Shown here in pieces: positions 1 to 64,000 of a stretch of DNA of 64,000 nucleotides. This stretch comes from a virus (lineage: Duplodnaviria; Heunggongvirae; Uroviricota; Caudoviricetes). The translations under genes were made by a program, and so were the position numbers. Numbering within the stretch: position 1 is the stretch's first letter; the number at the start of each line of letters is the position of its first letter. Where the stretch lies: the IMG/VR virus record IMGVR_UViG_2609459800_000001; one strand, 5' to 3'. The notes beneath the pieces are model-generated. The model was not told where the DNA came from and ran no database searches. It saw only the letters and a program-made list of their open reading frames with translations.

Positions 1-1591
1 TCCATGGCAGGAGTTCGTCAACTCGGTTGGAAGGCCATTCCGGCAGTACGCTCAGGATATGGCGCAGATACGCTTCCGGATCGATACCGTTCAGACGGCA
101 GGTGCCGATCAGCCCGTACAACAGTGCTCCACGCTCGCCGCCGTGATCGCTGCCAAAGAACATAAAGTTTTTCTTTCCGAGACAGACTGCACGAAGCGCT
201 CTTTCCGCAGCATTATTATCCGCCTCCGCCAGACCGTCATCACTGTAATAACAGAGGGCATCCCACTGATTCAGTACATAGCTGAACGCTTCGCCCAGTC
301 TGGATTTTTTCGACAGCGTACCATTCTTCTCCACCATCCATTCATGCAGCGACGTCAGTAACACTTTGCTTCGCTGCTGCCTGACGGCAAGACGCTCTGA
401 CTCCGGTAATCCCCGTATTTCATCCTCGATGGCGTACAGTTCACTGATTCGCTTCAGGGCTTCTTCTGCCGTCGCACTTTTGCTGCTGATGTATACATCG
501 TGGATTTTTCGCCGGGCATGGGCCCAGCACGCAACTTCTGTCAGTGCACCACCTTCACGTTCTGCACTGAACAACCTGTCGTAACCTGTGAACGCATCCG
601 CCTGCAGGATACCCCGGAAGGGGCGGAGGTGTTGCTCCGGGTGTTTCCCCTGCCGGTTCGGCGAGTACGCGAACCAGACCGCTGGAGGAGATGACGAACC
701 CACATTGCGATCATCCCGGACATACGTCCAGATACGCCCTGTTTTCGCCTTTTTCTGACCCGGTGCCAGTACCTTTACCGGTGTGTCATCAGTGTGAACC
801 TTGCGGGTGTTCATTACATAACGGTACAGGGCATCATTCACCGGTGTCATTAACTGGCAGCACGCGTCAACCCAGTTGGAGAGTAAGGCCCGGCTCAGTT
901 CGACACCCTGGCGGGCAAAGATTTCACTCTGACGATACAGTGGCAGATGTTCGCAGTATTTTCCCGTTAACACGCGGGCAAGTAATCCGGGGCCCGCGAT
1001 ACCACGCTCTATCGGGCGGGACGGCGCCGGTGCTTCAACAATACAGTCACATTTTGTACAGGCTTTTTTTACCCGTTCTGTGCGGATCACTTTCAGGGCA
1101 CTGCTCACCAGTTCCAGCTGTTCAGCGCTGACTTCCCCCAGATAATCCAGCTCACCGCCACACTCCGGGCAACAGCTTTCTTCTGGCTCCAGGCGGTGTA
1201 TTTCACGGGGAAGGTGTGCCGGTAACGGACGACGATGGCGCGACTGTCGCAACTGGCGGGGAACCTGAGGATCGTCTTCCCGCCCACTGTAACGATCGCT
1301 GTCCTGTTCACGTTGTTTCAGCAGAGCCTCAGCCAGTTCAACTTCACGACGCAGTTTTTCAGAACGGGTACCGAACAGCATCCGGCGCAGTTTTTCTATC
1401 TGAGCCCGCAGATGTTCTATTTCCCGTTCATCTTCTTCGATCTTTTCTTCGGCACGTGTCAGTGCAGAGCGCAGGAAGGCTTCCGTCTCTTCAACCAGAC
1501 TCAGTTGCTGGTCTTTCTGACGGAGGGCTTCAGCCTGCTCAGAGAGCAACCTTTCCAGCTCTGCGATGCGAATGAGGTATTTCTGACTCAT
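1..1591 (-). CDS. tnpC: IS66-family transposase TnpC, 3' end cut by window edge
   Basis: Minus-strand frame open from ATG at 1589-1591 to position 1; translation MSQKYLIRIAELERLLSEQAEALRQ... recognised as IS66 transposase; absent from ORF track because no stop in window. Confidence 0.85.
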   Translation of the reverse strand, partial: MSQKYLIRIAELERLLSEQAEALRQKDQQLSLVEETEAFLRSALTRAEEKIEEDEREIEHLRAQIEKLRRMLFGTRSEKLRREVELAEALLKQREQDSDRYSGREDDPQVPRQLRQSRHRRPLPAHLPREIHRLEPEESCCPECGGELDYLGEVSAEQLELVSSALKVIRTERVKKACTKCDCIVEAPAPSRPIERGIAGPGLLARVLTGKYCEHLPLYRQSEIFARQGVELSRALLSNWVDACCQLMTPVNDALYRYVMNTRKVHTDDTPVKVLAPGQKKAKTGRIWTYVRDDRNVGSSSPPAVWFAYSPNRQGKHPEQHLRPFRGILQADAFTGYDRLFSAEREGGALTEVACWAHARRKIHDVYISSKSATAEEALKRISELYAIEDEIRGLPESERLAVRQQRSKVLLTSLHEWMVEKNGTLSKKSRLGEAFSYVLNQWDALCYYSDDGLAEADNNAAERALRAVCLGKKNFMFFGSDHGGERGALLYGLIGTCRLNGIDPEAYLRHILSVLPEWPSNRVDELLPW

Positions 1592-1621
1592 GACCGTTTT
1601 TATAATGCGGTCAGGAGTTTT

Positions 1622-1972
1622 TTACAACATTGTCAGTGAGTTACGGCTGGATGTTTTTGGCTGACGCCAGTCCAGCTTATCGAGGAGCATTGCCAGTTGC
1701 GAGCGGGTAATGGATACCTTGCCGTCACGTACCGCAGGCCAGATAAACTGGCCTTCCTCCAGGCGTTTGGTGAACAGGCACAGACCATCAGCATCAGCCC
1801 AAAGAATTTTGACGGTGTCACCCCGTCGGCCACGGAAGATAAACAGGTGACCGGAGAAGGGATTATCATTCAGCACATGTTGTACCTGTTCTCCCAGTCC
1901 GTTGAAGGATTTACGCATATCGGTAACGCCGGCAACGAGCCAGATACGGGTACCTGATGGGAGTGAGATCAT
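1622..1972 (-). CDS. tnpB: IS66 accessory protein TnpB
   Basis: ORF track 116 aa MISLPSGTRIWLVAGVTDMRKSFNGL...; 4-bp overlap with tnpA. Confidence 0.85.
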   Translation of the reverse strand: MISLPSGTRIWLVAGVTDMRKSFNGLGEQVQHVLNDNPFSGHLFIFRGRRGDTVKILWADADGLCLFTKRLEEGQFIWPAVRDGKVSITRSQLAMLLDKLDWRQPKTSSRNSLTML

Positions 1973-2394
1973 CTTCCCCTCCCGGTCAGTTCACGGATCA
2001 ACACTGTGAGCAGCTCTGGCGATGGATTTTCCAGCGTCATGTTACCGTGACGGAATTCCACCTTGCAGGAACTGGCACTGACTCTGGTCTGAGTGGAAGT
2101 GGATAAAGACGGCGCAATGGCCGCCACAGGTTCTTTCTGCTCATCCGGCGTTATTTCTACAGGTAATAATTCAACGCCAGTGTCAGAAGAGGTCGTTACC
2201 GGAAGACGCCGCGAAACACGCCCTTCGTTCTGCCAGAGCCTGAGCCATTTGAAAATAACATTATCATTGACGCCATTTTCACGTGCAATCTGTGCAACAC
2301 AAGCTCCAGGTTGTGATGCCAGTTCCACCATACGAAGTTTGAATTCATTCGAATAGTTTTTACGAGGTTCTTTTCGCCAGTCCTGTAATTCCAT
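1969..2394 (-). CDS. tnpA: IS66 Orf1/TnpA
   Basis: ORF track 141 aa with HTH-like N-terminus, first gene of IS66 trio. Confidence 0.8.
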   Translation of the reverse strand: MELQDWRKEPRKNYSNEFKLRMVELASQPGACVAQIARENGVNDNVIFKWLRLWQNEGRVSRRLPVTTSSDTGVELLPVEITPDEQKEPVAAIAPSLSTSTQTRVSASSCKVEFRHGNMTLENPSPELLTVLIRELTGRGR

Positions 2395-2553
2395 ACTTAG
2401 ATGTCCGTCTATATCAGATGGGCGTCTAAGTTACCAATTCTCGTCTGATGGCTACATACGGCGGTCAGTTTACGCTTACGACAAAGCTGTTTTTAACGTA
2501 GAAAAGAATGACATGTCTTCCTCCTGAAGAAAAATTATCAATGAAGTCCTTTG

Positions 2554-3342
2554 TTACTGTGCCGCTTTGTTTAATTCATCAAGAACAGAATCAGGAACCA
2601 AAGCGGCAACTGCGCTGGCTGTGCTGGCCTTATTTGCTGATGCTTCCGCAAGCGCGGTACCGATAGCATGGTTATAAGCAGTTATGGCTACGCTGGCGCT
2701 TTCCTTCGCTCGTTCATACTGCTGTTGCAATGCTGCTACCGGTACTGTTGTCTGGTCGAAAAAAGCACCAAATTGTTCAGTAGCTTCCTTCAGTGCTTCA
2801 ACTTGTTGTTCTGTCAGTGCTGGTGGGGGAGTGACTGCGCCGCCACCTGAATCAGAGCCTGACGAGCTTCCTGAGCCTGTGTTAAGGGTCTGGTTAATGT
2901 CCTCCATAGCAGCGACTAAACTCGACGTATTAAGCGCATTTACAGCGTCCTCAAGCGGTTTCGTTGTAGTCGCGTCACCAATGGCAATAGAGATCGGCAG
3001 TTCTGAAACTTCTCGCTCATTAGCACGACAGTAAACATCCCAACCAATATCGAGTTGAAGGAGCATTGACAGATCAGCATAACCAGCCAACAGGTCCGCG
3101 TGCTGAGTTGCCAGCCCTCCAATATTCGTTAAACCGGTTGCGGTTGTTCTGATCGTTGAAACATAGCTGGTAATAGTGTCGGGATAGACAATTGTATCCA
3201 GAATTAATCCGGTCAATTCTTCTGCAAGCAGTTTTGCTGTGTTAGCACTGTTTCGTGCCGATGTTATGGCACCAGGTGTTTTCATCCCACCGGCGGCGGC
3301 CAATTTTTTATATGCGGATAACTGGTAGTCTTTTTCCAGCAT
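2554..3342 (-). CDS. hypothetical protein with Gly/Ser-rich linker
   Basis: ORF track 281 aa; likely start at internal Met (MLEKDYQ) preceded by AGGAG; GSGSSSGSDSGGG linker; no family assigned. Confidence 0.4.
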   Translation of the reverse strand: MLEKDYQLSAYKKLAAAGGMKTPGAITSARNSANTAKLLAEELTGLILDTIVYPDTITSYVSTIRTTATGLTNIGGLATQHADLLAGYADLSMLLQLDIGWDVYCRANEREVSELPISIAIGDATTTKPLEDAVNALNTSSLVAAMEDINQTLNTGSGSSSGSDSGGGAVTPPPALTEQQVEALKEATEQFGAFFDQTTVPVAALQQQYERAKESASVAITAYNHAIGTALAEASANKASTASAVAALVPDSVLDELNKAAQ

Positions 3343-3350
3343 GATATCTC

Positions 3351-3635
3351 CTAACTTACCTGAACCAGGCCGTCTCCGGCTGCAACGGTAGAGCCGCATG
3401 AAACAGGATCACCAACGCATACGATCCCTTTCCCGTTGACGGTAAACCATGCCCTGGTTGATATAGCTTGCCCGCCGTGCGTGCTGTTCCCATCGGTATG
3501 CTGTGCATATTGCTTACCATCAACTAACACTTTGACTCCGTTGACTTTAAGTAGTGGTTCGCTCTCTACGGGAGGCCTGGATGGGAATCCTCCGTGCCCC
3601 GAACAAATGCTGTCTTTTGTTGCAATACTTGCCAC
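3351..3635 (-). CDS. PAAR-like small Gly/His/Cys-rich protein
   Basis: ORF track 94 aa; motifs CSGHGG, HTDGNSTHGG, CVGDPVSCGS resemble PAAR-like spike-tip domains; by eye only. Confidence 0.4.
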   Translation of the reverse strand: MASIATKDSICSGHGGFPSRPPVESEPLLKVNGVKVLVDGKQYAQHTDGNSTHGGQAISTRAWFTVNGKGIVCVGDPVSCGSTVAAGDGLVQVS

Positions 3636-3716
3636 GTCATCACCAATGATTTGCTCTGATTTTCGTTATTTTAACTTAGGTTATTTGTGGTCTGTATGGC
3701 GTTTACTTATTGCAAA

Positions 3717-3733
3717 ATTGCTCTAATAAATAT
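3717..3733 (+). promoter_or_regulatory. C1 repressor operator-like site
   Basis: ATTGCTCTAATAAATAT, 16/17 match to ATTGCTCTAATAAATTT; upstream of uhr-like/hrdC. Confidence 0.5.
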
Positions 3734-3804
3734 TGTTTTTTATGTCGTGTTTTCGGTACCATTCAGCCATCGCCCTTCAATGGGCATTTGTTTGGAGTCG
3801 TCAG

Positions 3805-4089
3805 ATGCAGATGGAGCTAATAAGCCGCAAGGAGTTCGATAGCCGTGTAACCAGCGGTGAACTCGACAACTTGCAGGCTATCAAGGTGAAAGAAGGCTTT
3901 TGCCTCATTGGGAATCAGAGCGGAACAAATCGCGTTTTTATGCTTCGCCGTACGGATTTGAAGCCATTTGTCTGGAAGAACGAAATTGGTCCCAGCTCAT
4001 ACGCTCAAACGAGGGGGTGCCACAACCTGGCCTTTTTCTACAAAGACGAGCTTTCTGTGGTTGATATTCAAGGGTTACAACATGTTTAA
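3805..4089 (+). CDS. hypothetical protein upstream of hrdC (uhr-like position)
   Basis: ORF track 3733..4089; start moved to Met 25 ([11 protein letters not shown]) which has GGAG 7 nt upstream. Confidence 0.45.
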
Positions 4090-4987
4090 GCACTGGAAAA
4101 ACATTACTATTTATAAACTTTCTCGTGAGGCGGATCTGACCGACTTAGAAGATAAAAAGAAAATGATCCTTTTCACGCCATGCGGTAGTCAGGATATGGC
4201 CAAGTTCGGTTTTGTATCTCCATTTGGTGATAATTCCGAAGTTATCGCTATGCATGGAAATGGTTTTATCCTTGTTGAAGCAAAGCGCGAAACAAAAATT
4301 CTTCCCCCGCCGGTTATCCAGCGAGCTATTCAAGAAAAAATTGAAAAACTTGAGCAAGAACAAGCGCGTAAACTGAAGAAAACAGAGAAGGACTCCCTGA
4401 AAGACGAAGTTCTGCATTCTCTTCTGCCACGGGCTTTTTCAAAGTTTTCTGTTATCCAGGCGATCTACGACGGTTCAACTAAACGTATCTATATCAATGC
4501 CAGCGCGCGGCAGGCAGAGGATATGCTCGCGCTTATGCGTAAGTCTCTGGGTTCTCTTCCTGTTGTTCCCCTGAGTGTTGAAAATCCCATTGAATTAACG
4601 CTGACCGACTGGGTACGTGATGGTAGTGCTCCACAGGGATTTCAAATGGGGGATGCGGCAGAACTTAAGGCAGTGCTTGAGGATGGCGGTATTGCCCGAG
4701 TGAAAAAGCAGGATTTGGGAAGCGATGAAATTTCCACACACCTGGAAGCTGGCAAGCTCGTTACTAAGTTGGCACTCGACTGGCAGAACCGCATTAAATT
4801 TACACTGGACCATAACTTCAGCCTTACCAGCGTCAAATTTGCGGATGAATTGCTTGAGCAGAACTCTGATATTGATAGTAAAGATGTTGCGCAGCGACTG
4901 GACGCAGATTTCTTCCTGTTGACCAGTGAAATTTCGTGCCTGGTTGATGCTCTGGTAAATGCCCTTGGTGGAGAGGCTAAGCAGTGA
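4082..4987 (+). CDS. hrdC: RdgC-like recombination-associated protein
   Basis: Translation from [16 protein letters not shown]... collinear with RdgC ([61 protein letters not shown]); ~302 aa. Confidence 0.8.
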
Positions 4988-7248
4988 AAGAGCTGTGCTA
5001 TGGATCTGTTTGCAGTGGAATTGAAGCCGCGAGTATTGCCTGGGAACCGTTGGGTATGCGTCCGGCGTGGTTTGCTGAAATCGAGCCTTTTCCATCTGCC
5101 GTTCTTGCGCACCGCTGGCCCCATGTCGCCAACCTTGGCGACATGACAAAACTTGCCAAAAAAGTCCTGGCTGGGGAAATCGAATCCCCTGATGTGCTCG
5201 TCGGGGGTACGCCTTGTCAGGCATTCAGTATCGCGGGCTTACGTGGTGGGCTTGATGATGAACGCGGCGCGCTAACTTTGAAGTATGTGGAGCTTGCAAA
5301 TGCAATTGACGACAAACGGTCTGAGTCCTTCCTCAAACCGACAGTTATCGTCTGGGAAAATGTCCCAGGAGTCCTGTCATCGGCAGATAACGCCTTCGGA
5401 TGTTTCCTTGCCGGATTGGCTGGAGAAGATGCGCCATTTGAACCAGGTGATCGACCTGAATCAGGAAAAAGTAACGCGTTCTGGCGGTGGGATGGCAAAA
5501 CCGGTTGCCATGCTCCAAAGTGGCCGCAGTGTGGTTGTATTTATGGACCGCAGCGAAAGGTGGCCTGGAGAATCCTTGATGCCCAATACTTCGGAGTGGC
5601 ACAACGACGCCGACGCGTGTTTGTTGTCGCAAGTGCTCGAACAGACCTCGATCCCGCAACGGTACTTTTTGAGTTCGAAGGCGTGCGTCGGAATATTGCG
5701 CCGAGCCGAAAAAAGAAGGAAATCGCTTCCGCCATTATTGCAAATGGCGCTGCAATCAGTGGCGAAAGCCTAAATCCATGCCTACACGCTGACATGCCAC
5801 CCGGTATGAAATCGACGAAAGCCGTAAACGCTTTCAGGATGGCAGCATTTGGGGAATATATTGACGATGAAACCGCATCGACAGTAAAGGCAAGAGATTT
5901 TAAAGATGCCACTGACCTTGCCGTTTTTAGCAGCACAGGAGCAGGTTTTTGGTCAGAAGGGCATGGTACATTGCGGGCACGTGAGCAAGAAAGCCATGAG
6001 CATCTTGTTACATTGGCTTTTCCTGAGCGTATGAGCGGTACACAACATGCTGCAACTAAGAATACTTCACCATCTCTAATGGCTAAAAATCCAACAGCTG
6101 TTTGCTATGAAGTAAGAAACGCAGAAGTAGCTGTCCGCCGTCTTACCCCTGTTGAATGTGAAAGGCTGCAAGGTTTTCCTGATGGGCATACGTTGATCCC
6201 GACGGAAAAGCGTAAAAAAGTTAATTCAGATGAACTGGCATATCTTCGCAATCACTATCCAGATTTAAGCGAAGAAGAGGCCGCGATGCTTGCAGCTGAC
6301 GGACCGCGTTACAAAGCGATCGGCAATAGTATGGCAATACCAGTAATGCGCTGGATTGGCGATCGGATTACTAAGGCCGTATGTCGGCAGAAAGAAGGAA
6401 GTGAAACAAAAGAGCGAAAAGTTAAACCAGCGGCAGAATTCGAACGGTCCATATTCAAATGGGCTGGTGGAAAATTTGGTGTTCTGGAACAAATCTTTCG
6501 CTATTTGCCAGAAGGGAAGCGCCTGATCGAACCTTTTGTCGGTGGCGGAGCTGTCTTCACGAATGCCGGATACCAGGAAAATCTACTAAATGATGTGAAT
6601 GCTGACCTGATTAACTTTTACAAGACTCTGCAACGCGAGGCGCATTCACTTATCACACTGGCGCATCGTTTCTTCCAGGACTACAACACACAGGAAGGAT
6701 ACCTGGCAGTACGGAATGCGTTTAACAAACAAGTCTATGATGATTTACATCGCGCAGCGGCGTTTTTGTTCCTGAACCGACATTGTTTTAACGGATTGAC
6801 GCGTTACAACCAGGCCGGTGAGTTCAATGTCGGTTACGGGAAGTATAAAACTCCGTATTTCCCATTACAGGAGATGGAAGCCTTCCTCGGTGCGGAAGGG
6901 CGGTCTGAGTTTGTATGCGGTGATTTTGCAGCGGTGATTGAAGCTGCCGGAGAAGGAGATGTCATCTTTTGCGATCCGCCGTATGAACCGCTTCCAAATA
7001 CAGAGGGATTCACGAACTATTCCGGTCATGACTTTAAGTTTGAAGAGCAAAAACGCCTGGTGTCTCTGTTGACGGATGCTCATCGTCGAGGTGCAAAGGT
7101 TCTCATTACTAACAGTGGCGCGCCAAACATCAGAGAGCTTTATCATGACAGTGGCTTCAGAGTGGAACCTCTTTTTGCCAGACGTTCTGTGTCTTGTAAG
7201 GGGGACACTCGAGGTGTAGCTCATGACGTTTTGGGTGTATTGCTCTAA
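4984..7248 (+). CDS. dmt: bifunctional DNA methyltransferase (N-terminal C5-cytosine MTase-like, C-terminal Dam-like N6-adenine MTase)
   Basis: ORF track 754 aa; GTPCQAFS and ENV motifs N-terminally, DPPY motif C-terminally; size and position match P1 Dmt. Confidence 0.8.
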
Positions 7249-7255
7249 TAAATTT
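7239..7255 (+). promoter_or_regulatory. C1 repressor operator (perfect consensus), likely operator of the tRNA-tci-ban operon
   Basis: ATTGCTCTAATAAATTT overlapping dmt stop; next rightward genes are tRNAs, tciA, ban. Confidence 0.6.
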
Positions 7256-7920
7256 ATTAGTGTAATATCGCCTCAATGAATCGTGATTTATAGAGCGATT
7301 TAGCTGTTAGCCGCGACAGGCGCGGCGGTAAGCATGGCTGGGCCTAGTCCTCCCAGACAAACCACCGAGTTGCCAGGTTGACCATGCGCCTAAGTGGCAA
7401 CGCCGAAGTGCGTTACGAGCTTCCAGTTTGCCCATCTTCGGGTGGGCGTTTTTTTCAGGGTTTTCGTCATGGTTAGCGACTTTGCGGCGGTTTAGAAACT
7501 GACCATTAAAGTAAATGCAAACGATGATCTGATGATGGTAGCGGCCTAAGAAGCCAGATGCCACGGGGTATGAGTCGTCCCCCGTCAAAAAATCGACCGC
7601 AGAGTGTCCCCGTCTGTGTATTAGGGAACGGGGAGGCACAACAGGTAAGGGCGCTGGTGTGATTAACCAGATGAACGAGAAGGGGCCATCTGTTGGTCAG
7701 CGTCCTTTCCTGTTGCGTTTTCTTTTCAGCGTAACAGCGGTGCTTAACAGCACTTTGGGTACAGTTCCACGAATTTACGGGTATATCCCGTCATGCTGAA
7801 GGCGCTAATCACGCTGGAAGCCAGGGTTGTGCATCCCCTGTTACCGAATTGCAGCCAGGGCGCGGTGCGCCGAAAAGCATACGGAGGTGGAAGCCCTCGC
7901 CGGAGACGTACCCGGCAAGT

Positions 7921-7996
7921 GATGGTGTAGCTCAGCGGTTAGAGCGGTTGACTGTTAATCAACGGGTCGATGGTTCAAATCCATCCACCATCGCCA
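7921..7996 (+). tRNA. tRNA-Asn (anticodon GTT)
   Basis: Cloverleaf by hand: acceptor GATGGTG/CACCATC, anticodon loop CTGTTAA, T-loop GGTTCAAATCC, encoded CCA. Confidence 0.8.
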
Positions 7997-7998
7997 AT

Positions 7999-8074
7999 GC
8001 CGGTTTAGCTCAGTTGGTAGAGCGCCTGCCTTGTAAGCAGGATGTCAGCGGTTCGAGTCCGTTAATCGGCACCA
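7999..8074 (+). tRNA. tRNA-Thr (anticodon TGT)
   Basis: Cloverleaf by hand: acceptor GCCGGTT/AATCGGC, anticodon loop CTTGTAA, T-loop GGTTCGAGTCC, encoded CCA. Confidence 0.8.
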
Positions 8075-8660
8075 GCACAACAGGTAAGGGTATTTTGCGA
8101 CGTCGGAGATCGCCGAGCTTGGCAGAGGGTTCGAATCCCTACGAAGTACCCTTACCGTTGTGATGAAGTGCAGCTCTTTGAAGCAACCAGAAGATAAGCA
8201 TCTGGCTTCACAACATAAACCGCAGGAACGACCAATAAACGGTAGTCCGTATGGAGAACACCCCGTTGAGGAAGAGGCCTGGCCGGAACCGTAACCGGCA
8301 CTACAACGTTGAGAACACTGGCGTAACGGGGTCATATCCCAATCTACGAATAAATGTTGCGTTGCAGCGTGACAACCAGTGTTCTCAACATTGTGGTGAA
8401 TGCACAGGCTGATGTGCCGCAACTACAGTAGTGCGCGCTTTGCGGGGCTTGCTACAACCCTGTGTCGGAGTTCAGCACCGACCATCACAGTTTGATTCTC
8501 TGGCATGAGCATAACGCTGAAATAAGTCCAGTCTGGTGCGGCCCGATCACCCGCCGTTAGCTCCACGAAACGGAGCACGTAACAGGTAAGAGCATTCTCC
8601 TGTAACGGGTTCATATCCCAATCTACAGGTCCACCAGGAATGCTCTTTCCGTTGCGGTGA
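8075..8660 (+). repeat. noncoding region with diverged direct repeats, a 19-bp long-range inverted repeat and a tRNA-like remnant
   Basis: GTAACGGG(G/T)TCATATCCCAATCTAC at ~8323 and ~8601; AACAGGTAAG(G/A)G at ~8078 and ~8583; CAACGTTGAGAACACTGG (8304) pairs with CCAGTGTTCTCAACATTG (8377); acceptor-like GGTAAGG/CCTTACC around 8085-8160. Confidence 0.5.
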
Positions 8661-8805
8661 ATGCGGCTAAGCGCACGCGGGGAAATGGTTATATCTGTCC
8701 ATTATTTCTCCTTATTTCCCCGTCCACGGTGGATAACCAGCTAAAGGACACCGGGAAGCACCCGGCACCGCAACCTTATTTCCCAACCAGTAATGAGGTT
8801 AATAA

Positions 8806-9231
8806 ATGCTCGGCATTCTCAAAAAGAAATTCCGCAAAGCGGCTGGCGGAGTCAAGAAGATGGAAAACCGTGATGCGGTGGAAGCGACTGTCTGGGGCGC
8901 ATATTCCATTGCATACTCTGACGGCACCTGCGATGCGAAAGAAATTGCAGTATTGGAAAAAACCATTGCAGCACTTCCTGCCTTTGCGCCGTTCTCCGGT
9001 GAAATTGCCCAGATGAGCGCCAATATTCGCGCTCAATATGAAGCCTCGCCGCGCCGAGCGAATGCCCAGGCTTTACGTGAACTGGCTGACGTGTCTGGAA
9101 CTAATGATGCGGTAGATGTTCTGTGCCTATGCATTGATATTGCTGACCAGGATGGCATTGGGGCAGAAGAGCAGGAGCAATTGAAGAAAATTGCCCAGGC
9201 TCTTCAATTGCCACTGGAACAGTATATCTGA
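8806..9231 (+). CDS. TerB-like protein (P1 tciA position)
   Basis: ORF track 141 aa; acidic TerB-like sequence; located between tRNA cluster and ban. Confidence 0.5.
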   Translation: MLGILKKKFRKAAGGVKKMENRDAVEATVWGAYSIAYSDGTCDAKEIAVLEKTIAALPAFAPFSGEIAQMSANIRAQYEASPRRANAQALRELADVSGTNDAVDVLCLCIDIADQDGIGAEEQEQLKKIAQALQLPLEQYI

Positions 9232-9395
9232 TGGTTATAAAAGCACGTCTAATTCTGGCTTTGGTTTTTCTCGTGCTATCTGTGCTGGTGGATTTCACCA
9301 GCACAATCCTGTCGGTTTTATCCGACGGGGCGTTGGTAGCAGTAGCTGTAACATTGGTATGGCCGATATTAAAAACAGCTTCTAAGGATCAGTGA
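9231..9395 (+). CDS. small hydrophobic membrane protein (54 aa)
   Basis: ATG overlaps tciA stop; MVIKARLILALVFLVLSVLVDFTSTILSVLSDGALVAVAVTLVWPILKTASKDQ; below ORF-track cutoff. Confidence 0.35.
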   Translation: MVIKARLILALVFLVLSVLVDFTSTILSVLSDGALVAVAVTLVWPILKTASKDQ

Positions 9396-9502
9396 TGGGC
9401 TTCTGGGATTTTGCTGACAAGCATCCAATTGTTCTCGTTGTCATTGCTGGCATAGTTGTGGGCGGTATTGCTGGCGTCATAGAAGCACTCAGGAAACAGT
9501 AA
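9395..9502 (+). CDS. small hydrophobic membrane protein (35 aa)
   Basis: ATG overlaps previous stop; MGFWDFADKHPIVLVVIAGIVVGGIAGVIEALRKQ. Confidence 0.3.
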   Translation: MGFWDFADKHPIVLVVIAGIVVGGIAGVIEALRKQ

Positions 9503-9505
9503 TCC

Positions 9506-9581
9506 GGCCCTTTAGCTCAGTGGTTAGAGCTGGCGACTCATAATCGCACGGTCACCGGTTCAAGTCCGGTAGGGGCCACCA
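9506..9581 (+). tRNA. tRNA with CAT anticodon (Met or lysidine-modified Ile)
   Basis: Cloverleaf by hand: acceptor GGCCCTT/AGGGGCC, anticodon loop CTCATAA, T-loop GGTTCAAGTCC, encoded CCA. Confidence 0.75.
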
Positions 9582-9867
9582 TATTTGGTTGTAACACGGC
9601 GTCTGGCACATGCGTCGTTAGCGGTCTGGTGACGTTAAAAGGGGGGAACCTTGCCCCTAGCTCAGGCAACGAACCAGGTAGCCGGAATGTGCAAGCCACC
9701 GTTTGTTGTTTCTCGGGTAAAGGGATTCACCATCCTGGCGATTCGGTGTGACAGCCGGGAAGAGTCCGGCGCATTAATCCTGATTTTCTGGTGATGACTC
9801 ATATCGTTAGGAGTGATTTGAGTATGCCGATTATATCTGACATTCAGCACGCCTGGGTGGAGTGCTA

Positions 9868-23060: not shown

Positions 23061-23639
23061 ATGAAAGGCGAAGTGAAAGAGCGCGGCATGATTTTCAACG
23101 ATGAGATGGTCCGGGCAATTCTTGGCGGGAATAAAACACAGACTCGCAGGATTGTTGAAGAAAAATTCTATGGACAGGCAGTGGCCGCAGAGTTGCTTGC
23201 TAAGCATTGTCCATATGGTCAACCGGGCGATCGTATTTGGGTTCGCGAAACCTACCGGGTACATGGCAAAGCGACGGACGTCGCAACGCTGGTTTATCGC
23301 GCAAGCGTGCGTAACTCCTGGACAGAACAAACGCACCGGGTTCCGGTCGAGGTTTGTAATAAACCAGTATCAGAAAAGTGGACGCCATCAATTCACATGC
23401 CGCGCTGGGCATCGCGCATTCTTCTGGAAATTACCGACGTGCGTGTGGAACGGCTGCATGACATGAGCGAGTCAGATGCTAAAGCAGAAGGCGCAACTCC
23501 GGCGACGTACAAGATTACGCCATCTGAAGCTGTTTATCGCGTTGGTTTTGGTGATATCTGGCGCAGTATTTACGGGCAGGATAACTGGCTATCTAACCCG
23601 TTGGTATGGGTAATCGAGTTTAAGCGCATTCAGGAATAA
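23061..23639 (+). CDS. ASCH-domain-like protein
   Basis: ORF track 192 aa; N-terminal FNDEMVRAILGGNKTQTRR. Confidence 0.4.
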   Translation: MKGEVKERGMIFNDEMVRAILGGNKTQTRRIVEEKFYGQAVAAELLAKHCPYGQPGDRIWVRETYRVHGKATDVATLVYRASVRNSWTEQTHRVPVEVCNKPVSEKWTPSIHMPRWASRILLEITDVRVERLHDMSESDAKAEGATPATYKITPSEAVYRVGFGDIWRSIYGQDNWLSNPLVWVIEFKRIQE

Positions 23640-23642
23640 ACC

Positions 23643-24521
23643 GTGAGTATGCATCAAGTCGTCAGCTTTTCAGGTGGACGAACATCGGCTTATCTCGTTC
23701 ATCTGATGGAAGCACAGCGAAAAGCTGGCGCTAGCGTCCATTTCATTTTTATGGATACCGGCTGTGAACATCCTCTGACGTATCGCTTTATTCGTGAGGT
23801 TGTGAAGTTCTGGAACGTACCGCTAACGGTGTTGCAGGTCGATATAAATCCAGAACTTGGGCAGCCAAATGGTTATACGGAATGGGAACCAAAGGATATT
23901 CAGACGCGAATGCCGGTGCTTAAACCGTTTATGGACATGGTTAAAAAGTACGGTACGCCATACATCGGCGGCGCGTTCTGTACCGACAGGCTAAAACTCA
24001 CCCCTTTCACGAAATATTGCGATAACCATTTCGGGCGAGGTAATTACATCACATGGCTGGGTATTCGTGCAGACGAACCCCGTAGGCTGAAACCGAAATC
24101 GGGCGTCCGGTATCTTGCCGAGCTGTCAGATTTTGATAAGTCGGATGTTATCCGGTGGTGGCGAAAACAACCTTTTGATTTGCAAATCCCGGAGCATCTC
24201 GGGAACTGTGTTTTCTGCATCAAAAAGTCAACGCAAAAGCTGGGGCTTGCATGTAAAGACGAACCAGGTCTGATGCGAGTTTTTAATGAGCTGGTTACAG
24301 GCAAACACGTCAGGGATGGTCATCGCAGAACAGGTAAAGACGTTATGTACCGTGGTCACCTGACGCTTGACGGGATTGCCAGAATGTATGCCGACAGCGA
24401 CTACAGAAATTTGTATCAGGCGATGGTGCAGGCCAAGCGGTTTGATACTGGTTCGTGTTCCGAATCATGTGAAATCTGGGGTGACCAATTGGAGTTGAAA
24501 TTCGAAGAGGTAGTGGCATGA
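23643..24521 (+). CDS. PAPS reductase / PP-loop ATP-pyrophosphatase family protein
   Basis: ORF track 292 aa; PP-loop SFSGGRTS near N-terminus. Confidence 0.55.
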   Translation: MSMHQVVSFSGGRTSAYLVHLMEAQRKAGASVHFIFMDTGCEHPLTYRFIREVVKFWNVPLTVLQVDINPELGQPNGYTEWEPKDIQTRMPVLKPFMDMVKKYGTPYIGGAFCTDRLKLTPFTKYCDNHFGRGNYITWLGIRADEPRRLKPKSGVRYLAELSDFDKSDVIRWWRKQPFDLQIPEHLGNCVFCIKKSTQKLGLACKDEPGLMRVFNELVTGKHVRDGHRRTGKDVMYRGHLTLDGIARMYADSDYRNLYQAMVQAKRFDTGSCSESCEIWGDQLELKFEEVVA

Positions 24522-24721
24522 CAATCGTAAAAACCCATACCGGTACCGTGATCACCAAAGATGGCCCGCAGGTAAAAAAATTGCACCAAACAGAGCGGAT
24601 GTGGGTCGTTGGCAAAAACGAGTTTTACCACAAAGAAACTGGACGCCGCCATTTTGCAGAAAATACGCGCCGCCGACTGCTGTTAGACACCATCAAGCCT
24701 ATCGAGGTGAAGCATGTTTAA
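24518..24721 (+). CDS. hypothetical protein
   Basis: ORF track 67 aa; ATGA overlap with previous gene. Confidence 0.35.
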   Translation: MTIVKTHTGTVITKDGPQVKKLHQTERMWVVGKNEFYHKETGRRHFAENTRRRLLLDTIKPIEVKHV

Positions 24722-24953
24722 ACAGAACGAAAAAGCTATCGCTCAAATTGCTGATTATATCCCGCGTGCGTGCCGGGGTATGCAGTTGCAGGAAGCCAAA
24801 GCGCGCCTGGAGAAAAAAATTGCGCTCTATATTGATGACGGCTGTGATGCCGCCGTTCTTAACGAGGCGTTCGCACCAGCTCTTAACAGTCATACTCGGG
24901 AGTCTTTTTTTTCGTGCATCGCAGCGCAACTCCACCAAGGAGGCAACCAGTGA
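24714..24953 (+). CDS. hypothetical protein
   Basis: ORF track 79 aa; overlapping junctions. Confidence 0.35.
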   Translation: MFKQNEKAIAQIADYIPRACRGMQLQEAKARLEKKIALYIDDGCDAAVLNEAFAPALNSHTRESFFSCIAAQLHQGGNQ

Positions 24954-25699
24954 GCAAGATTGACTATCAGGTACTGCGTGAGGCGGCAGAACGTGCAATT
25001 CCGGCAATGGAACGCCTGTTAATGTTGCCAGTTGATGATGATTTGTTAACTGAACAGGAACTTAAGGATTACGGTGTGGATATTGATGCGCTCAACGCCT
25101 TCAAATTTCTGACCGGACCAGAAACCGTGCTGGCGCTGCTGGATGAACGGGAAAGAAACCAGCAATACATCAAAAGCCGTGATCAGGAGAACGAGGATAT
25201 TGCGCTAACGGTAGGGAAGCTGAGAGTTGAGCTTGAGGAAGTAAAACAACACGCTGAAGAATTATCCGAAACCAAGGCTGTTCGTAACCAATGGCGGCCA
25301 GATATTTGCCCAATAACCGGACGTGCATTTTTCATGTGGATTGAGCATCCAACATTGGGAAATGTGCCGACATATGGTGGCCCATTAGATAGTTACACCA
25401 TTCCAACAAAGGACGGTGACGGTGAGTTTTCATGTGAGCGTTACGATCATGATTTTGGCGGTTGGGTAGAAAGCGAATGTCTTGGGTTATATCTGATTGA
25501 TGATAGAGAACAATGCAGGGTCTACGAACTGGAGGAGCGCGTTAAGGAACTGGATGCTCGGGAAATATCGCTCCCGGAACGTAGCAGCATGCTTCATCGA
25601 ACAGATTTTCACGATGATTACCAAACGGTAATGGCATACAAAGTTTCTGAAGTCATCGATGCAATCCGCGCTACTGGCATTCGCATCAAAGGAGAGTGA
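24950..25699 (+). CDS. hypothetical protein
   Basis: ORF track 24914..25699; start set at GTG 24950 with AAGGAGG 7-9 nt upstream, overlapping previous stop. Confidence 0.4.
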   Translation: MSKIDYQVLREAAERAIPAMERLLMLPVDDDLLTEQELKDYGVDIDALNAFKFLTGPETVLALLDERERNQQYIKSRDQENEDIALTVGKLRVELEEVKQHAEELSETKAVRNQWRPDICPITGRAFFMWIEHPTLGNVPTYGGPLDSYTIPTKDGDGEFSCERYDHDFGGWVESECLGLYLIDDREQCRVYELEERVKELDAREISLPERSSMLHRTDFHDDYQTVMAYKVSEVIDAIRATGIRIKGE

Positions 25700-25700
25700 T

Positions 25701-26216
25701 ATGGCGTTAACACACCGCGAACTCTGTCAGATTGCGTACAAGTTCCTTAAGCGCAACGGGTTCAAGGTTTGTTTTCATGACCGCTTTATAGCTGTAACCA
25801 GTACCGGAGAACAGCCAGATGCTATGGGATTCAGAAATTCAGCATCATGCCTGATAGAGGCGAAGTGTTCTCGTGCTGACTTGTTAGCAGATAGAAAAAA
25901 GCGTTTCCGTAAAAATCCGTCTCTTGGAATGGGCGACTGGCGATTCTTTATTAGTGAGCCGGGAATTATTTCAATTGAGGATTTACCACCTGGCTGGGGA
26001 TTACTTCACGTTGTTAACGGAAGAGTACGGAAAGTACATGGATGGCCCAAGGGGAATTGCTGTTGGGGTAACCCTGAAGATAAACCTTTTATTGGGAATA
26101 AGCAGGTTGAATGCGATTACATGTTATCTGCATTAAGGCGCATGGAGTTGAGAGGGCACCTTAATGAAATATATGACGGTGTAATTGTTAATAAGAAAGA
26201 AGGAAACGCGGCATGA
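25701..26216 (+). CDS. hypothetical protein, possible PD-(D/E)xK nuclease-like
   Basis: ORF track 25659..26216; start at ATG 25701 after AAAGGAGAG; PDAMGF...IEAKCS. Confidence 0.35.
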   Translation: MALTHRELCQIAYKFLKRNGFKVCFHDRFIAVTSTGEQPDAMGFRNSASCLIEAKCSRADLLADRKKRFRKNPSLGMGDWRFFISEPGIISIEDLPPGWGLLHVVNGRVRKVHGWPKGNCCWGNPEDKPFIGNKQVECDYMLSALRRMELRGHLNEIYDGVIVNKKEGNAA

Positions 26217-26599
26217 TCACTATTACCAAAGAGCGACTGCTGACAATCAAGCAGTGGCGCGAAACATACGGACCTGGTAGCAACGTTGTACTGCCAGCAG
26301 AAGAAGCGGAAGAACTGGCACGAATTGCTCTGGCATCACTGGAAGCAAAACCAATAGGTGCATTCCACATTGCAGAACAGCAAGTTGACGGCACAAGTGA
26401 CCACCTCAAGGATGGAGAATGGCCTATTGATAATGGAATTATTGAGGTCTACGCCACTCCCCCCGTTCCAGTAGTACCGGAAGAAAAACCAATGCCTAAT
26501 CCTCTTAGCATGTACGCGGTCGATGCTGTTGCCGCTATTGCAGAGGTGAGAGGCTGGAACGCCTGCCGTGCCGCTATGCTTCAGGGGAAAGGAGAGTGA
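26213..26599 (+). CDS. hypothetical protein, paralogous to N-terminal part of 26809 gene
   Basis: ORF track 128 aa; shares IALASLEA and GWNACRAAMLQ with next large ORF. Confidence 0.4.
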   Translation: MITITKERLLTIKQWRETYGPGSNVVLPAEEAEELARIALASLEAKPIGAFHIAEQQVDGTSDHLKDGEWPIDNGIIEVYATPPVPVVPEEKPMPNPLSMYAVDAVAAIAEVRGWNACRAAMLQGKGE

Positions 26600-26600
26600 T

Positions 26601-26798
26601 ATGGACAAAAACACACCTGCTTACTGGAGTTTATCACTTGATACTGAATGCCCAAAATGCGGCCACAATTTCGATCTGCTTTGTGATGCTGATTTCTGGG
26701 AATTTTCTGGAGCAAAACAGGCATGTGAAGAAATAAAAGGTTACGAAACATGCTGCCCAGAATGTAACCATGAATTTAAAACAGATTTTGTGTATTGA
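26601..26798 (+). CDS. small Cys-rich zinc-ribbon-like protein
   Basis: ORF track 26568..26798; start at ATG 26601 after AAAGGAGAG; CPKCGHNF...CCPECNHEF. Confidence 0.4.
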   Translation: MDKNTPAYWSLSLDTECPKCGHNFDLLCDADFWEFSGAKQACEEIKGYETCCPECNHEFKTDFVY

Positions 26799-26808
26799 GG
26801 CATAACGA

Positions 26809-28008
26809 ATGACCACTTTTACTAAAGAACAATTAATAGAGATAATTAAGCGCAATATAACGGTTATGGATCGTTATCCTGATTTAGTAACTGCACAAAT
26901 GGATCTGGAAGTATACAAAATCGCGCTGGCATCACTGGAAGCAGAACCAGTTGCTTATATTTTCAAACATCCGGCCGGGAAATTATTCTGGGCTTTAACG
27001 GATGAAAGCAATAAAGAGCAACCGGACGTTATTCCTGTTTATGCTGACTCACCTGCGCCGGTTGTGCCGGATGAAATAGACGTAAACGATGTACCAAGGG
27101 CGGTGACATATTTCAAGACACACAGAGATTGTTACGCAGATGGCTGGAACGCCTGCCGCGCCGCCATGCTTCAGTCCGGAAACTTTCGGGAAAACAAGAA
27201 TTCGTCAACCAATAATTTTCGGGAAATCGCGGAAACGTCAACCAACTATCCGGTAATTCCTAGTGAGGTGTTGTCCGCAATCCTGAAGGTTGCCAAGATT
27301 CGTGCCGATTTCGATGATTTTGACGGTGACAGGCGAGGTATCGGTGATTGTCTGGATGAGGCTGAGCAAGAGCTTATCGTTACCATTAACAAATATGCCA
27401 GTCAGTTGGCAGCAGAACCGATAGCGACTAATGACGTTCGAGAGCAAACAGCCGTTCCGCCAGTTCCTGTAATACAGGCTGATGTCGCGCAGGCAATTGA
27501 AAAACTCAAACGGAAATTAGTGGAATGCAATCGCTATAACTACTGTGCAGATGCAGTTAAAGGCGTAGAGGATGCCTGCCGTGCTGTTAGCTATAGCCAA
27601 GCCGACAATCAGCCAGCATCTGGCAACCAGGCTGCCGAATCCAATCGCGATAATGAGTGGACTGGCAATCCTGATATTGATAACGCCATCATCATGCTCG
27701 ACCGCATAGATACGCTGGAAAATTGCGATGATGACCGTATTGAGGCTGTTAAGGCTGTTTTGCGTAGACTGGCTGGCAACTATCCGGTAACTCCGGATGG
27801 TTGGATAAGCTGTAGTGAGCGAATGCCGGATACCAAAACAGCCGTTCTTGTTGCCGTGGAGTTTGACAGGAAAGGTGACTGGCGAATGAAATGGGCGACT
27901 TACATCCCGGGGCATCCTGACGCTAATGATGGGTGGATAATTCCTGGTGCGTCGTGGAAACCGTCACACTGGATGCCGCTACCAGAACCGCCGCAGGAGG
28001 CAAAATGA
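26809..28008 (+). CDS. DUF551-domain protein
   Basis: ORF track 399 aa; C-terminal DGWISCSERMPDTKTAVLVAV...DGWIIPGASWKPSHWMPLPEPP. Confidence 0.5.
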   Translation: MTTFTKEQLIEIIKRNITVMDRYPDLVTAQMDLEVYKIALASLEAEPVAYIFKHPAGKLFWALTDESNKEQPDVIPVYADSPAPVVPDEIDVNDVPRAVTYFKTHRDCYADGWNACRAAMLQSGNFRENKNSSTNNFREIAETSTNYPVIPSEVLSAILKVAKIRADFDDFDGDRRGIGDCLDEAEQELIVTINKYASQLAAEPIATNDVREQTAVPPVPVIQADVAQAIEKLKRKLVECNRYNYCADAVKGVEDACRAVSYSQADNQPASGNQAAESNRDNEWTGNPDIDNAIIMLDRIDTLENCDDDRIEAVKAVLRRLAGNYPVTPDGWISCSERMPDTKTAVLVAVEFDRKGDWRMKWATYIPGHPDANDGWIIPGASWKPSHWMPLPEPPQEAK

Positions 28009-28265
28009 TGGATGTCAAAGAGAAGATTTTGCAGGTGATGCGTTCCCGTGCAGCCCTGCAAGAGAAAGTTCTCGGCGGGGAATATCCATTCAGGATGGCA
28101 ACCTGGAGTCTGCGGTTGGCAATGGAGAAGGAATTTCCTGATGAAGAATGGCGTTCGGCAGATTTGCGCAAAATTCTTATGGAGATGGCTAAAGACGGAA
28201 CAGTATCCAAAGATACCTATGCCAGCCGGATTGGTCAGGCGGTATGGAGACTGGAGGTGAGGTAA
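28005..28265 (+). CDS. hypothetical protein
   Basis: ORF track 27933..28265; start at ATG 28005 after AGGAGG, overlapping previous stop. Confidence 0.4.
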   Translation: MMDVKEKILQVMRSRAALQEKVLGGEYPFRMATWSLRLAMEKEFPDEEWRSADLRKILMEMAKDGTVSKDTYASRIGQAVWRLEVR

Positions 28266-28350
28266 TGAGCTGGCCTGAAGCATTCACCACGGTAGGAATC
28301 GCAATGGCGGTAGCACTGGTTTTGTATTCAATTTGTCGCTGGGGATAACG

Positions 28351-28584
28351 ATGGGAAAAATAACTTTTGTAGTCGAATTTGAGGATGGCAAAGAGCCACC
28401 TGTTAGCGCCAATCTTGATGTTGCTGGTGGCAGGCTTGTTTCGGTTCTATTTGGTGACTACCGAGATGATTTCTTCCAACCAGAAGAAGTTGATGTGGTG
28501 CGAGAGGCATTAAACGAGTTAAGTGTTGATAACGATGATGCTCATGCGGAAATCATCCAAAAAATGGAACTGCTAACTCACTAA
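28351..28584 (+). CDS. hypothetical acidic protein
   Basis: ORF track 28333..28584; second in-frame ATG chosen. Confidence 0.35.
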   Translation: MGKITFVVEFEDGKEPPVSANLDVAGGRLVSVLFGDYRDDFFQPEEVDVVREALNELSVDNDDAHAEIIQKMELLTH

Positions 28585-28762
28585 ATTATCAATTATGGTG
28601 CTATCACCTACGACACCGAGAGAAAATTTATAATGTCAAAAGTAAATGTTTTGATTTTTTCAGCAATTGTTGGCTTTGGTTTTACTGCCGGAGTGCAGAT
28701 TTATATTACGTGGGGAAAAATCATCAACTACGCATGGAGTTGTTTTATTAAGTGAGGTAAGT

Positions 28763-29056
28763 ATGTGGAGAGGTAATAATCATGGCAAAAGCCAGATGAT
28801 ACTTACCGAATATAAGCTAGACCACAAAACCAATAAATCACGCTCAGTATATTTGCTCCGGCACAATAGCCGTGTAAGAAATACCGTGTTGGAACAAAAT
28901 CTGACAGTTGAAATGGATAATTACGGGGGATTCAAGCCAACAATTTCGCTTGATGATTTTCCTCGTGGTTTAAGCGAAAGAGAAGCAATGCTGAAATTAG
29001 CAGAATGGCTACAAAGATTAAGCATTGCTATTGAAGATAACTGGTCTGAACCTTAA
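28763..29056 (+). CDS. hypothetical protein
   Basis: ORF track 28667..29056; start at ATG 28763 after GTGAGGTAAG. Confidence 0.35.
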   Translation: MWRGNNHGKSQMILTEYKLDHKTNKSRSVYLLRHNSRVRNTVLEQNLTVEMDNYGGFKPTISLDDFPRGLSEREAMLKLAEWLQRLSIAIEDNWSEP

Positions 29057-29062
29057 ATTAAT

Positions 29063-29437
29063 ATGATGACACTAAAACATTTTCTTGACCGCCCATTATG
29101 GGCGGCAGCCGCAGGCTATGACTTTAATTATATGGATTGCATGTCTTATGCTGCCAATGCATACGACCATTCGTTCAGCCTGCTGTTTAATTCTTTAAGA
29201 ATATTGCCGGAAACGGAAGTTGGAGAGCTTCATTTATGGATATTGGGCTTTATCGCGGCTGTCGTTGGTATTGCTGTATGGCCTTTTATTTTCTGGCTGG
29301 TGGCTGTTGTAGTGTGGTTTAAGTGCAAGACATACCGGAGAAAGTATTTCTTAGGTGATGGAATGACTGATATTGCCAAAATGAACATTGAAAAATGGAC
29401 TAAGGAATGTGAAAAGAAATGGCGCAAAAAGAAATGA
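29063..29437 (+). CDS. membrane protein
   Basis: ORF track 124 aa; hydrophobic stretch ELHLWILGFIAAVVGIAVWPFIFWLVAVVVWF. Confidence 0.4.
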   Translation: MMTLKHFLDRPLWAAAAGYDFNYMDCMSYAANAYDHSFSLLFNSLRILPETEVGELHLWILGFIAAVVGIAVWPFIFWLVAVVVWFKCKTYRRKYFLGDGMTDIAKMNIEKWTKECEKKWRKKK

Positions 29438-30099
29438 CTACTCTAACGACAGCATACTTACAGCAATTGGTATTTTTTGCAGGGGAGGCTACTTGTCATC
29501 CTGACGCAAACTATTTATTGGAATTTGAGAGGTTAGCGTCACCCGGTATCGTTCTGGAACTGGCCCAACAGGTGCTGACATTGAGACAAAAAGAGCAACT
29601 TGGAAGTGATGCTTACAAGTTAGATTTTGAGCAATGGCTTGAACAGCAACGCGGGAAAATAGATGTGGACTGTGGTTGTGTGTCCACTGAAACATTCATG
29701 CACTGGCTGCGGGTAGCTTACGAGGCTGGCAACTATCCGGATATTCCGGATAGTTCGGTGCCAGCGCCAGGAAAGGGAGTCACCGGTGAACGTATCCGCA
29801 TTAAGCCGCATGTTTATCGCGAACTGGTTAACCGCCTCCACGATACAGCGATCAAGTGTGCTGGCACCCAGCAATTACGAGAAAGAATTAGCCGTGTTTT
29901 GGGCGACGTTATTACGCCAGATCATCATAAACAAGCCGAGAAAAGTGACCTGGAAAGGTGTCACCTTGAGGCGGCATTAAACATTAAGCCGGGGCATACG
30001 CTTGGCATTATCGATGCTCTGTTGGTTCATAAGATGGCCAGGGCTTTATTGCCGCTGGTGGCTGATAAGCATGAGGCGGGCCATGCCAACGAAAGCTGA
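29419..30099 (+). CDS. hypothetical protein
   Basis: ORF track 226 aa. Confidence 0.4.
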   Translation: MAQKEMTTLTTAYLQQLVFFAGEATCHPDANYLLEFERLASPGIVLELAQQVLTLRQKEQLGSDAYKLDFEQWLEQQRGKIDVDCGCVSTETFMHWLRVAYEAGNYPDIPDSSVPAPGKGVTGERIRIKPHVYRELVNRLHDTAIKCAGTQQLRERISRVLGDVITPDHHKQAEKSDLERCHLEAALNIKPGHTLGIIDALLVHKMARALLPLVADKHEAGHANES

Positions 30100-30364
30100 G
30101 TTACAGGCGCGCATAGAGATTCTTGAAAAAGAGAATGCGAGTCTAAAAGGAATGCTGGCGCGGGCGGAAAGGGAATTATCAGGCAAATTATTGCCAGAAG
30201 AACTGCCACCAGCAGATATACCAGATCGAGTGTCCCGGTGGATGAAGTCTTTTGGTTTGCCGTGGGAGGCTTTTTGGTGCTACGAGCATCGCAGATGGTG
30301 TGATGAACTTGATAGCAGTTTTCCCTACTTTGCGGAAGGGAATACTTGCCCTGAGTTGTATTAG
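30083..30364 (+). CDS. coiled-coil hypothetical protein
   Basis: ORF track 30002..30364; start moved to internal ATG (MPTKAELQARIEILEKENASLKG); N-terminus uncertain. Confidence 0.3.
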   Translation: MPTKAELQARIEILEKENASLKGMLARAERELSGKLLPEELPPADIPDRVSRWMKSFGLPWEAFWCYEHRRWCDELDSSFPYFAEGNTCPELY

Positions 30365-30969
30365 CTCAGATTTAACCTGACACAGCTACGGCACAGTTCT
30401 AAACCTAATCTGACAGGCCGCTTTGTGCCAAAAGCGGGCATTGGGCGTTGTGGTAAATGCCTGATAATTTCTTCTTTTACTAGCACAAGCCGCTGGATAA
30501 TTGCCATGTTTCCAGCTTAAGTAAATCAAGAACAACTCGCGTACTGGCTGTATAAAGTTTGCCGGACGCAAATTTATTGATTTCAGAAAAACCTGTTGAA
30601 ATAGAGGTATATCAGCGTTAGTTTGATGTGAGTAAAGATCAGGAAAGAAGGTAGAAAAATGTTCCACTTGCGGGCAAAAAATCCTTCTATTAAATTGTTA
30701 AGGCTTTATGAAGATCGTACATTACGAATCGAATTCACCATGGGTAGGGAACATGAAATGTCCAAACCCTAAGTGCAGGAGGAATGACTCCTGCTTGATT
30801 CGGGATAGGTTGTACTCGCATGAAGTATGTATTGGCTCTAAACCCAAATACTGGTGGCGTTTGGTCACAAATACCTTAACAAGTTTAGGTATGGGACGCT
30901 CCTAACGTCGCGCCCCTGCTAAAAGCGTTAGCTGTTCTCTAGCCTTCAACCAGATAAGGAAATAATCGT

Positions 30970-32400
30970 ATGAGTTCAGAATTGATTGCAAAACCTGGAA
31001 CAGGGGTACTTTCCACAGATACAACAAAATTTGAAGGATATTTATCCTATCTTGGTTTGCCGACCGAAAATATAATTGCCTCTCTCCCTGAGCGCCAAAT
31101 TATTGAAAAAAACCTCCCCACATTCATAGATTCTTTACCTGTTGAGGTAAAAAGAGATGCTCGATATTTATCAAAGTTCGTTGCTGGTGCGGCTATAGGA
31201 CTATTTGATGCATCGTTAAATTATGTTTGGAATGAAGTTGTACTGAATTTAAGGGAAAAAGTAGTAGTTTATGGCCTCGATATGTTCTTTGATGCTGCAG
31301 TTGGAGGAGGACGTAGAGAGCTTTATTCTACCGAAGAAGATCTTTCTGGTTTAAAAGACAACACCCTTATTAATACTTGCCGAAAACTTGAATTAATATC
31401 TGACGTTGTTTACACCAAGCTCAATCATATATTGACTATGAGGAATGACATTGGTGCTTCGCACCCAAATTCATACTCCATAAATGCTTTTGAACTTCTT
31501 GGCTGGCTCCAAACATGCGTTCAAGATATTTTGAACGACAAACCGTCCGCGTCTGCCATACAAATAAAATCATTCCTTGAGAATCTAAAAAGATCCACTG
31601 ATGTTCTTGATGAAGCCACAATTCATAGCATGGAAAGACCTTTGAATGATCTGTCGCTTCAGAATACAGACAATCTACTCAATAGTATTTTCGGCATATA
31701 TACAGCTGACTCAACAGGAAATGTTGTCAGAAAAAATATCGCTCTTTTTGCTCCGCATATCTGGAATAAAAGCAGTGATAACGTAAAATACAAGCTCGGT
31801 GTGACGCTAGACGGATACAAGAACAATCTTCACAACGAGAAACATGCTTTAGGTATTGAGTTTTTTACGTTTTGTGATGGTAATCGTTATCAATCATTAG
31901 ACTCTAGAATTATATCACTGGACGGCCATGCCGACGATCTCTTAGAGGCTAGGTATGCTTGGGATAACTTTTATAATGAACCCCCTCATATGCGGAAGAT
32001 TCTTTCGTATTTAAAGACTGAAAATGACATACCTTTAGAGAGGGTTCATAAGCTTATAAAAACAGTTTTGATTTGCCGTGTTGGTAAAGGAATACCATAT
32101 AATACTGGTGTTTCTCCGGCGGGACGACCTTTGTATGATCAGTTTTTTGGCATGCTTGGCGATCAAAACATTATCAATACAGTTATAGCAATGCACTCTA
32201 ATGAAGTGCGAGTGAATTTAGACAACAAATACTGCCAGCAACATATGGTAAGCGTTTTGACTTTGTTAAGAGCCAATGCTCGTAGCGAAAGAATTCAAGA
32301 AATTATAGATTTTTTGATCGCCAACCAAACGATTCTCCATAAAGTACACAACGATAAGAGATATAGAGATCTAACTAAAAATCACATCAGTTTTGGCTAA
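30970..32400 (+). CDS. AT-rich accessory protein with Rx6H (HEPN-like) motif; candidate abortive-infection/defence protein
   Basis: ORF track 476 aa; visibly AT-rich, N/K/I-rich codon usage in a ~50% GC backbone; TMRNDIGASHP fits Rx4-6H; AT-rich promoter-like upstream region. Confidence 0.45.
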   Translation: MSSELIAKPGTGVLSTDTTKFEGYLSYLGLPTENIIASLPERQIIEKNLPTFIDSLPVEVKRDARYLSKFVAGAAIGLFDASLNYVWNEVVLNLREKVVVYGLDMFFDAAVGGGRRELYSTEEDLSGLKDNTLINTCRKLELISDVVYTKLNHILTMRNDIGASHPNSYSINAFELLGWLQTCVQDILNDKPSASAIQIKSFLENLKRSTDVLDEATIHSMERPLNDLSLQNTDNLLNSIFGIYTADSTGNVVRKNIALFAPHIWNKSSDNVKYKLGVTLDGYKNNLHNEKHALGIEFFTFCDGNRYQSLDSRIISLDGHADDLLEARYAWDNFYNEPPHMRKILSYLKTENDIPLERVHKLIKTVLICRVGKGIPYNTGVSPAGRPLYDQFFGMLGDQNIINTVIAMHSNEVRVNLDNKYCQQHMVSVLTLLRANARSERIQEIIDFLIANQTILHKVHNDKRYRDLTKNHISFG

Positions 32401-32582
32401 CAAAGCGCTGCACACGGACTAAATTAAGCTTCGCTCACTGGGGCGGGCGACAGCCCGTCCCTTAACCAAACGTTAATGTCCGCTTCTCGCTCAAAGCAGA
32501 CTGTCAGATTTGATTGTGTGCTGCCAGTGAAAACTGTCAGATCAAGTCTGAGCTAATACACCTGAGTGTAGGAGGTAGCGCG

Positions 32583-32843
32583 ATGTTTCGTCCTCGTCCA
32601 ATACCGCCGAAACTAACTAATGGCTATCAGCCGAATACTCCAGAAATACAAGGGAGCGAGGGGCTTAAACCACCACCAGCACCACGTATTCCGCCTGTAG
32701 CAAGGAACGTATCATTACGACGAGAGTTAATATTAGCCTTGTCGCCCATTCTGGCTGCCCGCCAGGATTGGGTAAGTAATGATGAACTGGCAGAAAAAAT
32801 CACATCGCTGGTGGATAAAATTATGGATAAAGCTGATATCTGA
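32583..32843 (+). CDS. hypothetical Pro-rich protein
   Basis: ORF track 32514..32843; start at ATG 32583 after AGGAGG. Confidence 0.35.
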   Translation: MFRPRPIPPKLTNGYQPNTPEIQGSEGLKPPPAPRIPPVARNVSLRRELILALSPILAARQDWVSNDELAEKITSLVDKIMDKADI

Positions 32844-32888
32844 TCACCATGCTAAAATCCCCTCAATTCACAGAGGGGATTTTTGTAT

Positions 32889-33155
32889 ATGTTGCATAGA
32901 GTTTTATGGAAATGCGGTATTGTCGGCGCGATGCTGGCTATATCTGGGTGTGCGATGGTGCAATACAATGACGGCGAAAAGGTAAGCATCCAGTCAGATG
33001 GCTGGTATGGACTGGATAGTCTGCAAAAAACCGCAGATAAAGCCTGTCAGCAATATGGGAAGTCTAAAGCTGTATATCAGCATAGCGCGAACGCTAACCC
33101 TCATCTTGCGCCCGGTTCGGGTGTTCAGAATACCATCTGGAAATGTGAGCCTTAA
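32889..33155 (+). CDS. putative lipoprotein
   Basis: ORF track 32883..33155; signal peptide with lipobox LAISGC. Confidence 0.5.
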
Positions 33156-33157
33156 AC

Positions 33158-33409
33158 ATGAGCGACTGGAATATTGCAGCTAAAAGTCAGGAAGAACGGG
33201 ATAAGGTTAACGTTGATCTGGCTGCCAGCGGTGTGGCGTACAAAGAGCGATTGAACATACCTGTCATAGCGGAACAGGTGGTCCGCGAGCAACCGGAGAA
33301 CCTGCGCACCTATTTCATGGAACGGCTACGGCACTACCGACAGTTAAGCCTCCAGTTGCCAAAAGGGAGCGATCCGGTGTATCAGAAAGAGGATGCGTCA
33401 AAAAAATAA
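33158..33409 (+). CDS. hot: homologue of DNA polymerase III theta subunit (HolE)
   Basis: ORF track 83 aa; [36 protein letters not shown] parallels HolE. Confidence 0.7.
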
Positions 33410-33785
33410 CGGCAAGATGGGTAAGGTTTTAAACATGCTTAACTATCATGACAATACGCGTTCTATGCAGGCAATCCGCACCAATACAGCAGTGGTCGAT
33501 AGCTTTCCTGTGCATACTCAAGGCCGTGAAGATACCGTGGAAGTGCGACGCATGTTGTGTCGCCGGTCACCAGGCCACCAGCACTTCATCGTAACGTTTA
33601 AAAGCGATGTAGAGCGCGCCGAGAAAATCTCTAACTCCACATCTTTGGTTAAGCCGTTGGCGGAGGTTATTGTGCGCAACAATAAGGCGCGCTTTGTCCT
33701 TGAGGAGCATCATTCTGATTTTAATGAAAAAATTGAGTCAAGCATTTTGCAATATATGAATGGCAAGTTCACGCCACCAATGTGA
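33393..33785 (+). CDS. hypothetical protein
   Basis: ORF track 130 aa; start uncertain. Confidence 0.35.
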
Positions 33786-33846
33786 TTAGCCCCCAGCGTT
33801 GCGCGCCTACAAATCCCGCTTTCACAAACTATGCCTTTTCAATGTA

Positions 33847-33866
33847 TACTGTATGAATAAACAGTA
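33847..33866 (+). promoter_or_regulatory. LexA (SOS) box
   Basis: TACTGTATGAATAAACAGTA = CTGT-N8-ACAG, ~20 bp upstream of humD. Confidence 0.75.
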
Positions 33867-33884
33867 TCATTGAGGTAAAACGCT

Positions 33885-34274
33885 ATGGGCTTCCCTTCTC
33901 CTGCGGCGGATTATGTTGAAAGCCGAATTTCTCTTGATCAGCAACTAATCAGGCATCCATCAGCAACCTACTTCATGCGGGCAGCTGATAGCCATCACCG
34001 TGAGGGAATATTGCAGGGTGCTTTGCTGGTGGTTGATTCCTCGCTTACTCCGGTTGATGATTCTCTGCTTGTGTGCGCTATGGAGGGTGAATATCGCATA
34101 AAGAGATACCGAAAGTATCCGCGCCAGCACTTGGAGGATTTAAGCACCGGGAAGAAAGAGGCGTTACCAGTAGATGACGATGGTTACACGGGTAGTAATG
34201 CTGTTTTTGGTGTGATCACTCATGTCATCAATGATGCCAGAAGTGGGGAGTTTGATGATTGTCCGGTTATTTAA
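33885..34274 (+). CDS. humD: UmuD'-like protein (pre-processed UmuD homologue)
   Basis: ORF track 129 aa; begins MGFPSPAADYVESRI, i.e. at the UmuD Cys24-Gly25 cleavage point; Ser/Lys dyad region retained. Confidence 0.8.
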   Translation: MGFPSPAADYVESRISLDQQLIRHPSATYFMRAADSHHREGILQGALLVVDSSLTPVDDSLLVCAMEGEYRIKRYRKYPRQHLEDLSTGKKEALPVDDDGYTGSNAVFGVITHVINDARSGEFDDCPVI

Positions 34275-34346
34275 GCTGCAAAGGGCTGGTGCTTTATGCC
34301 TGTGAAGTTTATAATTGTGTACACATAACGAGTACACGAGGTGTTT

Positions 34347-34568
34347 ATGCAATCCATTAACTTCCGTACCGCGCGTGGCAACCTTTCTGAAGTGCTCAAC
34401 AATGTTGAAGCCGGGGAAGAGGTTGAAATCACCCGCAGAGGCCGTGAGCCAGCAGTAATTGTCAGCAAGGCTACTTTCGAAGCCTACAAAAAAGCGGCGC
34501 TGGATGCTGAATTTGCATCCCTGTTTGACACCCTGGACTCCACCAACAAGGAACTGGTTAACCGATAA
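34347..34568 (+). CDS. phd: Phd antitoxin
   Basis: ORF track 34341..34568; 73-aa [42 protein letters not shown]... recognised as P1 Phd. Confidence 0.9.
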
Positions 34569-34948
34569 TGAGGCATATATCACCGGAAGAACTTATTGCG
34601 CTTCATGATGCGAATATAAACCGCTACGGCGGCCTGCCGGGAATGTCAGATCCGGGTAGGGCAGAGGCCATTATCGGGAGAGTTCAGGCCAGAGTTGCCT
34701 ACGAAGAGATCACCGACCTTTTCGAAGTCTCCGCAACCTACCTGGTGGCTACTGCGAGAGGGCATATATTCAATGATGCCAATAAGCGTACCGCGCTAAA
34801 CAGTGCGCTGTTATTTCTACGCCGTAACGGGGTGCAGGTATTTGATTCACCTGAACTGGCAGACCTTACCGTAGGGGCTGCGACCGGAGAGATATCTGTA
34901 TCTTCTGTCGCCGACACGTTACGTAGATTGTATGGTTCCGCGGAGTAG
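34568..34948 (+). CDS. doc: Doc toxin (Fic-fold kinase)
   Basis: ORF track 126 aa; [17 protein letters not shown]...[12 protein letters not shown] recognised as P1 Doc; start overlaps phd stop. Confidence 0.9.
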
Positions 34949-35132
34949 ATTAATGGCACGTAAATACAACAAATTGTCCCGTGAAGCGTTAAAGATGCTT
35001 CTTGATGGCGTGAGTCGCCGCGAGGTAAAGCAATACCTGGTTGGTAAGCAAATTGGTGCCAGGACAGCTATTGCTGTGTTATGCCGTCAGGAAATGGTTG
35101 TGCTTAAACAGAGAATGCCGGGCAGCAGATAA
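34932..35132 (+). CDS. small basic protein downstream of doc (pdcA-like position)
   Basis: ORF track 66 aa. Confidence 0.4.
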
Positions 35133-35159
35133 AGCCCAATCAGTGATTAAAGGTGTGAT

Positions 35160-36203
35160 GTGAAAGCCGTAATTACTCCCTTTGTACAGAAAGAGCTTGG
35201 CCTCGCCACGTTCAAAGTGGATCAGGAGGTCAGAAAGCTGGTGGAGGCTGGCCGTAAATTTATTATGGAGCCGGTGCCGCGTGAGTTAATCGAGCACATG
35301 GAAGACGGCCTCGTTGTTACCGAGCAAACCATGGCAACAAATGAGGCGTTGCAGCCGTTTTTTAACAGCGATGAACTGTTTCGCCGTATTGGTGGAATTG
35401 ACGCGCTGGTGGCGTGGTTGCGTAGGAAAGAGGGTCAATGCCAGGCCGCAGATCGTAGTTGGTGTGACAACCATATTGTCCACGCTGAACGAGACAATAG
35501 CGCGGTGTTGTTGTGCTGGCATCACGATAACCATTACCGGATGCGTGGTTTTAATGAGCTGAAAGAAACGCTGCACAATAATCGCGTTAACTGGATACTG
35601 GATGTCGCCCGTCAGGAAATGGGCCTTTCAAATAGCCATGATTTAAGTATTCAGGAGCTGTGCTGGTGGGCTTTCATGCGCAACATGATGCACCTGATGC
35701 CGGAAGAAGTCTGCCGCATATCAATAAATAAGATGAAGGCTACTCCGCAGGATAGCGGACCTCTGAAAGAGGCGGATATTCGCCCGTATGACGATCGCGC
35801 TACAGCATATGTTCAGATGATGGAAGAACGCGCCGCGCCGATGCGTGCAAAAGTATGCCCTGTGGATGTTGACTCCGACCCAGGTATGGCGCATTTCAAG
35901 ATACCAAAACTTCAATCGCTAAAATTGCCCGAGTACATGGACTTTGTGGCTTCCCGTCCATGCTGTGGCTGTGGAGCTGCGGGAGCTGGCGCTCACATTA
36001 CGCCTTATATCGTTCGTCATAGTCGATTATGCGCGCATGACATTTATGCTATTCCTCTGTGCCAGTCATGCCAGCGTGATATTGAGCGTGACCGCGATAA
36101 TTGGGAGAAGACGCACGGTAGGCTGGCGATGCATCAACGATTGTTCTTTGATTACGCGCTTGGAGTCGGCGCTATCACAAGTCATTCGTCGAGTGTTAGA
36201 TAA
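35160..36203 (+). CDS. hypothetical Cys-rich protein (pdcB-like position)
   Basis: ORF track 347 aa; C-terminal CCGCG...CQSCQRD. Confidence 0.45.
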
Positions 36204-36204
36204 A

Positions 36205-36221
36205 ATTGCTCTAATGTATTG
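36205..36221 (+). promoter_or_regulatory. C1 operator-like site upstream of lpa
   Basis: ATTGCTCTAATGTATTG, 14/17 to consensus. Confidence 0.5.
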
Positions 36222-36291
36222 CTATTTCTTTAATCGAAGGTATTATATTCGACGTTGATTAGTTGACATGGGCTAATCAGTAGGTGACAGG

Positions 36292-36744
36292 ATGTTACTT
36301 AACTGGCAGGGACGCCACTTCATGGAAATAAATCACTCACGAATAACATCGTACGAGATTGCGGATTACATGATCCGCACTAAATCTCTTCTATCAGCGA
36401 AAGAACTCGCAGCAATTCTTGAAAAGGAATACCCGCATCTGGATGTCGATAAGCGCGATGTTTATCTGCGCTTAAAGGCTATCGCTGTGTCTAAGTATTC
36501 GTCTGTTTTGATTGATGACAGTACACGCCCACGTAGATTTCAGATCCACTCTCTGAATCCTGAATTCTTTCGCCGCAGTCGCGCTCCGCGCCGGTTTGAT
36601 GAAAAACTCCAGAACGAACTCTATATGACGCAGGACGAAAAGGAACGCCGGGAGCACCAGCCTTGGGTAATGGCGCGTCAACTTTTCAATAAGGTGGCCC
36701 GTCAGCACCGTCATTACGGTAATGCCACATCCGCACGTATCTGA
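36292..36744 (+). CDS. lpa: late promoter activator
   Basis: ORF track 150 aa directly upstream of pacA, preceded by C1 operator; by size, position and recall. Confidence 0.6.
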   Translation: MLLNWQGRHFMEINHSRITSYEIADYMIRTKSLLSAKELAAILEKEYPHLDVDKRDVYLRLKAIAVSKYSSVLIDDSTRPRRFQIHSLNPEFFRRSRAPRRFDEKLQNELYMTQDEKERREHQPWVMARQLFNKVARQHRHYGNATSARI

Positions 36745-36829
36745 TTGATTGCTTGCCCGTTCCGGGCCTTTTGACATGTGACTTTCGTTACCCTCGCGTC
36801 AAAAAGAGTTTTTACGAAAGGAAGCATAA

Positions 36830-38023
36830 GTGACCTGGGACGATCACAAGAAGAATTTTGCTCGCCTGGCGCGAGATGGTGGTTACACCATCGCACAGTA
36901 TGCCGCCGAGTTTAATCTTAACCCTAATACCGCACGTCGTTATCTCCGTGCCTTCAAAGAAGACACCAGGACAGCGGACAGCCGCAAGCCAAATAAGCCT
37001 GTCAGGAAACCACTAAAAAGCATGATCATTGATCACGCTAATGATCAACGTGCAGGTGATCACATTGTGGCTGAAATGGCTGAAAAACAAAGAGTTAATG
37101 CTGTTGTCAGTGCCGCACTCGAGAACGCGAAGCGCCAAAATAAGCGCATAAATGATCGTTCTGATGATCATGACGTGATCACCCGCGCCCACCGGACCTT
37201 ACGTGATCGCCTGGAACGCGACACCCTGGATGATGATGGTGAACGCTTTGAATTCGAAGTTGGCGATTACCTGATAGATAACGTTGAAGCGCGGAAGGCC
37301 GCGCGCGCTATGTTGCGTCGGTCCGGGGCCGATGTTCTGGAAACCACTCTTCTGGAAAAGTCTCTTTCTCATCTCATTATGCTGGAGAACGCCAGGGATA
37401 CGTGTATTCGCCTGGTGCAGGAAATGCGCGATCAGCAAAAAGACGATGATGAAGGTACTCCGCCTGAATACCGTATCGCGAGCATGCTAAACAGCTGTTC
37501 CGCGCAGATAAGCAGTCTGATCAACACCATTTACAGCATCCGGAATAACTATCGAAAAGAAAGCCGGGAGGCGGAAAAGCACGCTTTATCTATGGGGCAA
37601 GCTGGCATTGTTAAGCTGGCATACGAACGAAAGCGTGAAAATAACTGGTCAGTGCTGGAAGCGGCTGAATTCATCGAGGCGCATGGAGGAAAAGTGCCTC
37701 CCCTGATGCTGGAGCAAATCAAAGCCGATCTGCGTGCTCCTAAGACCAATACCGATGATGAGGAAAACCAAACAGCATCTGGCGCTCCATCACTTGAAGA
37801 TCTGGATAAAATCGCGCGAGAACGGGCCGCCAGCCGCCGCGCTGATGCCGCATTGTGGATTGAGCATCGTAGAGAAGAAATTGCCGATATCGTCGATACA
37901 GGTGGTTATGGTGATGTCGATGCGGAAGGCATATCAAACGAAGCATGGCTTGAACAGGATCTGGACGAAGACGAGGAGGAAGACGAAGAAGTTACCCGCA
38001 AACTGTACGGGGATGATGATTAA
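36830..38023 (+). CDS. pacA: terminase (pacase) subunit PacA
   Basis: ORF track 397 aa with GTG start; contains the TGATCA hexamer cluster typical of the P1 pac site. Confidence 0.8.
37023..37181 (+). other. pac packaging site (two clusters of Dam-site hexamers)
   Basis: TGATCA(N) at 37023, 37030, 37042, 37057 and at 37153, 37165, 37176; 4+3 arrangement over ~159 bp inside pacA. Confidence 0.8.
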
Positions 38024-39507
38024 TGGCCAGAAGTTGCGTAACGGACCCACGTTGGCGCGAGCTGGTGGCGCTATATCGTTATGACTGGATTGCGGCCGCT
38101 GATGTGTTGTTTGGGAAGACACCAACCTGGCAGCAGGATGAGATCATTGAGTCCACGCAGCAGGACGGCAGTTGGACAAGTGTGACCTCCGGCCATGGTA
38201 CTGGTAAATCGGATATGACGAGTATCATTGCAATACTCTTCATCATGTTTTTCCCCGGCGCTCGCGTCATTCTGGTCGCTAACAAAAGACAGCAAGTCCT
38301 TGATGGTATTTTCAAATACATAAAGAGCAATTGGGCTACTGCTGTTAGCAGATTCCCGTGGTTGTCGAAGTATTTCATTCTTACAGAAACGTCTTTTTTT
38401 GAGGTGACTGGCAAGGGTGTTTGGACAATATTGATAAAGTCCTGTCGCCCCGGGAATGAGGAGGCGTTGGCTGGTGAACACGCCGATCATCTCTTGTATA
38501 TCATCGACGAAGCGTCGGGTGTGAGTGATAAAGCATTCAGTGTGATAACAGGTGCGCTGACCGGTAAGGATAACCGTATTCTGCTTCTTTCCCAGCCTAC
38601 GCGACCTTCAGGCTATTTCTACGATTCACACCACAGACTAGCTATTCGCCCGGGAAATCCTGATGGATTGTTTACTGCGATAATACTGAATAGTGAAGAA
38701 TCTCCGCTTGTAGATGCAAAATTTATACGAGCAAAACTTGCGGAGTATGGCGGTCGTGATAACCCCATGTACATGATCAAAGTACGTGGTGAATTTCCCA
38801 AATCTCAAGATGGCTTTCTTCTTGGTCGTGATGAGGTTGAGCGGGCGACGCGGCGAAAGGTCAAGATTGCCAAAGGATGGGGCTGGGTTGCATGTGTTGA
38901 CGTTGCTGGTGGCACAGGACGAGATAAGTCCGTTATTAATATCATGATGGTGTCCGGCCAGCGAAATAAACGCCGTGTAATCAACTATCGTATGCTGGAA
39001 TACACAGACGTTACAGAAACGCAGTTAGCCGCCAAGATTTTCGCAGAATGTAACCCAGAACGGTTCCCGAACATAACCATAGCTATTGATGGCGATGGCT
39101 TGGGGAAATCGACGGCTGATCTAATGTACGAACGCTATGGCATTACCGTCCAGCGTATCCGCTGGGGTAAAAAGATGCACAGCCGTGAAGATAAAAGCCT
39201 TTATTTCGATATGCGCGCTTTCGCGAATATTCAGGCGGCAGAAGCTGTAAAATCAGGGCGTATGAGGCTTGATAAGGGGGCTGCGACTATAGAGGAAGCA
39301 TCAAAGATACCGGTAGGGATAAATTCCGCAGGTCAATGGAAGGTGATGTCAAAGGAAGATATGAAGAAAAAACTCAACCTGCACTCACCGGACCATTGGG
39401 ATACATATTGTTTCGCTATGTTGGCGAACTATGTTCCCCAGGATGAAGTGCTTAGCGTCGAAGACGAAGCGCAGGTTGATGAAGCTCTGTCATGGCTTAA
39501 TGAATGA
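38023..39507 (+). CDS. pacB: terminase (pacase) large subunit PacB
   Basis: ORF track 494 aa; Walker A-like GHGTGKSD; ATG overlaps pacA stop. Confidence 0.8.
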
Positions 39508-39510
39508 ACA

Positions 39511-39527
39511 TTTGCTCTAATGAATTG
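39511..39527 (+). promoter_or_regulatory. C1 operator-like site
   Basis: TTTGCTCTAATGAATTG, 14/17 to consensus, just after pacB stop. Confidence 0.4.
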
Positions 39528-39653
39528 TGTTTTTTAACTACCGATGTTACATTGAACCTGACCTCTTGCGCCTTGAGGCATTTTCGGTTTATGCTTATCA
39601 GGCACCTCATTAAAACGGGTGCCGGGATTGAGACCCCGGATAATGCAAAAGGC

Positions 39654-39686
39654 GACACAGACGCCAAAAGCGTCTTTTTTTGTGTC
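39654..39686 (+). terminator. rho-independent terminator (nested stems plus T7 run)
   Basis: GACACA-GACGC-CAAAA-GCGTC-TTTTTTT-TGTGTC. Confidence 0.6.
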
Positions 39687-39689
39687 ATG

Positions 39690-39860
39690 CCATCGCACAG
39701 CCATACGTAGCGTTTAGCTCAGAGATCAATGGTAGTGCTGGCTGGGCTGCCGAAAGGCAGGCCGGTTCCCTTTTGCGCCGGTAGTCTCAACCCAGTCAGT
39801 GCTACCGCCATTGAGATTGAGACCTCACGCGGTAGCTCCTTAAATTAGCAAAAGGAGGCT
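39690..39860 (+). ncRNA. candidate structured regulatory RNA / leader (C4-like?)
   Basis: ~170-nt noncoding stretch with multiple stems (GGTAGTGCTG vs CAGTGCTACC; CTGCC-GAAA-GGCAG); contains CCCTTTTGC complementary to the GCAAAAGG(A)GG RBS of the next ORF. Confidence 0.3.
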
Positions 39861-39866
39861 GCCATT

Positions 39867-40088
39867 GTGGCTACTATCCCTACCCCAACTCATCCTGAAT
39901 TTATCTGGCGCTTTTACTCCTGCCAGAAACGTCACTATCACTTCGTTATTGCACCGACAGAAGATGAGGCTCGCTCTCAGCTTCCGGATGCACCCTGTAT
40001 TTTCTCTGCCCGCTTTTCTACCGATTCGCGCAATTCTCTCAGTTACTGGAGCCTCCCTGTTAACGCTTCTGCTCAGGAGGGACTATGA
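39867..40088 (+). CDS. small protein overlapping antirepressor start (icd-like arrangement)
   Basis: ORF track 73 aa, GTG start after AAGGAGG; ATGA overlap with next gene. Confidence 0.4.
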   Translation: MATIPTPTHPEFIWRFYSCQKRHYHFVIAPTEDEARSQLPDAPCIFSARFSTDSRNSLSYWSLPVNASAQEGL

Positions 40089-41197
40089 GAACGTCATTAG
40101 TCACCCGTGAAGAGATGATCGAGGCAATTGAACAGCACACTGCCTGTATCAGTACCAGGGATATACCGGGCGTTATTGCCAACTACTTCATGATCACCAA
40201 ACAACTTTACCGGAGAAAGGACAAGAACTCGGTTCACCGCATTCTGCTAACCGATATCCGTGAATACCTGCTCGAACAGGGTCATCTGAATTACGCAACC
40301 GTCGCAGCCGAAGCACGCAAGGAGGCACACAGAATGAAAGCAACTAACGTTAAATCAGAAAAAATTTATGCACCTTCAGTTCAGGAATCGGAACTGGTGG
40401 TTGTTCAGAATCAGCCGGATGAAATTCCCGTTCTGGAATGGCAGGGAGTACGTGTCGTGACAACCGAAACTCTTGCTAGAGGGTATGGGGTCGATGAAGC
40501 CAATATTCGCAACAATTTGTCTCGCAACCTTGACCGCTTTGAAGAAGGTAAGCATTACTTTCTTCTAACTGGTTTAAAATTAAGAGAATTTAAGAACAGA
40601 GTAACCGGAAGTTACTCTGTTGGTAAGAACGCCAGAAGCCTTACACTCTGGACAGAGCGCGGCGCTGCACGCATGTCTAAGATCGTGGACACAAATGAAG
40701 CATGGGCATTCTTTGAAAAACTGGAAGACAGCTACTTCCGGCAAAAAGAACAGCAACCGGTTGCAATCCCCCAAACATTACCAGAAGCCCTACGCCTGGC
40801 TGCCGAACTGGCTGAACAAAAGCAGCTTCTGGAACAGAAAGCCCACCAGCTAAATCAGCAGCTGGTGGCCGCCGCTCCTAAGGTCGATTTTGCCGACCGG
40901 GTATCAGTAGCTAAAGGGATCCTGATTGGGAATTTTGCAAAGGTTGTTGGACTTAAGCAAAATGCGCTGTTTGCCTGGTTACGGGAGAACGGCATCCTGA
41001 TAGCGTCCGGTGGACGTAAAAATGTGCCGTTCCAGCAGTACATTAACGCCGGGTATTTCACGGTGAAAGAAGTGGTGCTGGATGATGAAGATGGCTACCA
41101 GATACGGTTGACGCCTCAATTAACGGGTAAAGGCCAGCAGTGGTTGACGCGTAAACTGCTCGATGCTGGCTTGTTAAAACCGGTGGCAGCTGAATAA
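40085..41197 (+). CDS. phage antirepressor (ORF6N-like N-domain plus KilA-C/Ant-like C-domain)
   Basis: ORF track 370 aa; N-terminal TETLARGYGVDEANIRNNLSRNLDRFEEGKHYF; C-terminal VDFADRVSVAKGILIGNFAKVVGLKQNALFAWLRENGIL. Confidence 0.6.
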   Translation: MRTSLVTREEMIEAIEQHTACISTRDIPGVIANYFMITKQLYRRKDKNSVHRILLTDIREYLLEQGHLNYATVAAEARKEAHRMKATNVKSEKIYAPSVQESELVVVQNQPDEIPVLEWQGVRVVTTETLARGYGVDEANIRNNLSRNLDRFEEGKHYFLLTGLKLREFKNRVTGSYSVGKNARSLTLWTERGAARMSKIVDTNEAWAFFEKLEDSYFRQKEQQPVAIPQTLPEALRLAAELAEQKQLLEQKAHQLNQQLVAAAPKVDFADRVSVAKGILIGNFAKVVGLKQNALFAWLRENGILIASGGRKNVPFQQYINAGYFTVKEVVLDDEDGYQIRLTPQLTGKGQQWLTRKLLDAGLLKPVAAE

Positions 41198-41202
41198 TGG
41201 AA

Positions 41203-41226
41203 GAATGCCCGGTTGATGCCGGGCAT
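41203..41226. terminator. bidirectional hairpin between convergent ant-like gene and c1
   Basis: ATGCCCGG-TTGATG-CCGGGCAT. Confidence 0.5.
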
Positions 41227-41229
41227 AAT

Positions 41230-42081
41230 TTATTGCGCGCTTTCGGGGTTGTCGTTTACTGGCTGCCCCTTCTTGGTTTTACGGCTGCGCGTAACTGATG
41301 CGGCTGACTTAACCTTTTTCTCTTCGCGAGTGATGGCAATTTGTTTTTTTACATTTTCAATATCTGCCAGGCGATATATTTTTGCTTGCGGCCAGCGGTC
41401 GCAGATGATCGGTTCTATGGAGTCATAAAGGCTAAATTTTGCTTTTTCGAATTCACCGTTGATGATAATTCCATCACGGAGAGTTTCATCGCAGATAAAC
41501 ACGCCACACAGTGGCACATGGTAACTAACTGATTTACCATCATTGTAGTTAGGGCTACTGGAAATGTAGTGGACGCGCAGCATTGTTTCGCTAAAGCCGT
41601 GTACGCGCATACGGAATTTTTCATCCTCCGGGTACTGCCTCATTAGCTCTTTTGTTGCTTCCAGGTTCTCTATGTATTTCGCACTGTGCTCATTGATCCC
41701 CGCGCTTTTTTGGATGCGAATGTCCTTATCAATCAGATGAATAATGCGGCCAGCGGTCATGTTGACGCTGTTCACAGCTTCTGTCTGATAAGTTGTAACC
41801 TTGCGCACACCGCGAAGGATGTTAGGCACTGGATATAAAATAGTCTTTGGGATATTGAGGTCTGGGTACTGTTCCAGTTCCCGCGCCATTAAAGTCCATT
41901 TATCAATTTCAGCCTGAATGCTGTCAGTTTCTTTGAACGGTAGAACGACAACCGGGCGTACAGGACGACCGTCGCTGGCTGTATCAACGTGTTGGGCGCG
42001 TGCAACAGCTTTTTTTAGAAAGAGATCCCTGAAGCTGACGAACTCCTGGTACAGTTGTTCGCCGTAGACATAATTTATCAT
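41230..42081 (-). CDS. c1: C1 repressor of lysis
   Basis: ORF track 283 aa MINYVYGEQLYQEFVSFRDLFLKK...; size and sequence recognised as P1 C1. Confidence 0.85.
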   Translation of the reverse strand: MINYVYGEQLYQEFVSFRDLFLKKAVARAQHVDTASDGRPVRPVVVLPFKETDSIQAEIDKWTLMARELEQYPDLNIPKTILYPVPNILRGVRKVTTYQTEAVNSVNMTAGRIIHLIDKDIRIQKSAGINEHSAKYIENLEATKELMRQYPEDEKFRMRVHGFSETMLRVHYISSSPNYNDGKSVSYHVPLCGVFICDETLRDGIIINGEFEKAKFSLYDSIEPIICDRWPQAKIYRLADIENVKKQIAITREEKKVKSAASVTRSRKTKKGQPVNDNPESAQ

Positions 42082-42173
42082 TGATCCTCCTCCAGAATTG
42101 ACATGGTCAATAACGCCCGGCTGAGAAAACCGGTCATTACTGACCTATATTATAGAGGGATCAAACAAAAATA

Positions 42174-42190
42174 ATAGATTTATTAGTGCA
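42174..42190 (-). promoter_or_regulatory. C1 operator (variant AATGCACTAATAAATCT)
   Basis: Minus-strand AATGCACTAATAAATCT between coi stop and c1 start. Confidence 0.6.
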
Positions 42191-42191
42191 T

Positions 42192-42401
42192 TTATTGTGA
42201 GTCTAACTGGTTAGTTGCCATGAGATATTCGATTGTGTCAGTGAGGTCATCCAGGTCGTCTTGGGTGATGCGGTACTCCTGATTGGATATCTTTGAGTAG
42301 TGTTCAGCAATGGCGCGGGCAGCGTCGGTTTCGGCAGGGTCTACAGATAAAGCGTTAGAGCAATGTCTAACGTCGTCGATGGTTGGTTGAATGAAAGCCA
42401 T
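42192..42401 (-). CDS. coi: C1 inactivator Coi
   Basis: ORF track 69 aa MAFIQPTIDDVRHCSNALSVDP... directly upstream of c1. Confidence 0.75.
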   Translation of the reverse strand: MAFIQPTIDDVRHCSNALSVDPAETDAARAIAEHYSKISNQEYRITQDDLDDLTDTIEYLMATNQLDSQ

Positions 42402-42639
42402 AATTATGCCTCACTGTATTGACAACACAGAGCCTGAAGCTCTGACCTACTGTTTCACCCATGATCCATGCTGGGGTAATCTAACAACATTGCGCTGTGT
42501 GTAAGATGAGCAATGCATAGCTGTAATGCCGTTGTATAAGGTTTCCCTGTTTGCCCATTTCCTTCTGAGCCGCTCTACAACGCTGAAGACACATTAAATA
42601 GTGAATCCAAAGTCGTATTACGTAACGGCGGCAAAACTA

Positions 42640-42656
42640 TAATTTATTAGAGCAAT
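42640..42656 (-). promoter_or_regulatory. C1 operator-like site (minus orientation)
   Basis: Plus strand AATTTATTAGAGCAAT = reverse complement of ATTGCTCTAATAAATT. Confidence 0.55.
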
Positions 42657-42722
42657 TGTCAAACAACTATGAAAAACAATCCAGTTTTTGGCTGGTGGAG
42701 TGGGATTTTTCTCTCAAAATTT

Positions 42723-42739
42723 ATTGCTCTAATATTTCT
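42723..42739 (+). promoter_or_regulatory. C1 operator-like site
   Basis: ATTGCTCTAATATTTCT, 14/17 to consensus, ~45 bp left of loxP. Confidence 0.5.
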
Positions 42740-42782
42740 TGATTTTTATGCGCAGCTGGACGTAAACTCCTCTTCGGACCTA

Positions 42783-42816
42783 ATAACTTCGTATAGCATA
42801 CATTATACGAAGTTAT
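42783..42816 (+). other. loxP recombination site
   Basis: Exact 34 bp ATAACTTCGTATA-GCATACAT-TATACGAAGTTAT. Confidence 0.95.
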
Positions 42817-43005
42817 CTTAAGGGTTATTGAATATGATCAATTTACCTGTAAATCCATACAGTTCAATACCTTATCAGGTCAAATAGTGATCACTTGATC
42901 ATTTGATCAAGGTTGCGCTACGTAAAATCTGCGAAATGTTGGCAGTGTTAGTGCTCCAGATTTCGCGTAGCGCACTTAGCACCACCAATCAATCAGAGGT
43001 GAAAA

Positions 43006-43227
43006 ATGGGATATTCAGCTGCTAAAGTGTCCACTCATCTTGAGTTTGAGAAAAACCGTGGTTACTGGCGGGCAAAAGGGTTTGATCGTGATAGTTGCCA
43101 ACTGTCATTATCGCGCGGTGAAGAGAAAATAGAACGCACGCGCGGTCGCTGGCGTTTCTATGACGAGAACCATAAACAGGTAAAGGCAGAGCCGATCCTG
43201 TACACTTTACTTAAAACCATTATCTGA
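43006..43227 (+). CDS. hypothetical small protein upstream of cre
   Basis: ORF track 73 aa. Confidence 0.3.
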   Translation: MGYSAAKVSTHLEFEKNRGYWRAKGFDRDSCQLSLSRGEEKIERTRGRWRFYDENHKQVKAEPILYTLLKTII

Positions 43228-43234
43228 GTGTTAA

Positions 43235-44266
43235 ATGTCTAATTTACTGACCGTACACCAAAATTTGCCTGCATTACCGGTCGATGCAACGAGTGATGAG
43301 GTTCGCAAGAACCTGATGGACATGTTCAGGGATCGCCAGGCGTTTTCTGAGCATACCTGGAAAATGCTTCTGTCCGTTTGCCGGTCGTGGGCGGCATGGT
43401 GCAAGTTGAATAACCGGAAGTGGTTTCCCGCAGAACCTGAAGATGTTCGCGATTATCTTCTATATCTTCAGGCGCGCGGTCTGGCAGTGAAAACTATCCA
43501 GCAACATTTGGGCCAGCTAAATATGCTTCATCGTCGGTCCGGGCTGCCACGACCAAGTGACAGCAATGCTGTTTCACTGGTCATGCGACGGATCCGAAAA
43601 GAAAACGTTGATGCCGGTGAGCGTGCAAAACAGGCGCTGGCGTTCGAACGCACTGATTTCGACCAGGTTCGTTCACTCATGGAAAATAGCGATCGCTGCC
43701 AGGATATACGTAATCTGGCATTTCTGGGGATTGCTTATAACACCCTGTTACGTATAGCCGAAATTTCTAGGATCAGAGTTAAAGATATCTCACGTACTGA
43801 CGGTGGGAGAATGTTAATCCATATTGGCAGAACGAAAACGCTGGTTAGCACCGCTGGTGTAGAGAAGGCACTTAGTCTGGGGGTAACTAAACTGGTTGAG
43901 CGATGGATTTCTGTCTCTGGTGTGGCTGATGATCCGAATAACTTCTTGTTTTGCCGTGTCAGAAAAAATGGTGTTGCCGCGCCATCTGCCACCAGCCAGC
44001 TATCAACTCGCGCCCTGGAAGGGATTTTTGAAGCAACTCACCGATTGATTTACGGGGCTAAGGATGACTCTGGCCAGAGGTACCTGGCCTGGTCTGGACA
44101 CAGTGCCCGTGTCGGAGCCGCGCGAGATATGGCCCGTGCCGGAGTTTCAATACCGGAGATCATGCAAGCTGGTGGCTGGACCAACGTAAATATTGTCATG
44201 AACTATATCCGTAACCTGGATAGTGAAACAGGGGCAATGGTGCGCCTGCTGGAAGATGGCGATTAG
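43235..44266 (+). CDS. cre: Cre tyrosine recombinase
   Basis: ORF track 343 aa MSNLLTVHQNLPALPVDATSDEVRKNLMDMFRDRQAFSEHTWKMLLSVCRSWAAWCKLNNRKWFPAEPEDVRDYLLYLQARGLAVKTIQQHLGQLNMLHRRSGLPRPSDSNAV...; recognised as Cre. Confidence 0.95.
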   Translation: MSNLLTVHQNLPALPVDATSDEVRKNLMDMFRDRQAFSEHTWKMLLSVCRSWAAWCKLNNRKWFPAEPEDVRDYLLYLQARGLAVKTIQQHLGQLNMLHRRSGLPRPSDSNAVSLVMRRIRKENVDAGERAKQALAFERTDFDQVRSLMENSDRCQDIRNLAFLGIAYNTLLRIAEISRIRVKDISRTDGGRMLIHIGRTKTLVSTAGVEKALSLGVTKLVERWISVSGVADDPNNFLFCRVRKNGVAAPSATSQLSTRALEGIFEATHRLIYGAKDDSGQRYLAWSGHSARVGAARDMARAGVSIPEIMQAGGWTNVNIVMNYIRNLDSETGAMVRLLEDGD

Positions 44267-44283
44267 CCATTAACGCGTAAATG

Positions 44284-44300
44284 ATTGCTCTAATTCTTTG
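44284..44300 (+). promoter_or_regulatory. C1 operator-like site
   Basis: ATTGCTCTAATTCTTTG, 13/17 to consensus, upstream of 44317 gene. Confidence 0.45.
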
Positions 44301-44316
44301 ATATTTATGGTGACAT

Positions 44317-44628
44317 ATGAGAAAGGATTTCAACATCGACGGAAAATATGTAGTGCTGTCTGTGAGCACTAATATTCAGTCGCCAGCCGTCATTGTCACT
44401 GTAAAGCTGAGCGATAGAATGCCTGATATTGACTCAATATCCGTTGCGTTCCCTGTCAGAAGTATGCGTAGTGCTGAACATTTCGTGATGAATGCCACCG
44501 AGGAAGAAGCACGGCGCGGTTTTGCTAAAGTAGTGTCTGACTTTGGCGAACTCTTGGATAAGGTTAACAATGTCCTTTCAATCAGTTCAGCAAGGTCCAA
44601 AGCGTTAACAGCTTCCATGATGAAATAA
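44317..44628 (+). CDS. hypothetical protein downstream of cre (cra-like position)
   Basis: ORF track 103 aa. Confidence 0.4.
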   Translation: MRKDFNIDGKYVVLSVSTNIQSPAVIVTVKLSDRMPDIDSISVAFPVRSMRSAEHFVMNATEEEARRGFAKVVSDFGELLDKVNNVLSISSARSKALTASMMK

Positions 44629-44633
44629 AAAAA

Positions 44634-44652
44634 GCCTGGCAAGGAGCCAGGC
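44634..44652 (-). terminator. hairpin with adjacent A/T run (terminator for leftward transcription)
   Basis: GCCTGGC-AAGGA-GCCAGGC preceded on plus strand by AAAAAAA. Confidence 0.45.
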
Positions 44653-44755
44653 TGCACTAAAGACCGGGTTTGTGTTCCGCATCCAATCAATCAGAAAGGA
44701 GTATAGCACATAGATACTAAAGTGAAAAAATGTGACTGAAGATAAACAATATAAC

Positions 44756-44772
44756 ATTGCTCTAATTGATTG
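44756..44772 (+). promoter_or_regulatory. C1 operator-like site followed by TATAAT
   Basis: ATTGCTCTAATTGATTG then TGTTATAATTGAG. Confidence 0.45.
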
Positions 44773-44976
44773 TTATAATTGAGCCGTGGCGTTAGTCAAC
44801 TACGAAGACGTGGCCATTACCTACTTAACCAGTTCCGCCAGGGCAGCAGAGTAGGTTTCATCTCGGATGTACCATGCCTGCATGTTTTCCAGAGAAGCCC
44901 GCGAGGTTCCCGGACAGGACTCTGCCATTGCGATAGATTAAATGCAATAACCTAAAAGCGATAACGTGGTGGAAAA

Positions 44977-45614
44977 ATGTTCATCAGAGCTTATTTAAGG
45001 GCATCAACGGAAGATCAGTTTGCCGATCGGGCAAAAGAGATGCTGGGGCAGTTTGTTCAGGAGCGGGGACATAAAATAGCCAGTTACTACCGGGAGAACA
45101 TAAGCGGTACAAAACTCGACCGCCCGGAACTGGGACGCTTACTGATGGACAGCCACCGCAATGATATTTTACTGGTCGAGCAAATTGACCGCCTGACCCG
45201 TCTGAGTAACAGTGACTGGATTACGCTGAAAAAGCAGATAGAACAACACGAACTGCGGATTGTCGCCTGGATGTATCCACCTCATGGCAGGCGCTGTCAG
45301 ATAAAGACCCTTCGCAGGCTGACCCAATCACCCGCGCCGTGATAACCGCCATCAATAACATGCTTATCGACCTGATGGCCGCGATGTCGCATAAGGACTG
45401 GCTGAGCCGTCGCCAACGGCAACAACAGGGAATTGAACGGGCTCATACGCTGGGTAAATACCGGGGATAACAGGCCGATCAGGAACGGCATCAGAAAGTC
45501 CTGTACTACCGGCAGGTCAAGAAACTAAGTATCCATGAAACGGTAGATGCGACAGGGTACAGTCCTTCACAGATATGCCGCATTCAAGAGAGCCTGAATC
45601 GGAATAAAAAGTAG
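44977..45614 (+). pseudogene. serine recombinase (resolvase) pseudogene, frameshifted and interrupted by a stop
   Basis: N-terminal catalytic domain MFIRAYLRASTEDQ (track ORF 44977..45342); continuation in another frame ...DPITRAVITAINNMLIDLMA...GKYRG, TAA stop, then HTH-like LSIHETVDATGYSPSQICRI. Confidence 0.6.
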
Positions 45615-45713
45615 CCCTGGCGTTAATGGATTACCTTTCCAGGCTAAGCTCATTGCTCCTGTCAGATACGCAGCCCTGCCTGTAATAATACAGACTGGGC
45701 AATGTGTTGCCAC

Positions 45714-46115
45714 TCAGGCTGACAACTGTCGGAGGATATCCGCTGTATTATAATGAGCCCGTTTTTCTATATATTTCCCGTCCTTCAGAGTGATCATAAA
45801 TATCAGAGAAAAGCGCACTTTCCTGCCGCTGGCAGGATGCCCAAGGAATTCACGGGTCTGCACGCCTTCAAAGATAAGATAGCAGGCGACTTTATCGTCT
45901 CTGGCAAAGATTTCGTGGATACGCATTGTAAATCCCGGAAAAGCATCCATATGGCCTTTTTCCTGTACGATAAACTGCTCACTGTTCAGCGGTGTATCCA
46001 CCTGAGAATAGAATTTAAAATCCGGATGGCAGAGGTTTTTCACCTCATCATATTTATTTTCTTCAATCAGACGATAAAACTTTTTAACCGTTTTGATATT
46101 TTCTTCAACAGACAT
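45714..46115 (-). CDS. SnoaL-like / NTF2-fold protein
   Basis: ORF track 45714..46127; start set at MSVEENIKTVKKFY with GAGGTG upstream. Confidence 0.5.
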   Translation of the reverse strand: MSVEENIKTVKKFYRLIEENKYDEVKNLCHPDFKFYSQVDTPLNSEQFIVQEKGHMDAFPGFTMRIHEIFARDDKVACYLIFEGVQTREFLGHPASGRKVRFSLIFMITLKDGKYIEKRAHYNTADILRQLSA

Positions 46116-46123
46116 ATTGCACC

Positions 46124-47113
46124 TCATTTTTCAGTTTCTTTACCTGCCGGAATATTGCCTGCCGGCGTTCCGTTAAATGTTTTTCGCCATTCACTGGGAC
46201 TGACTCCCATCCGCTGCCGGAATATCTGCCGGAAAGTAATGGTGGACTGAAAGCCTGCCAGTTCGGCAACCCGCTCCACTGCAATATCTGTACTTTCCAG
46301 CAGTTCCTGACTCCGCCGGAGACGCTCTGTGGTGATCCACTCCCAGACCGTCATTCCTGTGGCCGAATGAAAATGGCGTGTAAGCGTTCTTCGGCTCATG
46401 GAGGCTAAATGGGCCAGAGTGTCAATATCATGTGGTAATCCCAGATTTGCGGACAGGTATTCCAGCAGCTGGTTTATGCGGTTATCGGACGTACTTTTGG
46501 GAATAAGCAGTTGCCGGTACTGTGCCTGTCCGCCTTCCCGGTAAGGAGGAGCAACCATCCGGCGGGCTATTTGATTAGCCGTATATCTGCCCAGGCGTTG
46601 CCGGATCACATGGAGACAACAGTCCAGTGCTGCGGCTGTACCGGCTGAGGTGATAATCCGCTCGTCCTCAACATAAAGCACGTTCACGTCCAGATGAACC
46701 GCCGGGAAAAGCATCTGGAAATCCCGTTCAGCCTCCCAGTGCGTGGCCGCCCGTTTACCATCCAGCAGACCGGTGTAAGCCAGAACAAAACTCCCCAGGC
46801 ACAGGCCCACCACCTGAGCTCCATTTTTCCAGGCTGCAACCAGGGCACTGAGCAGAGTTTCAGAAGGCCTTTCATGGATGTGTTTCCAGAAAGGAATAAT
46901 AACGATATCGGCCTCTGCCAGTGCATCAAGCCCGTATTCTGCCCTCATCGCCGTACCTTCAGCAGACCAGATAAGCCCGGGCTCTTCCGCACATACCCGG
47001 CGGCTGAAGAGAGCCTTCCCTTCCAGTATCTCCCCGAACAGGATTAGTGGAACGGAGACATGAAATGTACTGAACCCTTCGGTGATCACTATAGCGACAG
47101 TGATGGTGGACAT
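46124..47113 (-). CDS. GlxA-family transcriptional regulator (DJ-1/PfpI domain plus AraC-type HTH)
   Basis: ORF track 329 aa; C-terminal AraC HTH (RRTLTRHFHSATGMTVWEWITTERLRRSQELLESTD). Confidence 0.65.
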   Translation of the reverse strand: MSTITVAIVITEGFSTFHVSVPLILFGEILEGKALFSRRVCAEEPGLIWSAEGTAMRAEYGLDALAEADIVIIPFWKHIHERPSETLLSALVAAWKNGAQVVGLCLGSFVLAYTGLLDGKRAATHWEAERDFQMLFPAVHLDVNVLYVEDERIITSAGTAAALDCCLHVIRQRLGRYTANQIARRMVAPPYREGGQAQYRQLLIPKSTSDNRINQLLEYLSANLGLPHDIDTLAHLASMSRRTLTRHFHSATGMTVWEWITTERLRRSQELLESTDIAVERVAELAGFQSTITFRQIFRQRMGVSPSEWRKTFNGTPAGNIPAGKETEK

Positions 47114-47128
47114 GCCATGGCCTCCGGG

Positions 47129-47905
47129 TTAAATCGTAACTGATTCACCATCAGCAGGAACGGCAACTGACGCCTGGATCTGGTTATCGCGGGCATATTC
47201 CAGCAGTTCCTGACGGGTCAGCAGACAGTGGTTTACGGCCTCCATGTGCGTTGCCACAATCAGTGCCTCTGGTACGATACGATGGGCTTTCAGGACATCT
47301 TCCCTGCCGAAAATAATGGGGCCGAATCCGAGAACATGCGCCCAGCCCGTATTCATAATAACGACGCCAGGATTGAACCGACGTAAATTATCCTCTACAG
47401 CCTTGATCCAGATGGTATCCCCGACCAGATAGAGCGTTTTTTCGGACGGATGCTGGAAGACCACCCCACAGGCATCCCCAAGGATTGCTGCGAGTTGCGG
47501 GTTAGCATAGGCTTCGTCCGAACCATGCTGACAAACGGTTTTAATAAGTGAAATTTCGCCAAATGTGCTTTTGTCAGACAGAATAACAAGGTTGCTGAAG
47601 CCCTGGGAACGCAGGATCTTTTCATCATGTTCATTCTGAACATAAATCAGTTTATCTTTCGGGATGTGCGCAACAGCCGCTTCATCCCAGTGGTCAGGGT
47701 GTGTGTGGGTGACAATAATGGCATCCACATCCAGCAGTACATCAAGGTCAAAAGGCAGCTCAGTCATCGGGATGCGGATATCTGACCGGGCCGTTCCTTC
47801 GAATCCCGGATAGGCTTCTTTTTTCGCAAGCATCGGATCGACAAGAAATTTTTTACCAGCGTAAGAAATGAGTTGTGTGGCGTTACGTACCTGGATGATC
47901 TTCAT
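47129..47905 (-). CDS. MBL-fold metallo-hydrolase
   Basis: ORF track 258 aa; THTHPDHW metal-binding motif. Confidence 0.65.
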   Translation of the reverse strand: MKIIQVRNATQLISYAGKKFLVDPMLAKKEAYPGFEGTARSDIRIPMTELPFDLDVLLDVDAIIVTHTHPDHWDEAAVAHIPKDKLIYVQNEHDEKILRSQGFSNLVILSDKSTFGEISLIKTVCQHGSDEAYANPQLAAILGDACGVVFQHPSEKTLYLVGDTIWIKAVEDNLRRFNPGVVIMNTGWAHVLGFGPIIFGREDVLKAHRIVPEALIVATHMEAVNHCLLTRQELLEYARDNQIQASVAVPADGESVTI

Positions 47906-48120
47906 TTTAGCAAGTCCTGTATTGGTTAATAACCATCAGAGCCATATCATGATGGCCTAATGTGATAATTATGATTAAATCAGGCCTGCCTGCCACTGAA
48001 ATAATGCCATATTTGGATGATATCAGGCCATTCTTCTGGCTCTCAGGTTTCAGGAATATGTCTGCTGAAAGCGGGTACAGATCTGACGCATTGAAGGGAA
48101 GTATCGTCCTTTAAGGCTTA

Positions 48121-48510
48121 TTGATGTCAGCCAGTACAAAAAATCATCTTAACGTACAATATCTTCCGTTTCCCAAACGGAGCCCACCAACGACGGAGGA
48201 ACGGCGCGTCGCCAATGCTCTTGGCGCTCTCCCCTGCATTGCCTGCTATATGCATGGAGTAATATCTAATGAGGTGTCTCTGCACCATATCGCCGGTCGT
48301 ACCGCGCCGGGTTGTCATAAAAAGCAATTGCCACTTTGTAGATGGCACCACCAGCATGCAGCTCCGGCGGAAGTAAGAGAAAAATACCCATGGCTGGTCC
48401 CTGTTCATGCCGATGGTGTGGTTGGAGGCAAGAAAGAATTCACCTTGCTGAACAAGTCAGAGATGGAGTTACTGGCTGACGCCTATGAGATGGCAAATAT
48501 CATGCACTAA
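48121..48510 (+). CDS. HNH-motif protein (possibly Ref-like)
   Basis: ORF track 129 aa; CIACYMHG...HHIAG...CRWHH. Confidence 0.4.
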   Translation: MMSASTKNHLNVQYLPFPKRSPPTTEERRVANALGALPCIACYMHGVISNEVSLHHIAGRTAPGCHKKQLPLCRWHHQHAAPAEVREKYPWLVPVHADGVVGGKKEFTLLNKSEMELLADAYEMANIMH

Positions 48511-48698
48511 TAAATATATTATTTTTAATGATAAATGATTGACAACTGACAAGTGACTTCAGTCAGAATCATCACACGCCCGGTACGGATGGATCCCTTT
48601 TCAAATATTCCATGGACGGCACAGTCTGAGTACCGGGCGCTACCTTCAGTTGTATTGCTAAGCCGCCGCTGGTGGCTTTTCTTTTTTGTAGGGGCGCT

Positions 48699-49340
48699 AT
48701 GGATAAGAAAATATGCGTTGTTTCAATGAGCGTCGGCAAACCGGCGTCAATGACTGCTGCATGGATCAACAATGAGCTGATAATGGCTGAGCGGACCAGC
48801 TACCCTGAACGCCGCCGCGATATGGAACTCCAGCTGCTGCGCGAATTGCGAGAAAAAGAGGAAAAGGGTTTTATCGTGCTGGTGGAAGAGGAAAACAGCT
48901 TTATTACCGGTCAAGTTGGCCAGCGTGTAAGGTTGCGTGATCCCTTCATGAACGGCAGACCGGTACTGATTGAAGCAATGCAGATTTACAAGGAATTGGA
49001 ACGCCAGAAAGCGATCAAGTTACCGCGCAAGGAATCCGGCAAATACATCCTTCACCAAAGCATCTTCGATTCCGAACACGATAAAAAAGGCGATGAATTT
49101 TTCAACATCAACTGGAGCGAAATAACGACAGAGCATGTTCTGACGTTACTATGTTGCTTTGCGACGGAATACAACAACGTTGCCAGCGCCGACTACATCA
49201 GGGCAATGGCTGGAGAAGTTGAAGCCCGCCAGGAACCATCGTTACTAAGTCCACTTATTAACATAATTCTGGGTACCCAGACACTGGAACAAAAAAAAGT
49301 GCCGAAAGGGGTATTAACAGGCAAGCATAATTATTTCTAA
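48699..49340 (+). CDS. hypothetical protein
   Basis: ORF track 48672..49340; start set at Met 10 (MDKKICVVSMSVGK). Confidence 0.4.
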   Translation: MDKKICVVSMSVGKPASMTAAWINNELIMAERTSYPERRRDMELQLLRELREKEEKGFIVLVEEENSFITGQVGQRVRLRDPFMNGRPVLIEAMQIYKELERQKAIKLPRKESGKYILHQSIFDSEHDKKGDEFFNINWSEITTEHVLTLLCCFATEYNNVASADYIRAMAGEVEARQEPSLLSPLINIILGTQTLEQKKVPKGVLTGKHNYF

Positions 49341-49506
49341 TAATTTATAGTGGGGACTTTTGATGGTGTAAAACCCCATGAATTATTATTTTTTAGTTTT
49401 TTGATTCTATTTTTTTTGCATTACCCGTCATAAAAATGAGCTTGCTTACATAATAGAAAATTATTTTATCAACACTATTACAACAAACGATTATCACTGA
49501 TAACAT

Positions 49507-49530
49507 GAGTCCTTTGAAAACAAAGGACTC
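49507..49530 (+). promoter_or_regulatory. perfect 10-bp-arm hairpin 8 nt upstream of GNAT start codon
   Basis: GAGTCCTTTG-AAAA-CAAAGGACTC then ACCATACT-ATG; no obvious SD between. Confidence 0.4.
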
Positions 49531-49538
49531 ACCATACT

Positions 49539-50147
49539 ATGTCTAATACCTCGGCAAATGAAATTGTACCGCACTTACCGCTAATTTTCGAAAATGAAGC
49601 TAATGGGATTCTTCAGGATCTGGCCTATACTCCATCGCTTATGGGGTTGATGATGTTCCCGACAGAAGAGGAGCTGAAAGCAGCGAGAAGCTACATAATT
49701 AACGTTTTTGAAGAGTGTTACCGAGCCGGTCATTTGCGCATTATGGGCTTTACTAATGAAGAAAACTTGTTCGGATACGCCTTAATCTTCGGACATCCAT
49801 CGGGAAATTTTCCGTTGTACTGTCATAAAATATATGTATATGAGCAATATCGTGGTAATGGACTTGGAAGTAATATACTGGCAGAAATACTTGCATTTCC
49901 AAATGAGGTCGCTTTGATTTGCCAGTCTGATTTGGTTCCTTTTTATGAATCAGCCGGAATGCACTTTAAAGGAAATTACACCACTCCATCAGTCGCCAAT
50001 TTCAAAAAAACTCGCGGCATGTATGAGGGGCTTTGTTTGATGAGCACTGAAAAAAATGCAAACTCTAATGGTGTACCTATATTCATGCTGAACGATAACG
50101 ATATTGATAACATCATACAGGCTATCGCATCATCGGCACCACGATAA
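49539..50147 (+). CDS. GNAT-family N-acetyltransferase (AT-rich accessory gene)
   Basis: ORF track 202 aa; acetyl-CoA motif YVYEQYRGNGLGSNIL; AT-rich gene and 200-bp AT-rich upstream region. Confidence 0.55.
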   Translation: MSNTSANEIVPHLPLIFENEANGILQDLAYTPSLMGLMMFPTEEELKAARSYIINVFEECYRAGHLRIMGFTNEENLFGYALIFGHPSGNFPLYCHKIYVYEQYRGNGLGSNILAEILAFPNEVALICQSDLVPFYESAGMHFKGNYTTPSVANFKKTRGMYEGLCLMSTEKNANSNGVPIFMLNDNDIDNIIQAIASSAPR

Positions 50148-50229
50148 TATTAATAATTCATCTCGCCGCAGGAACTACAAACCAGTTGATTGTTTGTGAA
50201 ACGCCCGGTGCAAACCGGGCCAACAAAAC

Positions 50230-50478
50230 TCAATCAGCATTTAGTAGCAGAGCATTATCTATGATGATCTGCTCCCATTCTTCGAATGCCCGGTCGCGGA
50301 CGCCCTGGGGAACGCTGTTTGTTTTGAAATCGACGACCGTCCGCCATTTTCCGTCAGGACGGTACATGCGCAGAGCTTTACTTCCCCCTTCCCTGCGCAC
50401 CTCAACGTTATGCTTGTCAGCAAACTCTTGTAATGCTCGTAGCGTCCCATGCTTTACTGTGTAGTATCGCTTTTTCAA
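50230..50478 (-). CDS. small basic protein (possible lxc/bof-like position)
   Basis: ORF track 82 aa. Confidence 0.35.
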   Translation of the reverse strand: MKKRYYTVKHGTLRALQEFADKHNVEVRREGGSKALRMYRPDGKWRTVVDFKTNSVPQGVRDRAFEEWEQIIIDNALLLNAD

Positions 50479-50915
50479 GTTTTATCTCCAGCCTGTGCTA
50501 AGGCTTCAACTTCCAAATCGTAAGACTCAAACTCATAGTCCTGGTCGTCAACTTCTTCAGGCACTGGCAGTAAATGCCAGGCTGAGTATATCTGACCATT
50601 ATCAAAACGCTCCTGGCTGTAGAGCGTCGCGGCTATGAGTGTTAGCGCCGGGCGGTCATAACGGTAAATTTTGCGAACGTCACGGTCAACGAGACGACCG
50701 AAATTACCATAACCGCGCTCCAGTAATAATTTTTTAATTTCCGGCCAGTATGGACCATAGCTGCGGTACAGGCGGGGATTTTTCAGTAATCGCCCGCGTA
50801 GCCCTGACAGGAAGAAATCAACGTATTCGTCTTCTGTTTTTCCTAACAACGCTGTACGGAGTACCGCCTCAAGATATGTTTTATTCGGTTTTATTGTATC
50901 AGATAGTGTGACCAT
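50475..50915 (-). CDS. hypothetical protein
   Basis: ORF track 146 aa; stop overlaps next gene start. Confidence 0.4.
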   Translation of the reverse strand: MVTLSDTIKPNKTYLEAVLRTALLGKTEDEYVDFFLSGLRGRLLKNPRLYRSYGPYWPEIKKLLLERGYGNFGRLVDRDVRKIYRYDRPALTLIAATLYSQERFDNGQIYSAWHLLPVPEEVDDQDYEFESYDLEVEALAQAGDKT

Positions 50916-50948
50916 ATTATGCGACGCCCGGCGAACCGGGCGCTCCTG

Positions 50949-52316
50949 TTATGCGTATTGTTGGATGACGGCCAGAACGTCCGACACGTTGTGTTTTGTC
51001 TCGATAATCCACCAGTTGCCCGGGAAATCGCTGTTCTTCGCCTTCGCTGGCACCCAGCGAGCGCCGAATTTTTCCTTGATTGCGTCTTTAGCACGGAAAA
51101 GAACGCCTTTCATGCCGGACGCCTCCTGAAGCCCAAATACCTCGCCAGCGGCGAATTTTGGTGCGTACATCATCTTCAGGTCGGCGGTGGATACGCGATA
51201 ATTCAGACCAAGAGACTGAGCTATGCTGGTGGCATCACCCTGTATTGATGATAACTCTTCTTGTTTCTCGTTTCTGGCGGCAATTTCTTCCTCCGTGATG
51301 TTGCCAAGGGCCAGGTTTATCCGATCAGCGTCGGCCTGTTTCTCTTCATCGGTGCGCCCGGCAAGAACCGTGTTAATTCTCTGCAATATCTCCACATGAT
51401 TCTTGCGCATGCTGAGCAATTCCGGCGTAACATCGTTAAGATCCACCAGCCCAAGGATGGCAAGGTCGGAAAACATTGATACCAGGTTGTAGGTCATGCG
51501 ATAGCTGAGTTGGCTATAGGCTGATGGCAACTGCACCGCATCCATTTGATAGGCATCCATAAATTTAGAGCCGTCGTTTACGACATCCGCAATTGCCGGT
51601 GTGATTTTCCCTGTGGTGGCGGCCTCCCTGATTGCTGTTACCCACGATTGAGTCAGCGCGGCGACTGCATGATTCAGATTGGCTTTCCGTTCTGCTGCAA
51701 TGCGCGCGCTTGCTGCGTCCATTGCCTGCTTGATCTCGTCTTTATTGCTGTAAATGCCAATGGGACCAAACTGTGTTGTGGTGATCTCATAATCTGACGC
51801 CCGGAACTCATTGGTACCGAAAATGGCATTGGTGACCTCAAGTTCAGAATCCCCGTTACGAGTAGCCCCCTGACTTGTTTTCTCCGGCATTTTTGCGATC
51901 GCATCCGCTATTTTCTCCTGAATTGCTTCAGGGGATAGCGTATCTCCGTATGACGCGATTACATCGCTATAATTGGATCCAAACAGTTCAGTCAGGAATA
52001 CTTCTGCCAAACGGACCTGGCGGTTATTCCCTTCCGACATCATACCAAGCACCCATTTAGCAATTGACGACTTCAGCGCGCCGTCACGGCGATCCGGGTA
52101 AACCGCATGCTTCAGTGGGTCCGTATAGGTACCAACAAAATCAATGCTATAGCCTGACTCTGTAGTCTGAACGCCGTATGAGTCAGTGATTTTGATCATG
52201 CCGCGCTGCTGGAAACGGTAGAAATCGTCACAGGAAATGATGTCGTTAATCCCGGCGATGGAGACGCCACCACTGATTTTCTGCATAACAGCATCTTCAT
52301 CGGGAGTTACATCCAC
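50949..52316 (-). CDS. hypothetical protein, possible C-terminal portion of a disrupted DarB-like gene
   Basis: ORF track 455 aa; lies downstream (same strand) of the interrupted methyltransferase/helicase ORFs. Confidence 0.3.
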   Translation of the reverse strand: MDVTPDEDAVMQKISGGVSIAGINDIISCDDFYRFQQRGMIKITDSYGVQTTESGYSIDFVGTYTDPLKHAVYPDRRDGALKSSIAKWVLGMMSEGNNRQVRLAEVFLTELFGSNYSDVIASYGDTLSPEAIQEKIADAIAKMPEKTSQGATRNGDSELEVTNAIFGTNEFRASDYEITTTQFGPIGIYSNKDEIKQAMDAASARIAAERKANLNHAVAALTQSWVTAIREAATTGKITPAIADVVNDGSKFMDAYQMDAVQLPSAYSQLSYRMTYNLVSMFSDLAILGLVDLNDVTPELLSMRKNHVEILQRINTVLAGRTDEEKQADADRINLALGNITEEEIAARNEKQEELSSIQGDATSIAQSLGLNYRVSTADLKMMYAPKFAAGEVFGLQEASGMKGVLFRAKDAIKEKFGARWVPAKAKNSDFPGNWWIIETKHNVSDVLAVIQQYA

Positions 52317-53070
52317 CTGTTATCCAGCGTCTTCACATCCCAGTTACCCGATTTGGTGCCTTTGAAGGTAAAGATGATCTCCACGTCTGCGCGCTGGCTG
52401 TCGAAGTCCAGCGACTTAATGCGAACGATATCACCGGCACAATCGTAGTATTGGCCTACACGCCATGAGCGATCGCCGATAACAAGGAACTCACTCGCAT
52501 GGTTAACCAGGTCAGGATCAACATCCAGAATGCCTTTATTTATTGCATCCTCCACCAGTGGGCGCAGGCGTTTGATATCCGTCGCGGCCTTCTGAGTACG
52601 GTTCAATAATTTCTCATAGCGGGAGATGGCTTGAGAGATATTAGCCTTGCGCTGAATGGCGCTTTTCAACGACGCGCGATACTGTGCTAACAACATACGG
52701 TCTGTGTGATGGACACTCCCCCAGCGGGCCTTCCAGTCTGCGTTATCAGCTGCTTTGGCCATTACCGCCTGTTTGAATTTAGCTACCTCGGCGGTGGTCT
52801 TTTCAAATTCCGCTTTGCTTCGCTCTAATTCAGCGGTAAGTACCTCCACATCCTCACCAGCTGCGTGCTGCGCCTTGATGTAGTTCTGAAGGTCGATAGT
52901 AGCCTGTTCTTTCTGGCGAGCGCGTTGCGCGGCTTTCGCCTTATCCATTTGAACCTGCATCATTGCCAGACGTTCACCGTCATCCTTCGCGGTATACATC
53001 TGCATTTCGATCATATCATTGGCGTCGGCGTTCTCCATTTCTGACTTATCTGAACGGAGGATATCGGAGA
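52307..53070 (-). pseudogene. ORF fragment truncated at left inverted repeat (part of disrupted DarB-like gene?)
   Basis: Track ORF 52307..53098 starts on TTG inside the repeat; frame is open right up to the repeat boundary. Confidence 0.35.
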
Positions 53071-53309
53071 TCCTGGGCTTCGTTTGGGAAACGTACAATA
53101 TTGTACGGTTGCGCTATTGCGGTAGGGTGTACTCCAACGCTATACGGTCTTTGGCAGACCTTTAGGGAAATGAGATAAGCTAAATGCGATAAGAGAAAAG
53201 CAATAACTTAAAGGCAATAGCTGATTACGATAAATCAATCAGTTACTTATCAGTATCGATTAAAAAATGCTCCTAACGTACAATAATTTCCGTTTCCCAA
53301 ACCGACCCC
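53071..53309. repeat. left copy of ~240-bp inverted repeat (MITE-like, short terminal inverted repeats)
   Basis: Near-perfect reverse complement of 56729-56968; each copy bounded by GTTTGGGAAACG...CGTTTCCCAAAC. Confidence 0.8.
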
Positions 53310-53320
53310 TAATAGCCGGA

Positions 53321-53500
53321 CTACGGACGCGCAATAATTCGCCCCTGACTTTCCAGCAGTTGGTAAGCATGTCCGACGGTCATGAAGCTCATGCCGCTGC
53401 TGGCGACCTGTTCGCGCAGTGACGGCAGACGATCGCCGGGTCGCCAGACGCCAGAGGCGATCTGTTCGCAAAGTTGTTCAGCCAGACGCTGGTATTTTTT
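53321..53500 (-). pseudogene. N-terminal fragment of a GntR/MocR-family regulator (winged HTH), no start codon, truncated after ~60 codons
   Basis: Minus-strand translation KKYQRLAEQLCEQIASGVWRPGDRLPSLREQVASSGMSFMTVGHAYQLLESQGRIIARP then stop next to the repeat. Confidence 0.5.
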
Positions 53501-53670
53501 ATTCTGGTTTCTCGTCGGTCAATGCAGGTGAGCCTCGCAGTGTATAACAGTGAATAAAATTCACAACGATTTGCAAACTGTTATGGTTAAATATGTCTGT
53601 TCTGTTTCTGCCCCTCATTGCCTCACACGCTTAGAATTGCGCTGAATCAATTTTTAATGCGGAGTCAGGC

Positions 53671-55071
53671 ATGTTTGGTCTTGATGCGTATCACCTGGCA
53701 AGGATCCAGTTCGCCTTTACAGTTTCATTTCACATTATCTTTCCGGCGATCACCATTGGGCTTGCCAGTTATCTGGCGGTGCTGGAAGGCCTTTGGCTAA
53801 AAAGCAAAAATCCGGTCTGGCGCTCGTTGTACCACTTCTGGTCAAAAATATTCGCCGTAAATTTCGGCATGGGCGTGGTTTCCGGTCTGGTGATGGCCTA
53901 TCAGTTCGGCACCAACTGGAGCGGTTTTTCGGAATTCGCAGGCAGTATTACCGGGCCGTTGCTTACCTATGAGGTGCTGACCGCTTTCTTCCTTGAAGCC
54001 GGATTCCTCGGGGTGATGCTGTTTGGCTGGAATAAAGTCGGTCCGGGTTTGCATTTCTTCTCAACCTGCATGGTGGCGCTTGGCACCCTCATTTCCACCT
54101 TCTGGATCCTGGCGTCTAACAGTTGGATGCAAACGCCGCAGGGGTTTGAGATCGTCAACGGCCAGGTTGTGCCCGTGGACTGGTTCGCCGTTATCTTCAA
54201 TCCTTCGTTCCCTTATCGGCTGCTGCATATGTCCGTCGCCGCATTTCTCAGTAGCGCGCTGTTTGTCGGCGCTTCGGCAGCCTGGCATCTGCTGCGCGGC
54301 AACGCAACGCCAGCCATTCGCACGATGTTTTCCATGGCGTTGTGGATGACGCTTATTGTCGCGCCGGTGCAGGCGTTAATCGGCGATATGCATGGGCTGA
54401 ACACCCTGAAACATCAGCCAGCCAAAATCGCCGCGATTGAAGGTCACTGGGAAAACCCGCCGGGTGAGCCCACGCCGCTGCTGCTGTTTGGCTGGCCGGA
54501 TATGGAACAGGAACGCACCCGCTATGGACTGGCGATCCCGGCGCTGGGAAGCCTGATCCTGACGCACAGTCTGGATAAACAGGTTCCGGCGCTAAAAGAA
54601 TTCGCCAAAGAGGATCGCCCTCACTCGACGATCGTGTTCTGGTCGTTTCGCATCATGGCCGGCCTGGGCATGTTAATGATCCTGCTAGGGCTCTGTGCGC
54701 TCTGGCTGCGCTACAGGCAGCGCCTCTACACCTCGCGCCCGTTCCTGCGCTTTGCGCTATGGATGGGACCCTCGGGGCTCATCGCCATTCTCGCGGGCTG
54801 GGTGACCACTGAGGTCGGACGCCAGCCGTGGGTGGTGTACGGTTTACAGCGTACTGCCGACGCGGTGTCGGCCCACGGCGATTTACATATGAGCATTTCG
54901 TTGCTCGCTTTCTTTGTTGTCTACAGCTCAGTCTTTGGCGTCGGCTACAGCTATATGATTCGCCTGATCCGCAAAGGCCCGCTGGAAGATGATTCCGCGC
55001 CGCCGCCGGGCACACCCGCCAGGCCGCTTTCCGCCGCCGTCCTCGATTCTCAACATAAGGCACATCGCTAA
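53671..55071 (+). CDS. cytochrome bd-type ubiquinol oxidase subunit I (short Q-loop, CioA-like)
   Basis: ORF track 466 aa; MFGLDAYHLARIQFAFTVSFHIIFPAITIGL..., GRQPW motif; lacks the long Q-loop insert. Confidence 0.8.
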   Translation: MFGLDAYHLARIQFAFTVSFHIIFPAITIGLASYLAVLEGLWLKSKNPVWRSLYHFWSKIFAVNFGMGVVSGLVMAYQFGTNWSGFSEFAGSITGPLLTYEVLTAFFLEAGFLGVMLFGWNKVGPGLHFFSTCMVALGTLISTFWILASNSWMQTPQGFEIVNGQVVPVDWFAVIFNPSFPYRLLHMSVAAFLSSALFVGASAAWHLLRGNATPAIRTMFSMALWMTLIVAPVQALIGDMHGLNTLKHQPAKIAAIEGHWENPPGEPTPLLLFGWPDMEQERTRYGLAIPALGSLILTHSLDKQVPALKEFAKEDRPHSTIVFWSFRIMAGLGMLMILLGLCALWLRYRQRLYTSRPFLRFALWMGPSGLIAILAGWVTTEVGRQPWVVYGLQRTADAVSAHGDLHMSISLLAFFVVYSSVFGVGYSYMIRLIRKGPLEDDSAPPPGTPARPLSAAVLDSQHKAHR

Positions 55072-56081
55072 TGGGTATTGATTTATCGGTTATCTGGTTT
55101 GTGATCATCGTTTTCGCCACGCTAATGTATATCGTGATGGATGGATTCGATTTGGGTATTGGCATTCTGTTTCCTGTCACACGAAACGCAGAGGATCGTG
55201 ATGTGATGGTCAATAGCGTCGCGCCGGTGTGGGACGGTAATGAAACCTGGCTGGTGCTGGGCGGCGCGGGGCTGTTTGGGGCTTTCCCGATGGCCTATGC
55301 GGTTATTATCGATGCGCTGACCATTCCGTTGACGCTGATGCTGATCGGACTGATTTTTCGCGGCGTGGCCTTCGAGTTTCGCTTCAAGGCCACGCCAGCC
55401 CACCGCCCATTTTGGGACCATGCTTTTCTCGGCGGGTCGATTCTGGCTACCTTCGCCCAAGGGATCGTGGTTGGCGCAGTGATCAACGGTTTCCCGGTGA
55501 CCGGTCGCAGCTACAGCGGCGGGCCGTTCGACTGGTTAACCCCCTTCACTCTGTTCTGTGGCGTCGGACTGGTCGTTGCCTATGCGCTCTTAGGCGCAAC
55601 CTGGCTGGTGATGAAAAGCGAAAATCCGCTTCAGGATAAAATGCGCAGCGTCGCGAAAAAACTGCTGCTGGCCCTGCTGTTGTCAATTGCGATAATCAGC
55701 CTCTGGACACCGTTAGCGCATCCGGCGATCGCCGACCGTTGGTTTACGCTTCCCAACCTGGGCTATCTGCTGCCGGTTCCGGTGCTGGTGATCGCGTTCA
55801 GCGTCTGGTTATGGCGCACACTGGGTCGTCCGGAAAACCACACGTTTCCGTTTGTGCTGACGCTCGGGCTAATCTTCCTTGGTTTCAGCGGCCTGGGCAT
55901 CAGTATCTGGCCGCACATTATTCCGCCTTCGGTTACCCTCTGGCAGGCAGCCGCCCCCGCCCAGAGTCAGGGGTTTATGCTGGTCGGTGCGCTGCTCATC
56001 ATTCCGGTGATTTTGGTGTACACCTTCTGGAGTTACTATGTGTTTCGCGGCAAAGTGCAACATGGCGAGGGGTATCACTGA
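55071..56081 (+). CDS. cytochrome bd-type ubiquinol oxidase subunit II
   Basis: ORF track 336 aa polytopic membrane protein; ATG overlaps subunit I stop. Confidence 0.8.
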   Translation: MGIDLSVIWFVIIVFATLMYIVMDGFDLGIGILFPVTRNAEDRDVMVNSVAPVWDGNETWLVLGGAGLFGAFPMAYAVIIDALTIPLTLMLIGLIFRGVAFEFRFKATPAHRPFWDHAFLGGSILATFAQGIVVGAVINGFPVTGRSYSGGPFDWLTPFTLFCGVGLVVAYALLGATWLVMKSENPLQDKMRSVAKKLLLALLLSIAIISLWTPLAHPAIADRWFTLPNLGYLLPVPVLVIAFSVWLWRTLGRPENHTFPFVLTLGLIFLGFSGLGISIWPHIIPPSVTLWQAAAPAQSQGFMLVGALLIIPVILVYTFWSYYVFRGKVQHGEGYH

Positions 56082-56209
56082 TGCAACATTCTCTCTGGAA
56101 ACGCCTGATGTGGCTGGTCATCCTTTGGGGCGGCAGCGTGTTGGCGCTGGCGGCGGTGGGCATGTTTTTTCGCCTGCTCATGACTGCGGCGGGGTTTAAA
56201 GCGCATTAA
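56081..56209 (+). CDS. CydX-like small membrane subunit (42 aa)
   Basis: ATG overlaps subunit II stop (TGATG); MQHSLWKRLMWLVILWGGSVLALAAVGMFFRLLMTAAGFKAH; below ORF-track cutoff as an independent ORF. Confidence 0.5.
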   Translation: MQHSLWKRLMWLVILWGGSVLALAAVGMFFRLLMTAAGFKAH

Positions 56210-56313
56210 GCGGACACCTCGCCGGATGTCGGCTTTGGGCCAGGCGTTAACCGGCGGAAATAAATACCAACACAAAGGCCCGGTAAACGCCACCGGGCTG
56301 ATGTCGCAAAGGA

Positions 56314-56728
56314 TTAAGGTTTACGCTTCGGCAGCGTTTTCATCAGATCTTCCGGACTGACGGAACCCACCACGCTGCCCGGCAGCGGCATTTTAAGAAT
56401 GTGATCTTCAATCTTGCCGATAACGTGCATTTCACACGGGCGACAGCCAAATTTCAGCGTCAGCACCTCATCACCGTTGACCAGTTGCATTGGCGTCGCT
56501 TTCCAGCTTTTGATGTTACCTTTCGCCTGTTTCGGGCAAAGATTAAAGGCAAAACGCAGGCAATGCTTGGTGATCATCACAGGCACATCGCCCTTTTCTT
56601 GATGCGCTTCATACGCCGCGTCGATCAACTGTACGCCATAACAATGGTAGAACTCACGCGCCTTCTGGTTATAGACGTTTGCCAGAAAACTCAGATGCGT
56701 CTGCGGGTAGACCGGCGCGGGATCGGAG
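56314..56728 (-). pseudogene. 3' fragment of a larger gene truncated at right inverted repeat (function unassigned)
   Basis: Track ORF 56314..56628; frame stays open upstream (…PDPAPVYPQTHLSFLANVYNQKAREFY…) to the repeat boundary with no start. Confidence 0.4.
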
Positions 56729-56968
56729 GGGTCGGTTTGGGAAACGGAAATTATTGTACGTTAGGAGCATTTTTTAATCGATACTGATAAGTAACTGATT
56801 GATTTATCGTAATCAGCTATTGCCTTTAAGTTATTGCTTTTCTCTTATCGCATTTAGCTTATCTCATTTCCCTAAAGGTCTGCCAAAGACCGTATAGCGT
56901 TGGAGTACACCCTACCGCAATAGCGCAACCGTACAATATTGTACGTTTCCCAAACGCAGCCCAGGTAC
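56729..56968. repeat. right copy of ~240-bp inverted repeat
   Basis: Reverse complement of 53071-53309. Confidence 0.8.
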
Positions 56969-57594
56969 GCGTTTTTAATTGCCATATCCCGCGCCGATTG
57001 CGCCACCGCGCTGGTGGGCAGATAGGCCAGTTGTGACGCTTCGCGACCATTTTTATAGCTATTGCGGTAGTTGTGACCTTCGTCGGCGATCACACTATCG
57101 AAGCCCATATCCTCAAAGTACGGATACTTCTCTGCTTTTTCGGTGCCGGTATCTGAATACTCCGACAATACCCGGCGACGCGCGGCCTCTTTGCGGTGGG
57201 AGTCGGAGTCCATTGCGCTGGCTACGCGCCCGGCAGCAACGAAGTCATAAAGCATATCCTGTGCATGCTCATCTACGGTGTCATCACGTAGCGGAATGCG
57301 GGCGTATTGTTCTTTGGTAAACACGACTGCACGGTAATTTGAGTGCGGGATTGCATTCATACGTGCCGTGATAGTGGCTTCATCTGCCAGTTTAAGGGCA
57401 TCGCGCATAACTGGAGTGCCATCAGTACCAAGAACAGGTTTACCGTTCTCATCGAGCACCGGCACCTGGCGAATCTGATCGCCATCCATCAGCACATCAA
57501 GACCGACAAACAGGTAGTTACTGAATGCCTCTTCACTCAGGAACTCTTTTGCTTCGTAATACCAGTTTTCCAGCACTGATTTATATTGTCTCAT
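56969..57594 (-). pseudogene. DExH helicase-motif ORF truncated by the inverted-repeat insertion (DarB-like)
   Basis: Track ORF 56872..57594; SVIADEGHNYRN (motif II-like); C-terminal 30 residues are encoded by the repeat. Confidence 0.45.
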
Positions 57595-57970
57595 TAAAAA
57601 CGCCGGTGCCCGCCGATGGTTCCAGAGTGTTACCTACGTCCGCGCCATAGAGGTTCATGATCTCCCAGACGCCTTCAGCGATAGGCTTTGGTGTGTAATA
57701 TTCGGAGACGGACCCGCCAATGCCGCCTTCGCCGGTGTACCCAGCCAGGATCTGGCGCTGTTCATCTGTCAGTGTCGCGCCATCCACCAGCGAATTAAGC
57801 AAATCTATCGCCTTCTGATTCGCCTCCCGGCGCAGCCGGTCATAGCTTTTGCCTTCCACCTTTTCCACGCCGTATCTAATCGGCGCTCGATGAGATGTTA
57901 TTGCCCTAATGTATTTCAATATTTCGCTGACACTTGAACAGCGAAACACCCCCATAGATAGCTTGTTCAT
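57581..57970 (-). CDS. N6-adenine methyltransferase-like N-terminal domain (DarB-like)
   Basis: ORF track 129 aa; SAM-binding-like LEPSAGTGVF; overlaps next ORF by 14 bp in another frame. Confidence 0.4.
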   Translation of the reverse strand: MNKLSMGVFRCSSVSEILKYIRAITSHRAPIRYGVEKVEGKSYDRLRREANQKAIDLLNSLVDGATLTDEQRQILAGYTGEGGIGGSVSEYYTPKPIAEGVWEIMNLYGADVGNTLEPSAGTGVFNETI

Positions 57971-58032
57971 TGGTAATCCTTAACAAGTGATTAGTGTTAA
58001 ATTCCGTTCAAACACGATGCGAATTATTCTAA

Positions 58033-60766
<2,734 letters not shown>

Positions 60767-60777
60767 CCACGAAAAAT

Positions 60778-60799
60778 AACCCCGGCGGATGCCGGGGTT
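60778..60799 (-). terminator. rho-independent terminator for leftward (lyz) transcription
   Basis: AACCCCGGC-GGAT-GCCGGGGTT with T run on minus strand. Confidence 0.55.
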
Positions 60800-60810
60800 C
60801 TCGTTAACTA

Positions 60811-61029
60811 TTATCGCCTTCGCCTGCGTGCCATATATTTGCGCACCGCGCGGCGTGGACAATCTGAAGCGGTTTCTTTCTGCTGCATCAATCTTGCAGC
60901 CATGCTCAAAAATGTCAGGCACAGCCGAAGCCCGGCATACAATAGCGGTTCCAGTGGCCACGTCTCATTGAGCACATATACCGCCATGAAAATCGAGTCG
61001 AAAACTATCGCCGCCAGCGATAACTTCAT
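60811..61029 (-). CDS. small membrane protein with highly basic C-terminus (holin-like?)
   Basis: Track ORF 60811..61065; MKLSLAAIVFDSIFMAVYVL... ending RRAVRKYMARRRRR; directly downstream of lyz. Confidence 0.35.
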   Translation of the reverse strand: MKLSLAAIVFDSIFMAVYVLNETWPLEPLLYAGLRLCLTFLSMAARLMQQKETASDCPRRAVRKYMARRRRR

Positions 61030-61057
61030 TGTCGAAAGTCGGCGGAGCTGCCGGAGT

Positions 61058-61615
61058 TTATTCATTGACCAGTCCCGTCAGGCAAAGCTGGCGTTCTTTT
61101 TCACGGCGAATCTTTAAACCTCGCAGGGGCACGCCGTTACTGTTCACGAAATCAGGGAGATGGTTACACATATTCACCCATTCCCCTTTCTGCGCCCACT
61201 TGTGGATGGACGTTTCTACTCGCATGCCTCGCGCTTTGCTGTAGTAGGTCCGTAAGCTATTACATCCCATATTGAATGCCGCGCTTGTCATTGCACTGAA
61301 GGCATTATCGGGCATGTCTTTGCCCCGGAAGTGCTGATTAATACAGCGTTCAGCGATCAGGATATTCTTTTCCCAATCAGCGGCGATTTGCTGGTCGGTT
61401 TTTCGCACACCCGGCGTTACCCCGTGTGTATTACCGATCCCGTCAGTCCATACCCCCGCCGGGCACATGTATGGATCACGTCGGCAACCTTCAGCGTTAC
61501 CAATCAGCTCAAGCCCTGCCTGGTTGGTTCGCACATTGCCATTACCCATCACGATGGTAATCATCACCGCGATAGCGCAAATTGCACCGCCTCCTGCGGC
61601 TGTTTTTCCCTTCAT
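61058..61615 (-). CDS. lyz: SAR endolysin (T4 e-type lysozyme with signal-anchor-release domain)
   Basis: Track ORF 61058..61657; 185-aa product from MKGKTAAGGGAICAIAVMITIVMGNGNVRTNQAGLELIGNAEGCRRDPY recognised as P1 Lyz. Confidence 0.85.
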   Translation of the reverse strand: MKGKTAAGGGAICAIAVMITIVMGNGNVRTNQAGLELIGNAEGCRRDPYMCPAGVWTDGIGNTHGVTPGVRKTDQQIAADWEKNILIAERCINQHFRGKDMPDNAFSAMTSAAFNMGCNSLRTYYSKARGMRVETSIHKWAQKGEWVNMCNHLPDFVNSNGVPLRGLKIRREKERQLCLTGLVNE

Positions 61616-61748
61616 AAAGACCTCATAAGCGAATTTTTTACGCTCCAGGACAAACACTCATTCACAGCCAATACCGACTGACTCGATCCCTTTAGAAGGC
61701 ACAGGATAATGCAAATCACTTGTTAGCTACGTTTCAAAGATATACATT

Positions 61749-61765
61749 ATTGCTCTAATTAATTT
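61749..61765 (+). promoter_or_regulatory. C1 operator-like site upstream of ssb
   Basis: ATTGCTCTAATTAATTT, 16/17 to consensus. Confidence 0.5.
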
Positions 61766-61784
61766 ATTTTATTAGGTAAGATAA

Positions 61785-62273
61785 GTGGCACAACGCGGTG
61801 TAAACAAAGTCATCCTGATTGGTACCCTGGGGCAAGACCCGGAGATCAGGTATATACCAAATGGCGGCGCGGTCGGAAGACTCAGCATCGCAACGAATGA
61901 ATCATGGCGCGACAAGCAAACGGGCCAACAGAAAGAGCAAACAGAATGGCATAAAGTCGTTTTGTTCGGAAAACTTGCTGAAATTGCGAGTGAGTATTTA
62001 CGAAAAGGTTCTCAGGTCTACATCGAAGGGAAACTTAAAACCCGTAAGTGGACAGATGACGCCGGTGTAGAACGTTACACGACGGAAATTATCGTCAGCC
62101 AGGGCGGCACCATGCAAATGATCGGCGCTCGCCGTGACGATTCACAGTCCTCAAATGGCTGGGGGCAATCAAACCAACCTCAAAACCACCAGCAATACAG
62201 TGGTGGCGGTAAACCTCAGAGCAACGCCAATAACGAACCTCCAATGGACTTTGACGACGATATTCCGTTTTGA
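61785..62273 (+). CDS. ssb: single-stranded DNA-binding protein
   Basis: ORF track 162 aa, GTG start; collinear with E. coli SSB including C-terminal [11 protein letters not shown]. Confidence 0.9.
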
Positions 62274-62470
62274 ATGTGTAAAAAACGACTGAAAGAAAAG
62301 CGGTGGTCCAGACGCCGACAAAAGCACGAACTCGCAAACAAACGCCAAAGTTGGCAATGGCACGCGCTTTTCACGAAAAGAACACCCCGAGATATTGCTT
62401 TCGCTGGTGGGAAAACATTCCTGACCCACCTGAAGGCGCAATACATCAGGTTTTAAGCAGAGGAAAGACT

Positions 62471-63148
62471 ATGAATAACATGACAACGAAAGAGCTTTTG
62501 ACGGCACTTCCAAAATACAAAAGCCATAAAACAGTTCGCGCCTCAAAAATCAAAGATATCGAAATTATCGCCCTAATGGATGTGGTCCTTTTTTGCAACA
62601 TCGAAGTCGTTGAGCCAGAAGGGGTAAAAGTCCATGTTGATAAAATGTTTTTGCAAAAACACCGACCAGAAATTGGCGGATATCTGGTCGCTTATGAGGA
62701 CGGATCTCTGTCCTATTCACCAGAAAAAACATTTGAAGAAGGCTTTAGTCGGACTAACGACTTCTTCGAAAATGGGGTATCGCTCAGTATTGAAGGTCAC
62801 AATGGGGTGACATTCATTACAGCCAGGGACGTAACTATTGCTGCCAGTGGCATCATTACCACACAAGAAGAAATCGACCTTGAAGCAGCCGACTTTTCTG
62901 ACGCGCTGATGTGGCTGAAGGATGGCAAGAAAGTTGCTCGACGCGGGTGGAACGGCGAAAACCAATTCTGCTGGCTGGTTCCTGAAGGACAGTACCCGGC
63001 ACGAATGGAAGCCATTAAGGGATATTTCCCCGGCGACCTCGTTCCGTATGGTGCTTATTTCGCCTTAAAAAATGCACAAGGTGTAGTTGTTCCGTGGGTG
63101 CCTTCTGTATGCGACTTACTGGCATGTGACTGGTTTGTAGTGGAGTGA
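62471..63148 (+). CDS. hypothetical protein with DUF2829-like segment
   Basis: Track ORF 62303..63148; start set at MNNMTTKELL after AGAGGAAAG; ALMWLKDGKKVARRGWNG. Confidence 0.4.
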   Translation: MNNMTTKELLTALPKYKSHKTVRASKIKDIEIIALMDVVLFCNIEVVEPEGVKVHVDKMFLQKHRPEIGGYLVAYEDGSLSYSPEKTFEEGFSRTNDFFENGVSLSIEGHNGVTFITARDVTIAASGIITTQEEIDLEAADFSDALMWLKDGKKVARRGWNGENQFCWLVPEGQYPARMEAIKGYFPGDLVPYGAYFALKNAQGVVVPWVPSVCDLLACDWFVVE

Positions 63149-63154
63149 TTTAAC

Positions 63155-63943
63155 GTGGAAAATACTAAAGCAATTCAATACCGCCTGCGTAATGGCCAGA
63201 GTGTCGAAGTGACCATCAATAATGATGGTGTACCTGGCGAAAAGGTTTCTATCTCTGATCTGGCTATCGAAAAAACCATCATGTGCCACCTTGGCTTTAC
63301 TGAAGAAGTGAGCAAAAAGCATGGTGTAGCTATCTGGCGCACAATGGATACTGGCATGCGCAGATTCATTACTGCTCGTACCCCTGGTATGACCATGATG
63401 GACCTCATGCAGATTGCGCCGCTGTTTGAGTGTGAACCTTTGGATGTATTCAGCAATCCAGCCATCTGCCAGCAGTTATATGGTGAGATGAAACTCGCGG
63501 TTACCCCCATTGTGCTGCATGAAGGATCGCTTGCTGGCGTATGGAAAGTAGAGCGAATTTCAAGCTACATGCCTTTCCACATCCATGTCAACGGCGTAAT
63601 CACAGGTGAAAATCAACCTGTTTCAGTTACAAAGTCAGACCTCAAGCGCGCAATTCTTGAAGCAAGTTGTCGAGTTATCGGCCTGGGCAAACAGTCTTAT
63701 GTTTCCTTCCCGGCTGGCCCTGAAGGCCCGGCAGAAATTCTGATTATGGATGCCGATCTGCTCTGGCAAATACAGTTTCTGATTGGCAAAAGCATCATCC
63801 GCGCTGAAGAACTCGATCAGTACATTACCTGCACGATGACGGATGAAGTCAAAAGTGTGGCTATAGCCAATGCCCGGAACCTATGTCGTGCTGCATTAAC
63901 AGAACTGCAAGAAAACACCACGGAAGAAGTGGAAAGCGATTAA
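63155..63943 (+). CDS. hypothetical protein
   Basis: ORF track 262 aa. Confidence 0.45.
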   Translation: MENTKAIQYRLRNGQSVEVTINNDGVPGEKVSISDLAIEKTIMCHLGFTEEVSKKHGVAIWRTMDTGMRRFITARTPGMTMMDLMQIAPLFECEPLDVFSNPAICQQLYGEMKLAVTPIVLHEGSLAGVWKVERISSYMPFHIHVNGVITGENQPVSVTKSDLKRAILEASCRVIGLGKQSYVSFPAGPEGPAEILIMDADLLWQIQFLIGKSIIRAEELDQYITCTMTDEVKSVAIANARNLCRAALTELQENTTEEVESD

Positions 63944-63948
63944 AAAAA

Positions 63949-63974
63949 ATCCCGCCGATTGGCGGGATTTCTTC
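63949..63974 (+). terminator. rho-independent terminator
   Basis: ATCCCGCC-GATT-GGCGGGAT followed by TTCTTC, preceded by A8. Confidence 0.6.
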
Positions 63975-64000
63975 AATATACGATCTGGTCTACATGATCC

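Follow-up and report, generated by a model that had tools for sequence, protein, structure and literature searches.

A probable P1-type C1 operator network in a P1-like phage-plasmid, with two candidate sites beyond the laboratory P1 reference

The closest described counterparts of the DNA studied here are the C1 operators of P1 and P7 (Op2a to Op99e, renamed Oref to Oc1e in GenBank record AF234172). That C1 physically binds such sites and represses in vivo is known from the P1 literature as summarized in PMC8546580 and from the GenBank annotation. The P1 record annotates 20 monovalent sites, compared with 22 cited by a recent paper. P1 also carries an immI locus, located between sim and kilA, in which the elements run in the order Op51, P51a/P51b, c4, icd, ant1/ant2.

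The window, by which we mean the whole 64,000-nucleotide stretch of DNA that was analyzed, has a base composition of ∼49% GC. Judged by its sequence it is a P1-like phage-plasmid, matching P1 at 96 to 99% identity across long collinear blocks. A C1 repressor and its partners Coi and Lxc are all encoded on this same element, coi and lxc within blocks collinear with P1:

41230 to 42081, minus strand: c1, repressor of the operator network; 280/283 amino acids (99%) identical to P1 C1.100
42192 to 42401, minus strand: coi, C1 inactivator; an ORF mapping to P1 94193-94402
50230 to 50478, minus strand: lxc (bof), corepressor strengthening C1 binding; an ORF mapping to P1 9750-9998

An earlier note on this DNA had proposed at least 14 dispersed C1-operator-like 17-mers. 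We compared the window with the C1 sites annotated as protein_bind features in AF234172 and scored it with a weight matrix trained on the 20 annotated P1 operators. All 17 annotated sites in the covered range have counterparts at the orthologous predicted coordinates, and the operator network was therefore already known. Fourteen of these counterparts are identical to P1 and three carry one substitution (scores in bits are from the matrix):

3717 to 3733, plus strand: Odmt (Op68), ATTGCTCTAATAAATAT; 17/17 match to P1 65145-65161, an annotated C1 operator that adjoins the -35 of Pdmt; 26.1 bits; operator of the uhr-hrdC-dmt operon
7239 to 7255, plus strand: Obana (Op72a); perfect consensus, identical to P1 68667-68683; 27.6 bits; with Obanb, makes up the bivalent tRNA-tci-ban operator
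7250 to 7266, minus strand: Obanb (Op72b); identical to P1 68678-68694; 23.4 bits; inverted partner overlapping Obana
17101 to 17117, minus strand: O26 (Op82); identical to P1 78528-78544; 24.9 bits; between gene 26 (baseplate/tail operon) and pmgL
18008 to 18024, minus strand: Oppp (Op83); 16/17 match to P1 79435-79451; 19.4 bits; between pmgM and pmgN
20725 to 20741, plus strand: OpmgRa (Op86a); identical to P1 82152-82168, overlapping the -35 of PpmgR
20774 to 20790, minus strand: OpmgRb (Op86b); identical to P1 82201-82217
22866 to 22882, plus strand: OpmgT (Op88); identical to P1 84293-84309; at the pap stop codon
36205 to 36221, plus strand: Olpa (Op94); identical to P1 89904-89920; operator of lpa, the late-promoter activator
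42165 to 42181, plus strand: Oc1b, weak half of the bivalent Op99ab; 16/17 match to P1 94166-94182
42176 to 42192, minus strand: Oc1a (Op99a); identical to P1 94177-94193; at promoter Pc1 (c1 autoregulation)
42348 to 42364, minus strand: Oc1c (Op99c); identical to P1 94349-94365; 14.7 bits; inside coi
42640 to 42656, minus strand: Oc1d (Op99d); identical to P1 94641-94657; within promoter P1coi
42723 to 42739, plus strand: Oc1e (Op99e); 16/17 match to P1 94724-94740; adjoins the -35 of P4cre, upstream of lox, cra and cre
44756 to 44772, plus strand: Oref (Op2a); identical to P1 1962-1978
48501 to 48517, plus strand: Omat (Op2b); identical to P1 2628-2644; 20.4 bits; upstream of mat
61749 to 61765, plus strand: Ossb (Op21); identical to P1 21015-21031; 25.9 bits; upstream of ssb

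The sites share the asymmetric 17-bp consensus of the P1 and P7 operators, as well as their positions and orientations relative to promoters, and by orthology to the AF234172 promoter annotation they lie close to or overlap sigma-70 promoters of early, replication, or immunity genes. Op51, Op53, and Op55 of P1 fall outside the window. The window differs from P1 in the three single-base-substituted sites, in extra sites at 39511 and 44284, and in the detachment of ref from Oref.

The proposed identity of the 17-mers was thus borne out by consensus scan, weight matrix, and orthology alike. Thirteen of the 14 coordinates that had been put forward were recovered directly and 44284 was recovered by the matrix; two needed correction, from 17102 to 17101 and from 42174 to 42176. 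The minimum of 14 stands but is an undercount, given 17 orthologues, two credible extra sites, and one doubtful site at 57900. Only 12 of the 17 orthologues had been listed, leaving out Obanb (7250, minus), Oppp (18008, minus), Oc1b (42165, plus), Oc1c (42348, minus), and Omat (48501, plus); the Oc1b of P1 scores merely 6.3 bits by the matrix and is unrecognizable by sequence alone. Placement of the sites ahead of hrdC, tRNA-ban, gene 26/pmgL, lpa, c1/coi, cra-cre, and ssb agrees exactly with the AF234172 annotation. The 14 sites first listed do all fall between genes or at gene ends, as had been stated, but Oc1c lies inside coi and the doubtful 57900 match inside darB.

We put at roughly 93% the probability that these 17-mers are the operator set of a P1-type C1 repressor, in a P1-like phage-plasmid with C1, Coi, and Lxc, to which two further sites may be added. 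In the prophage state, C1 would bind each asymmetric 17-bp site, and overlapping pairs of sites would form a bivalent operator at each of ban and c1. Most sites touch or overlap a -35 or -10 hexamer of a sigma-70 promoter, and C1 bound there would block RNA polymerase at many scattered early operons simultaneously. The operons held off in this way would include uhr-hrdC-dmt, tRNA-ban, pmgL/gene 26, pmgN-ppp, pmgR-S, and the pmgT operon, together with lpa (hence, via Lpa, every late gene), c1/coi themselves, cra-cre, ref, mat, and ssb. Lxc would tighten C1 binding, and Coi and Ant proteins would release it.

A competing account takes the motif for a generic promoter element, a -35 or extended -10-like word of P1 early promoters, and no repressor site. 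The stretch TGCTCTAAT does resemble an extended -10, TCTAAT is the annotated -10 of PkilA (inside OrepL), and many sites abut -35 hexamers of the TTGxTT type. However, the placement of the 17-mer varies: it may precede the -35, lie between the two hexamers, cover the -10, or follow the start. Both orientations are used, and one site is inside coi. Such variation fits a protein-binding site superimposed on promoters rather than a single promoter element. The P1 record, moreover, labels the sites as bound by C1 and refers for individual operators to older sequence entries. We consider a pure promoter element very improbable.

Returning to the C1 operator set, we regard two sites beyond the laboratory P1 reference, at 39511 and 44284, as plausible members. 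The first stands 4 nucleotides past the pacB stop codon, has no P1 counterpart at this locus, and heads a second, complete immI module, which comprises a leader, C4 RNA, icd, and ant and is inserted between pacB and c1:

39511 to 39527, plus strand: Op51-type operator-like site TTTGCTCTAATGAATTG; 19.2 bits, with a null expectation of 0.03 per window
39602 to 39680, plus strand: isrK-type leader RNA (Rfam RF01394, 59 bits against a gathering score of 50)
39725 to 39812, plus strand: C4 antisense RNA (Rfam RF01695, 75 bits against a gathering score of 45)
39867 to 40088, plus strand: icd-like ORF of 73 amino acids with a GTG start; 71% nucleotide identity to the P1 icd/ant1 region
40085 to 41197, plus strand: Ant-like antirepressor of 370 amino acids with Pfam ORF6N and ANT/KilAC domains; 57% amino acid identity to P1 Ant1

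The TGCTCTAAT core of the site is unchanged across immI alleles in unrelated upstream contexts, P1 Op51 included, and annotated operators offer a precedent for each of its deviations from the consensus (T1 in OrepL, G12 in Olpa, G17 in Oref). Proximity to a promoter was judged by alignment to P51a and P51b: TTGTGT (-35, 39525-39530) and TACATT (-10, 39548-39553) align with P51a. The leader holds upstream copies of the C4 targets, TTGAGAC at 39628 and GCAAAAGG at 39645, and ends with an intrinsic terminator (39659-39675) followed by a T-run. Within C4, the segment CCTTTTGC (39769) is complementary to the targets at 39645 and 39848, and GTCTCAA (39784) to the TTGAGAC targets at 39628 and 39817. 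Each target occurs twice, first in the leader and again at the icd ribosome-binding site, which the 39848 target abuts, and C4 loop and target covary between immI alleles. The small ORF is named Icd-like in the annotation of homologous plasmids; its stop codon and the start codon of ant share an ATGA, which suggests translational coupling. A terminator follows ant at 41205-41226.

These features lead us to infer that 39511 is probably the Op51-type operator of a second, heteroimmune C4-icd-ant (immI) module belonging to the same C1 regulon. Its element order, from 39511 to 41226, is that of P1 immI: an operator overlapping the -35 of a P51a-like promoter, a first C4 target copy in the leader, C4 RNA, a second target copy at the icd ribosome-binding site, and the icd-ant ATGA overlap. 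In contrast to P1 immI, the cassette does not occupy the canonical location between sim and kilA-repL, its leader belongs to the Rfam isrK family rather than matching the c4-a1b1 of P1 immI, its C4 recognition sequence is GTCTCAA where the P1 type has CTGTCAA, and its Ant has an ORF6N domain in the central part. The same module allele does sit at the canonical locus in pSJ_98 and an MBT-5 plasmid, JL22 has the cassette alongside a canonical P1-type immI, and ∼47% of the P1-like plasmids in PLSDB carry the second module. The isrK-orf45-anrP locus of Gifsy-1 in Salmonella (Hershko-Shalev et al. 2016, PMC4825925) has a similar layout: an isrK-type small RNA or leader that ends in a terminator is followed by a small ORF and an antirepressor gene, with translation controlled through RNA-RNA pairing. 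That locus is not described as subject to a P1-type C1 operator, and its output is the antiterminator AntQ, in contrast to the C1 inactivation of the P1 type.

The second extra site lies just upstream of c8:

44284 to 44300, plus strand: operator-like site ATTGCTCTAATTCTTTG; 18.7 bits, with a null expectation of 0.03; 17 nucleotides upstream of the c8 start codon

This site has 4 mismatches to the consensus, yet its 11-nucleotide core ATTGCTCTAAT is perfect. The P1 counterpart, ATTGCTATAATTATTTG, has no operator annotation; here laboratory P1 and P7 carry a TATAAT variant, with an A at the near-invariant position 7. Among 63 natural P1-like contigs in IMG/VR, 56 have the operator core and 7 the P1/P7 variant. 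An extended -10-like TGCTCTAAT is present, without a convincing -35 hexamer. We infer that 44284 may be an operator of the same C1 regulon, overlapping an extended -10-like c8 promoter.

The flanks of the extra sites bear on another account, in which the repeats are remnants of a mobile element or site-specific recombination system, or targets for one, and mark mosaic junctions but have no regulatory role. Several mosaic boundaries do fall at or beside operators: homology of the cassette to canonical-locus immI alleles begins exactly at 39512; the 5′ flank of the c8 site diverges among P1, P7, and JL22 right up to the edge of the 17-mer; and non-P1 DNA begins 48 bp past Oref and 270 bp past OpmgT. 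Venturini et al. describe an insertion hot spot at P1 1957-1982, which corresponds to Oref. Outside the 17-mer, however, the sites share only ∼8 T-rich bases on the 3′ side, which correspond to TTGxTT-type -35 hexamers; similarity stops by ∼25 nucleotides, terminal-inverted-repeat architecture is absent, and target duplications were not observed. The junctions considered are a handful and the events behind them are non-independent. Because an operator is the first functional element of each module, selection alone would put junctions beside it, and we judge a purely recombinational origin to be very unlikely.

The C1 operator set also stands far above chance. The window contains 16 matches to ATTGCTCTAATAAATTT with at most 3 mismatches, against 0.25 expected from 100 dinucleotide-preserving shuffles, none of which reached 16 (the highest had 2). 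With the matrix, 19 sites score at least 14 bits and 17 score at least 18 bits, compared with null means of 0.80 and 0.04 in 300 first-order Markov simulations, and all 16 copies of the 9-mer TGCWCTAAT in the window fall within these matrix sites. That an AT-rich word simply recurs by chance is the least credible explanation of all, refuted for the set as a whole by these counts and by the coincidence of positions with annotated operators, even if the low-scoring matches at 11222, 38719, and 49832 (12 to 13.4 bits, where the null gives ∼2.5 per window at 12 bits or more) behave like background and 57900 has a 12% chance expectation.

57900 to 57916, plus strand: doubtful site ATTGCCCTAATGTATTT; 16.9 bits, with a null of 0.12 per window; in the 5′ coding region of darB

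The doubtful sequence is identical at P1 17166-17182, where no operator is annotated, and this conservation is uninformative because the region is ∼99% conserved overall. None of the 20 annotated operators has its C at position 6. It may be a chance match, of a kind expected about once in eight windows.

It had also been suggested that insertions were placed under lysogenic repression, and this finds only partial support. OpmgT/Op88 heads an operon that holds ∼10 kb of non-P1 early genes (23152-33832), whose ORFs include PAPS-reductase-like, Ea22-like, and DUF551 proteins. Since the block lies co-oriented downstream, and no strong plus-strand terminator precedes the one at 32854, its control by C1 is plausible. 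The antirepressor cassette (39505-41231), in contrast, brought its own putative operator and was not placed under an existing one. Downstream of Oref, a 3.4-kb transposon-like insert starting at 44820 separates ref from its operator; the cargo genes of the insert are on the opposite strand and hence not under Oref. The network itself has long been known from P1, and the modest interest of the present finding is limited to the extra sites at 39511 and 44284, which would extend the C1 regulon to a second immI module and to c8.

Megablast grouped the window with the P1-like phages and plasmids of the genus Punavirus, and it was aligned to the P1 references (AF234172/NC_005856) in the following collinear blocks.

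Blocks of the window collinear with P1.
2480-23152: P1 63908-84579, 98.8% identity
33832-39505: P1 87530-93204
41231-42799: P1 93232-94800
42800-44820: P1 1-2026
48179-49340: P1 2306-3468
50232-53073: P1 9752-12594
57586-62474: P1 16852-21740

The genes spanned are upfB, dmt, ban, the tail genes, lpa, pacAB, c1, lox-cre, mat, lxc, darB, prt-pro, and ssb; the canonical immI (the P1 immunity module) and the lytic replication region, with operators Op51, Op53, and Op55, lie outside the window. At the left end, positions 1-2490 are an IS66-family element (ISEc23-like), with 99.8% identity to copies carried by many plasmids of E. coli; it adjoins the P1 backbone, which begins at coordinate 63908 of P1 (ppfA/upfB region). 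A strong 15-bp stem-loop at 22910-22942, in the leader between the operator OpmgT and the pmgT-like start codon, was scored as a minus-strand terminator and falls within the P1-collinear block of 98.8% identity. Farther to the right, central darB (53073-56962) was too divergent from P1 for blastn alignment, and at the junction 57583/57586 the window lacks ∼2.3 kb of P1 darB (14582-16852); read from the sequence, these two features suggest a variant or shortened DarB. Another ∼0.7 kb without P1 alignment (62474-63159), flanked by blocks that are adjacent in P1 (coordinates 21740 and 21747, inside isaA), may be a small insertion.

An earlier note had listed 14 17-mers resembling operators of C1, the P1 lysogeny repressor. 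A scan of both strands of the window with the consensus ATTGCTCTAATAAATTT, allowing up to three mismatches, gave 16 matches, well above the random expectation set by 100 dinucleotide-preserving shuffles (mean, 0.25; maximum, 2). Thirteen of the 14 listed coordinates were recovered, two of them with shifts of 1 to 2 nt (17102 to 17101 and 42174 to 42176); the fourteenth, at 44284, has four mismatches to the consensus yet a perfect 11-nt core, ATTGCTCTAAT. With a position weight matrix derived from the 20 C1 operators of the P1 reference annotation, we found 19 sites of at least 14 bits and 17 of at least 18 bits, compared to 0.80 and 0.04, respectively, in 300 first-order Markov simulations. 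The 9-mer TGCWCTAAT occurs 16 times in the window, and all 16 copies lie inside these sites. Matrix matches of 8 to 13.4 bits (11222, 17997, 22741, 26890, 29066, 32176, 38719, 47929, 49832, and others) were taken as background, since the null alone yields 2.5 matches per window at 12 bits or more and ∼7 at 10 bits or more; none of them stands at the head of any accessory block. When the sites were aligned with 25-nt flanks, the sole likeness beyond the 17-mer was a run of ∼8 T-rich bases on its 3′ side, matching the −35 hexamers (TTGxTT) whose first base, in several annotated P1 promoters, is the last base of the operator. We rejected a mobile repeat as an explanation, since the likeness is confined to the 17-mer and this T-rich flank.

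Taking operator names and coordinates from the GenBank annotation of P1, which carries 20 monovalent "phage repressor C1" sites (the number of P1 operators has also been given as 22 [PMC8546580]), we found that 17 of the 20 fall in the part of P1 covered by the window. All 17 were located at the predicted coordinates, 14 of them identical to P1 and 3 with a single-base difference.

Orthologues of annotated P1 operators (window start, strand, operator, relation to P1).
3717, plus, Odmt, identical
7239, plus, Obana, identical
7250, minus, Obanb, identical
17101, minus, O26, identical
18008, minus, Oppp, one base different
20725, plus, OpmgRa, identical
20774, minus, OpmgRb, identical
22866, plus, OpmgT, identical
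36205, plus, Olpa, identical
42165, plus, Oc1b, one base different
42176, minus, Oc1a, identical
42348, minus, Oc1c, identical
42640, minus, Oc1d, identical
42723, plus, Oc1e, one base different
44756, plus, Oref, identical
48501, plus, Omat, identical
61749, plus, Ossb, identical

Twelve of these orthologues were in the earlier list, from which Obanb, Oppp, Oc1b, Oc1c, and Omat were absent; the genes it had placed under C1 control (hrdC, tRNA-ban, the tail operon, lpa, c1/coi, cre, and ssb) agree with the P1 annotation. The repressor is conserved as well: C1 (c1, 41230-42081, minus strand) is identical to P1 C1.100 at 280 of 283 amino acids, and both the C1 inactivator coi (42192-42401) and the corepressor gene lxc (50230-50478) are encoded in blocks collinear with P1. 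Sequence, position, and repressor identity are thus established for this element, and we infer C1 binding from orthology. The finding itself is the well-known C1 operator regulon of P1, kept almost base for base, and is not novel.

The mechanism is established for P1. As its promoters are annotated, the operators lie over or beside −35 or −10 hexamers; for example, Odmt, OpmgT, Olpa, and Oc1e are found at the −35, OrepL covers the −10, and Oref and Oc1d fit between the two hexamers. C1 therefore represses by occluding promoters, at many operons in parallel. C1 is in turn inactivated by Coi and by the Ant1/Ant2 complex, and Ant synthesis is repressed by c4 RNA (PMC8546580).

Beyond the P1 set, three sites had to be weighed, the first of which stands at the head of 1.7 kb absent from P1 (39505-41231), between pacB and c1.

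Features of the pacB-c1 insert.
39511-39527, plus, Op51-type candidate operator TTTGCTCTAATGAATTG (19.2 bits; chance expectation, 0.03)
39602-39680, plus, isrK-type RNA ending in a terminator (Rfam 59 bits; gathering score, 50)
39725-39812, plus, C4 antisense RNA (Rfam 75 bits; gathering score, 45)
39867-40088, plus, icd-like open reading frame of 73 amino acids, with an ATGA overlap with the downstream 370-amino-acid gene
41205-41226, terminator after the 370-amino-acid Ant-like gene

The candidate operator lies at the left edge of the insert, 4 nt past the pacB stop codon. The 370-amino-acid protein contains ORF6N and ANT/KilAC domains, and its identity to P1 Ant1 is 57%. In C4, the segments CCTTTTGC and GTCTCAA can pair with the complementary targets GCAAAAGG and TTGAGAC; each target has one copy in the leader and a second shortly 5′ of the icd ribosome-binding site. 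The insert reproduces the whole layout of P1 immI (operator, leader, C4, icd, and ant) and reads as a second, complete immI module that has a candidate C1 operator and a C4 specificity of its own.

Our immI alignment took in P1 Op51/P51a, the canonical immI of the related P1-like element JL22, and two plasmids, pSJ_98 and one from MBT-5, in which the allele of the window occupies the canonical locus. Across these alleles TGCTCTAAT and the promoter hexamers are invariant, the DNA upstream is unrelated, and the C4 loops covary with their targets; the homology between the two genomic locations of the allele starts exactly at the operator. Nine of 11 other cassettes examined carry TTTGCTCTAATAAATTG, which matches the consensus at 15 of 17 positions; the G at position 12 was found in the window and one contig, and Olpa has the same base. 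The junction of pacB with the cassette was found in 274 PLSDB plasmids and the P1-type pacB-c1 junction in 315, which puts the cassette in ∼47% of the P1-like plasmids there. JL22 carries the cassette together with a canonical P1-type immI, and their C4 recognition sequences differ. The antirepressor insert between pacB and c1 was noted, without analysis, by Venturini et al. (2019), and immunity is not a topic of the JL22 paper. We consider the site at 39511 a probable C1 operator.

The second site, on the plus strand at 44284-44300 (ATTGCTCTAATTCTTTG; 18.7 bits), lies 17 nt 5′ of the c8 start codon. In P1 (1485-1501) and P7 the corresponding 17-mer is ATTGCTATAATTATTTG, in which A replaces the near-invariant C7; in JL22 it is ATTGCTCTAATTATTTG, sharing its first 14 nt with Orlf/Op55. 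Among 63 IMG/VR P1-like contigs, 56 have the operator core ATTGCTCTAAT here and 7 have the P1/P7 allele. The 5′ flank diverges between the P1, P7, and JL22 lineages up to the edge of the 17-mer. The C allele, TGCTCTAAT, is shaped like an extended −10; inside OrepL, the same TCTAAT is annotated as the −10 of PkilA. The A allele is TGCTATAAT, and laboratory P1 and P7 carry ATTGCTATAAT, a perfect extended −10 (TGnTATAAT). The C-to-A change in P1 and P7 destroys the near-invariant operator base and creates a consensus TATAAT. We put it slightly short of an even chance that most natural elements have a C1-repressible c8 and that the reference phages have lost this control; c8 would then have escaped C1 in those strains.

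The third site, ATTGCCCTAATGTATTT (16.9 bits; chance expectation, 0.12), is on the plus strand at 57900-57916, within the 5′ end of darB, and has the same sequence in P1, where it is unannotated. Its base at position 6 is found in no annotated operator. Its conservation is uninformative, given that the region is ∼99% identical in P1 and JL22, and only three contigs were recovered when viral contigs were scanned with its flanks as anchors. This site is probably not functional.

The suggestion that insertions had been placed under lysogenic repression held in part. There are four internal non-P1 segments, and in a matrix scan no operator-like site above background was found in 23152-33832, 44820-48179, or 49340-50232. 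The first of these (∼10 kb), equivalent to the variable region that Venturini et al. call RD-5, begins 270 bp past OpmgT (Op88) and largely replaces pmgT-lxr with co-oriented genes of lambdoid early-region type, among them PAPS-reductase-like, Ead/Ea22-like, and DUF551 proteins and several PHROG families of unknown function. P1 matches within it are short islands only (pmgU and hot). No strong plus-strand terminator was found in it before 32854, and dependence of this block on OpmgT is plausible. The immI cassette brings its own operator-like site. The 3.4-kb transposon-like insert at 44820-48179 encodes a truncated resolvase on the plus strand and SnoaL-like, AraC/DJ-1-like regulator, and metallo-beta-lactamase-fold proteins on the minus strand. 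It begins 48 bp past Oref, at a known insertion hot spot (Venturini et al.), and interrupts ref, leaving only the 3′ part (48121-48510) with its RecA_dep_nuc domain; because it truncates ref and parts it from Oref, its cargo is not under that operator. At 49340-50232 the EcoPI res-mod genes (P1 3468-9752) are absent, and in their place is a gene for a 202-amino-acid GNAT acetyltransferase (49539-50147, plus strand), co-oriented with and downstream of mat.

A weaker corollary, resting on few alignments, is that operators may tend to sit exactly at mosaic-module boundaries. A boundary coincides with the operator 5′ edge in three cases: the immI allele at its two locations, JL22 versus P1 at Op51, and the c8 site. 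Operators may mark module starts, which may be all that this closeness reflects, or they may act as short shared sequences for recombination. Taking the second immI, c8, and boundary placement together, we put at roughly 0.4 the probability that the C1 regulon of natural P1-like plasmids is larger than that of the laboratory reference phages.

That one repressor silences many scattered operons through dispersed asymmetric operators is textbook P1 biology, and the main import of its confirmation here is that the regulon is kept almost perfectly in a wild P1-like plasmid amid heavy mosaicism. What is added is incremental: the Op51-type candidate operator of a widespread second immI beside c1, the majority-allele operator core before c8, and a variable early-gene block past Op88 that lacks an operator of its own and is probably Op88 dependent. 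If the first of these is correct, C1 would restrain two independent antirepressor triggers in plasmids with the second immI. In this incremental way, the added points are relevant to how P1-like plasmids that spread resistance genes are induced and to their immunity to superinfection.

Follow-up and report, generated by a model that had tools for sequence, protein, structure and literature searches.

The window analysed was a stretch of 64,000 nucleotides from a virus of the Caudoviricetes (IMG/VR record IMGVR_UViG_2609459800_000001), of which positions 7200-8810 are 99.8-99.9% identical to phage P1 (NC_005856, AF234173). When the GenBank annotation of NC_005856 was mapped onto the window, the C1 operators Oban(a,b) and the promoters P1ban/P2ban, and with them the start of the ban operon transcript, fell at 7239-7268 on the plus strand, a position at which a simple sigma-70 scan did not find a strong consensus promoter. 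Two tRNA genes on the same strand, tRNA-Asn(GTT) at 7921-7996 and tRNA-Thr(TGT) at 7999-8074, were called by ARAGORN and by the Rfam model (74.5 and 72.9 bits, respectively), and only these and a tRNA with a CAT anticodon passed ARAGORN/Rfam RF00005. An Infernal/Rfam scan recovered both tRNAs together with STnc100 and tmRNA_permuted matches below gathering score, and comparison across many phages revealed compensatory changes in stems and pseudoknots of the leader. The first-pass annotation had suggested that the ban operon leader might hold a structured RNA not characterised so far, and the support now available exceeds that proposal. The leader of the C1-controlled ban operon, in the stretch surrounding tRNA-Asn and tRNA-Thr, is non-coding RNA, organised as a mosaic array of structured RNA modules on the plus strand.

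The GenBank record places two minus-strand genes, plp (8045-8422) and upl (8423-8614), in the stretch after the tRNAs, where the first-pass annotation had seen no convincing ORF. On the reading implied by that record this stretch encodes a lipoprotein (Plp) and Upl and its repeats are incidental, in keeping with the predicted Pupl promoters of the P1 annotation and with matches of upl to two PHROG families of unknown function. Against this, plp overlaps tRNA-Thr by 30 nt, has no PHROG family and is intact in only 12 loci, all at least 98% identical to P1, whilst in 40 other loci, including loci of 84-98% identity with in-frame stops, the frame is broken by splits, frameshifts or stops; in Ro157, P7 and RCS47-like elements plp is disrupted by insertions and swapped loops. 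Similarly, an intact upl is restricted to DNA of at least 97% identity, and neither ORF was called by the annotators of P7. No ORF is conserved across relatives on either strand, so that no protein common to relatives accounts for the region, and the lack of a convincing ORF is borne out. Judged from these comparisons the two annotations are doubtful and may well be mis-annotations, and a protein-coding explanation of the stretch is very improbable. The plp and upl annotations, like the dicF-like region described below, had not been mentioned in the first-pass annotation.

The first module of the array, at 7310-7401 on the plus strand, consists of a hairpin (7310-7326) followed by a pseudoknot and resembles the leader of dicF. 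The stretch directly 5' of dicF in the Qin prophage is approximately 77% identical to P1 7310-7405, and GenBank labels P1 68791-68892 as 'dicF-like region'. The pseudoknot is formed by GCATGG (7332-7337) with CCATGC (7382-7387), CTGGG (7338-7342) with CCCAG (7352-7356) and, as a third stem, GTTGCC (7369-7374) with GGCAAC (7396-7401), and compensatory changes between P1 and Qin were observed in all three stems. Homologues of the element were present in 4268 of 5426 complete E. coli genomes. The DicF model (RF00039) gave no P1 match at E values up to 10, compared with 76.7 bits for Qin, and in the alignment the position of DicF in Qin is taken in P1 by an intrinsic terminator on the plus strand, hairpin GCCCATCTTCGGGTGGGC followed by T7 (7429-7455), the only terminator-like site in 7150-8900. 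The P1 locus and the Qin locus (ydfC-dicF-dicB) share an arrangement of the element followed by a terminator-ended short RNA. They differ in that the DicF sequence is absent from P1, the homology being limited to the 5' flank, and in that a tag template, tRNAs and E units lie in P1 between this element and an STnc100-like piece. As the terminator is situated between Pban and the module downstream, expression of that module in P1 would require read-through.

The module directly beyond the terminator (7458-7634, plus strand) is tmRNA-like and is composed of an upstream block, a tag reading frame and two H-type pseudoknots. The upstream block, GGGTTTTCGTC..GCGACTTTGCGG..TTTAGAAACTGACCA..AAAGTAAAT (7458-7516), is near-invariant, was kept in all 134 copies examined and matches the pre-tag part of the Rfam family tmRNA_permuted (RF04321) with a sub-threshold score of 24 bits, the gathering score being 47. 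No consistent covariation, and no upstream pseudoknot or helix, was found within 7458-7516. The module has a defined 5' end, the flank of the block on that side being either a TTGACA-17-TAGATT promoter, as in T1-like phages, or the 3' arm of a long hairpin. RF04321 matches at the equivalent position were obtained from P1, a lambdoid prophage, ECBP1, Sf11, KpV2811 and ESP2949-1 (23-33 bits against a gathering score of 47), and the RF04321 consensus UAAaUGCaAACGAu is matched exactly in P1; RF01850 gave 6-19 bits on module loci against a gathering score of 84, so that every Rfam tmRNA match to the module was below gathering score. The tag was reported by ARAGORN at relaxed thresholds only. The tag frame and pseudoknots at 7458-7634 did not figure in the first-pass annotation.

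The tag frame at 7517-7549 on the plus strand (GCA AAC GAT GAT CTG ATG ATG GTA GCG GCC TAA) comprises ten codons from a GCA resume codon at 7517 to a TAA stop at 7547-7549 and specifies ANDDLMMVAA. It has neither a start codon nor a Shine-Dalgarno sequence, and an in-frame TAG is located eight codons upstream. Ten codons and a stop were present in 134 of 134 module copies, representing 31 distinct nucleotide versions and 17 peptides; the search pattern used to collect the copies fixed the first three tag codons, and the independent evidence is consequently confined to codons 4-10, the length of the frame and the stop. Variation was observed at the third positions of the terminal Ala/Val-Ala codons, the last codon being GCC, GCG or GCT and the stop TAA or TAG. 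The peptides fit AN[DE][DEN]x[FYMV][LMK][AMV][AV]A and include, in addition to ANDDLMMVAA of P1, ANDEQFLAVA, ANEEMYLAVA and ANDNTFLAVA, each of ten residues as is the host tag ANDENYALAA. With their AN(D/E).. start and hydrophobic, Ala-rich C-terminus, the phage tags are of the proteolysis-tag type. A minus-strand ORF of 110 codons (7307-7639) was considered as the cause of this conservation and was rejected, as the stop-free length over the tag ranged from 20 to 160 codons in 96 distinct members.

Two pseudoknots follow the tag on the plus strand. Pseudoknot A (7563-7597) is formed by stem 1, ACGGGG (7563-7568) with CCCCGT (7580-7585), and stem 2, GTCG (7574-7577) with CGAC (7594-7597), with at least five covarying variants in each stem. 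Pseudoknot B (7598-7634), also with covarying variants of its two stems, is formed by stem 1, CGCAGA (7598-7603) with TCTGTG (7613-7618), and stem 2, TCCCCGT (7607-7613) with ACGGGGA (7628-7634). In the alignment used for the pseudoknot pairs (A2), 91% of cells were paired compared with 41-51% when the partners were slid, changes on both sides were seen in 11 of 20 pairs, and none of 500 shuffles reached the observed score. The presence of two H-type pseudoknots downstream of the tag is well supported.

The module was detected in at least 120 IMG/VR viral contigs and in 265 GenBank phage records from unrelated families, none of which carries an annotation at the module site. Carriers include T1-like, N4-like, Ackermannviridae and lambdoid phages, whilst only 4 of 185,579 bacterial species-representative genomes contain it, and its setting is always a non-coding, tRNA-rich stretch. 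The module is common to many unrelated enterobacterial phages, both virulent and temperate. Literature searches on RNAs of the P1 ban leader, tmRNA-like elements of phages and small-RNA transcriptomics of P1 revealed nothing on the tag-template element.

A tRNA-like domain was not found in cis: no acceptor stem with G3-U70, adjoining T-arm or 3' CCA was present, and ARAGORN at default settings was negative. Several candidates for the missing part were considered and rejected. A complete tmRNA in P1 at 7326-7847 (ARAGORN -ps80) is contradicted by P7, in which the 5' acceptor strand GGTAAG is changed to GGCAAG with its partner unchanged, and by D6-like plasmids, which lack the 5' half yet keep the 3' half. 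A complete tmRNA in PhiSH19 (GCUGUUU / AAACGGC-U-CCA, ARAGORN -ps85) is contradicted by the Ackermannviridae loci, in all of which GCUGUUU forms the 5' side of a local, covarying hairpin, with GUUUUCG adjoining the 3' side. The tRNA-like piece that follows the pseudoknots in ECBP1 has a poorly paired acceptor stem. A pairing of the conserved block GCGACUUUGCGG with host tmRNA at CCGCAAAAAAUAGUCGC was not supported: the best duplex between the two lies at that site, but was equalled by 14 of 100 shuffles.

Pseudoknot B is followed by the first of a family of long hairpins, termed E hairpins, and four of these, E0 to E3, were identified on the plus strand of the leader. E0 (7637-7715; arms CACAACAGGTAAGGGCGCTG and CAGCGTCCTTTCCTGTTG) folds at -45.9 kcal/mol (z = -5.8), and its stem is likewise found after pseudoknot B in T1-like phages and in others. 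E1 (8076-8162; z = -6.1) begins directly after the CCA of tRNA-Thr and carries in its loop a small hairpin and a T-arm-like sequence, AGGGTTCGAATCCCT, at 8126-8140; its stem is retained with a different loop in P7 and Ro157, and in some P1-like contigs both loop versions occur in tandem. An acceptor-stem-like pair that does not fold as a canonical tRNA had been noticed at about 8085-8160, and its arms of 13 nt each are indeed present at 8083-8095 and 8144-8156, enclosing the T-arm-like sequence and extending to a pairing of about 20 bp (CACAAC-A-GGTAAGGGTATTT / AAGTACCCTTACC-GTTGTG); neither ARAGORN nor the Rfam tRNA model called a tRNA at 8083-8156. E2 (8299-8398; z = -5.8) has a stem of 23 bp in which a C-A mismatch is repaired to C-G in P7 and D6, and E3 occupies 8579-8655 (z = -3.8). 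Both families of direct repeats noticed earlier were recovered: the 25-nt repeat GTAACGGG(G/T)TCATATCCCAATCTAC, identical at 24 of 25 bases, has its first copy (8323-8347) in the loop of E2 and its second (8602-8626) in the loop of E3, and AACAGGTAAG(G/A)G is found in three copies at 7640, 8079 and 8581. A deletion in SJ46 extends exactly between the two 25-nt copies.

For each of the four hairpins none of 200 dinucleotide shuffles folded as well. Their stems are of 20-23 bp with at most one or two mismatches or bulges, and at least 77 distinct members of the family were collected, with a covarying upper stem and loops of 7 to 93 nt. A conserved U-G wobble is present in the stems, which on the opposite strand would give an A-C mismatch. 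The arms are conserved in sequence across P1-like, SSU5-like, lambdoid, T1-like and Ackermannviridae elements, and the loops are swappable. Stems processed by RNase III are known from rRNA operons and from sites R1-R5 of the early region of phage T7, and in the tRNA cluster of phage T4 the stable non-tRNA species 1/2 RNAs are co-transcribed with phage tRNAs. The E hairpins resemble these systems in placing diverged, long and near-perfect stems between functional RNAs of one transcript, and their length of approximately two helical turns (at least 20 bp) is that of an RNase III processing site. They differ in being conserved in sequence across unrelated phages and in having exchangeable loops, and their cleavage is putative. 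It is reasonable to regard the 20-23 bp E stems as putative processing signals.

A further, possibly degenerate, E-type element was read from the sequence at 7726-7850 (plus strand) on comparison of P1, P7 and D6-like loci, in which GTAACAG (7732-7738) would pair with CTGTTAC (7836-7842) and enclose the hairpins ACGGGTATATCCCGT and CAGGG..CCCTG. As 7726-7850 is kept only among P1-like elements, covariation provides no test of this element, and it is the weakest part of the map.

The E hairpins beyond the tRNAs alternate with spacers and with sequences related to the STnc100/PasD small RNAs. Spacer 1 (8162-8298, plus strand) contains hairpin GAAGCAACCAGAAGATAAGCATCTGGCTTC at 8180-8209; its first part, including this hairpin, is common to SSU5-like plasmids and is followed in Ro157 by an insertion of approximately 160 bp. 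Spacer 2 (8395-8490, plus strand), compared with an inserted unit in L031 and with 8656-8774, is a paralogue of the STnc100-like element, with GGTGAATGC and a hairpin at its start and, at its end, hairpin GTCGGAGTTCAGCACCGAC and then CATCACAG. The STnc100/PasD-like element itself (8656-8774, plus strand) lies directly upstream of tciA and corresponds to a sub-threshold Rfam match (RF02076) at 8653-8772 of 33.4 bits (E = 1e-4; gathering score 47) that covers model positions 31-147 only. In Qin the STnc100 family match between dicF and dicB, at 34.4 bits, is also below gathering score, and in T1-like phages the same STnc100-like block again follows the E hairpin. The P1 element shares with the prophage STnc100/PasD sRNAs (bioRxiv 10.64898/2026.05.13.724894) the same closing helix, the same CACCGGGARGCACCCGGCACC hairpin and a position immediately ahead of a small gene that modulates the host, within a phage leader (tciA in P1, dicB in Qin). 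It differs in forming about three diverged repeats that alternate with E hairpins and in its score of 33 bits against 47. The suggestion that this region represents decayed tRNA genes found little support, the T-arm-like loop being confined to E1, which has T-arm-like and D-arm-like hairpins but no anticodon arm. Where P1 has 8490-8577, P7, D6 and SSU5-like plasmids carry a tRNA-Ser(UGA); this P1 stretch was rejected as a decayed tRNA-Ser, the alignment being no better than shuffles, 35% of which equalled it. Calls by ARAGORN at relaxed settings overlap real tRNAs and look spurious.

Comparison with tmRNA (ssrA, including two-piece/permuted forms; RF00023, RF04321) shows that the module shares the GCA resume codon in an A/U-rich ..UAAAU context without a start codon, a 10-residue tag of the form AND(D/E)...(L/M)(A/V)A(A) with its stop codon, H-type pseudoknots after the tag, and sub-threshold Rfam and ARAGORN matches at the right place. 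The P1 module differs from tmRNA in having no tRNA-like domain (no acceptor stem, G3-U70 or CCA), in having two pseudoknots after the tag rather than three (PK2-PK4) with none recognised before it (compare PK1), and in sitting between long hairpins in a polycistronic leader. On the current view tmRNA functions only when a tRNA-like and a message-like domain are joined, whether in a single unit or through base pairing of two pieces, and we know of no route by which ribosomes enter a tag frame without a tRNA-like domain. Phage tmRNAs are known from mycobacteriophages of cluster C, Bacillus phage G and an OM43 methylophage. Exhaustive surveys of viruses for tmRNA have reported none from enterobacterial phages (PMC4131195). 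Mycobacteriophage DS6A carries a tmRNA consisting of the TLD only, whose expression in E. coli inhibits tmRNA (PMC4131195, PMC11915505). Like the P1 module this is a phage-borne half of a tmRNA, but the opposite half, with a tRNA-like domain and no tag frame in DS6A and with a tag frame and pseudoknots and no tRNA-like domain in P1.

The interpretation that we tentatively prefer, at somewhat less than an even chance, is that the leader is an array of RNA modules whose tmRNA-derived tag template is used in a trans-translation-like reaction. The modules run in order from the dicF-leader-like pseudoknot and terminator through the tag template and tRNA-Asn/tRNA-Thr to repeated units of an E hairpin and an STnc100/PasD-like element. 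The homology, structure, covariation, codon-level conservation and distribution are shown; that the RNA is expressed and processed, that its tag is translated and what supplies the tRNA-like function are inferred, as follows. After derepression, an RNase III-type activity would cleave transcripts that had read through the terminator, at the E stems of 20-23 bp, and tRNA-processing enzymes would also cut the leader transcript. The products would be the tRNAs, small hairpin RNAs and, at roughly 180 nt, a tag-template RNA. With this RNA as template, ribosomes would carry out a trans-translation-like reaction in which rescued nascent chains receive a phage-specified C-terminal tag rather than the host ANDENYALAA, the tRNA-like function coming from elsewhere, either from host tmRNA-SmpB or from a phage E hairpin bearing a T-arm. 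Against this interpretation stand the missing tRNA-like domain and entry route, Rfam scores below gathering level, the lack of a counterpart to PK1, the terminator upstream of the module and a host tmRNA pairing no better than shuffles. The wider generalisation, that enterobacterial phages carry unrecognised 'half tmRNAs' that reprogramme host trans-translation and that the E stems form a shared system by which such RNAs and tRNAs are processed and exchanged as cassettes between unrelated phages, is put forward with more reserve, as a possibility on the doubtful side.

Other explanations can be set against the same observations. The tag template may instead be an untranslated decoy imitating the tmRNA message part. 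By titrating or blocking a host component (SmpB, RNase R, protein S1 of the ribosome or a stalled ribosome, for example), it would dampen or redirect trans-translation by the host whilst the phage grows. The lack of a tRNA-like domain would suit such a decoy, as would an upstream block that is near-invariant without covariation, as expected for contact with a protein or the ribosome, and there is a reverse precedent in the inhibition of tmRNA in E. coli by the DS6A TLD-only tmRNA (PMC4131195, PMC11915505). A decoy would, however, have no need of an exact frame of ten codons, a stop and synonymous variation restricted to third positions of the terminal Ala codons, all of which hold in the 134 copies, and tags that differ from that of the host are odd for a pure mimic. 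We consider this explanation rather unlikely. The preserved frame, together with retention of the module in unrelated virulent and temperate phage families, also counts against the proposal that the region is recombination debris, in which decayed tRNA and tmRNA fragments and repeats have been left by cassette shuffling in phage tRNA clusters and have no present function. Shuffling itself is evident: P1 and P7 differ by swapped loops, tRNAs Tyr, Ser and Arg are variably present between a given set of stems, the SJ46 deletion extends exactly between the 25-nt repeats, tandem duplications occur in some relatives and a T-arm-like piece lies inside E1. Debris would nevertheless not be expected to show compensatory changes in four pseudoknot stems or E stems that covary and keep a strand-specific U-G pair, and P1 8490-8577 is not detectably a tRNA remnant; we regard this proposal as improbable.

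The same exchange of cassettes could mean that the E stems act mainly on DNA, whether as arms of homology or as hairpins on which a recombinase works, rather than as RNA signals. This would account for arms conserved in sequence and not only in pairing, with exchange of what lies between and within them. It sits less well with G-U/U-G wobbles found consistently on the transcribed strand, with the orientation of all E copies in the direction of the operon and with the lack of a recombinase shared by the carrier phages, and a predominantly DNA role appears unlikely, if not to the degree of the debris proposal. DNA and RNA roles of the E stems are not mutually exclusive.

Were the half-tmRNA reading true, phage-chosen tags (ANDDLMMVAA, ..LAVA and others) would change which proteins are destroyed during infection. 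A message-only phage RNA with a frame under peptide-level constraint would imply either an unknown route for feeding a template into trans-translation or a new regulator of ribosome rescue, and the long-standing question of why some phages depend on or interfere with ssrA would become testable in the genetically tractable P1. The analysis accounts for stretches of several hundred base pairs that look 'empty' in many phage genomes and are at present annotated as nothing or as spurious small ORFs, and it joins the leader of dicF, the STnc100/PasD sRNAs and the tRNA clusters of phages into one family of exchangeable RNA cassettes.

The first-pass annotation also described a 19-bp long-range inverted repeat. 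The best candidate for this is a 23-nt pair (8299-8321 / 8376-8398) that is 91% complementary, and it is local rather than long-range because its arms are only 54 nt apart. The sole truly long-range pair is a perfect 12-mer at 7550-7561 and 8198-8209, with a separation of 636 nt, for which the chance expectation is about 0.08 by our own arithmetic.

Across 7200-8810 the sequence shares 99.8-99.9% identity with phage P1 (NC_005856, AF234173), and the region singled out by the first-pass annotation covers the initial 1.4 kb of the ban operon leader, which is 2.6 kb long. In the GenBank record dmt ends at 7248, the C1 operators and Pban promoters lie at approximately 7223-7268 and a 'dicF-like region' at approximately 7363-7464. 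These are followed by trnA (tRNA-Asn, 7921-7996) and trnT (tRNA-Thr, 7999-8074), both confirmed by ARAGORN and Rfam, by the minus-strand ORFs plp ('putative lipoprotein', 8045-8422) and upl (8423-8614), and then by tciABC, trnI and ban in that order. The tRNA at 9506-9581 was called tRNA-Met(CAT) by ARAGORN, whereas GenBank has it as trnI, a tRNA-Ile2 with 89% identity to E. coli ileX.

The P1 leader is a plus-strand array of non-coding modules that are both conserved and structured; one carries a tmRNA-type tag frame with pseudoknots and a coding-type substitution pattern. A permissive Rfam scan gave weak matches to permuted tmRNA and beta-tmRNA at 7444-7587, and the resume-codon context of the model in the Rfam alignment, UAAAUGCAAACGAU, is matched exactly in P1. 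At an 80% threshold ARAGORN reported the tag ANDDLMMVAA* at 7517-7549 (GCA AAC GAT GAT CTG ATG ATG GTA GCG GCC TAA). The frame was exactly 10 codons plus a stop, TAA or TAG, in all 134 copies examined, which comprised 31 nucleotide and 17 peptide versions fitting AN[DE][DEN]x[FYMV][LMK][AMV][AV]A. Codon 9 was GCG, GCA, GCT, GTA or GTC and codon 10 was GCC, GCG or GCT, with positions 1 and 2 of both almost fixed. Tag codons 1-3 were fixed by the search pattern, which leaves frame length, stop codon and codons 4-10 as independent evidence. Neither a start codon nor a Shine-Dalgarno sequence precedes the frame, and an in-frame stop lies eight codons 5' of it (TAG in almost every copy; the lambdoid one has TAA). 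The upstream block GUUUUCG..GCGACUUUGCGG..UUUAGAAAC.GACCA is nearly invariant; no covariation was seen in it among family members, and its pairing with host tmRNA, of verified sequence, was no better than chance.

Two H-type pseudoknots follow the tag, at 7563-7597 and 7598-7634 in P1, and each of their four stems occurs in 4-7 covarying versions. These include GCAAGG/CCTTGT, ACGGGG/CCCCGT, GTGAGG/CCTCAT and GTCAGG/CCTGAT; CCGA/TCGG, GTCG/CGAC, CCAA/TTGG and CCAG/CTGG; and GCCC/GGGC, TCCCCGT/ACGGGGA, CCCTGA/TCAGGG and GACGGGAG/CTCCCGTC. In a 50-sequence alignment 91% of pseudoknot cells were paired, against 41-51% with partners slid, and both-sided changes were present in 11 of 20 pairs; the observed covariation was reached by none of 500 shuffles, despite some misregistered rows in the alignment. 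Resume context, 10-codon tag and pseudoknots together reproduce the architecture of the message half of tmRNA. A perfect 12-nt complement, 636 nt apart, joins 7550-7561, directly 3' of the tag stop codon, to 8198-8209, the 3' arm of a hairpin at 8180-8209; since chance alone would give about 0.08 such pairs, it may reflect paralogy or alternative pairing.

The tmRNA-type module is phage-borne and widespread. By blastn, 265 GenBank phage records from unrelated families match 7440-7660, including Ackermannviridae (PhiSH19, phiEa2809, Magnus, 2050H1), Schitoviridae (ECBP1), Drexlerviridae and other T1-like siphoviruses (ESP2949-1, KpV2811, Sf11) and Aeromonas phage pIS4-A. In all of these phages, and in the lambdoid prophage described below, the site carries no annotation or is labelled 'hypothetical protein', and it lies in a non-coding stretch near tRNAs. 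A 34-nt degenerate pattern was found in at least 120 IMG/VR contigs and in only 4 of 185,579 species-representative bacterial genomes. The 5' boundary is always either a TTGACA-17-TAGATT promoter (T1-likes) or the 3' arm of a long hairpin, and in most lineages an E hairpin, one of the long hairpins described below, follows 3', then a block weakly related to STnc100 (Rfam). In a lambdoid prophage the module sits between Q and the holin gene; this 1.1-kb non-coding Q-S leader (L014 2240-3390), which has no tRNA, contains a tag template (ANDDLMLMAA), an E hairpin whose loop holds a T-arm, and blocks that also occur in P7 and D6, in the same place as reported for the PasA/C/D and STnc100 sRNAs. 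Virulent Ackermannviridae of approximately 160 kb (L020, L146-L148, L015) have kilobase-long unannotated stretches of the cassettes, with tag template, long covarying hairpins and T-arm-bearing tRNA-like hairpins; a conserved GTATAGTTA motif 5' of each stretch is a possible phage promoter. The annotation of phage Magnus fills its stretch with a series of tiny ORFs.

No tRNA-like domain was found with the module, and default ARAGORN was negative at all loci tested. A relaxed candidate in P1 (7326 / 7840) was discarded on two grounds: P7 changes one strand only, and the 5' half is absent from D6-like plasmids. A relaxed candidate in PhiSH19 was discarded as its 5' strand is part of a covarying local hairpin. 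The only entries in surveys of viral tmRNA are those of mycobacteriophages, Bacillus phage G and the TLD-only DS6A (PMC4131195, PMC11915505), and literature searches returned no description of the tag-template element. The region holds an apparently undescribed tmRNA variant without a tRNA-like domain. The array would be cut at its long stems, in an RNase III-like manner, and at the tRNAs; the freed tag-template RNA would be read by ribosomes in a trans-translation-like reaction, the tRNA-like partner being provided in trans. The main rival, that the template is an untranslated decoy of trans-translation factors, accounts for the missing tRNA-like domain but leaves the frame, stop and third-position pattern unexplained.

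The array is less likely to be debris, a set of DNA-level recombination arms or the annotated protein genes. The ORF plp, which overlaps tRNA-Thr, has no PHROG family match, is intact in only 12 loci, each at least 98% identical to P1; in 40 others it is spread over different frames, cut short or interrupted by a stop. In Ro157 a 160-bp insertion lies inside it, P7 has part of it swapped and RCS47-like contigs have an entire additional unit inserted. Likewise upl is intact only at 97% DNA identity or above, the P7 annotation calls neither ORF, and conservation is also lacking for a 110-codon minus-strand ORF over 7307-7639 (stop-free length 20-160 codons in 96 distinct relatives). The earlier statement that the region has no convincing ORF therefore holds. 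Together plp and upl overlie E hairpins and tRNA-Thr, plp being broken in most relatives, and these P1 genes are probably annotation artefacts.

The long hairpins E0 (7637-7715), E1 (8076-8162), E2 (8299-8398) and E3 (8579-8655) gave fold z scores of -5.8, -6.1, -5.8 and -3.8, respectively, against dinucleotide shuffles, and a 23-nt inverted repeat lies at 8299-8321 / 8376-8398. The lower stems of the four hairpins have the common sequence CACAAC(A)GGTAAGRG... / ...CYCTTWCCGTTGYG. The family has at least 77 distinct members among the loci examined, with lower stems conserved in sequence, upper stems that covary and freely divergent loops of 7-93 nt, some with a T-arm at the end; a conserved U-G pair in the stems becomes an A-C mismatch if read on the other strand. 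In D6-like loci a short E-type hairpin (CACAACAGGAAAAGGCG...CGCCGTTTCCGTTGTG) lies 3' of the tRNA corresponding to P1 trnI. The repeats and arms noted in the first-pass annotation are real, namely a 25-nt direct repeat at 8323 and 8602, three copies of AACAGGTAAGRG (7640, 8079, 8581) and acceptor-stem-like arms around 8083-8156. The diverged direct repeats arise because P1 8076-8774 consists of three diverged units of E hairpin plus STnc100-like spacer. The interpretation offered there is right in part: the RNA is structured, but decayed tRNA genes are not its main content.

P1 8653-8772 matches Rfam STnc100 at 33 bits (E = 1e-4), and Qin has a match to this family between dicF and dicB. STnc100 and PasD have been described as prophage-encoded sRNAs, the Pas sRNAs having been detected by RIL-seq on Hfq-bound RNA (bioRxiv 10.64898/2026.05.13.724894). 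P1 7310-7405 shares approximately 77% identity with the sequence 5' of Qin dicF (L013 1501-1597), and prophages in 4268 of 5426 complete E. coli genomes carry homologues of this dicF-leader element. The element forms a hairpin and pseudoknot in which P1 and Qin differ by three compensatory changes, and has no Rfam family of its own; the position of DicF in Qin is taken by a terminator hairpin in P1. P1 and P7 have different E1 loops, loops are swapped among relatives, units are duplicated in some, tRNA-Tyr and tRNA-Ser(UGA) are inserted and tRNA-Arg replaces tRNA-Asn. The same cassettes are also found in SSU5-like plasmids and lambdoid Q-S regions. Compared with 8340-8618, SJ46 (L006) is missing precisely the DNA that separates the two 25-nt repeats, a clean case of repeat-mediated deletion in the array. 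The 87-nt tRNA-Ser(UGA), absent from P1, is present in P7 (L005 3320-3406), D6 (L004 3607-3693) and SSU5-like plasmids (L007-L012), and is left unassigned by tRNAscan-SE in the D6 record. Its apparently unusual 5-bp D-stem, 4-nt loop and long variable arm recall the shape of tRNA-Sec or allo-tRNAs.

Follow-up and report, generated by a model that had tools for sequence, protein, structure and literature searches.

In P1-like phage-plasmids, tciABC is one of eight hypervariable regions; its role has been stated to be unclear, and it is missing from about half of the subgroup-1 elements (PMC9603915). A genome-wide CRISPRi screen found tciA, tciB, tciC and trnI to be non-essential for P1 plaque formation (PMC10695390), and a transcriptome preprint reports that the tci genes are expressed during P1vir infection. 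The P1 record places them in the order tciA, tciB, tciC, trnI, ban, and the annotations of both P1 and P7 put the tci genes under the operator Oban. The closest described protein families are the TerB domain, known from the terZABCDE operons of tellurite resistance and phage inhibition, and DUF3927, a family of small membrane proteins of enterobacterial prophages whose description holds no function. TerB proteins are associated with the inner membrane.

The stretch of DNA analysed here (the window) is 64,000 nt long and derives from bacteriophage P1. Over positions 8700-9900 (1201 nt) it is 99.8% identical to AF234172, AF234173 and NC_005856, and its tciB and tciC coordinates map one-to-one on AF234172 70658-70822 and 70822-70929. 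A sequence-only reading of the window had proposed two hydrophobic ORFs of 54 and 35 aa after a TerB-like gene, each with an ATG overlapping the preceding stop and the second ending 3 bp before a CAT tRNA. Coordinates and hydropathy bear this out: TGATG is found at both junctions, and ARAGORN places the tRNA 3 nt beyond the tciC TAA in the same orientation. Calling the pair tciB/tciC-like proved literally right, as both proteins are 100% identical to P1 TciB and TciC (AAQ14045.1 and AAQ14046.1). The two ORFs are P1 tciB and tciC themselves, and the finding was already known; the scan yielded a true positive, the rediscovery of two annotated P1 genes at a locus that is not itself new. The coordinates of the locus are collected in the table.

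Table. Features of the tci locus and its operator (window coordinates)
Feature	Position	Strand	Description
Divalent C1 repressor operator Oban/Op72ab with ban promoters	7239-7266	+	Consensus match; annotated Obanab/P1ban/P2ban of AF234172
tciA Shine-Dalgarno GAGG	8795-8798	+	Reading of the upstream sequence
tciA	8806-9231	+	141 aa, soluble TerB-domain protein; annotated tciA in P1
tciA/tciB junction TGATG	9229-9233	+	Stop TGA 9229-9231 overlaps ATG 9231-9233, shared A
tciB	9231-9395	+	54 aa, predicted DUF3927 membrane protein
tciC Shine-Dalgarno AAGGA	9384-9388	+	6 nt 5' of the ATG, within the tciB 3' end
tciB/tciC junction TGATG	9393-9397	+	Stop TGA 9393-9395 overlaps ATG 9395-9397, shared A
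tciC	9395-9502	+	35 aa, predicted single-pass membrane peptide; stop TAA ends at 9502
tRNA, anticodon CAT (P1 trnI, ileX-like tRNA-Ile2)	9506-9581	+	ARAGORN; Rfam tRNA 64.7 bits

The exact TciC sequence is public as AAQ14046.1 (P1) and AAQ07541.1 (P7 Upf69.6), and at least 1000 contigs carry it. P1 tciB/tciC and P7 upf69.4/upf69.6 specify the same proteins in the same position, with the same overlaps and neighbours, and represent one locus without a sequence difference. The adjoining trnI bears the note 'tRNA-ile2 (CAT), 89 pct identical to ileX' in the P1 annotation. Both ORFs are shorter than the 60-aa default of the ORF listing, which gives tciC as 36 aa from a GTG at 9392 instead of 35 aa from the ATG. 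With lengths below this default, the statement of the sequence-only reading that the ORF track had missed both is plausible. Annotation of tciC is absent from every RefSeq/PLSDB plasmid record sampled; RefSeq/PGAP thus omits the gene in the sampled P1-like plasmids, though its frame is intact in nearly all of them.

This omission is one of several points in favour of reading one or both ORFs as untranslated, either as frames that are open by chance in a transcribed tRNA leader or spacer, or as the complement of a real antisense ORF (9382-9480, minus strand). ORFs of 35-54 aa are also frequent by chance, with 275 ATG-initiated ORFs of 30-60 aa within the window, and the exactly antisense frame is open in relatives too. 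Against the chance background, hydropathy sets the pair apart. The tciB and tciC products have GRAVY values of 1.49 and 1.03, their highest Kyte-Doolittle scores over 15 aa are about 3.0, and only three of the 275 small ORFs are equally hydrophobic. Because two of these three are the adjacent tciB and tciC, the hydrophobic pair is real and not a chance pattern. The third (15105-15284, minus strand; 59 aa, GRAVY 1.35) lies within essential tail gene 7, on the same strand and out of frame, and is probably a chance ORF.

The frames are also conserved. A related-locus search with a narrow alignment (A3) gave mostly P1-like contigs, a set that fits a population test and is unsuited to a wider test of tRNA adjacency. 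In each of the 63 P1-like viral contigs, tciB has 54 aa and tciC 34-35 aa, the junction reads AGTGATG and the tRNA spacer is 3 nt. With tblastn, an in-frame TciC of full length was found in 277 of 278 plasmid records. The copies belong to two distinct alleles with 74% identity, the P1 type (about 158) and the SJ46 type (120). The proposal that the pair encodes real small membrane proteins, made from the sequence alone, withstands this comparison of frames in both viral contigs and plasmids.

Substitution patterns carry the argument further. Diverged pairs of tciB have a dN/dS of 0.25-0.36; comparison with the most diverged copy, on the Salmonella plasmid pN17S0016-2, gives a dS of 1.14 and a dN of 0.29, with 18, 10 and 26 differences at the three codon positions. 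The P1-group alleles of tciC differ by 14 substitutions and no indels. Of the nine resulting amino-acid changes, every one exchanges residues within the set V, I, A, G, S or replaces H by Y. Their omega of 0.5-0.8 is uninformative at some 14 substitutions, so the coding question for tciC is decided by deeper lineages. The pN17S0016-2 copy (MMDFWTYIDKNPGW...NLRRRK) overlaps the tciB stop, the copy in plasmid pTB423 reads MDFWAFADKNPGW...ALRGSGKKRKRN, and both end 9 nt before the same tRNA as in P1. Between these two copies pN is 0.19 vs a pS of 0.76, and omega between P1 and an unrelated contig (L061) is 0.33. Relatives at 30-45% identity have MxFWxFxDKxP in common and are under purifying selection. 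Both frames thus persist, under purifying selection, in much more diverged lineages.

Such selection on the sense frames speaks against an untranslated spacer, as do a protein motif that persists at some 30% amino-acid identity, where DNA identity has dropped to some 40%, the full-length Pfam match of tciB at 106 bits, the invariant junctions and the good Shine-Dalgarno sequence of tciC. An open antisense frame is to be expected wherever a sense strand avoids TTA, CTA and TCA. The antisense ORF at 9382-9480 was rejected: it is open in relatives, but its amino-acid changes are non-conservative (P to L, C to Y, T to I), whereas those in the sense frame are V/I/A/G/S swaps. An ORF in the +2 frame (9191-9385), which overlaps tciB, was also rejected, with stops in P7, SJ46, L006 and L008. 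It is therefore extremely improbable that either ORF is untranslated. Judged by their evolution, both are very probably translated, and tciB and tciC are genuine, conserved genes that encode small hydrophobic proteins.

In the window, tciA, tciB, tciC, tRNA(CAT) and ban form one co-oriented string, with the C1-repressed ban promoter/operator about 1.5 kb upstream. The C1 operator consensus has 16 matches in the window vs 0.25 expected by chance; at Oban, a perfect match (7239-7255) meets an inverted copy (7250-7266), and this region is likely to be the transcription start of the operon containing tciABC. No terminator-like site was found on the plus strand from tciA to ban. A sigma-70 consensus scan of 7100-9950 returned no site and missed even the annotated Pban, so it is uninformative on internal promoters. 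Upstream of tciB a good Shine-Dalgarno sequence is absent, and tciB is therefore probably translated by coupling to tciA. Overlapping or abutting TerB-DUF3927 junctions recur in other lineages.

Several further features surround these genes. A strong terminator-like hairpin with a T-run (7426-7448, plus strand) lies in the 'dicF-like' region of P1 (about 7364-7465), between the C1-controlled ban promoter and the tRNA and tci genes; no Rfam DicF match was reported there at E<=0.1. The unannotated spacer of about 170 nt between the tRNA and ban (about 9596-9764, plus strand) is some 81-88% identical to intergenic DNA of unrelated phages (phiV10, TL-2011b and Stx2c phages), and its phiV10 counterpart is an unannotated gap among head and packaging genes. 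This spacer matches no Rfam family, and shuffled versions of it fold equally well (z=-0.39). The 3' end of the minus-strand plp (8045-8422) overlaps the plus-strand tRNA-Thr (7999-8074) by 30 nt (8045-8074). The tRNA content also varies: P7 (L003), pN17S0016-2 (L005) and pTB423 (L009) additionally carry a tRNA-Ser(TGA), which the window lacks, and pTB423 has tRNA-Arg(TCT) where P1 has tRNA-Asn (varying positions L003 1687-1773; L005 682-768; L009 393-469 and 1013-1099).

The slot upstream of tRNA(CAT) in P1-like plasmids accommodates interchangeable cargo. In pTB423 (NZ_CP034790, L009 1374-1502) it contains a lone 42-aa TciC-like gene, in p1493-4 (NZ_CP019075, L010 546-1482) an overlapping pair, a hydrophobic 42-aa ORF followed by the gene of an SPFH-domain protein, and in others the TerB-DUF3927-TciC trio. 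Mosaic boundaries are very sharp around tciB/tciC in SJ46 and P7. In SJ46, tciC carries 14 substitutions (window 9395-9502 vs L002 2196-2303), tciB differs at only four positions, near its 3' end, and tciA and the tRNA match P1 at every position. In P7, a diverged TerB allele gives way to P1-like sequence inside the first 60 nt or so of tciB (window 9231-9290 vs L003 2470-2530).

TciB is a full-length DUF3927 protein (PF13064; E=7e-31, 106.4 bits against a cutoff of 25, residues 2-54 on model positions 1-53 of 53) and also matches phrog_1470. TciA scores 28.4 bits against Pfam TerB (PF05099; cutoff 24.4) and matches phrog_632 at E=7e-62. A search for DUF3927 returned 892 related clusters, mostly from Escherichia, Salmonella, Klebsiella and Citrobacter. 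In an alignment of 23 sequences, R6, D21-F22-T23, S28, D32 and P45 of TciB are invariant, and the hydrophobic core is bounded by conserved basic residues on either side. Since basic residues lie on both sides, a hairpin with cytoplasmic ends (N-in/C-in) and an acidic D21/D32 loop outside is suggested; AF2 instead gives one continuous 51-residue helix (2-52, pLDDT 89.5).

The most consistent property of DUF3927 is its neighbour. A TerB-domain gene lies immediately upstream in nine of ten lineages or independent contexts, which comprise the P1 type, the P7 type, pN17S0016-2, two Stx/lambdoid prophages, SSU5-like plasmids, the lambdoid phages Evi and Klebsiella phage 5, the virulent N4-like Pollock and a metagenomic contig. 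The upstream proteins have about 141-150 aa (one is cut at a contig end), the junctions usually overlap or abut, and the partners in eight lineages other than P1 score 26-60 bits for TerB. The exception is phage 434, in which DUF3927 follows a 247-aa protein without a TerB match. With a TerB gene directly upstream in nine of ten lineages, TciB is probably the membrane partner of TerB. No TerB-DUF3927 fusion protein was found among the best 120 of the 892 clusters, so there is no Rosetta-stone support for TciA-TciB. The partnership of these two proteins in particular is put forward tentatively from gene order, as a possibility that falls somewhat short of even chances.

The pair also has recurring wider surroundings. 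In the two Stx/lambdoid prophages the order is methyltransferase, tRNAs, TerB, DUF3927 and holin, and in Evi and Klebsiella phage 5 the pair sits between Q and the lysis genes. A DNA methyltransferase, tRNAs in some cases, TerB and DUF3927 recur in E. coli prophages (L011, L013) and SSU5-like plasmids (L012, L014), an order that mirrors dmt-tRNA-...-tciA-tciB in P1 and suggests that a mobile module extending beyond the tci genes is shared. Directly upstream of tciA, positions 8653-8772 (plus strand) give a sub-threshold match to the Rfam sRNA family STnc100 (33.4 bits, gathering 47; E=7e-5), and STnc100 may be a 5' leader of TerB-like prophage genes.

This context bears on an alternative, in which TciB, TciC or both are stand-alone membrane-active effectors and TerB is a modulator or antidote. 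Such effectors could be toxic or depolarising peptides, or act in division arrest or lysis timing (Hok/TisB-like or holin/antiholin-like). Both products are very hydrophobic helical peptides of effector-typical size, the lambdoid pairs stand directly upstream of holin genes in the late operon downstream of Q, the P1 annotation mentions 'inhibition of cell division', and C1 represses the operon in the lysogen. However, separate holins are annotated next to the lambdoid pair, and no lysis gene occurs among the annotated P1 neighbours from dmt to dbn; the neighbours in P1 are tRNAs, plp/upl and ban, and with all three genes non-essential for plaques the features of a holin or antiholin were not found. 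CRISPRi knock-down without an effect on plaque formation (PMC10695390) likewise speaks against an effector role. Type I toxins typically come with an antisense RNA or a dedicated promoter, and weak scans of the region found neither a promoter-like site nor an Rfam antisense RNA family. The near-obligatory adjacency of DUF3927 and TerB also favours partnership over a stand-alone toxin, and overall an effector role appears unlikely. A search of TciA, TciB and TciC against the PADLOC-DB 2.0 defence families gave no match at E<=1. With this blank result and no other ter gene nearby, the names referring to tellurite resistance, colicin resistance and cell division are best taken as homology labels.

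TciC belongs to a family of its own. P1 TciC has an N-terminal MxFWxFxDKxP, a TM helix at 11-34 and a basic C-terminus, and in the AF2 model (pLDDT 91.5) a short helix (3-9) and a second one (11-34) are separated by a break at His10, directly ahead of the conserved Pro11. Under the positive-inside rule, the acidic N-terminus and basic C-terminus suggest an N-out/C-in orientation. Relatives were collected with the 42-aa pTB423 copy as query, and a profile of P1 TciC and ten relatives of 42-45 aa was searched against 1.84 billion representative proteins. This returned about 20 full-length diverged proteins of 34-49 aa. Common to them are a single hydrophobic helix and the motif M-x-[FL]-W-x-F-x-[DSN]-x-x-P, and a basic tail is usual; at least 90% of the family sequences retain W4, F6 and P11. 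Long multi-stretch matches (e.g. P0025 and P0026) were rejected as repeat or hydrophobic false positives. P0025 and P0026 have 160-283 aa, with repeated LLIVPYGIET and FNCTLWNWN units separated by variable stretches, and look like translated DNA repeat arrays.

The genomic contexts of the TciC family are early or replication regions of phages. For example, one TciC-like gene lies beside ThyX, AAA_24 and DNA polymerase A, another amid small early ORFs with an HNH gene, a third adjoins RusA, and a fourth is next to an HTH regulator gene and a 240-aa ORF without a known family. Only once, on a metagenomic contig, was a TciC-like gene found downstream of TerB-DUF3927-tRNA-Gln.

These contexts help to weigh the possibility, implied by the original P1 annotation, that TciA, TciB and TciC form one three-subunit complex with TciC as an accessory to the TerB system. 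Overlapping stop and start codons couple all three genes in an arrangement that is invariant in the P1 group, the same three-gene order occurs in the diverged Salmonella plasmid, and the metagenomic contig just mentioned has TerB, DUF3927, a tRNA and a TciC-like gene together. Nevertheless, TciC-like genes occur without tciA/tciB in unrelated phage early regions and in pTB423, where the lone ORF precedes the same tRNA as in P1. Conversely, the TerB-DUF3927 pairs of L011-L014 lack any TciC-like ORF, and no TciC-like third ORF was found at TerB-DUF3927 loci outside the P1 group (lambdoid, SSU5-like, N4-like). SJ46 shows a tciC allele that was exchanged on its own, without tciA and tciB. Genetically, tciC can be separated from these two genes, and their coupling and co-location are not proof of one functional unit. 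A three-subunit complex is improbable on this evidence, and functional independence of TciC is the reading to which we lean with some confidence.

A different tie would link this family of 34-49-aa single-pass phage peptides functionally to phage tRNA genes and not to TerB. In all 63 P1-group contigs, 3 nt separate the tciC stop from the RNase P cleavage site of tRNA-Ile2; two other lineages have a spacer of 9 nt, and a tRNA occurs within 400 nt in five of the eight lineages sampled. If such a tie existed, 5' processing of the tRNA would cut the mRNA behind the stop codon and couple TciC output or tmRNA tagging to tRNA maturation; alternatively, peptide and tRNA would travel as one mobile cassette. 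We regard this functional tie as very improbable.

In the explanation we prefer, the tci genes would be transcribed once C1 repression lifts, tciB would be translated by re-initiation from tciA, and tciC would use its own AAGGA site. TciB would most likely be an inner-membrane helical hairpin with both ends cytoplasmic and the invariant acidic D21/D32 loop outside, and would serve TciA, the soluble TerB-domain protein, as its dedicated partner or anchor in the membrane. Together, TciA and TciB would constitute an accessory module of two genes (a 'moron') that changes the envelope or the stress physiology of the host and is dispensable for lytic growth. TciC would be a separate accessory single-pass peptide, with its short acidic N-terminus outside and its basic C-terminus inside: not a third subunit, but a member of a wider phage peptide family that occurs with or without TerB/DUF3927 and is packed against the tRNA 5' end in P1-like elements. 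Taken as a whole (coding genes, a TciA-TciB accessory module and a separate TciC), this explanation seems slightly better than an even prospect.

Compared with described systems, what is new here is modest: the TerB-DUF3927 pairing rule, the finding that the TciC family is broad and separable, and the lack of tciC in the sampled RefSeq plasmid annotation. TciC is a full-length member of phrog_23152 (E=3.4e-27, residues 1-35 of 35), whose function is not described, which has no Pfam family and for which no published description was found; this phrog matches 16 of the 22 diverged members of the TciC family. The curated libraries searched give no description of this broader family of phage membrane peptides, and as far as we can tell there is no earlier account of its MxFWxFxDKxP motif, its breadth or its independence of TerB/DUF3927.

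The TerB domain is common to TciA and the TerB of the ter operons, but the locus differs in that the partner of tciA is a 54-aa DUF3927 protein and the other ter genes are absent. Neither terC, terD, terZ, terA nor terE was found among the annotated neighbours in the P1, P7, SJ46, plasmid and prophage loci examined, and with these genes missing around the locus tellurite resistance cannot be assumed for tciA. With DUF3927 and phrog_1470, TciB shares the invariant DFT...S...D(G) core and P45; to a family description that gives no function, the present analysis adds a near-obligatory place directly after a TerB gene. DUF3927 may accordingly be described as a candidate dedicated small membrane partner of phage TerB-domain proteins, a role from which a concrete hypothesis would follow for the accessory module of two genes that is common among enterobacterial prophages, those of Stx type included.

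What the first reader, a model, noticed from the sequence alone, without database searches (positions are those of the whole stretch)
30366..32582. AT-rich moron encoding a 476-aa HEPN-motif protein: candidate single-gene defence/abortive-infection system
The gene is conspicuously AT-rich with Asn/Lys/Ile-rich codon usage, unlike its neighbours, and is preceded by ~600 bp of AT-rich noncoding DNA with its own promoter-like features. TMRNDIGASHP fits the Rx4-6H signature of HEPN RNases found in Abi and toxin proteins. A horizontally acquired, self-contained gene between the early genes and hot-humD-phd-doc is a good candidate for an uncharacterised anti-phage or exclusion function.
Basis: partly seen in the sequence, partly recalled or inferred. 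Interest (0 to 1): 0.75.

Follow-up and report, generated by a model that had tools for sequence, protein, structure and literature searches.

The report
Hitchhiking HEPN defence-like gene cassette
A P1-like phage-plasmid has picked up a 2.2-kb transposase-less jumping cassette whose single gene encodes an uncharacterised but widespread protein with a predicted HEPN RNase domain, most likely a one-protein anti-phage "suicide" nuclease of the kind recently shown for DARNA/PD-T7-3.

Summary
ORF 30970-32400 (476 aa) is intact and AT-rich: GC 0.375 against 0.475 in the flanks. Related P1-like genomes lack it.

Its vehicle is new information. The gene is the only passenger of a 2204-bp element (30357-32560). 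The element has perfect 14-bp termini, imperfect ~90-bp inverted ends and a 7-bp target duplication (CCTGAGT). An exact empty site exists in plasmid pF1273-3. The termini are those of an IS481-family insertion sequence that itself makes 7-bp duplications, so this is a mobile insertion cassette moved in trans. A decayed integron attC lies just after the gene. A Pseudomonas homologue is the first cassette of a chromosomal integron.

Sibling cassettes with the same ends fill the P2 Z-region. One carries PD-T7-3/DARNA, a validated HEPN tRNase with the same two-domain layout. Others carry ThsB-like TIR and PDC-S31 genes.

Best reading: a new family of single-protein HEPN abortive-infection nucleases. 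No function has been tested.

The parts
30350..30356 (.). Left copy of the 7-bp target-site duplication CCTGAGT.
   Evidence: The empty site in pF1273-3 (L023) reads TGCCCTGAGTGTAGGAGG. The two window alignments overlap by these 7 bases.
30357..30444 (+). Left ('type A') end of the cassette. It comprises the terminal inverted repeat 30357-30382 (TGTATTAGCTCAGATTTAACCTGACA), a second ATCTGACAG repeat at 30408-30416, and an inner hairpin at 30416-30439.
   Evidence: Inverted repeats I1 and I2. The same terminus bounds autonomous IS481-family elements. Hairpin energy is -9.1 kcal/mol, z -2.6. The end is conserved across genera.
30445..30969 (+). Leader of 525 bp with no intact gene. It holds a decayed zinc-ribbon ORF (30708-30905, 65 aa) and belongs to the 99%-identical cargo seen elsewhere.
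   Evidence: No promoter match lies upstream of the ORF on the + strand.
30970..32400 (+). The single passenger gene, a 476-aa protein of a widespread uncharacterised family.
   Evidence: 1197 homologues; 735 clusters at 50% identity.
31081..31569 (+). N-terminal HEPN-like domain (residues 38-200). The R158-N159-x5-H165 motif is encoded at 31441-31464.
31570..32397 (+). C-terminal all-helical solenoid domain (residues 201-476), the putative sensor or oligomerisation domain.
   Evidence: Model pLDDT is 76-96 across this region. Structural neighbours are HEAT/ARM/MA3/PUF repeats, including STAG1. N333, E337 and Y389 are conserved.
32406..32482 (+). Relic integron attC site directly after the stop codon.
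   Evidence: A covariance model built from 14 attC sites of the Pseudomonas integron that carries a homologue gives this as its only hit in the 64-kb window: 33.2 bits, E 7e-7. The outer R boxes are decayed.
32475..32560 (-). Right ('type B') end of the cassette. It comprises a weak inner hairpin at 32478-32501, CTGTCAGAT repeats at 32501 and 32534, and the terminal inverted repeat 32535-32560 (...TCTGAGCTAATACA).
   Evidence: The hairpin is only -2.9 kcal/mol, z -0.3.
32561..32567 (.). Right copy of the 7-bp target-site duplication CCTGAGT.

Best explanation
The region is a mobile insertion cassette: a non-autonomous derivative of an IS481-family (ISVvu4-like) insertion sequence. It spans 30357-32560 and keeps the transposase-binding ends but no transposase gene. 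It transposed into a P1-like phage-plasmid and duplicated 7 bp of target.

Its one passenger gene began as a promoterless integron cassette, and an attC relic is still attached. It encodes a two-domain protein: an N-terminal HEPN-type RNase domain (catalytic R158/N159...H165) and a C-terminal helical solenoid.

By analogy with DARNA/PD-T7-3, HepS and ApeA, I propose the following. The protein stays inactive in the lysogen. The C-terminal domain senses a cue from an infecting phage. The HEPN dimer sites then cleave host RNA, most likely tRNA anticodon loops. This stops translation and aborts the infection, which protects the clonal population and the P1-like element.

Shown here: the cassette anatomy, the empty site, the IS481 ends, the attC relic, the conserved motif, and the genomic company. 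Predicted: the HEPN fold. Inferred: RNase activity, the trigger, and abortive infection.
For: Vehicle:
- Backbone homology to pF1273-3 stops at 30356 and resumes at 32561, with a 7-bp overlap.
- The termini equal those of autonomous 1.2-kb elements encoding a 346-aa IS481-family transposase (NF033577, 281 bits against a cutoff of 224).
- Those elements make 7-bp duplications in Xenorhabdus, Catenovulum and a MAG and in E. coli MEW.
- The full-length IS occurs in 77 of 5426 E. coli genomes. Cassette ends occur in 1157 of 5426.
- Complete sibling cassettes also have 7-bp duplications.

Origin:
- The Pseudomonas homologue lies next to an IntI-like integrase in an array of 14 attC sites.
- The attC model hits 32406-32482 with E 7e-7.

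Protein:
- The family is conserved and close to constant in length, with 1197 homologues.
- R158/N159/H165 are at least 90% conserved at 21-25% identity.

Defence association:
- A sibling cassette in the P2-EC30 Z-region is PD-T7-3 (PADLOC E 3.5e-168). This is DARNA, which has an N-terminal HEPN domain with Rx4H, a Pds5-like C-terminal sensor, tRNA anticodon nuclease activity and an abortive-infection phenotype (bioRxiv 10.64898/2026.02.22.705581).
- Other siblings carry ThsB-like TIR (E 1e-122), PDC-S31 and ThiF+JAB genes.
- Identical cargo sits next to CBASS and DUF4145+helicase, and in lambdoid, P2-like and Yersinia prophage moron positions.
- hhalign against the DARNA family is colinear over 354 columns and aligns the two catalytic motifs, at E 0.011.
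Against: - There is no experimental datum for this family.
- There is no hit to any PADLOC, Pfam or NCBIfam model or to PDB sequences.
- Foldseek of the full model against PDB gave nothing below E 0.1 and did not recover the deposited PD-T7-3 structure.
- The hhalign probability is only 3.7%.
- The motif spacing is Rx6H, whereas DARNA has Rx4H.
- No promoter was found, so expression in the lysogen is unproven.
- Guilt by association is imperfect, because some sibling cassettes carry GNAT or membrane proteins.
Confidence: 0.6

Rival explanations
1. The protein is a stabilising toxin (addiction or post-segregational killing) that benefits the plasmid or cassette rather than an anti-phage sensor-effector. 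On this view it is a HEPN toxin whose antitoxin is the decayed upstream ORF, an RNA, or a host factor.
For: - HEPN toxins of toxin-antitoxin pairs are the closest structural neighbours (5yep, 8xdj, 7ae2).
- Integrons and plasmids are rich in toxin-antitoxin modules (bioRxiv 10.1101/2024.07.02.601686).
- There is a relic of a small zinc-ribbon ORF upstream.
- phd-doc lies 2 kb away, which shows this region hosts addiction functions.
Against: - No MNT or other partner is conserved. Neighbours differ in every context examined.
- In the integron and in Aeromonas the cassette is the ORF alone, with a leader of about 16-35 bp.
- The upstream ORF is fragmented or deleted in all 99%-identical copies.
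- At 476 aa with a large second domain, it is unlike the ~130-aa HepT toxins.
Confidence: 0.12
2. The HEPN-like domain is non-catalytic, acting as a ligand- or protein-binding helical bundle as in MtlR or the kanamycin-nucleotidyltransferase partner. The protein would then have another role, such as regulation, anti-defence or lysogenic conversion.
For: - MtlR and HI0074-type non-nuclease HEPN folds score as well as the nucleases.
- The model is of low confidence at the motif loop.
- There is no sequence-level match to any nuclease family.
Against: - The R-N-...-H triad and the 'SAAHPN' context are nearly invariant across about 735 clusters, and the profile alignment places them on DARNA's catalytic HRHLSAHP.
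- Non-catalytic HEPNs typically lose these residues. This last point rests on established knowledge of the HEPN superfamily (Anantharaman et al. 2013), cited from memory.
Confidence: 0.12
3. The inverted repeats mark a site-specific recombination hotspot, as proposed for the P2 Z-region in 2004, and not a transposon. On this view the gene arrived by recombinase-mediated cassette exchange.
For: - The 99%-identical cargo (30418/30420 to 32490-32509) occurs inside diverged shells and outside any shell.
- Breakpoints fall inside the two inner hairpins, and the outer half-stems vary with context.
- The P2 records annotate the repeats. The title of Nilsson et al. 2004 invokes site-specific recombination; that paper could not be read.
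- An attC relic abuts the right hairpin.
Against: - For the insertion into this P1-like backbone, the evidence is transpositional: an exact empty site, a 7-bp duplication, and termini identical to an IS481-family IS.
- No recombinase is encoded in the element.
- The two ideas are not exclusive. Transposition moves the shell, and a second, unidentified process swaps the cargo.
Confidence: 0.3

Closest known systems
DARNA / PD-T7-3 (PDB 'Dandelion' 9wxf), a single-protein HEPN abortive-infection tRNase
   Same: - Similar size (456 vs 476 aa).
- An N-terminal HEPN domain with an R...SAHP motif followed by a ~300-aa helical solenoid.
- A single gene, AT-rich.
- Carried between the same IS481-type cassette ends (P2-EC30 Z-region).
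- The profile alignment is colinear and superposes the catalytic motifs.
   Different: - No PD-T7-3 HMM hit.
- BLASTP finds no similarity.
- hhalign E is 0.011 with probability 3.7%.
- The motif is Rx6H rather than Rx4H.
- An extra ~40 N-terminal residues.
- Foldseek did not link the model to 9wxf.
- The trigger (ssDNA bound by phage SSB in DARNA) is unknown here.
HepS (Gifsy-1 prophage) and ApeA, prophage- or island-borne single-protein HEPN anticodon nucleases
   Same: - A single HEPN protein encoded by a mobile element.
- The sensor-plus-HEPN logic described in the papers read or listed.
   Different: Sizes and sensor domains differ, and no sequence similarity was detected.
Mobile insertion cassettes (MICs), such as MIC231 of Bacillus cereus and the qnrS2 cassette of Aeromonas
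   Same: IS-type inverted ends, a target duplication, no transposase and one passenger gene (definition in PMC5444012).
   Different: - The ends derive from an IS481-family element.
- The ends are long (~90 bp) and of two conserved types, each finishing in a hairpin.
- The family carries many different cargos, several of them anti-phage, and occupies the P2 Z-region.
Integron gene cassettes encoding phage defence (BRiCs; Celtic-deity systems of the Vibrio cholerae integron)
   Same: - A single compact ORF with an attC.
- A homologue is the first cassette of a Pseudomonas chromosomal integron.
- Integron cassettes are enriched in small defence systems, including the HEPN-only 'Esos'.
   Different: In the window the attC is decayed and no integrase is nearby. 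The cassette now travels inside a transposon shell. Identity with any tested cassette could not be checked.
P2 Z/fun-region inserts flanked by inverted repeats (GenBank AJ512676, AJ512681, AJ512683)
   Same: Homologous left and right repeats, with a 33-40-bp match at 97.5-100% identity to window 32475-32514.
   Different: Here the element sits in a P1-like backbone, has intact perfect termini and a clean duplication, and can therefore be recognised as an IS481-derived transposon.

Membership tests
HEPN superfamily | Four-helix up-down bundle fold. | tested here: met
HEPN superfamily | Conserved Rx4-6H motif at the start of the last core helix. | tested here: met
   R158-N-D-I-G-A-S-H165 (Rx6H). 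It is invariant in 27 sequences and at least 90% conserved in 38 sequences down to 21% identity.
HEPN superfamily | Dimer with a composite active site, and RNase activity. | not testable with these tools
   No multimer modelling or biochemistry was available.
PD-T7-3 / DARNA family | Match to the family profile. | tested here: not met
   PADLOC returned 0 families at E<=1, whereas P2-EC30 ORF1 scores E 3.5e-168. BLASTP gives no similarity.
PD-T7-3 / DARNA family | Remote homology and a shared two-domain architecture. | tested here: inconclusive
   hhalign is colinear over 354 columns and aligns the motifs, at E 0.011 and probability 3.7%. Foldseek against PDB is not significant.
Mobile insertion cassette derived from an IS481-family IS | Terminal inverted repeats matching an autonomous IS. 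| tested here: met
   TGTATTAGCTCAGAyyTGAyCTGACA bounds elements that encode an NF033577 transposase.
Mobile insertion cassette derived from an IS481-family IS | Target-site duplication and a demonstrable empty site. | tested here: met
   CCTGAGT is duplicated, and pF1273-3 has the uninterrupted site. The autonomous IS and sibling cassettes make 6-7-bp duplications.
Mobile insertion cassette derived from an IS481-family IS | No transposase gene, with passenger gene(s) instead. | tested here: met
   The only long ORF is the 476-aa gene, which has no rve or HTH domain.
Mobile insertion cassette derived from an IS481-family IS | Mobilisation in trans by the cognate transposase. | not testable with these tools
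   The full-length IS is present in 77 of 5426 E. coli genomes, but no assay was possible.
Integron gene cassette | attC recombination site 3' of a single ORF. | tested here: met
   The covariance model from 14 attC sites hits 32406-32482 at 33.2 bits, E 7e-7, and this is its only hit in the window. However, the R''/R' pairs are non-canonical, so the site is probably inactive.
Integron gene cassette | Residence in an array next to intI. | tested here: not met
   This is not so in the window. It is met only by the Pseudomonas sp. TMP25 homologue.
HEPN-MNT / HepT-type toxin-antitoxin pair | Adjacent cognate antitoxin (MNT nucleotidyltransferase). | tested here: not met
   No conserved neighbour appears in more than 15 contexts.
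Core P1 gene set | Orthologue at this position in P1-like genomes. | tested here: not met
   It is absent from all 24 matching phage records. P1 has upfM/N/O here, RCS47 has a different gene, and pF1273-3 has nothing.

The most novel reading that the evidence does not exclude
A family of transposase-less IS481-derived shells, present in about a fifth of E. coli genomes and forming the P2 Z-region, may act as a dedicated shuttle for single-gene immune systems. Cargo would be swapped between shells, integrons and defence islands by a hairpin-directed recombination that is still unknown. On this reading the 476-aa protein is a new DARNA-like HEPN sensor-nuclease with its own trigger.
Probability: 0.3. 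Interest if true: 0.8.

Novelty: new variant of a known kind. Interest (0 to 1): 0.62.

Why it matters
First, it names a large, conserved and entirely unannotated protein family as a strong candidate single-protein HEPN immune nuclease. The family has 1197 clusters at 90% identity and about 735 at 50%, across Gamma- and Betaproteobacteria and Bdellovibrio. It is ready for direct testing by cloning, R158A/H165A mutants and tRNA-end sequencing.

Second, it gives a concrete mechanism for a 20-year-old puzzle. The inverted repeats around the variable inserts of the P2 Z/fun region are the ends of an IS481-family-derived cassette that transposes with 7-bp duplications. This same vehicle carries validated or recognised defence genes (DARNA/PD-T7-3, a ThsB-like TIR, PDC-S31) into P1-like, P2-like and lambdoid phages.

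Searching for these ends could therefore serve as a cheap anchor for discovering more compact defence genes. The locus also documents one gene passing through three nested mobility layers: integron cassette, transposon shell and phage-plasmid.

Tried and rejected
**Searches with no result**
- Pfam, NCBIfam and PADLOC scans of the protein and of 27 family members gave nothing meaningful. PHROGs gave only an unknown-function family.
- PDB sequence searches with the protein and with the profile gave no hit.
- Foldseek of the full model against PDB gave nothing below E 0.1.
- The promoter/terminator scan found no enrichment.
- A search for an 'empty' miniature element with the two ends joined found none in E. 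coli. The smallest copy is ~676 bp and carries a DUF4160 gene.
- Nilsson et al. 2004 is not held. Citing papers gave no detail on the repeats. The terminal sequence appears in no searchable paper in a relevant context. Protein accessions appear in no paper.

**Ideas considered for the repeats and dropped**
- ERIC element: only a short resemblance in the P2 copy.
- Xer/dif-type modules and Tn7/Tn552/IS21-type ends: superseded once the IS481-family transposase was found next to the same terminus.
- The two inner hairpins as attC sites: the attC model hits only the region before the right hairpin.

**Left open**
- Whether the conserved RTT triplet inside each hairpin marks an integrase-type crossover. 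The data do not decide it.
- Whether the decayed upstream zinc-ribbon ORF was once a partner gene. It is fragmented in every copy seen.
Full report
**1. Observation**

The window carries a P1-like backbone: DUF551, pmgT/U/V-like genes, hot, humD, phd-doc and DUF968. ORF 30970-32400 (+) encodes 476 aa and includes TMRNDIGASHP.

- GC is 0.375 for the ORF (GC3 0.32) and 0.396 for the element. It is 0.475 in the 10-kb flanks, and neighbouring genes have GC3 0.44-0.57.
- The protein is Asn/Ile-rich (8.0% and 7.8%) but not notably Lys-rich (5.7%).
- The ~600 bp upstream has no intact gene.
- The consensus promoter scan found 6 sites against 6.0 expected by shuffling, and none lies upstream of the ORF on the + strand. 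The 'own promoter' remark is therefore unsupported.

**2. The gene sits in a transposon-like cassette**

No phage record contains the gene. A ~2.08-kb module (window ~30420 to ~32496-32502) is 99% identical in more than 100 plasmids and in E. coli chromosomes.

Inverted repeats flank the region: 30402-30442 with 32475-32515, and 30351-30382 with 32535-32566.

P1-like plasmid pF1273-3 aligns up to 30356 and again from 32561. Its sequence reads ...TGCCCTGAGTGTAGGAGG.... The window therefore has a 2204-bp insertion, 30357-32560. The insertion starts TGTATTAGCTCAGA, ends TCTGAGCTAATACA, and is flanked by a 7-bp duplication, CCTGAGT. The same junction is 100% identical in a 100.8-kb contig (L081) and 99.8% identical in L076.

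**3. The ends are IS481-family ends**

- The terminal motif occurs in 44 loci of taxonomically diverse genomes.
- In Catenovulum, Xenorhabdus, Pectobacterium and a MAG it bounds a 1.2-kb element encoding a 346-aa protein.
- NCBIfam calls that protein an IS481-family transposase: 281 bits against a cutoff of 224. Pfam finds HTH_29 plus rve.
- These insertion sequences make 7-bp duplications: CAGTAAG and GCTACAA, with one 6-of-7 match.
- E. coli strain MEW has a copy with the same terminus and the duplication GATAATT.
- The full-length IS is in 77 of 5426 E. coli genomes. Relatives in Vibrio are annotated ISVvu4 family.

The window element lacks any transposase. It is therefore a mobile insertion cassette in the sense used for other IS derivatives (PMC5444012), presumably moved in trans.

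**4. A family of such cassettes with swapped cargo**

- Cassette ends occur in 1157 of 5426 E. coli genomes.
- The ends come in two conserved ~90-bp types. Each contains the 26-bp terminus, a second ATCTGACAG repeat and an inner hairpin.
- The same ends are annotated as inverted repeats around the variable inserts of the P2 Z-region in P2-EC30, P2-EC48 and P2-EC58, and they occur in P22H4.
- Complete siblings with 7-bp duplications carry varied cargo:
  - a ThsB-like TIR protein (PADLOC E 1e-122);
  - a DUF2971/PDC-S31 protein (E 2e-51);
  - a weak GIY-YIG match;
  - a 5.4-kb ThiF+JAB cluster;
  - others with GNAT, SEC-C or membrane proteins.
- P2-EC30 ORF1 is PD-T7-3 (E 3.5e-168).

The 476-aa cargo, at 99.6-99.9% identity, also sits in other places:
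- a diverged shell in lambdoid prophages;
- beside CBASS;
- beside a DUF4145 plus 1209-aa helicase pair;
- on IncFIB plasmids;
- in AlpA-type islands.

In these copies the breakpoints fall inside the inner hairpins, and the outer half-stems differ by context. This points to a second process that exchanges cargo. I could not identify it. The left hairpin is stable (-9.1 kcal/mol, z -2.6). The right one is weak in this copy.

**5. Integron ancestry**

- The Pseudomonas sp. TMP25 homologue lies next to an IntI-like integrase. It is followed by an array of cassettes separated by 14 near-identical attC sites.
- A covariance model of those sites gives one hit in the whole window, 32406-32482, directly after the stop codon: 33.2 bits, E 7e-7. 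Its outer R boxes are decayed.
- The model also hits the E. coli and Aeromonas copies.

The gene is therefore a former integron cassette. This fits recent reports that integron cassettes are rich in compact anti-phage genes, including a HEPN-only one.

**6. The protein**

- There are 1197 homologues in the 90%-clustered collection, nearly all 475-478 aa, from Enterobacterales, Aeromonas, Vibrio, Shewanella, Pseudomonas, Methylovulum, Burkholderiales and Bdellovibrio. All are named hypothetical.
- A profile search finds 735 clusters at 50% identity.
- No neighbour is conserved.
- R158, N159, H165 and P166 are at least 90% conserved down to 21-25% identity. So are G77, L78, D80, N84 and W87. N333, E337 and Y389 are invariant.
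- The AlphaFold model is all-helical, with pLDDT 78.7.
- Residues 38-200 modelled alone (pLDDT 67) again give HEPN proteins first. Also listed are AbiA, HepS, Csm6, AbiF, Csx1 and Cas13b.
- The C-terminal 276 residues are a confident HEAT/ARM-like solenoid.

**7. Comparison with DARNA**

PD-T7-3 has been characterised as DARNA:
- 456 aa;
- an N-terminal HEPN domain with R117x4H122;
- a Pds5-like C-terminal domain that binds ssDNA presented by phage SSB;
- a dodecamer;
- a tRNA anticodon nuclease acting by abortive infection.

It is deposited in the PDB as 'Dandelion'.

The family studied here shares the two-domain plan and the vehicle. A profile-profile alignment is colinear over 354 columns and places MRNxxSAAHPN on HRHLSAHP. 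However, its E-value is 0.011 and its probability only 3.7%. The PD-T7-3 HMM does not hit, and Foldseek does not connect the model to the PDB entry.

I therefore file the protein as 'works like', not as a member.

**8. Verdict**

- Securely established (about 0.9): the cassette anatomy and its IS481-family origin.
- Well supported (about 0.85): the integron ancestry.
- Best available reading, but untested (about 0.6): a HEPN RNase acting in abortive infection.
- Speculative: DARNA-type sensing through the C-terminal domain.

Noticed in passing
window 30002-30364 and 32583-32843: The cassette landed three codons before the stop of the upstream 120-aa gene. The C-terminus changes from ...CPECRR* in the empty site to ...CPELY*. 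The insertion lies just ahead of the Shine-Dalgarno/ATG (AGGAGGTAGCGCGATG) of the next 86-aa gene, so it splits what looks like a translationally coupled pair.
   Followed up: partly
window 30418-30439 and 32478-32501; loci L001, L002, L009-L012, L075-L084: The 99%-identical cargo is bounded by hairpins. The inner half-stems travel with the cargo, while the outer half-stems differ in every context yet stay roughly complementary. An RTT triplet follows each hairpin on the cargo side in most family members. No recombinase or mechanism was identified.
   Followed up: partly
L010 (E. coli 1409 chromosome) about 5940-6010 and 8044-8080: Next to a type II CBASS operon, a right-type site (GTCCGCTTTTCGCTCATTGCTGCCTGTC) precedes the cargo, and a similar site follows it. 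The arrangement resembles two tandem cassettes that share the same outer half-site.
   Followed up: no
L007/L008 (E. coli, P2-like prophage near pheST-ihfA): A 478-aa paralogue with 53% identity (P0119) sits between ogr and gene D of a P2-like prophage. This is a different hotspot from the Z-region, and the ends of this cassette family are not recognisable there.
   Followed up: partly
L073/L074 (Yersinia kristensenii prophage): An 84%-identical homologue occupies the classic lambdoid moron slot between antiterminator Q and the holin/lysis genes.
   Followed up: no
L013 (Pseudomonas sp. TMP25) 6480-17431: This is a chromosomal integron with an IntI-like integrase and at least 14 attC sites. 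Several cassettes begin with the same ~40-bp leader (GAAGCGGCTACAAATTTAGCG...), which suggests duplicated or related cassettes. An rve-type transposase interrupts the array.
   Followed up: no
window 30708-30905; L072 4414-4855: A remnant of a small CxxC...CxxC zinc-ribbon ORF lies upstream of the gene. It is longer but still fragmented into three pieces in the Erwiniaceae copy, and it is absent from the integron and Aeromonas copies. It may be a lost partner or an unrelated earlier passenger.
   Followed up: partly
L017-L020 (metagenome contigs) and L080: A truncated or intact IS110-family (DEDD) transposase lies 100-370 bp downstream of the gene in several unrelated contexts. This may reflect targeting of the attC or hairpin sequence by IS1111/IS110-type elements.
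   Followed up: no
L021/L022 (P2-like Z-regions): The outermost P2 repeats (TTGTATGAGCTC... and ...GAGTGAGTACA) look like decayed versions of the cassette termini. The flanking heptamers are similar but not identical (CAATAAG and AATCAGG). This suggests the P2 Z-region began as an ancient insertion of this cassette family.
   Followed up: partly
L009/L084, L079, L080, L083: A 117-aa DUF4145 (HEPN-type) protein and a 1207-1217-aa AAA_11/AAA_12 helicase recur immediately upstream of the cargo in plasmids and islands. This may be a separate two-gene defence system.
   Followed up: no

Follow-up and report, generated by a model that had tools for sequence, protein, structure and literature searches.

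Between pacB and c1, whose stop codon lies at 41230 on the minus strand, the window (the whole 64,000-nt stretch of DNA that was analyzed, from IMG/VR virus record IMGVR_UViG_2609459800_000001, a P1-like phage-plasmid) carries a block that reference P1 lacks. Homology to P1 ends at position 39509 and restarts at 41231. In reference P1, 24 nt separate pacB and c1, and the 1.72-kb block at 39510–41230 is absent. The P1 spacer was checked as a possible scar of the block, and only ATGCCGG was found in common, which is no decisive sign. The original prediction had described this place as an immI-like module made up of a structured RNA, a 73-aa open reading frame and an overlapping antirepressor gene, and had noted that P1 would not be expected to carry immI there. 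Every element described was found where it had been placed, and comparison of the gene order with the reference confirmed that P1 does not have the same genes between pacB and c1. The features of the block are collected in Table 1.

Table 1. Features between pacB and c1 (window coordinates; promoters, operator and the Ant2-type product are predictions).
Feature	Position	Strand	Evidence
C1-operator-like site TTTGCTCTAATGAATTG, first bases of the insertion	39511..39527	+	14/17 match to C1 operator consensus
Putative operator-overlapped promoter, counterpart of P1 P2c4/P51a	39525..39553	+	-35 TTGTGT 39525-30, 17-nt spacer, -10 TACATT 39548-53
Putative leader promoter	39566..39595	+	-35 TTGCGC, 18-nt spacer, -10 TATGCT
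isrK-type leader RNA with boxes a1 and b1, ending in an intrinsic terminator	39602..39680	+	Rfam RF01394 isrK, 59 bits (gathering score 50)
a1 box TTGAGAC, loop of leader hairpin 2	39628..39634	+	Exact complement of C4 a′
b1 box GCAAAAGG, single-stranded linker before the terminator	39645..39652	+	Exact complement of C4 b′
Leader intrinsic terminator	39659..39681	+	Stem 39659-39675, then T-run; terminator scan and 3′ hairpin of the isrK model
C4-type antisense RNA gene	39725..39812	+	Rfam RF01695, 75 bits (gathering score 45)
39-aa 'Ash' frame	39729..39848		Wholly on C4 RNA; Phage_ASH match, 29.1 bits; closed in 3/13 homologues; ends before icd
b′ CCTTTTGC, loop of C4 hairpin 2	39769..39776	+	Unpaired in MFE and consensus structures; complementary to b1, b2
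a′ GTCTCAA, single-stranded junction 3′ of C4 hairpin 2	39784..39790	+	Unpaired in structure; complementary to a1, a2
a2 box TTGAGAC, 5 nt past the C4 3′ end	39817..39823	+	Exact complement of a′; relative position as P1 a2
b2 box GCAAAAGG	39848..39858	+	b2 (39848-55) overlaps icd Shine-Dalgarno GGAGG (39854-58); exact complement of b′
icd homologue, 73 aa, GTG start	39867..40088	+	80% identical to P1 Icd, E = 6e-42
Antirepressor, Ant1-type, 370 aa	40085..41197	+	Pfam ORF6N and ANT/KilAC domains; phrog_63 'anti-repressor Ant', E = 1e-135
Putative in-frame Ant2-type product, 287 aa, from Met84	40334..41197	+	Shine-Dalgarno AAGGAGG 40319-40325
Hairpin terminator, convergent ant/c1	41205..41226	.	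Terminator scan; 9-bp stem, 6 G-C pairs

The small open reading frame lies behind the strong Shine–Dalgarno sequence that had been foreseen for it and encodes a homologue of P1 Icd. It belongs to phrog_1426 and matches the NCBIfam family NF033153 (phage_ICD_like) at 49.8 bits, against a cut-off of 25. The start codon is GTG in the window; 46 of 71 related loci have ATG at the same position. The stop codon of icd overlaps the start of the 370-aa antirepressor gene in the sequence ATGA (40085–40088), as had also been foreseen. This overlap is identical to that in P1, and translational coupling of the two genes is predicted. The antirepressor is 57% identical to P1 Ant1 overall (E = 3e-131). The identity is 64% over residues 1–84 and 86% over the C-terminal 138 residues; the middle, at 25%, is not homologous and has been swapped. 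The middle third is unrelated to that of P1 Ant, so the target of Ant could differ.

Within ant, the stretch AAGGAGGCACA(C/T)AGA-ATG at Met84 is a near base-for-base match to the annotated start of P1 ant2 (AAGGAGGCACAcAGA-ATG in the window, AAGGAGGCACAtAGA-ATG in P1). An Ant2-type start was found in 37 of the 71 related loci. It is absent from loci with D6-type cargo and is not visible where the sequence ends early. This internal start had gone unremarked at first reading, as had the C1-operator-like site at the head of the block.

The roughly 170 bp of structured noncoding DNA ahead of icd contains a full-length match to the Rfam C4 family (model positions 1–87), in which a long closing stem encloses two hairpins. 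Folding bears out the structure: the minimum free energy is −46.4 kcal mol−1 (z = −5.6), and none of 200 shuffled sequences folds as well. Across ten diverse homologues, 99.3% of cells are paired, compared with 31–51% in slid controls, and 13 of the 27 pairs show changes on both sides. Two stretches exposed in this fold, a′ and b′, have exact complements of 7 and 8 nt, each of which occurs twice in the operon. The boxes have the order, and very nearly the spacing, of the annotated a1, b1, a2, and b2 of P1, where b2 likewise occupies the equivalent place ahead of icd. The original prediction had proposed a 9-nt antisense match between the structured region and the ribosome-binding site of the small frame. 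Eight of these nucleotides, CCTTTTGC, pair exactly with GCAAAAGG at 39848–39855; the ninth base is unpaired.

A terminator had been noticed ahead of the structured stretch, and it is present as a hairpin (39659–39675) with a T-run to 39681. The isrK match of which it forms the end is full length (model positions 1–77). The same family is found upstream of C4 in D6, RCS47, Stx phages, phiP27, APSE-7, and Kp4865-1. By their sequences, the leader and C4 are of the isrK/D6 type and not of the P1 type, and their pairing specificity differs from that of P1. The membership of the terminator in an isrK-type leader, the pairing of a′ with TTGAGAC, and the duplicate upstream boxes a1 and b1 had not been remarked on at first reading.

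The window contains 16 sites resembling the C1 operator consensus (taken as ATTGCTCTAATAAATTT), where 0.25 would be expected by chance. The site at the start of the block has three mismatches to the consensus and is a predicted C1 site. It aligns with Op51, and its orientation and its offset from the −35 element are those of P1 Op51/Oc4. Among 19 related pacB–c1 loci with upstream DNA, a 15/17 form, TTTGCTCTAATAAATTG, occurs in twelve, the 14/17 form of the window in five, and CTTGCTCTAATAAATTG in two. The proposed promoter that overlaps this site aligns column for column with P1 Op51 and P51a (TTGTAT / TATCTT). The proposed leader promoter would start transcription about 6 nt 5′ of the Rfam isrK match, and its pattern TTGCGC-N18-TAT(G/A)(C/T)T is kept in 61 of the 71 related loci, D6 context included. 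A scan for consensus promoters flagged neither of the two, the upstream one falling below threshold. Its only hits were TTGAGA-18-TAAATT, which lies on the a2 box, and one site at the end of ant. Both proposed promoters are weak and are put forward by homology.

We conclude that the block between pacB and c1 is a complete immI-type antirepressor operon, that is, an icd-ant cassette gated by an antisense RNA, and probably a second immunity circuit independent of the canonical immI of P1. We put the probability of this reading at about 0.8. It agrees with the c4-icd-ant arrangement originally proposed, which is supported by the Rfam C4 match, the homology of Icd and Ant, and the P1-like geometry of antisense RNA and targets. 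The module is intact, with both reading frames open and the RNA pairs and all four target boxes exact, and judging by its sequence it is apparently working. Transcription, processing of C4, repression, and the interaction of Ant with C1 are all deduced by homology with P1/P7 immI and with the isrK locus of Gifsy-1; the complementarity, the exposure of the pairing stretches, the ATGA overlap, and the leader boxes are read directly from the DNA.

One or two weak promoters just past pacB would start transcription, with the C1 operator overlapping the upstream one. The leader terminator would halt most transcripts, giving a short isrK-type RNA that displays a1 and b1. C4 would be carried on the read-through transcripts and excised as a stable RNA of about 80 nt. 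Its exposed b′ (in the loop) and a′ (in the junction) would base-pair with the read-through mRNA at a2 and b2. Since b2 overlaps the icd Shine–Dalgarno sequence, icd would remain untranslated, and since ant starts on the icd stop codon, ant would be silent too. In P1, an untranslated icd also permits premature termination. The leader RNA has the same two boxes and so could compete for C4, which would set a threshold; this may be compared with the activation of anrP translation by IsrK in Gifsy-1. If C4 is missing or loses the competition, as may happen on entry into a cell without cognate C4, Icd and Ant1/Ant2 would be made, and Ant would inactivate the C1 repressor.

The homologous leader in Gifsy-1 is an activator that works through alternative mRNA structures (PMC4825925), and a switch of that kind has to be considered here. 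The leader RNA would be the main regulator and open a self-closed ribosome-binding site in trans, the 39-aa 'Ash' frame would be translated and coupled to the genes downstream, and C4 would be mainly a cis-folding element. The leader is a member of the Rfam isrK family, and IsrK of Gifsy-1 trans-activates translation of orf45-anrP, with orf45 itself translated (PMC4825925). The minimum free energy structure of 39602–39880 places the icd Shine–Dalgarno sequence in a local hairpin. The 'Ash' frame begins at an invariant ATG and in the window runs to 18 nt before the icd start; 10 of 13 homologues have it open, and it exceeds the cut-off of 26 bits for Pfam Phage_ASH (PF10554). However, in P1, APSE-7, and Kp4865-1 a stop inside the b′ loop interrupts the frame, and its peptides diverge freely where the RNA pairs are kept. 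The ATG has no convincing Shine–Dalgarno sequence and itself lies in the closing stem of C4. The frame that would be coupled to ant here is icd and not the 'Ash' frame, and C4 is an established trans-acting repressor in P1 and P7 (GenBank annotations of P1 and P7). A Gifsy-1-like activator switch is unlikely in our view. It is partly compatible with the antisense-gated operon that we favor, in which the leader may serve as an anti-antisense RNA.

The 'Ash' frame was also considered as a real protein gene. This is not supported and is at best a possibility: besides its interruptions and its diverging peptides, the frame has no NCBIfam match. Annotation pipelines nevertheless place an 'Ash family protein' CDS over the RNA gene, or extend Rha or regulator CDSs across it.

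The unrelated middle of Ant raises the question of its target. Ant made here might act on the repressor of another resident element, or as a DNA-binding regulator, and not on P1 C1, in which case the module would serve prophage cross-talk. Besides the low identity of the middle to P1 Ant, its ORF6N domain is common to many lambdoid antirepressors. The front end of leader, C4, and icd is joined to unrelated Rha/KilA-type cargo in D6, and AnrP of Gifsy-1 has another phage function as its target (PMC4825925). The two conserved ends of the protein are P1-Ant-like, however, and the dual Ant1/Ant2 start is kept. Cargo and context go together, P1-like Ant with P1 and D6-type cargo with D6, and a C1-type operator-like site stands at the head of the module. 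We consider a target other than C1 improbable.

The window begins near P1 coordinate 61.4 kb, short of the canonical immI site. An Rfam search of the window for canonical immI gave a single C4 match, that of the pacB–c1 module, and the start of the window gave no match to JL22 at 44–58 kb. As the canonical site lies beyond the window, the question of one module or two was answered from relatives. In JL22 (module 98.8% identical), RCS47, and 673R5, the pacB–c1 module occurs together with canonical c4-icd-ant1, always with non-cognate specificities. Most of the best plasmid matches in PLSDB have at least two Ant-homologous places per record. These comparisons show that the closest sequenced relatives have the module as an addition to canonical immI, not as a copy that has moved.

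This genome might still have lost the canonical sim-c4-icd-ant-kilA region, leaving the pacB–c1 module as its only antirepressor circuit. The single C4 match in a window that does not extend to the canonical site would fit such a loss, a few plasmid records have one Ant-homologous place (e.g. NZ_CP139810.1), and the published P1-like plasmid pJIE250-3 is without immI (PMC6906374). We nevertheless hold the loss to be very unlikely, given that all three sequenced phages with the module have retained canonical immI and that nearly all of the closest plasmid matches have two or more Ant-homologous places.

The module is found in about 315 PLSDB records. Of the sequenced P1-like plasmids, roughly 700 of which are in PLSDB, about half carry it. 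With D6, it shares 96% identity over the leader, C4, and the 5′ part of icd, which shows a horizontal origin. Such an origin, and the fact that reference P1 lives without the module, could be read to mean that it is a passenger in decay, inactive and without present function, left over from recombination with a D6-like plasmid prophage. This is hardly credible in view of the intact frames, the exact RNA pairs and target boxes, the compensated alleles in 71 loci, and the retention of the module in so large a share of P1-like plasmids.

Over the 71 related IMG/VR loci, one scaffold carries 2 × 2 alleles of a′ and b′, and all four combinations occur. The target boxes are cognate to the C4 of the same locus in every case for a2, b1, and b2, and in 69 of the 71 for a1. 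The same self-matching, with each element's own a and b sequences in C4 and in both target sets, is seen in P1, P7, JL22, 673R5, both D6 modules, RCS47, Stx F039, phiP27, APSE-7, and Kp4865-1. Exact b1/b2 boxes were not found in the 673R5 module; the c1 and pac genes are fragmented in that record, which suggests sequence errors. At least four allele combinations occur at the pacB–c1 site and at least five on the canonical scaffold.

Duplex energies of cognate pairs range from −24 to −38 kcal mol−1. Cross pairs between the C4 RNAs of the modules (window, RCS47, 673R5, and D6 at 75 kb) and canonical-type targets, in either direction, range from −11 to −19.5 kcal mol−1. In the whole matrix, non-cognate pairs reach about −25.5 kcal mol−1; the strongest pair in every row is the cognate one. 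Close relatives carry, in one genome with the module, a canonical immI whose a′ and b′ differ from those of the module here (GTCTCAA and CCTTTTGC), and the two circuits should therefore not cross-repress. The RCS47 C4 has the b′ allele CCTTTGAC, and a change of b2 from GCAAAAGG to GTCAAAGG should switch C4 specificity.

We tentatively suggest, while thinking it somewhat short of an even chance, that in P1-like phage-plasmids one repressor is subject to two orthogonal, antisense-gated antirepressor circuits. The short a′/b′ boxes would then act as combinatorial immunity 'bar codes', and the C4 alleles of the resident would decide superinfection, co-residence, and induction among P1-like and D6-like elements. 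If this is true, a phage with two modules would have immunity against more relatives and could overcome that of more lysogens, and the classic heteroimmunity of P1 and P7 would widen to a two-locus system that spans the population.

Temperate phage P1 is a model system, and resistance genes travel among E. coli and Salmonella on P1-like phage-plasmids. The extra antirepressor switch described here adjoins the master repressor gene, in a place where the reference genome, the basis of most ideas on P1 immunity, has nothing of the kind. Should the second circuit function as its sequence suggests, two RNA 'locks' with exchangeable specificities, and not one, would govern immunity, superinfection exclusion, and induction in natural P1-like elements, which would bear on which phage-plasmids coexist or displace each other. 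The module is common, its proteins already carry annotations, and a 2019 paper mentions the insertion. That mention is a single sentence (PMC6906374), and our literature searches found no other published analysis of the module. What is new, to a modest degree, is that the RNA specificities are orthogonal and allelic.

The closest known architecture is the immI of P1 and P7, where C4 is released by RNase P, repression of icd leads to premature termination, and Ant inactivates C1. The parts of the module follow one another as in immI: a C1 operator with a promoter, both putative here, a leader with a1 and b1, a C4 whose b′ is in a loop and whose a′ is in a junction, and a2 and b2 at the icd ribosome-binding site. 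The two systems also have in common a 73-aa Icd, the ATGA overlap with ant, and nested Ant1/Ant2 starts. They differ in map position, a matter of locus and not of mechanism, immI lying between sim and kilA-repL. The leader of the module matches Rfam isrK and not c4-a1b1, the middle of its Ant is an ORF6N domain, and its icd starts with GTG. The a box is TTGAGAC here and TTGACAG or TTAGCAG in P1/P7; the b box is GCAAAAGG here and GTTAGTGA or GATTGTGA there.

In D6 and D6-like plasmid prophages, the c4-icd-ant module at 75 kb has the same a/b specificity, and its target boxes share in the 96% identity of the leader, C4, and 5′ icd. D6 itself has two c4-icd modules with different specificities, and a second c4/icd region has been described in the D6-like plasmid pYU39_89 (PMC6799933). 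Unlike the present module, D6 has no P1-type C1 operator upstream, and its cargo is an unrelated Rha/Roi/KilA-type protein.

The isrK–orf45(STnc1160)–anrP locus of Salmonella Gifsy-1 also has an isrK-family leader with a terminator and read-through into a structured RNA, and translation of its antirepressor depends on an upstream reading frame (PMC4825925). It has no icd, however, and its coupled upstream frame overlaps the C4-like region. Its published mechanism is trans-activation by the short RNA, and its output is the AntQ antiterminator, encoded upstream; here, no antQ lies upstream, and pacB stands in its place. The Stx-converting phages, phiP27, and APSE have the isrK and C4 families in tandem; a and b boxes flank C4, and b2 sits on the ribosome-binding site of the gene under control. 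Their C4 gates an antirepressor or Rha gene directly, without icd, and their C4 stems have diverged and carry different a/b sequences.

A more distant likeness is found in the immunity of satellite phage P4 (CI RNA, seqA/seqC), which we know from the account in the IsrK paper. There, an operon leader yields a processed RNA that pairs with complementary boxes on both sides of its own sequence, and the same paper calls SeqA and IsrK structural homologues (PMC4825925). CI makes transcription of replication genes terminate prematurely (PMC4825925), whereas the module between pacB and c1 would block translation of an antirepressor operon.

The window is a P1-like phage-plasmid, collinear with P1 from ~63.9 kb to the lox/cre end. 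Its homology to P1 breaks off at 39509 and restarts at 41231, which makes the flagged interval a 1.72-kb block absent from reference P1, where pacB and c1 are contiguous, with 24 nt between their ends. This gene order bears out the original prediction that the block does not lie at the P1 position of immI. The P1 spacer (P1 93207-93231) and the terminal hairpin of the module both contain ATGCCGG (window 41216-41222), which could be a deletion scar, P1 having lost the module, or a coincidence. Megablast against P1 44-94.8 kb gave no match for window segments 1-2479 (the plasmid replication end), 23117-29717 and 30062-33162 (both between pmgT and hot/lxr); these are variable regions of P1-like elements. 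Three tRNA genes (7921-8071 and 9506-9578, plus strand) occupy the P1 trnA, trnT and trnI positions.

An Rfam scan of the whole window at gathering thresholds gave two matches within the block, an isrK-type leader and a C4 antisense RNA. The terminator originally noted, a hairpin and T-run at 39659-39681, is the 3' hairpin of the leader. The strongly structured noncoding stretch is also present, as the C4 gene (MFE −46.4 kcal/mol, z = −5.6). In an alignment of ten diverse homologues (window, RCS47, P1, D6, 673R5, JL22 canonical, Stx2 F039, APSE-7, phiP27 and Kp4865-1), the three-helix C4 structure is 99.3% paired, versus 31-51% for slid controls, and 13 of 27 pairs show changes on both sides.

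A 39-aa CDS named 'ash family protein' by PGAP (window 39729-39848, plus strand; e.g. WP_071527722.1, NZ_CP142921.1) lies exactly on the C4 gene. Its translation narrowly passes Pfam PF10554 Phage_ASH (29.1 bits, cut-off 26). In P1, APSE-7 and Kp4865-1 this frame is closed, and in Stx F039, phiP27 and 673R5 it continues, in frame, into the following gene; the peptides diverge while the C4 base pairs are kept. An RNA gene miscalled as protein-coding is the likelier explanation of the CDS, and the data suggest that the Phage_ASH family may for the most part be C4 RNA read as protein. The analogous orf45 is translated in Gifsy-1, a Salmonella prophage with an isrK locus (PMC4825925), so the ash frame may be translated here as well.

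The two predicted ORFs were found as described. The 73-aa ORF is preceded by a GGAGG Shine-Dalgarno (SD) sequence (39854-39858), and its stop overlaps the start of the 370-aa antirepressor, which carries ORF6N and ANT/KilAC domains, in an ATGA. PGAP already names these proteins 'Icd-like' and 'antirepressor Ant'. Identity of Ant to P1 Ant1 is 64% over residues 1-84, 25% over residues 85-232 (here the ORF6N domain) and 86% over residues 233-370. The P1 design is kept: the icd SD lies on a pairing box (b2), the icd/ant overlap is the same, and the internal Ant2 start context is near-identical (AAGGAGGCACAcAGA-ATG at 40319-40336; P1 has t for c). With the Rfam C4 match, the P1-like Icd and Ant and the P1 box arrangement, the finding is real and its c4-icd-ant interpretation is correct.

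Features of the pacB-c1 module and its flanks
Feature	Position	Sequence or support	Remarks
pacA	36830-38023		flank of module
pacB	38023-39507		flank of module
C1-operator-like site	39511-39527	TTTGCTCTAATGAATTG	first bases of insertion; 14/17 consensus match
Second candidate promoter	39566-39595	TTGCGC-18-TATGCT	just before isrK 5' end; conserved in D6
isrK-type leader RNA	39602-39680	RF01394, 59 bits (gathering 50)	full length
a1	39628-39634	TTGAGAC	loop of leader hairpin 2
b1	39645-39652	GCAAAAGG	linker before terminator
C4 antisense RNA	39725-39812	RF01695, 75 bits (gathering 45)	full length
b'	39769-39776	CCTTTTGC	loop of C4 hairpin 2
a'	39784-39790	GTCTCAA	junction 3' of hairpin 2
a2	39817-39823	TTGAGAC	5 nt past C4 3' end
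b2	39848-39855	GCAAAAGG	on icd SD
icd homologue, 73 aa	39867-40088	NCBIfam phage_ICD_like	80% identical to P1 Icd
ant homologue, 370 aa	40085-41197		57% identical to P1 Ant1 overall
c1	41230-42081		minus strand
coi	42192-42401		
cre	43235-44266		

The GenBank record of P1 annotates a1, b1, C4, a2 and b2, and this layout recurs in the window with other sequences. The exposed C4 segment b' is an exact complement of b2; of the nine bases originally proposed to pair with the small-ORF ribosome-binding site, only eight do so. Box spacings are near those of P1 (window versus P1: a1-b1 gap, 10 and 7 nt; a2-b2, 24 and 22 nt; b'-a', 7 and 6 nt). The MFE structure of 39602-39880 draws the icd SD into a local hairpin, where its partner is an upstream CUCCUU and the loop contains part of b2. 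The C4 closing stem can also pair, through its 3' strand, with the segment GCGGTAGC (39829-39836), and several homologues have this feature at an equal offset. Alternative structures as described for Gifsy-1 are possible at 39830-39860.

The phages examined each carry a/b sequences of their own, and in each of them C4 agrees with both sets of targets.

Target boxes of C4 loci ('canonical', the P1-type immI between sim and kilA-repL)
Locus	a box	b box
P1 canonical	TTGACAG	GTTAGTGA
P7 and RCS47 canonical	TTAGCAG	GATTGTGA
JL22 canonical	TTGACAG	GATTGTGA
673R5 canonical	TTAGCAG	ACGAATGA
D6, 21 kb	TTGACAG	ACTTACGA
Window, JL22 module, D6 75 kb	TTGAGAC	GCAAAAGG
RCS47 module	TTGAGAC	GTCAAAGG
Stx F039	TTAGGAC	CAATCAAGG
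phiP27	TTGGAAC	GCTCAAGGA
APSE-7	TTGAGAC	CTAACAAGG
Kp4865-1	TTGAGAC	CTACAAAGG

On the canonical scaffold, P1, P7, JL22, 673R5 and D6 together show at least five a/b combinations; the canonical C4 of JL22 (43.4-43.9 kb) joins the P1 a box to the P7 b box. An IMG/VR scan with the window C4 scaffold, leaving the loop free, gave 71 loci, many of them close relatives and thus not 71 independent events. Two b' alleles (CCTTTTGC, CCTTTGAC) and two a' alleles (GTCTCAA, GTTCCAA) occur among them, and the four possible combinations are all represented. Cognate a2, b1 and b2 boxes are each present in 71/71 and cognate a1 in 69/71; the two loci with a non-cognate a1 may be recombinants. The a' and b' segments lie 7 nt apart yet assort freely, each matched to boxes up to ~150 nt distant, a pattern that selection for pairing explains and linkage alone does not. 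The pacB-c1 site has all four combinations; the D6 context, with another antirepressor as cargo, has at least three.

RNAduplex calculations point the same way: in each row no pair is stronger than the cognate one (−24 to −38 kcal/mol). Cross pairs between module C4s and canonical-type targets, in either direction, give −11 to −19.5 kcal/mol; over the whole matrix some non-cognate pairs reach ~−25.5 kcal/mol. The sequences provide evidence for allelic, orthogonal RNA specificities, which is what this analysis adds.

The canonical site (P1 48.1-49.7 kb) lies outside the window, so the case for a second copy in this genome rests on its relatives. The module of JL22 is 98.8% identical to that of the window (leader, 100%), and JL22 also has c4-icd-ant1-kilA-repL at 43.4-46.7 kb; RCS47 and 673R5 likewise have both loci. 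D6 has two c4-icd-ant modules with a/b specificities unlike each other. That at 19.3-22.7 kb has a P1-type leader adjoining repL and Roi-type cargo; that at 72-78 kb has an isrK-type leader and Rha/KilA-type cargo. Each of these four phages holds a non-cognate C4 pair. The module is thus probably a second copy and not a relocated immI. The 673R5 record (29.9-37.7 kb) differs at the pacB-c1 site, where its C4 is of a third type (a' AGGCCAA, b' CCTTGGAC); exact b boxes were sought in this module and not found. The c1, pacA and ant genes of this record are fragmented, which may reflect sequence errors or a decaying copy.

The putative C1 operator aligns with P1 Op51, and the TTGTGT-17-TACATT that follows, the first candidate promoter, aligns with P51a. 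Among 19 related pacB-c1 loci with upstream DNA, the operator has a 15/17 form in 12, the 14/17 form of the window in five and CTTGCTCTAATAAATTG in two. Across the window, 16 sites match the C1 consensus with at most three mismatches, versus 0.25 expected by chance, in keeping with a C1 regulon that is dispersed in P1. Examples lie at 3717, 7239/7250, 22866, 42640 and 61749, and another (36205-36221) just upstream of pacA. A consensus promoter scan flagged neither candidate promoter, and both are proposed from sequence. The sole consensus promoter-like match inside the leader region, TTGAGA-18-TAAATT (39817-39846, plus strand), has the a2 box as its −35 element, and its transcript would begin within the icd SD. 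Chance probably explains this match, though it could give a C4-independent icd-ant transcript.

By homology with the P1/P7 GenBank annotation and with Gifsy-1 (PMC4825925), read-through of the leader terminator would produce C4, presumably by processing. Its a'/b' segments would then pair with a2/b2 and block the icd ribosome-binding site, so that neither icd nor the ant coupled to it would be expressed. The same boxes are displayed by the terminated leader, which could titrate C4; this matches the published trans-activation of the downstream antirepressor by IsrK in Gifsy-1 (PMC4825925). The most likely target of Ant, which resembles P1 Ant at both its N- and C-terminal ends, is C1, which it would inactivate. 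Of this scheme, the sequences themselves establish the box complementarity and exposure, the co-variation and the overlap of the genes.

The full module is present in ~315 PLSDB plasmids; of 703 records that contain pacB/c1 sequence, ~314 show the contiguous P1-type junction. The insertion had been mentioned by Venturini et al.; a second c4/icd region was noted in a D6-like plasmid (PMC6799933), and isrK, C4 and a'/b' are annotated in some Stx and APSE records. No published work was found on the RNA layer of this pacB-c1 module, on its allelic specificities or on its orthogonality to canonical immI. It should be of moderate interest to phage biologists. Its kind is no surprise: the module adds a member at a non-canonical site to the c4-icd-ant family, and it is widespread and already annotated in part.

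Follow-up and report, generated by a model that had tools for sequence, protein, structure and literature searches.

The segment at positions 44821–48185 of the window (the whole stretch of 64,000 nucleotides that was analysed) is, as judged by sequence comparison, a one-ended and immobile remnant of a Tn3-family transposon which carries three intact cargo genes and lies inside ref in a P1-like phage-plasmid. The cargo is read here as an operon for the breakdown of isothiocyanates, and this reading, together with the history of insertion and decay proposed below, is given a probability of about 0.72. Isothiocyanates (R-N=C=S; the mustard-oil toxins) are antibacterial products of crucifer glucosinolates.

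Anatomy of the island and its place in ref

In a BLAST comparison with P1 (NC_005856), the match stops at window position 44820, equivalent to P1 base 2026, and restarts at ~48186, equivalent to P1 base 2313, so that 3,365 bp of foreign DNA (44821–48185) stand in place of P1 bases 2027–2312. In P1 itself c8 directly adjoins ref, which occupies bases 2077–2637. No RNA families were found between 44300 and 48700. The features of the region are as follows:

43235–44266: cre
44317–44628: c8, between cre and the recombinase pseudogene
44821–48185, no strand: the whole foreign segment, a one-ended Tn3-family transposon remnant, delimited by comparison with P1
44825–44929, minus strand: internal fragment of tnpA, ~codons 623–657 of 995, without start or stop
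44929–44976, plus strand: remnant of res, the final 48 bp of the tnpA–tnpR intergenic region
44977–45607, plus strand: tnpR (serine resolvase) pseudogene; Pfam Resolvase, E 2e-17
45714–46115, minus strand: intact gene for a SnoaL/NTF2-fold protein of 133 aa; Pfam SnoaL, E 9e-24, 84 bits
46124–47113, minus strand: intact gene for a GlxA-type regulator of 329 aa; Pfam DJ-1_PfpI, HTH_18 and HTH_AraC
47129–47905, minus strand: intact gene for a SaxA-family MBL-fold hydrolase of 258 aa; PDB 6BRM, E 1e-92
47906–48147, minus strand: DNA upstream of the saxA-like operon; contains two promoter-like sites
48148–48185, minus strand: Tn3-family terminal inverted repeat of 38 bp, GGGCTCCGTTTGGGAAACGGAAGATATTGTACGTTAAG read inward
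48186–48510, plus strand: truncated ref, ~codon 79 to the end; Pfam RecA_dep_nuc, E 1e-50

A preliminary description of this DNA had placed a serine-recombinase gene broken by a frameshift and a stop downstream of cre, followed on the opposite strand by genes for MBL-fold, DJ-1/PfpI-AraC and SnoaL-like proteins, and all of these elements are present, the recombinase at 44977–45607 and the trio as three intact minus-strand ORFs. The coordinates it gave (44629–47950) are slightly off when set against those from the comparison with P1, and it left c8, between cre and the recombinase, unmentioned. It also missed the insertion inside ref, with the truncation of that gene, and the right-hand terminal repeat, which lies beyond its range.

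The terminal repeat is fused to ref at ~codon 79. An apparent ORF of 129 aa begins with a TTG at 48121, its codons 1–21 and two bases of codon 22 being transposon-end DNA; the Pfam match to RecA_dep_nuc spans only the C-terminal domain, and the RefSeq name is "Ref family protein, missing N-terminus". Ref is the published cause of P1-enhanced killing by ciprofloxacin (PMC4713147), and carriers of the island are natural ref-null relatives of P1, hence relevant to this effect.

The island was found in 71 of 5,426 complete E. coli genomes; 689 genomes have a P1-like cre–c8 segment, and the share of these with the island is ~10%. A further survey of PLSDB returned 51 plasmids which carry the island with identical junctions and at ~99% identity. 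None of the 50,697 phage records searched has it, P1, P7, RCS47 and SJ46 included, and such records cover at most 22% of the query, which corresponds to its backbone part. Among the island-bearing isolates listed, many come from poultry, pigs or humans.

A Tn3-family element and its relatives

Delivery by a Tn3-family element, as proposed in the preliminary description, is supported by the 38-bp repeat at the right junction and the 105-bp tnpA fragment at the left, by a tnpR whose DNA shares 94% identity with that of an intact resolvase gene beside a Tn3 transposase gene, and by a 6,419-bp relative which possesses both repeats and a 5-bp duplication. When aligned with intact relatives of 213 aa, the tnpR pseudogene lacks one base after 45264 (codon 97) and ten after 45586 and has a premature stop at 45468–45470 (codon 165), and in a 99.5%-identical record RefSeq labels it "frameshifted; internal stop". 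Its 94%-identical counterpart, in L003, encodes an intact 213-aa recombinase and is oriented divergently from a Tn3 transposase gene that is likewise intact (NF033527, 1129 bits). The tnpA fragment shares 73% identity with tnpA of L003 and of the IncF plasmid L008, which it also matches in orientation relative to tnpR. It further matches genes annotated "Tn3 family transposase" in many plasmids, with 78% identity in the closest match outside P1-like plasmids, and fragments of the type seen in the window are annotated as partial pseudogenes in RefSeq. When aligned to L003, L005 and L008, where the tnpA–tnpR (res) intergenic region is intact, the window keeps 48 of its 168 bp and lacks ~120 bp.

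The right junction falls at exactly the base where the terminal repeat has its outer end. In L005, also an IncF plasmid, the matching repeat is interrupted by IS5075 with unrelated DNA beyond it, and the outer end was therefore set at 48185. The repeat differs from the right repeat of L008 by one mismatch and matches the left repeats of L003 and L008 at 30 of 38 bases. The flanking inverted repeats for which the preliminary description had proposed a search were found on the right (48148–48185, outside the range it had given) and are absent on the left, where neither a search allowing up to 9 mismatches nor a general repeat search found a partner; flanking repeats were likewise not found by these searches. 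At the left end, and internally between tnpA and res, the sequence was joined illegitimately, without a repeat, and no target duplication can be demonstrated in the window because the left end has been deleted. Of the features that define the family, the window retains one of the two ~38-bp repeats, that on the right, and lacks a DDE TnpA of ~1,000 aa.

The near-complete relative in L008 has both repeats with the same gene set between them, and TATAG stands on either side as a 5-bp target duplication. Its left and right repeats differ from each other at 8 of 38 positions, which, with the tnpA fragment being only 73% like the tnpA of L008, suggests that the true parent was a mosaic relative. 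No intact copy of this parent was recovered among the sequences searched, and no name for the L008-type transposon was found.

In the history proposed here, a parent Tn3-family transposon of ~6.4 kb, comprising tnpA, res, tnpR, three passenger genes and terminal repeats, would have jumped into the ref gene of an ancestral P1-like phage-plasmid. Subsequent deletions, placed in an order that we infer, would have taken the left repeat, nearly all of tnpA and most of res, along with 286 bp of P1 that included the P1ref promoter and ref codons 1–78. Decay of tnpR would have followed, leaving a remnant which cannot move by itself and rides along with the phage-plasmid.

The cargo genes

The three passengers would form a single minus-strand operon. 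Its hydrolase matches PDB 6BRM ("metal-dependent isothiocyanate hydrolase SaxA") over its full length with 54% identity, residues 1–256 of 258 being aligned to 1–257 (E 1e-92). Pfam assigns it to Lactamase_B_2, and the HxHxDH motif of the MBL fold and the further metal ligands are present, with H67, H69, D71, H72, H127, D163 and H220 invariant in an alignment of 17 sequences including 6BRM and 3RPC; its matches in Pfam and NCBIfam are only generic to the MBL fold. Isothiocyanate hydrolase activity has been reported for every one of the five enterobacterial clusters of SaxA (CL1–CL5), with identities between members as low as 44.9%, and saxA is widespread in non-plant Enterobacterales, where it "may serve additional purposes" beyond plant isothiocyanates (PMC7036374). 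Substrate prediction, which the preliminary description had suggested for the MBL-fold protein, points through this homology to isothiocyanates, and the protein is most likely an isothiocyanate hydrolase, with the proviso that 54% identity does not prove a shared substrate. By homology, the reaction would convert isothiocyanate and water to an amine and carbonyl sulfide.

The regulator has an N-terminal DJ-1_PfpI domain at residues 6–171 fused to a C-terminal double HTH of the AraC type, with HTH_18 at residues 233–311 (Pfam), the architecture of the GlxA/FtrA type, and is named "GlxA family transcriptional regulator" in RefSeq. Assignment as an FtrA equivalog was rejected (NF006902 in NCBIfam, 311.7 bits against a cut-off of 425). 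Among the best 80 matches of a genome scan, which include no Pseudomonas syringae locus, 64 of 80 species loci have an orthologue of the regulator immediately downstream of saxA, and the saxA–regulator pair recurs in each of the nine distinct contexts inspected. The earlier proposal of a detoxification cassette with its own regulator is supported by this pairing and is sharpened by the SaxA-family homology. Upstream of saxA in Pectobacterium, across a gap of 383 bp, is an isochorismatase-fold gene. The regulator probably governs the operon on exposure to the toxin, perhaps via Cys105 of the DJ-1/PfpI domain, a residue in a GLCLG elbow that is invariant in 72 sequences. GlxA-family regulators commonly carry this Cys, and its conservation is for that reason weak evidence for the sensing of isothiocyanates.

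If the SnoaL-like gene started at another possible ATG, at 46127, its protein would have 137 aa. The AlphaFold model (pLDDT 96) has SnoaL2/AclR as its closest folds (21–23% identity, TM 0.89–0.92), and the fold search returned generic NTF2/SnoaL neighbours only, with no clue to function. Assignment as a polyketide methyl-ester cyclase was rejected (NF033407 in NCBIfam, 28.3 bits against a cut-off of 200). Only 46 homologues were found at E ≤ 1e-10; the 133-aa subfamily lies in saxA clusters in all 7 of the 7 chromosomal or metagenomic contexts checked, and a distant homologue in Priestia adjoins a phosphotriesterase-type hydrolase. This points to an uncharacterised family of 133-aa SnoaL-fold proteins tightly linked to saxA, of which the present member probably carries out an accessory step.

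Against the L008 alleles, dN/dS is 0.09 for the hydrolase, 0.11 for the regulator and 0.10 for the SnoaL-like gene, that is, 0.09–0.11 across the trio, whereas tnpA and tnpR have decayed; on these codon comparisons the three cargo genes are under purifying selection. Across the same genes dS climbs from 0.06 to 0.97, the alleles being mosaic, so recombination among copies occurs. Two promoter-like sites were found on the minus strand by a consensus scan (48046–48017 and 47996–47968), and these may serve as promoters of the operon. The proximal ~180 bp of the upstream region (47906 to ~48090) is conserved among the window, L008 and a Serratia plasmid; closer to the terminal repeat the sequences diverge, and the window has deletions there.

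Alternative explanations and known systems

None of the SaxA-family members has, to our knowledge, another known substrate, which counts against the possibility that the trio is a regulated detoxification or catabolic unit whose real substrate is another compound (an electrophile, lactone or ester), with isothiocyanate hydrolysis as a side activity. Such a unit would agree with the generic database matches of the hydrolase, with the adjacency of the Priestia homologue to a phosphotriesterase-type hydrolase, with a SnoaL partner that takes no part in the isothiocyanate reaction, known as a single step, and with the wide occurrence of saxA in non-plant Enterobacterales and the additional purposes suggested for it, but the full-length match to crystallised SaxA and an activity reported to be kept in all five clusters, non-pathogens included (PMC7036374), make it unlikely. 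Lower still is the likelihood that the island came into P1 already degraded, through recombination with a remnant-bearing plasmid and not by transposition. The illegitimate, repeat-free joins at the left and tnpA/res junctions and the mosaic cassette alleles would be consistent with this; the right junction, however, bears the signature of transposition in meeting the outer end of the repeat to the base, and the degraded left end was seen in none of the three non-P1 plasmids inspected (IncF L005 and L008, and Serratia IncI1 L006), the check having been confined to these annotated contexts among the non-P1 matches.

Anti-phage defence and counter-defence modules are common in the variable regions of P1-like elements, and the trio does lie in such a region, where neighbouring variable loci of relatives hold the defence genes SIR2 and dGTPase. 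That it is itself a module of this kind is nevertheless very improbable, as PADLOC models match none of the three proteins (E ≤ 0.01) and the orthologous pairs are chromosomal in many species, among metabolic genes. The idea that the resolvase and the trio belong to the ordinary, conserved backbone of P1 relatives has their position beside cre and c8 in its favour, nothing more, and carries next to no probability given that P1 has c8 next to ref, that phage records match only the backbone part of the query, and that only about a tenth of the E. coli genomes with the P1-like cre–c8 segment have the island. Intact, syntenic copies in all P1 relatives, which the preliminary description had named as evidence against its own proposal, are contradicted by the absence of the island from the four named phages and every other phage record searched.

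A wider reading, which is at present doubtful, would have the SnoaL-fold protein as a second, hitherto undescribed detoxification enzyme, acting on isothiocyanate or glucosinolate products as an obligate partner of SaxA, with the phage-plasmid spreading resistance and the loss of ref as a second benefit. A transducible phage-plasmid would then move dietary-toxin resistance among the gut E. coli of brassica-eating animals and people, and the same insertion would have knocked out ref, which sensitises lysogens to ciprofloxacin, one event thereby bringing two benefits to the host.

For the preferred reading, that of a Tn3-family remnant with a predicted isothiocyanate-breakdown operon, the kind of cargo is ordinary; its link to isothiocyanate function was not found in the records searched, and a literature search on phage-plasmids and isothiocyanate found nothing relevant. 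If the predicted function is true, ~1% of completely sequenced E. coli have a phage-plasmid-borne isothiocyanate-degrading enzyme, which would bear on the tolerance of gut bacteria to crucifer toxins and may reduce the availability of these compounds, including sulforaphane. Plant-toxin resistance would also join the non-antibiotic cargo that phage-plasmids can move. The understanding of transposons or of P1 is unchanged by the island, which is well-explained cargo.

The island resembles Tn3-family unit transposons in its repeat of the GGGG/GGGC...ACGTTAAG type, in tnpA and tnpR diverging around res, in cargo lying between tnpR and the right repeat, and in the 5-bp duplication of its intact relative. 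It differs in its single repeat, 105-bp tnpA, 48-bp res and tnpR pseudogene, and because of these the element is not mobile. With the polyketide enzymes SnoaL, AclR and SnoaL2, the small protein has its fold in common, and its Pfam SnoaL match is above threshold, but it is set apart by 21–23% identity, linkage to saxA and the lack of a polyketide context. The saxCAB genes of Pseudomonas (SaxA hydrolase, SaxC regulator and the uncharacterised SaxB) likewise combine an enzyme with a dedicated regulator and a small protein (PMC12903958); equivalence of the regulator and SnoaL-like protein with SaxC and SaxB is a lead, not a result. The hydrolase itself shares fold, length and metal ligands with SaxA as known from PDB 6BRM, from the sax genes of P. 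syringae and Pectobacterium and from saxA plasmids of the cabbage root fly gut, and in Enterobacterales saxA is also found on mobile elements (PMC7036374). Unlike these known carriers, the host here is an E. coli of the animal or human gut, not a plant pathogen, and the carrier is a P1-like phage-plasmid, whose island adds a GlxA-type regulator and a SnoaL-fold protein to the hydrolase and is without the efflux-pump genes saxD/F/G.

Limits and ends of the foreign DNA

The window is a P1-like phage-plasmid in which the C1 repressor gene, cra, cre and c8 keep the gene order of P1. In BLAST comparisons, P1 (NC_005856) is collinear with the window at 95–96% identity up to 44820 (P1 2026) and homology picks up again at about 48186 (P1 2313), continuing through ref and mat; 3,365 bp of foreign DNA stands in place of 286 bp of P1. 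Lost with that P1 sequence are the P1ref promoter and codons 1–78 of ref, whose start codon lies at 2077. The span put forward in the preliminary description, 44629–47950, encloses every gene it named, but starts around 190 bp and ends around 235 bp too early.

Features of the island and its flanks (window coordinates)
41230–42081, minus strand: C1 repressor gene
43235–44266: cre
44317–44628: c8
44825–44929, expected orientation: internal tnpA piece of 105 bp, about codons 623–657, at the left junction
After 45264: tnpR lesion 1, 1-bp deletion, codon 97
45468–45470: tnpR lesion 2, premature stop, codon 165
After 45586: tnpR lesion 3, 10-bp deletion, not present in the closest database relative (L007, an E. 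coli record)
45714–46115, minus strand: intact SnoaL-like ORF, its start fitting the 133-aa length of homologues
46124–47113, minus strand: intact DJ-1/PfpI and AraC-HTH regulator ORF
47129–47905, minus strand: intact MBL-fold hydrolase ORF
48148–48185: 38-bp Tn3-type terminal repeat, GGGCTCCGTTTGGGAAACGGAAGATATTGTACGTTAAG, at the right junction
48186–48510: truncated ref, without its first ~78 codons

The fragment of tnpA, the Tn3-family transposase gene, directly abuts the final 48 bp of the res region, which spans 168 bp between tnpA and the resolvase gene tnpR. ORFs 44977–45342 and 45339–45470 are two fragments of a single serine-recombinase gene (Pfam Resolvase, E 2e-17), whose lesions were located by alignment with intact 213-aa relatives. 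The frameshift and stop noticed previously were thus real (a 1-bp deletion and a premature stop), and RefSeq concurs: in a record that is 99.5% identical, it labels this locus "recombinase family protein; frameshifted; internal stop". An IncHI2 plasmid of Enterobacter (L003) carries an intact resolvase gene that shares 94% DNA identity with the remnant and is divergent from a 995-aa Tn3-family transposase (NF033527, 1129 bits).

In an IncF plasmid locus (L005, 10576–11941), IS5075 interrupts a copy of the right terminal repeat and unrelated DNA lies beyond the repeat, which fixes the outer end of the window's repeat at 48185, the exact point where ref sequence restarts. In Tn21/Tn3-family transposons, the terminal repeats are the target of IS5075. 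A check for inverted repeats on both sides of the cassette, as had been proposed, gave the right repeat, but repeat searches found no left one for the island, which is a one-ended remnant, immobile by itself.

The insertion and accompanying deletion leave ref with no P1ref promoter and its protein without the 76-aa N-terminal region. A 129-aa "Ref" ORF can be read from a TTG at 48121; transposon-end DNA supplies codons 1–21 of this ORF and two bases of codon 22, and RefSeq names the truncated gene "Ref family protein, missing N-terminus". Lacking both N-terminus and promoter, island-bearing elements, the window's included, are probably ref-null. In P1, ref raises the ciprofloxacin sensitivity of lysogens and is the cause of P1-enhanced ciprofloxacin killing (PMC4713147); its loss might help the host. 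The C1-controlled P2ref promoter and Oref operator are retained (44751–44779), and P2ref now reads into the tnpR pseudogene, in the antisense direction relative to the cassette.

The cargo operon and its predicted function

The three-gene unit described on the opposite strand is present as three intact ORFs, and the gaps of 15 bp and 8 bp between them are consistent with a single operon. The hydrolase matches the crystallised "metal-dependent isothiocyanate hydrolase SaxA" (PDB 6BRM) over its full length (E 1e-92, 54% identity), with 3RPC as a second solved homologue (E 1e-74), and the HxHxDH motif (H67, H69, D71, H72) together with H127, D163 and H220 is invariant in a 17-sequence alignment. 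From R-N=C=S and water, SaxA produces carbonyl sulfide and an amine; its gene is common across the Enterobacterales, where it forms five clusters that have each kept the activity, with identity between functional members down to 44.9% and many copies carried by mobile elements (PMC7036374). On these grounds, isothiocyanates are the predicted substrate with the best support. Defence-system models and RNA families gave no match in the region. Between the window alleles and those of L008, the IncF plasmid pEcFELIX705.1, dN/dS is 0.09–0.11 for all three cargo genes, which are under purifying selection, whereas tnpA and tnpR decayed.

The context of saxA was surveyed at the 80 best-matching loci, each from another species, in a set of GTDB-representative genomes. 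At 64 of these, a regulator orthologue (44–68% identity) is encoded on the strand of saxA and begins no more than 300 bp downstream of it; at four it is adjacent but divergent, and at two the contig end lies too near saxA to judge. The nine distinct contexts for which precomputed gene calls exist all hold the pair too; the pairing is ancient. The earlier reading as a detoxification cassette with its own regulator is thus supported and, as a prediction, refined by SaxA homology and this conserved pairing. Assignment of the regulator as an FtrA equivalog was ruled out, its score falling below the cut-off of the FtrA model. All 72 sequences compared share Cys105, which occupies the nucleophile elbow ("GLCLG") in the DJ-1/PfpI domain. 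Thiols react with isothiocyanates, which makes covalent sensing via Cys105 an attractive hypothesis. The elbow cysteine is common across the wider GlxA family. In a Pectobacterium brasiliense chromosome (L009, 4069–7832), saxA is preceded, at a distance of 383 bp, by an isochorismatase-fold gene and followed by a tandem pair of GlxA-type regulators; the core pair sits in differing accessory sets across lineages.

The SnoaL-like family is small (46 homologues at E<=1e-10). The protein, modelled confidently (pLDDT 96), is an NTF2/SnoaL barrel whose nearest solved structures are polyketide enzymes at 21–23% identity; against the ester-cyclase equivalog model it scores below the cut-off. Its 133-aa subfamily (56–63% identity) occurs with the saxA–regulator cluster in 7/7 contexts examined, from Enterobacter, Vibrio, Rhodanobacter and metagenomic contigs, in two gene orders; remoter homologues (41–48%) are without saxA linkage. 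The gene is present at only two of the 80 surveyed loci, making the protein an accessory SaxA partner outside the core pair. In Priestia aryabhattai (L100, 1036–2686), a distant homologue (47% identity) adjoins a phosphotriesterase-family (PF02126) hydrolase, not SaxA, a hint that metal-dependent hydrolases are partners of the family more widely.

Origin and history of the island

The element on pEcFELIX705.1 is 6,419 bp long and reads left repeat, tnpA (with an internal stop), res, intact tnpR, SnoaL-like, GlxA-type and MBL genes, and right repeat, with TATAG at both flanks as a 5-bp target duplication. This layout shows the three genes to be passengers of a Tn3-family unit transposon. Delivery by such an element, suspected from the resolvase remnant, is supported by the tnpA piece, the 38-bp repeat and this relative with its target duplication.

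The most economical history, its order inferred, would begin with transposition into ref at about P1 2312/2313, followed by two deletions, an internal one between tnpA codon ~623 and res and another from tnpA codon ~657 across the left repeat into P1, reaching 2027, and lastly decay of tnpR by point changes. Judging from sequence comparison, the parent element differed from that of L008. The window's tnpA fragment and the tnpA of L008 share only 73% identity, the L008 repeats differ from each other at 8 of 38 positions, and dS (45714–47905 against L008 7796–9987) climbs from 0.06 in the SnoaL-like gene to 0.37 in the regulator and 0.97 in the hydrolase. This steep gradient indicates recombination between different cassette lineages, and the three observations together mark the elements as mosaics.

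Just past mat, a 36–40% GC patch encodes a 202-aa GNAT-family acetyltransferase (49539–50147) at the position where P1 holds the EcoPI res/mod genes, and is a further variable-region replacement. Two 235-bp Tn3-derived miniature elements (53075–53309 and 56728–56962), 234/235 identical and mutually inverted, are bounded by 38-bp repeats related to that of the island and contain res-like AT-rich repeats. Between them, a GC-rich (54–60%) segment carries cytochrome bd oxidase genes:
53671–55071: subunit I
55071–56081: subunit II
Taken as a whole, 53075–56962 resembles a composite cargo element of the Tn3 family, non-autonomous in type.

Distribution and relation to known systems

The island is in none of 50,697 phage records, including P1, P7, RCS47 and SJ46, where only the c8 and ref flanks match. 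The whole 44300–48600 stretch is found with identical junctions at ~99% identity in 51 PLSDB plasmids, among them E. fergusonii plasmids and a Cronobacter sakazakii IncY plasmid, some copies having later IS insertions. At least 80% of the island is present in 71 of 5,426 complete E. coli genomes and the P1-like cre–c8 segment in 689, placing the island in about a tenth of P1-like elements; with this distribution, the cassette and resolvase are not syntenic backbone of all P1 relatives. That the junctions are shared suggests one ancestral event. Among database records, the nearest relative of the stretch (L007, NZ_CP097001.1, 421781–433155; 100% over cre–c8, 99.5% over the island), from which the window differs by the 10-bp tnpR deletion, is filed not as a plasmid but within an E. 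coli chromosome record of 5.17 Mb, either as an integrated P1-like element or through an assembly join.

RefSeq already annotates the cargo genes in generic terms. In the records and papers searched, no description was found of P1-like phage-plasmids carrying the E. coli cassette, of its SaxA assignment or of the tight SnoaL–SaxA linkage. The components themselves are of known kinds: a degraded Tn3-family unit transposon as the carrier, a further member of the SaxA family as the hydrolase and, by Pfam and RefSeq name, a GlxA-type protein as the regulator.
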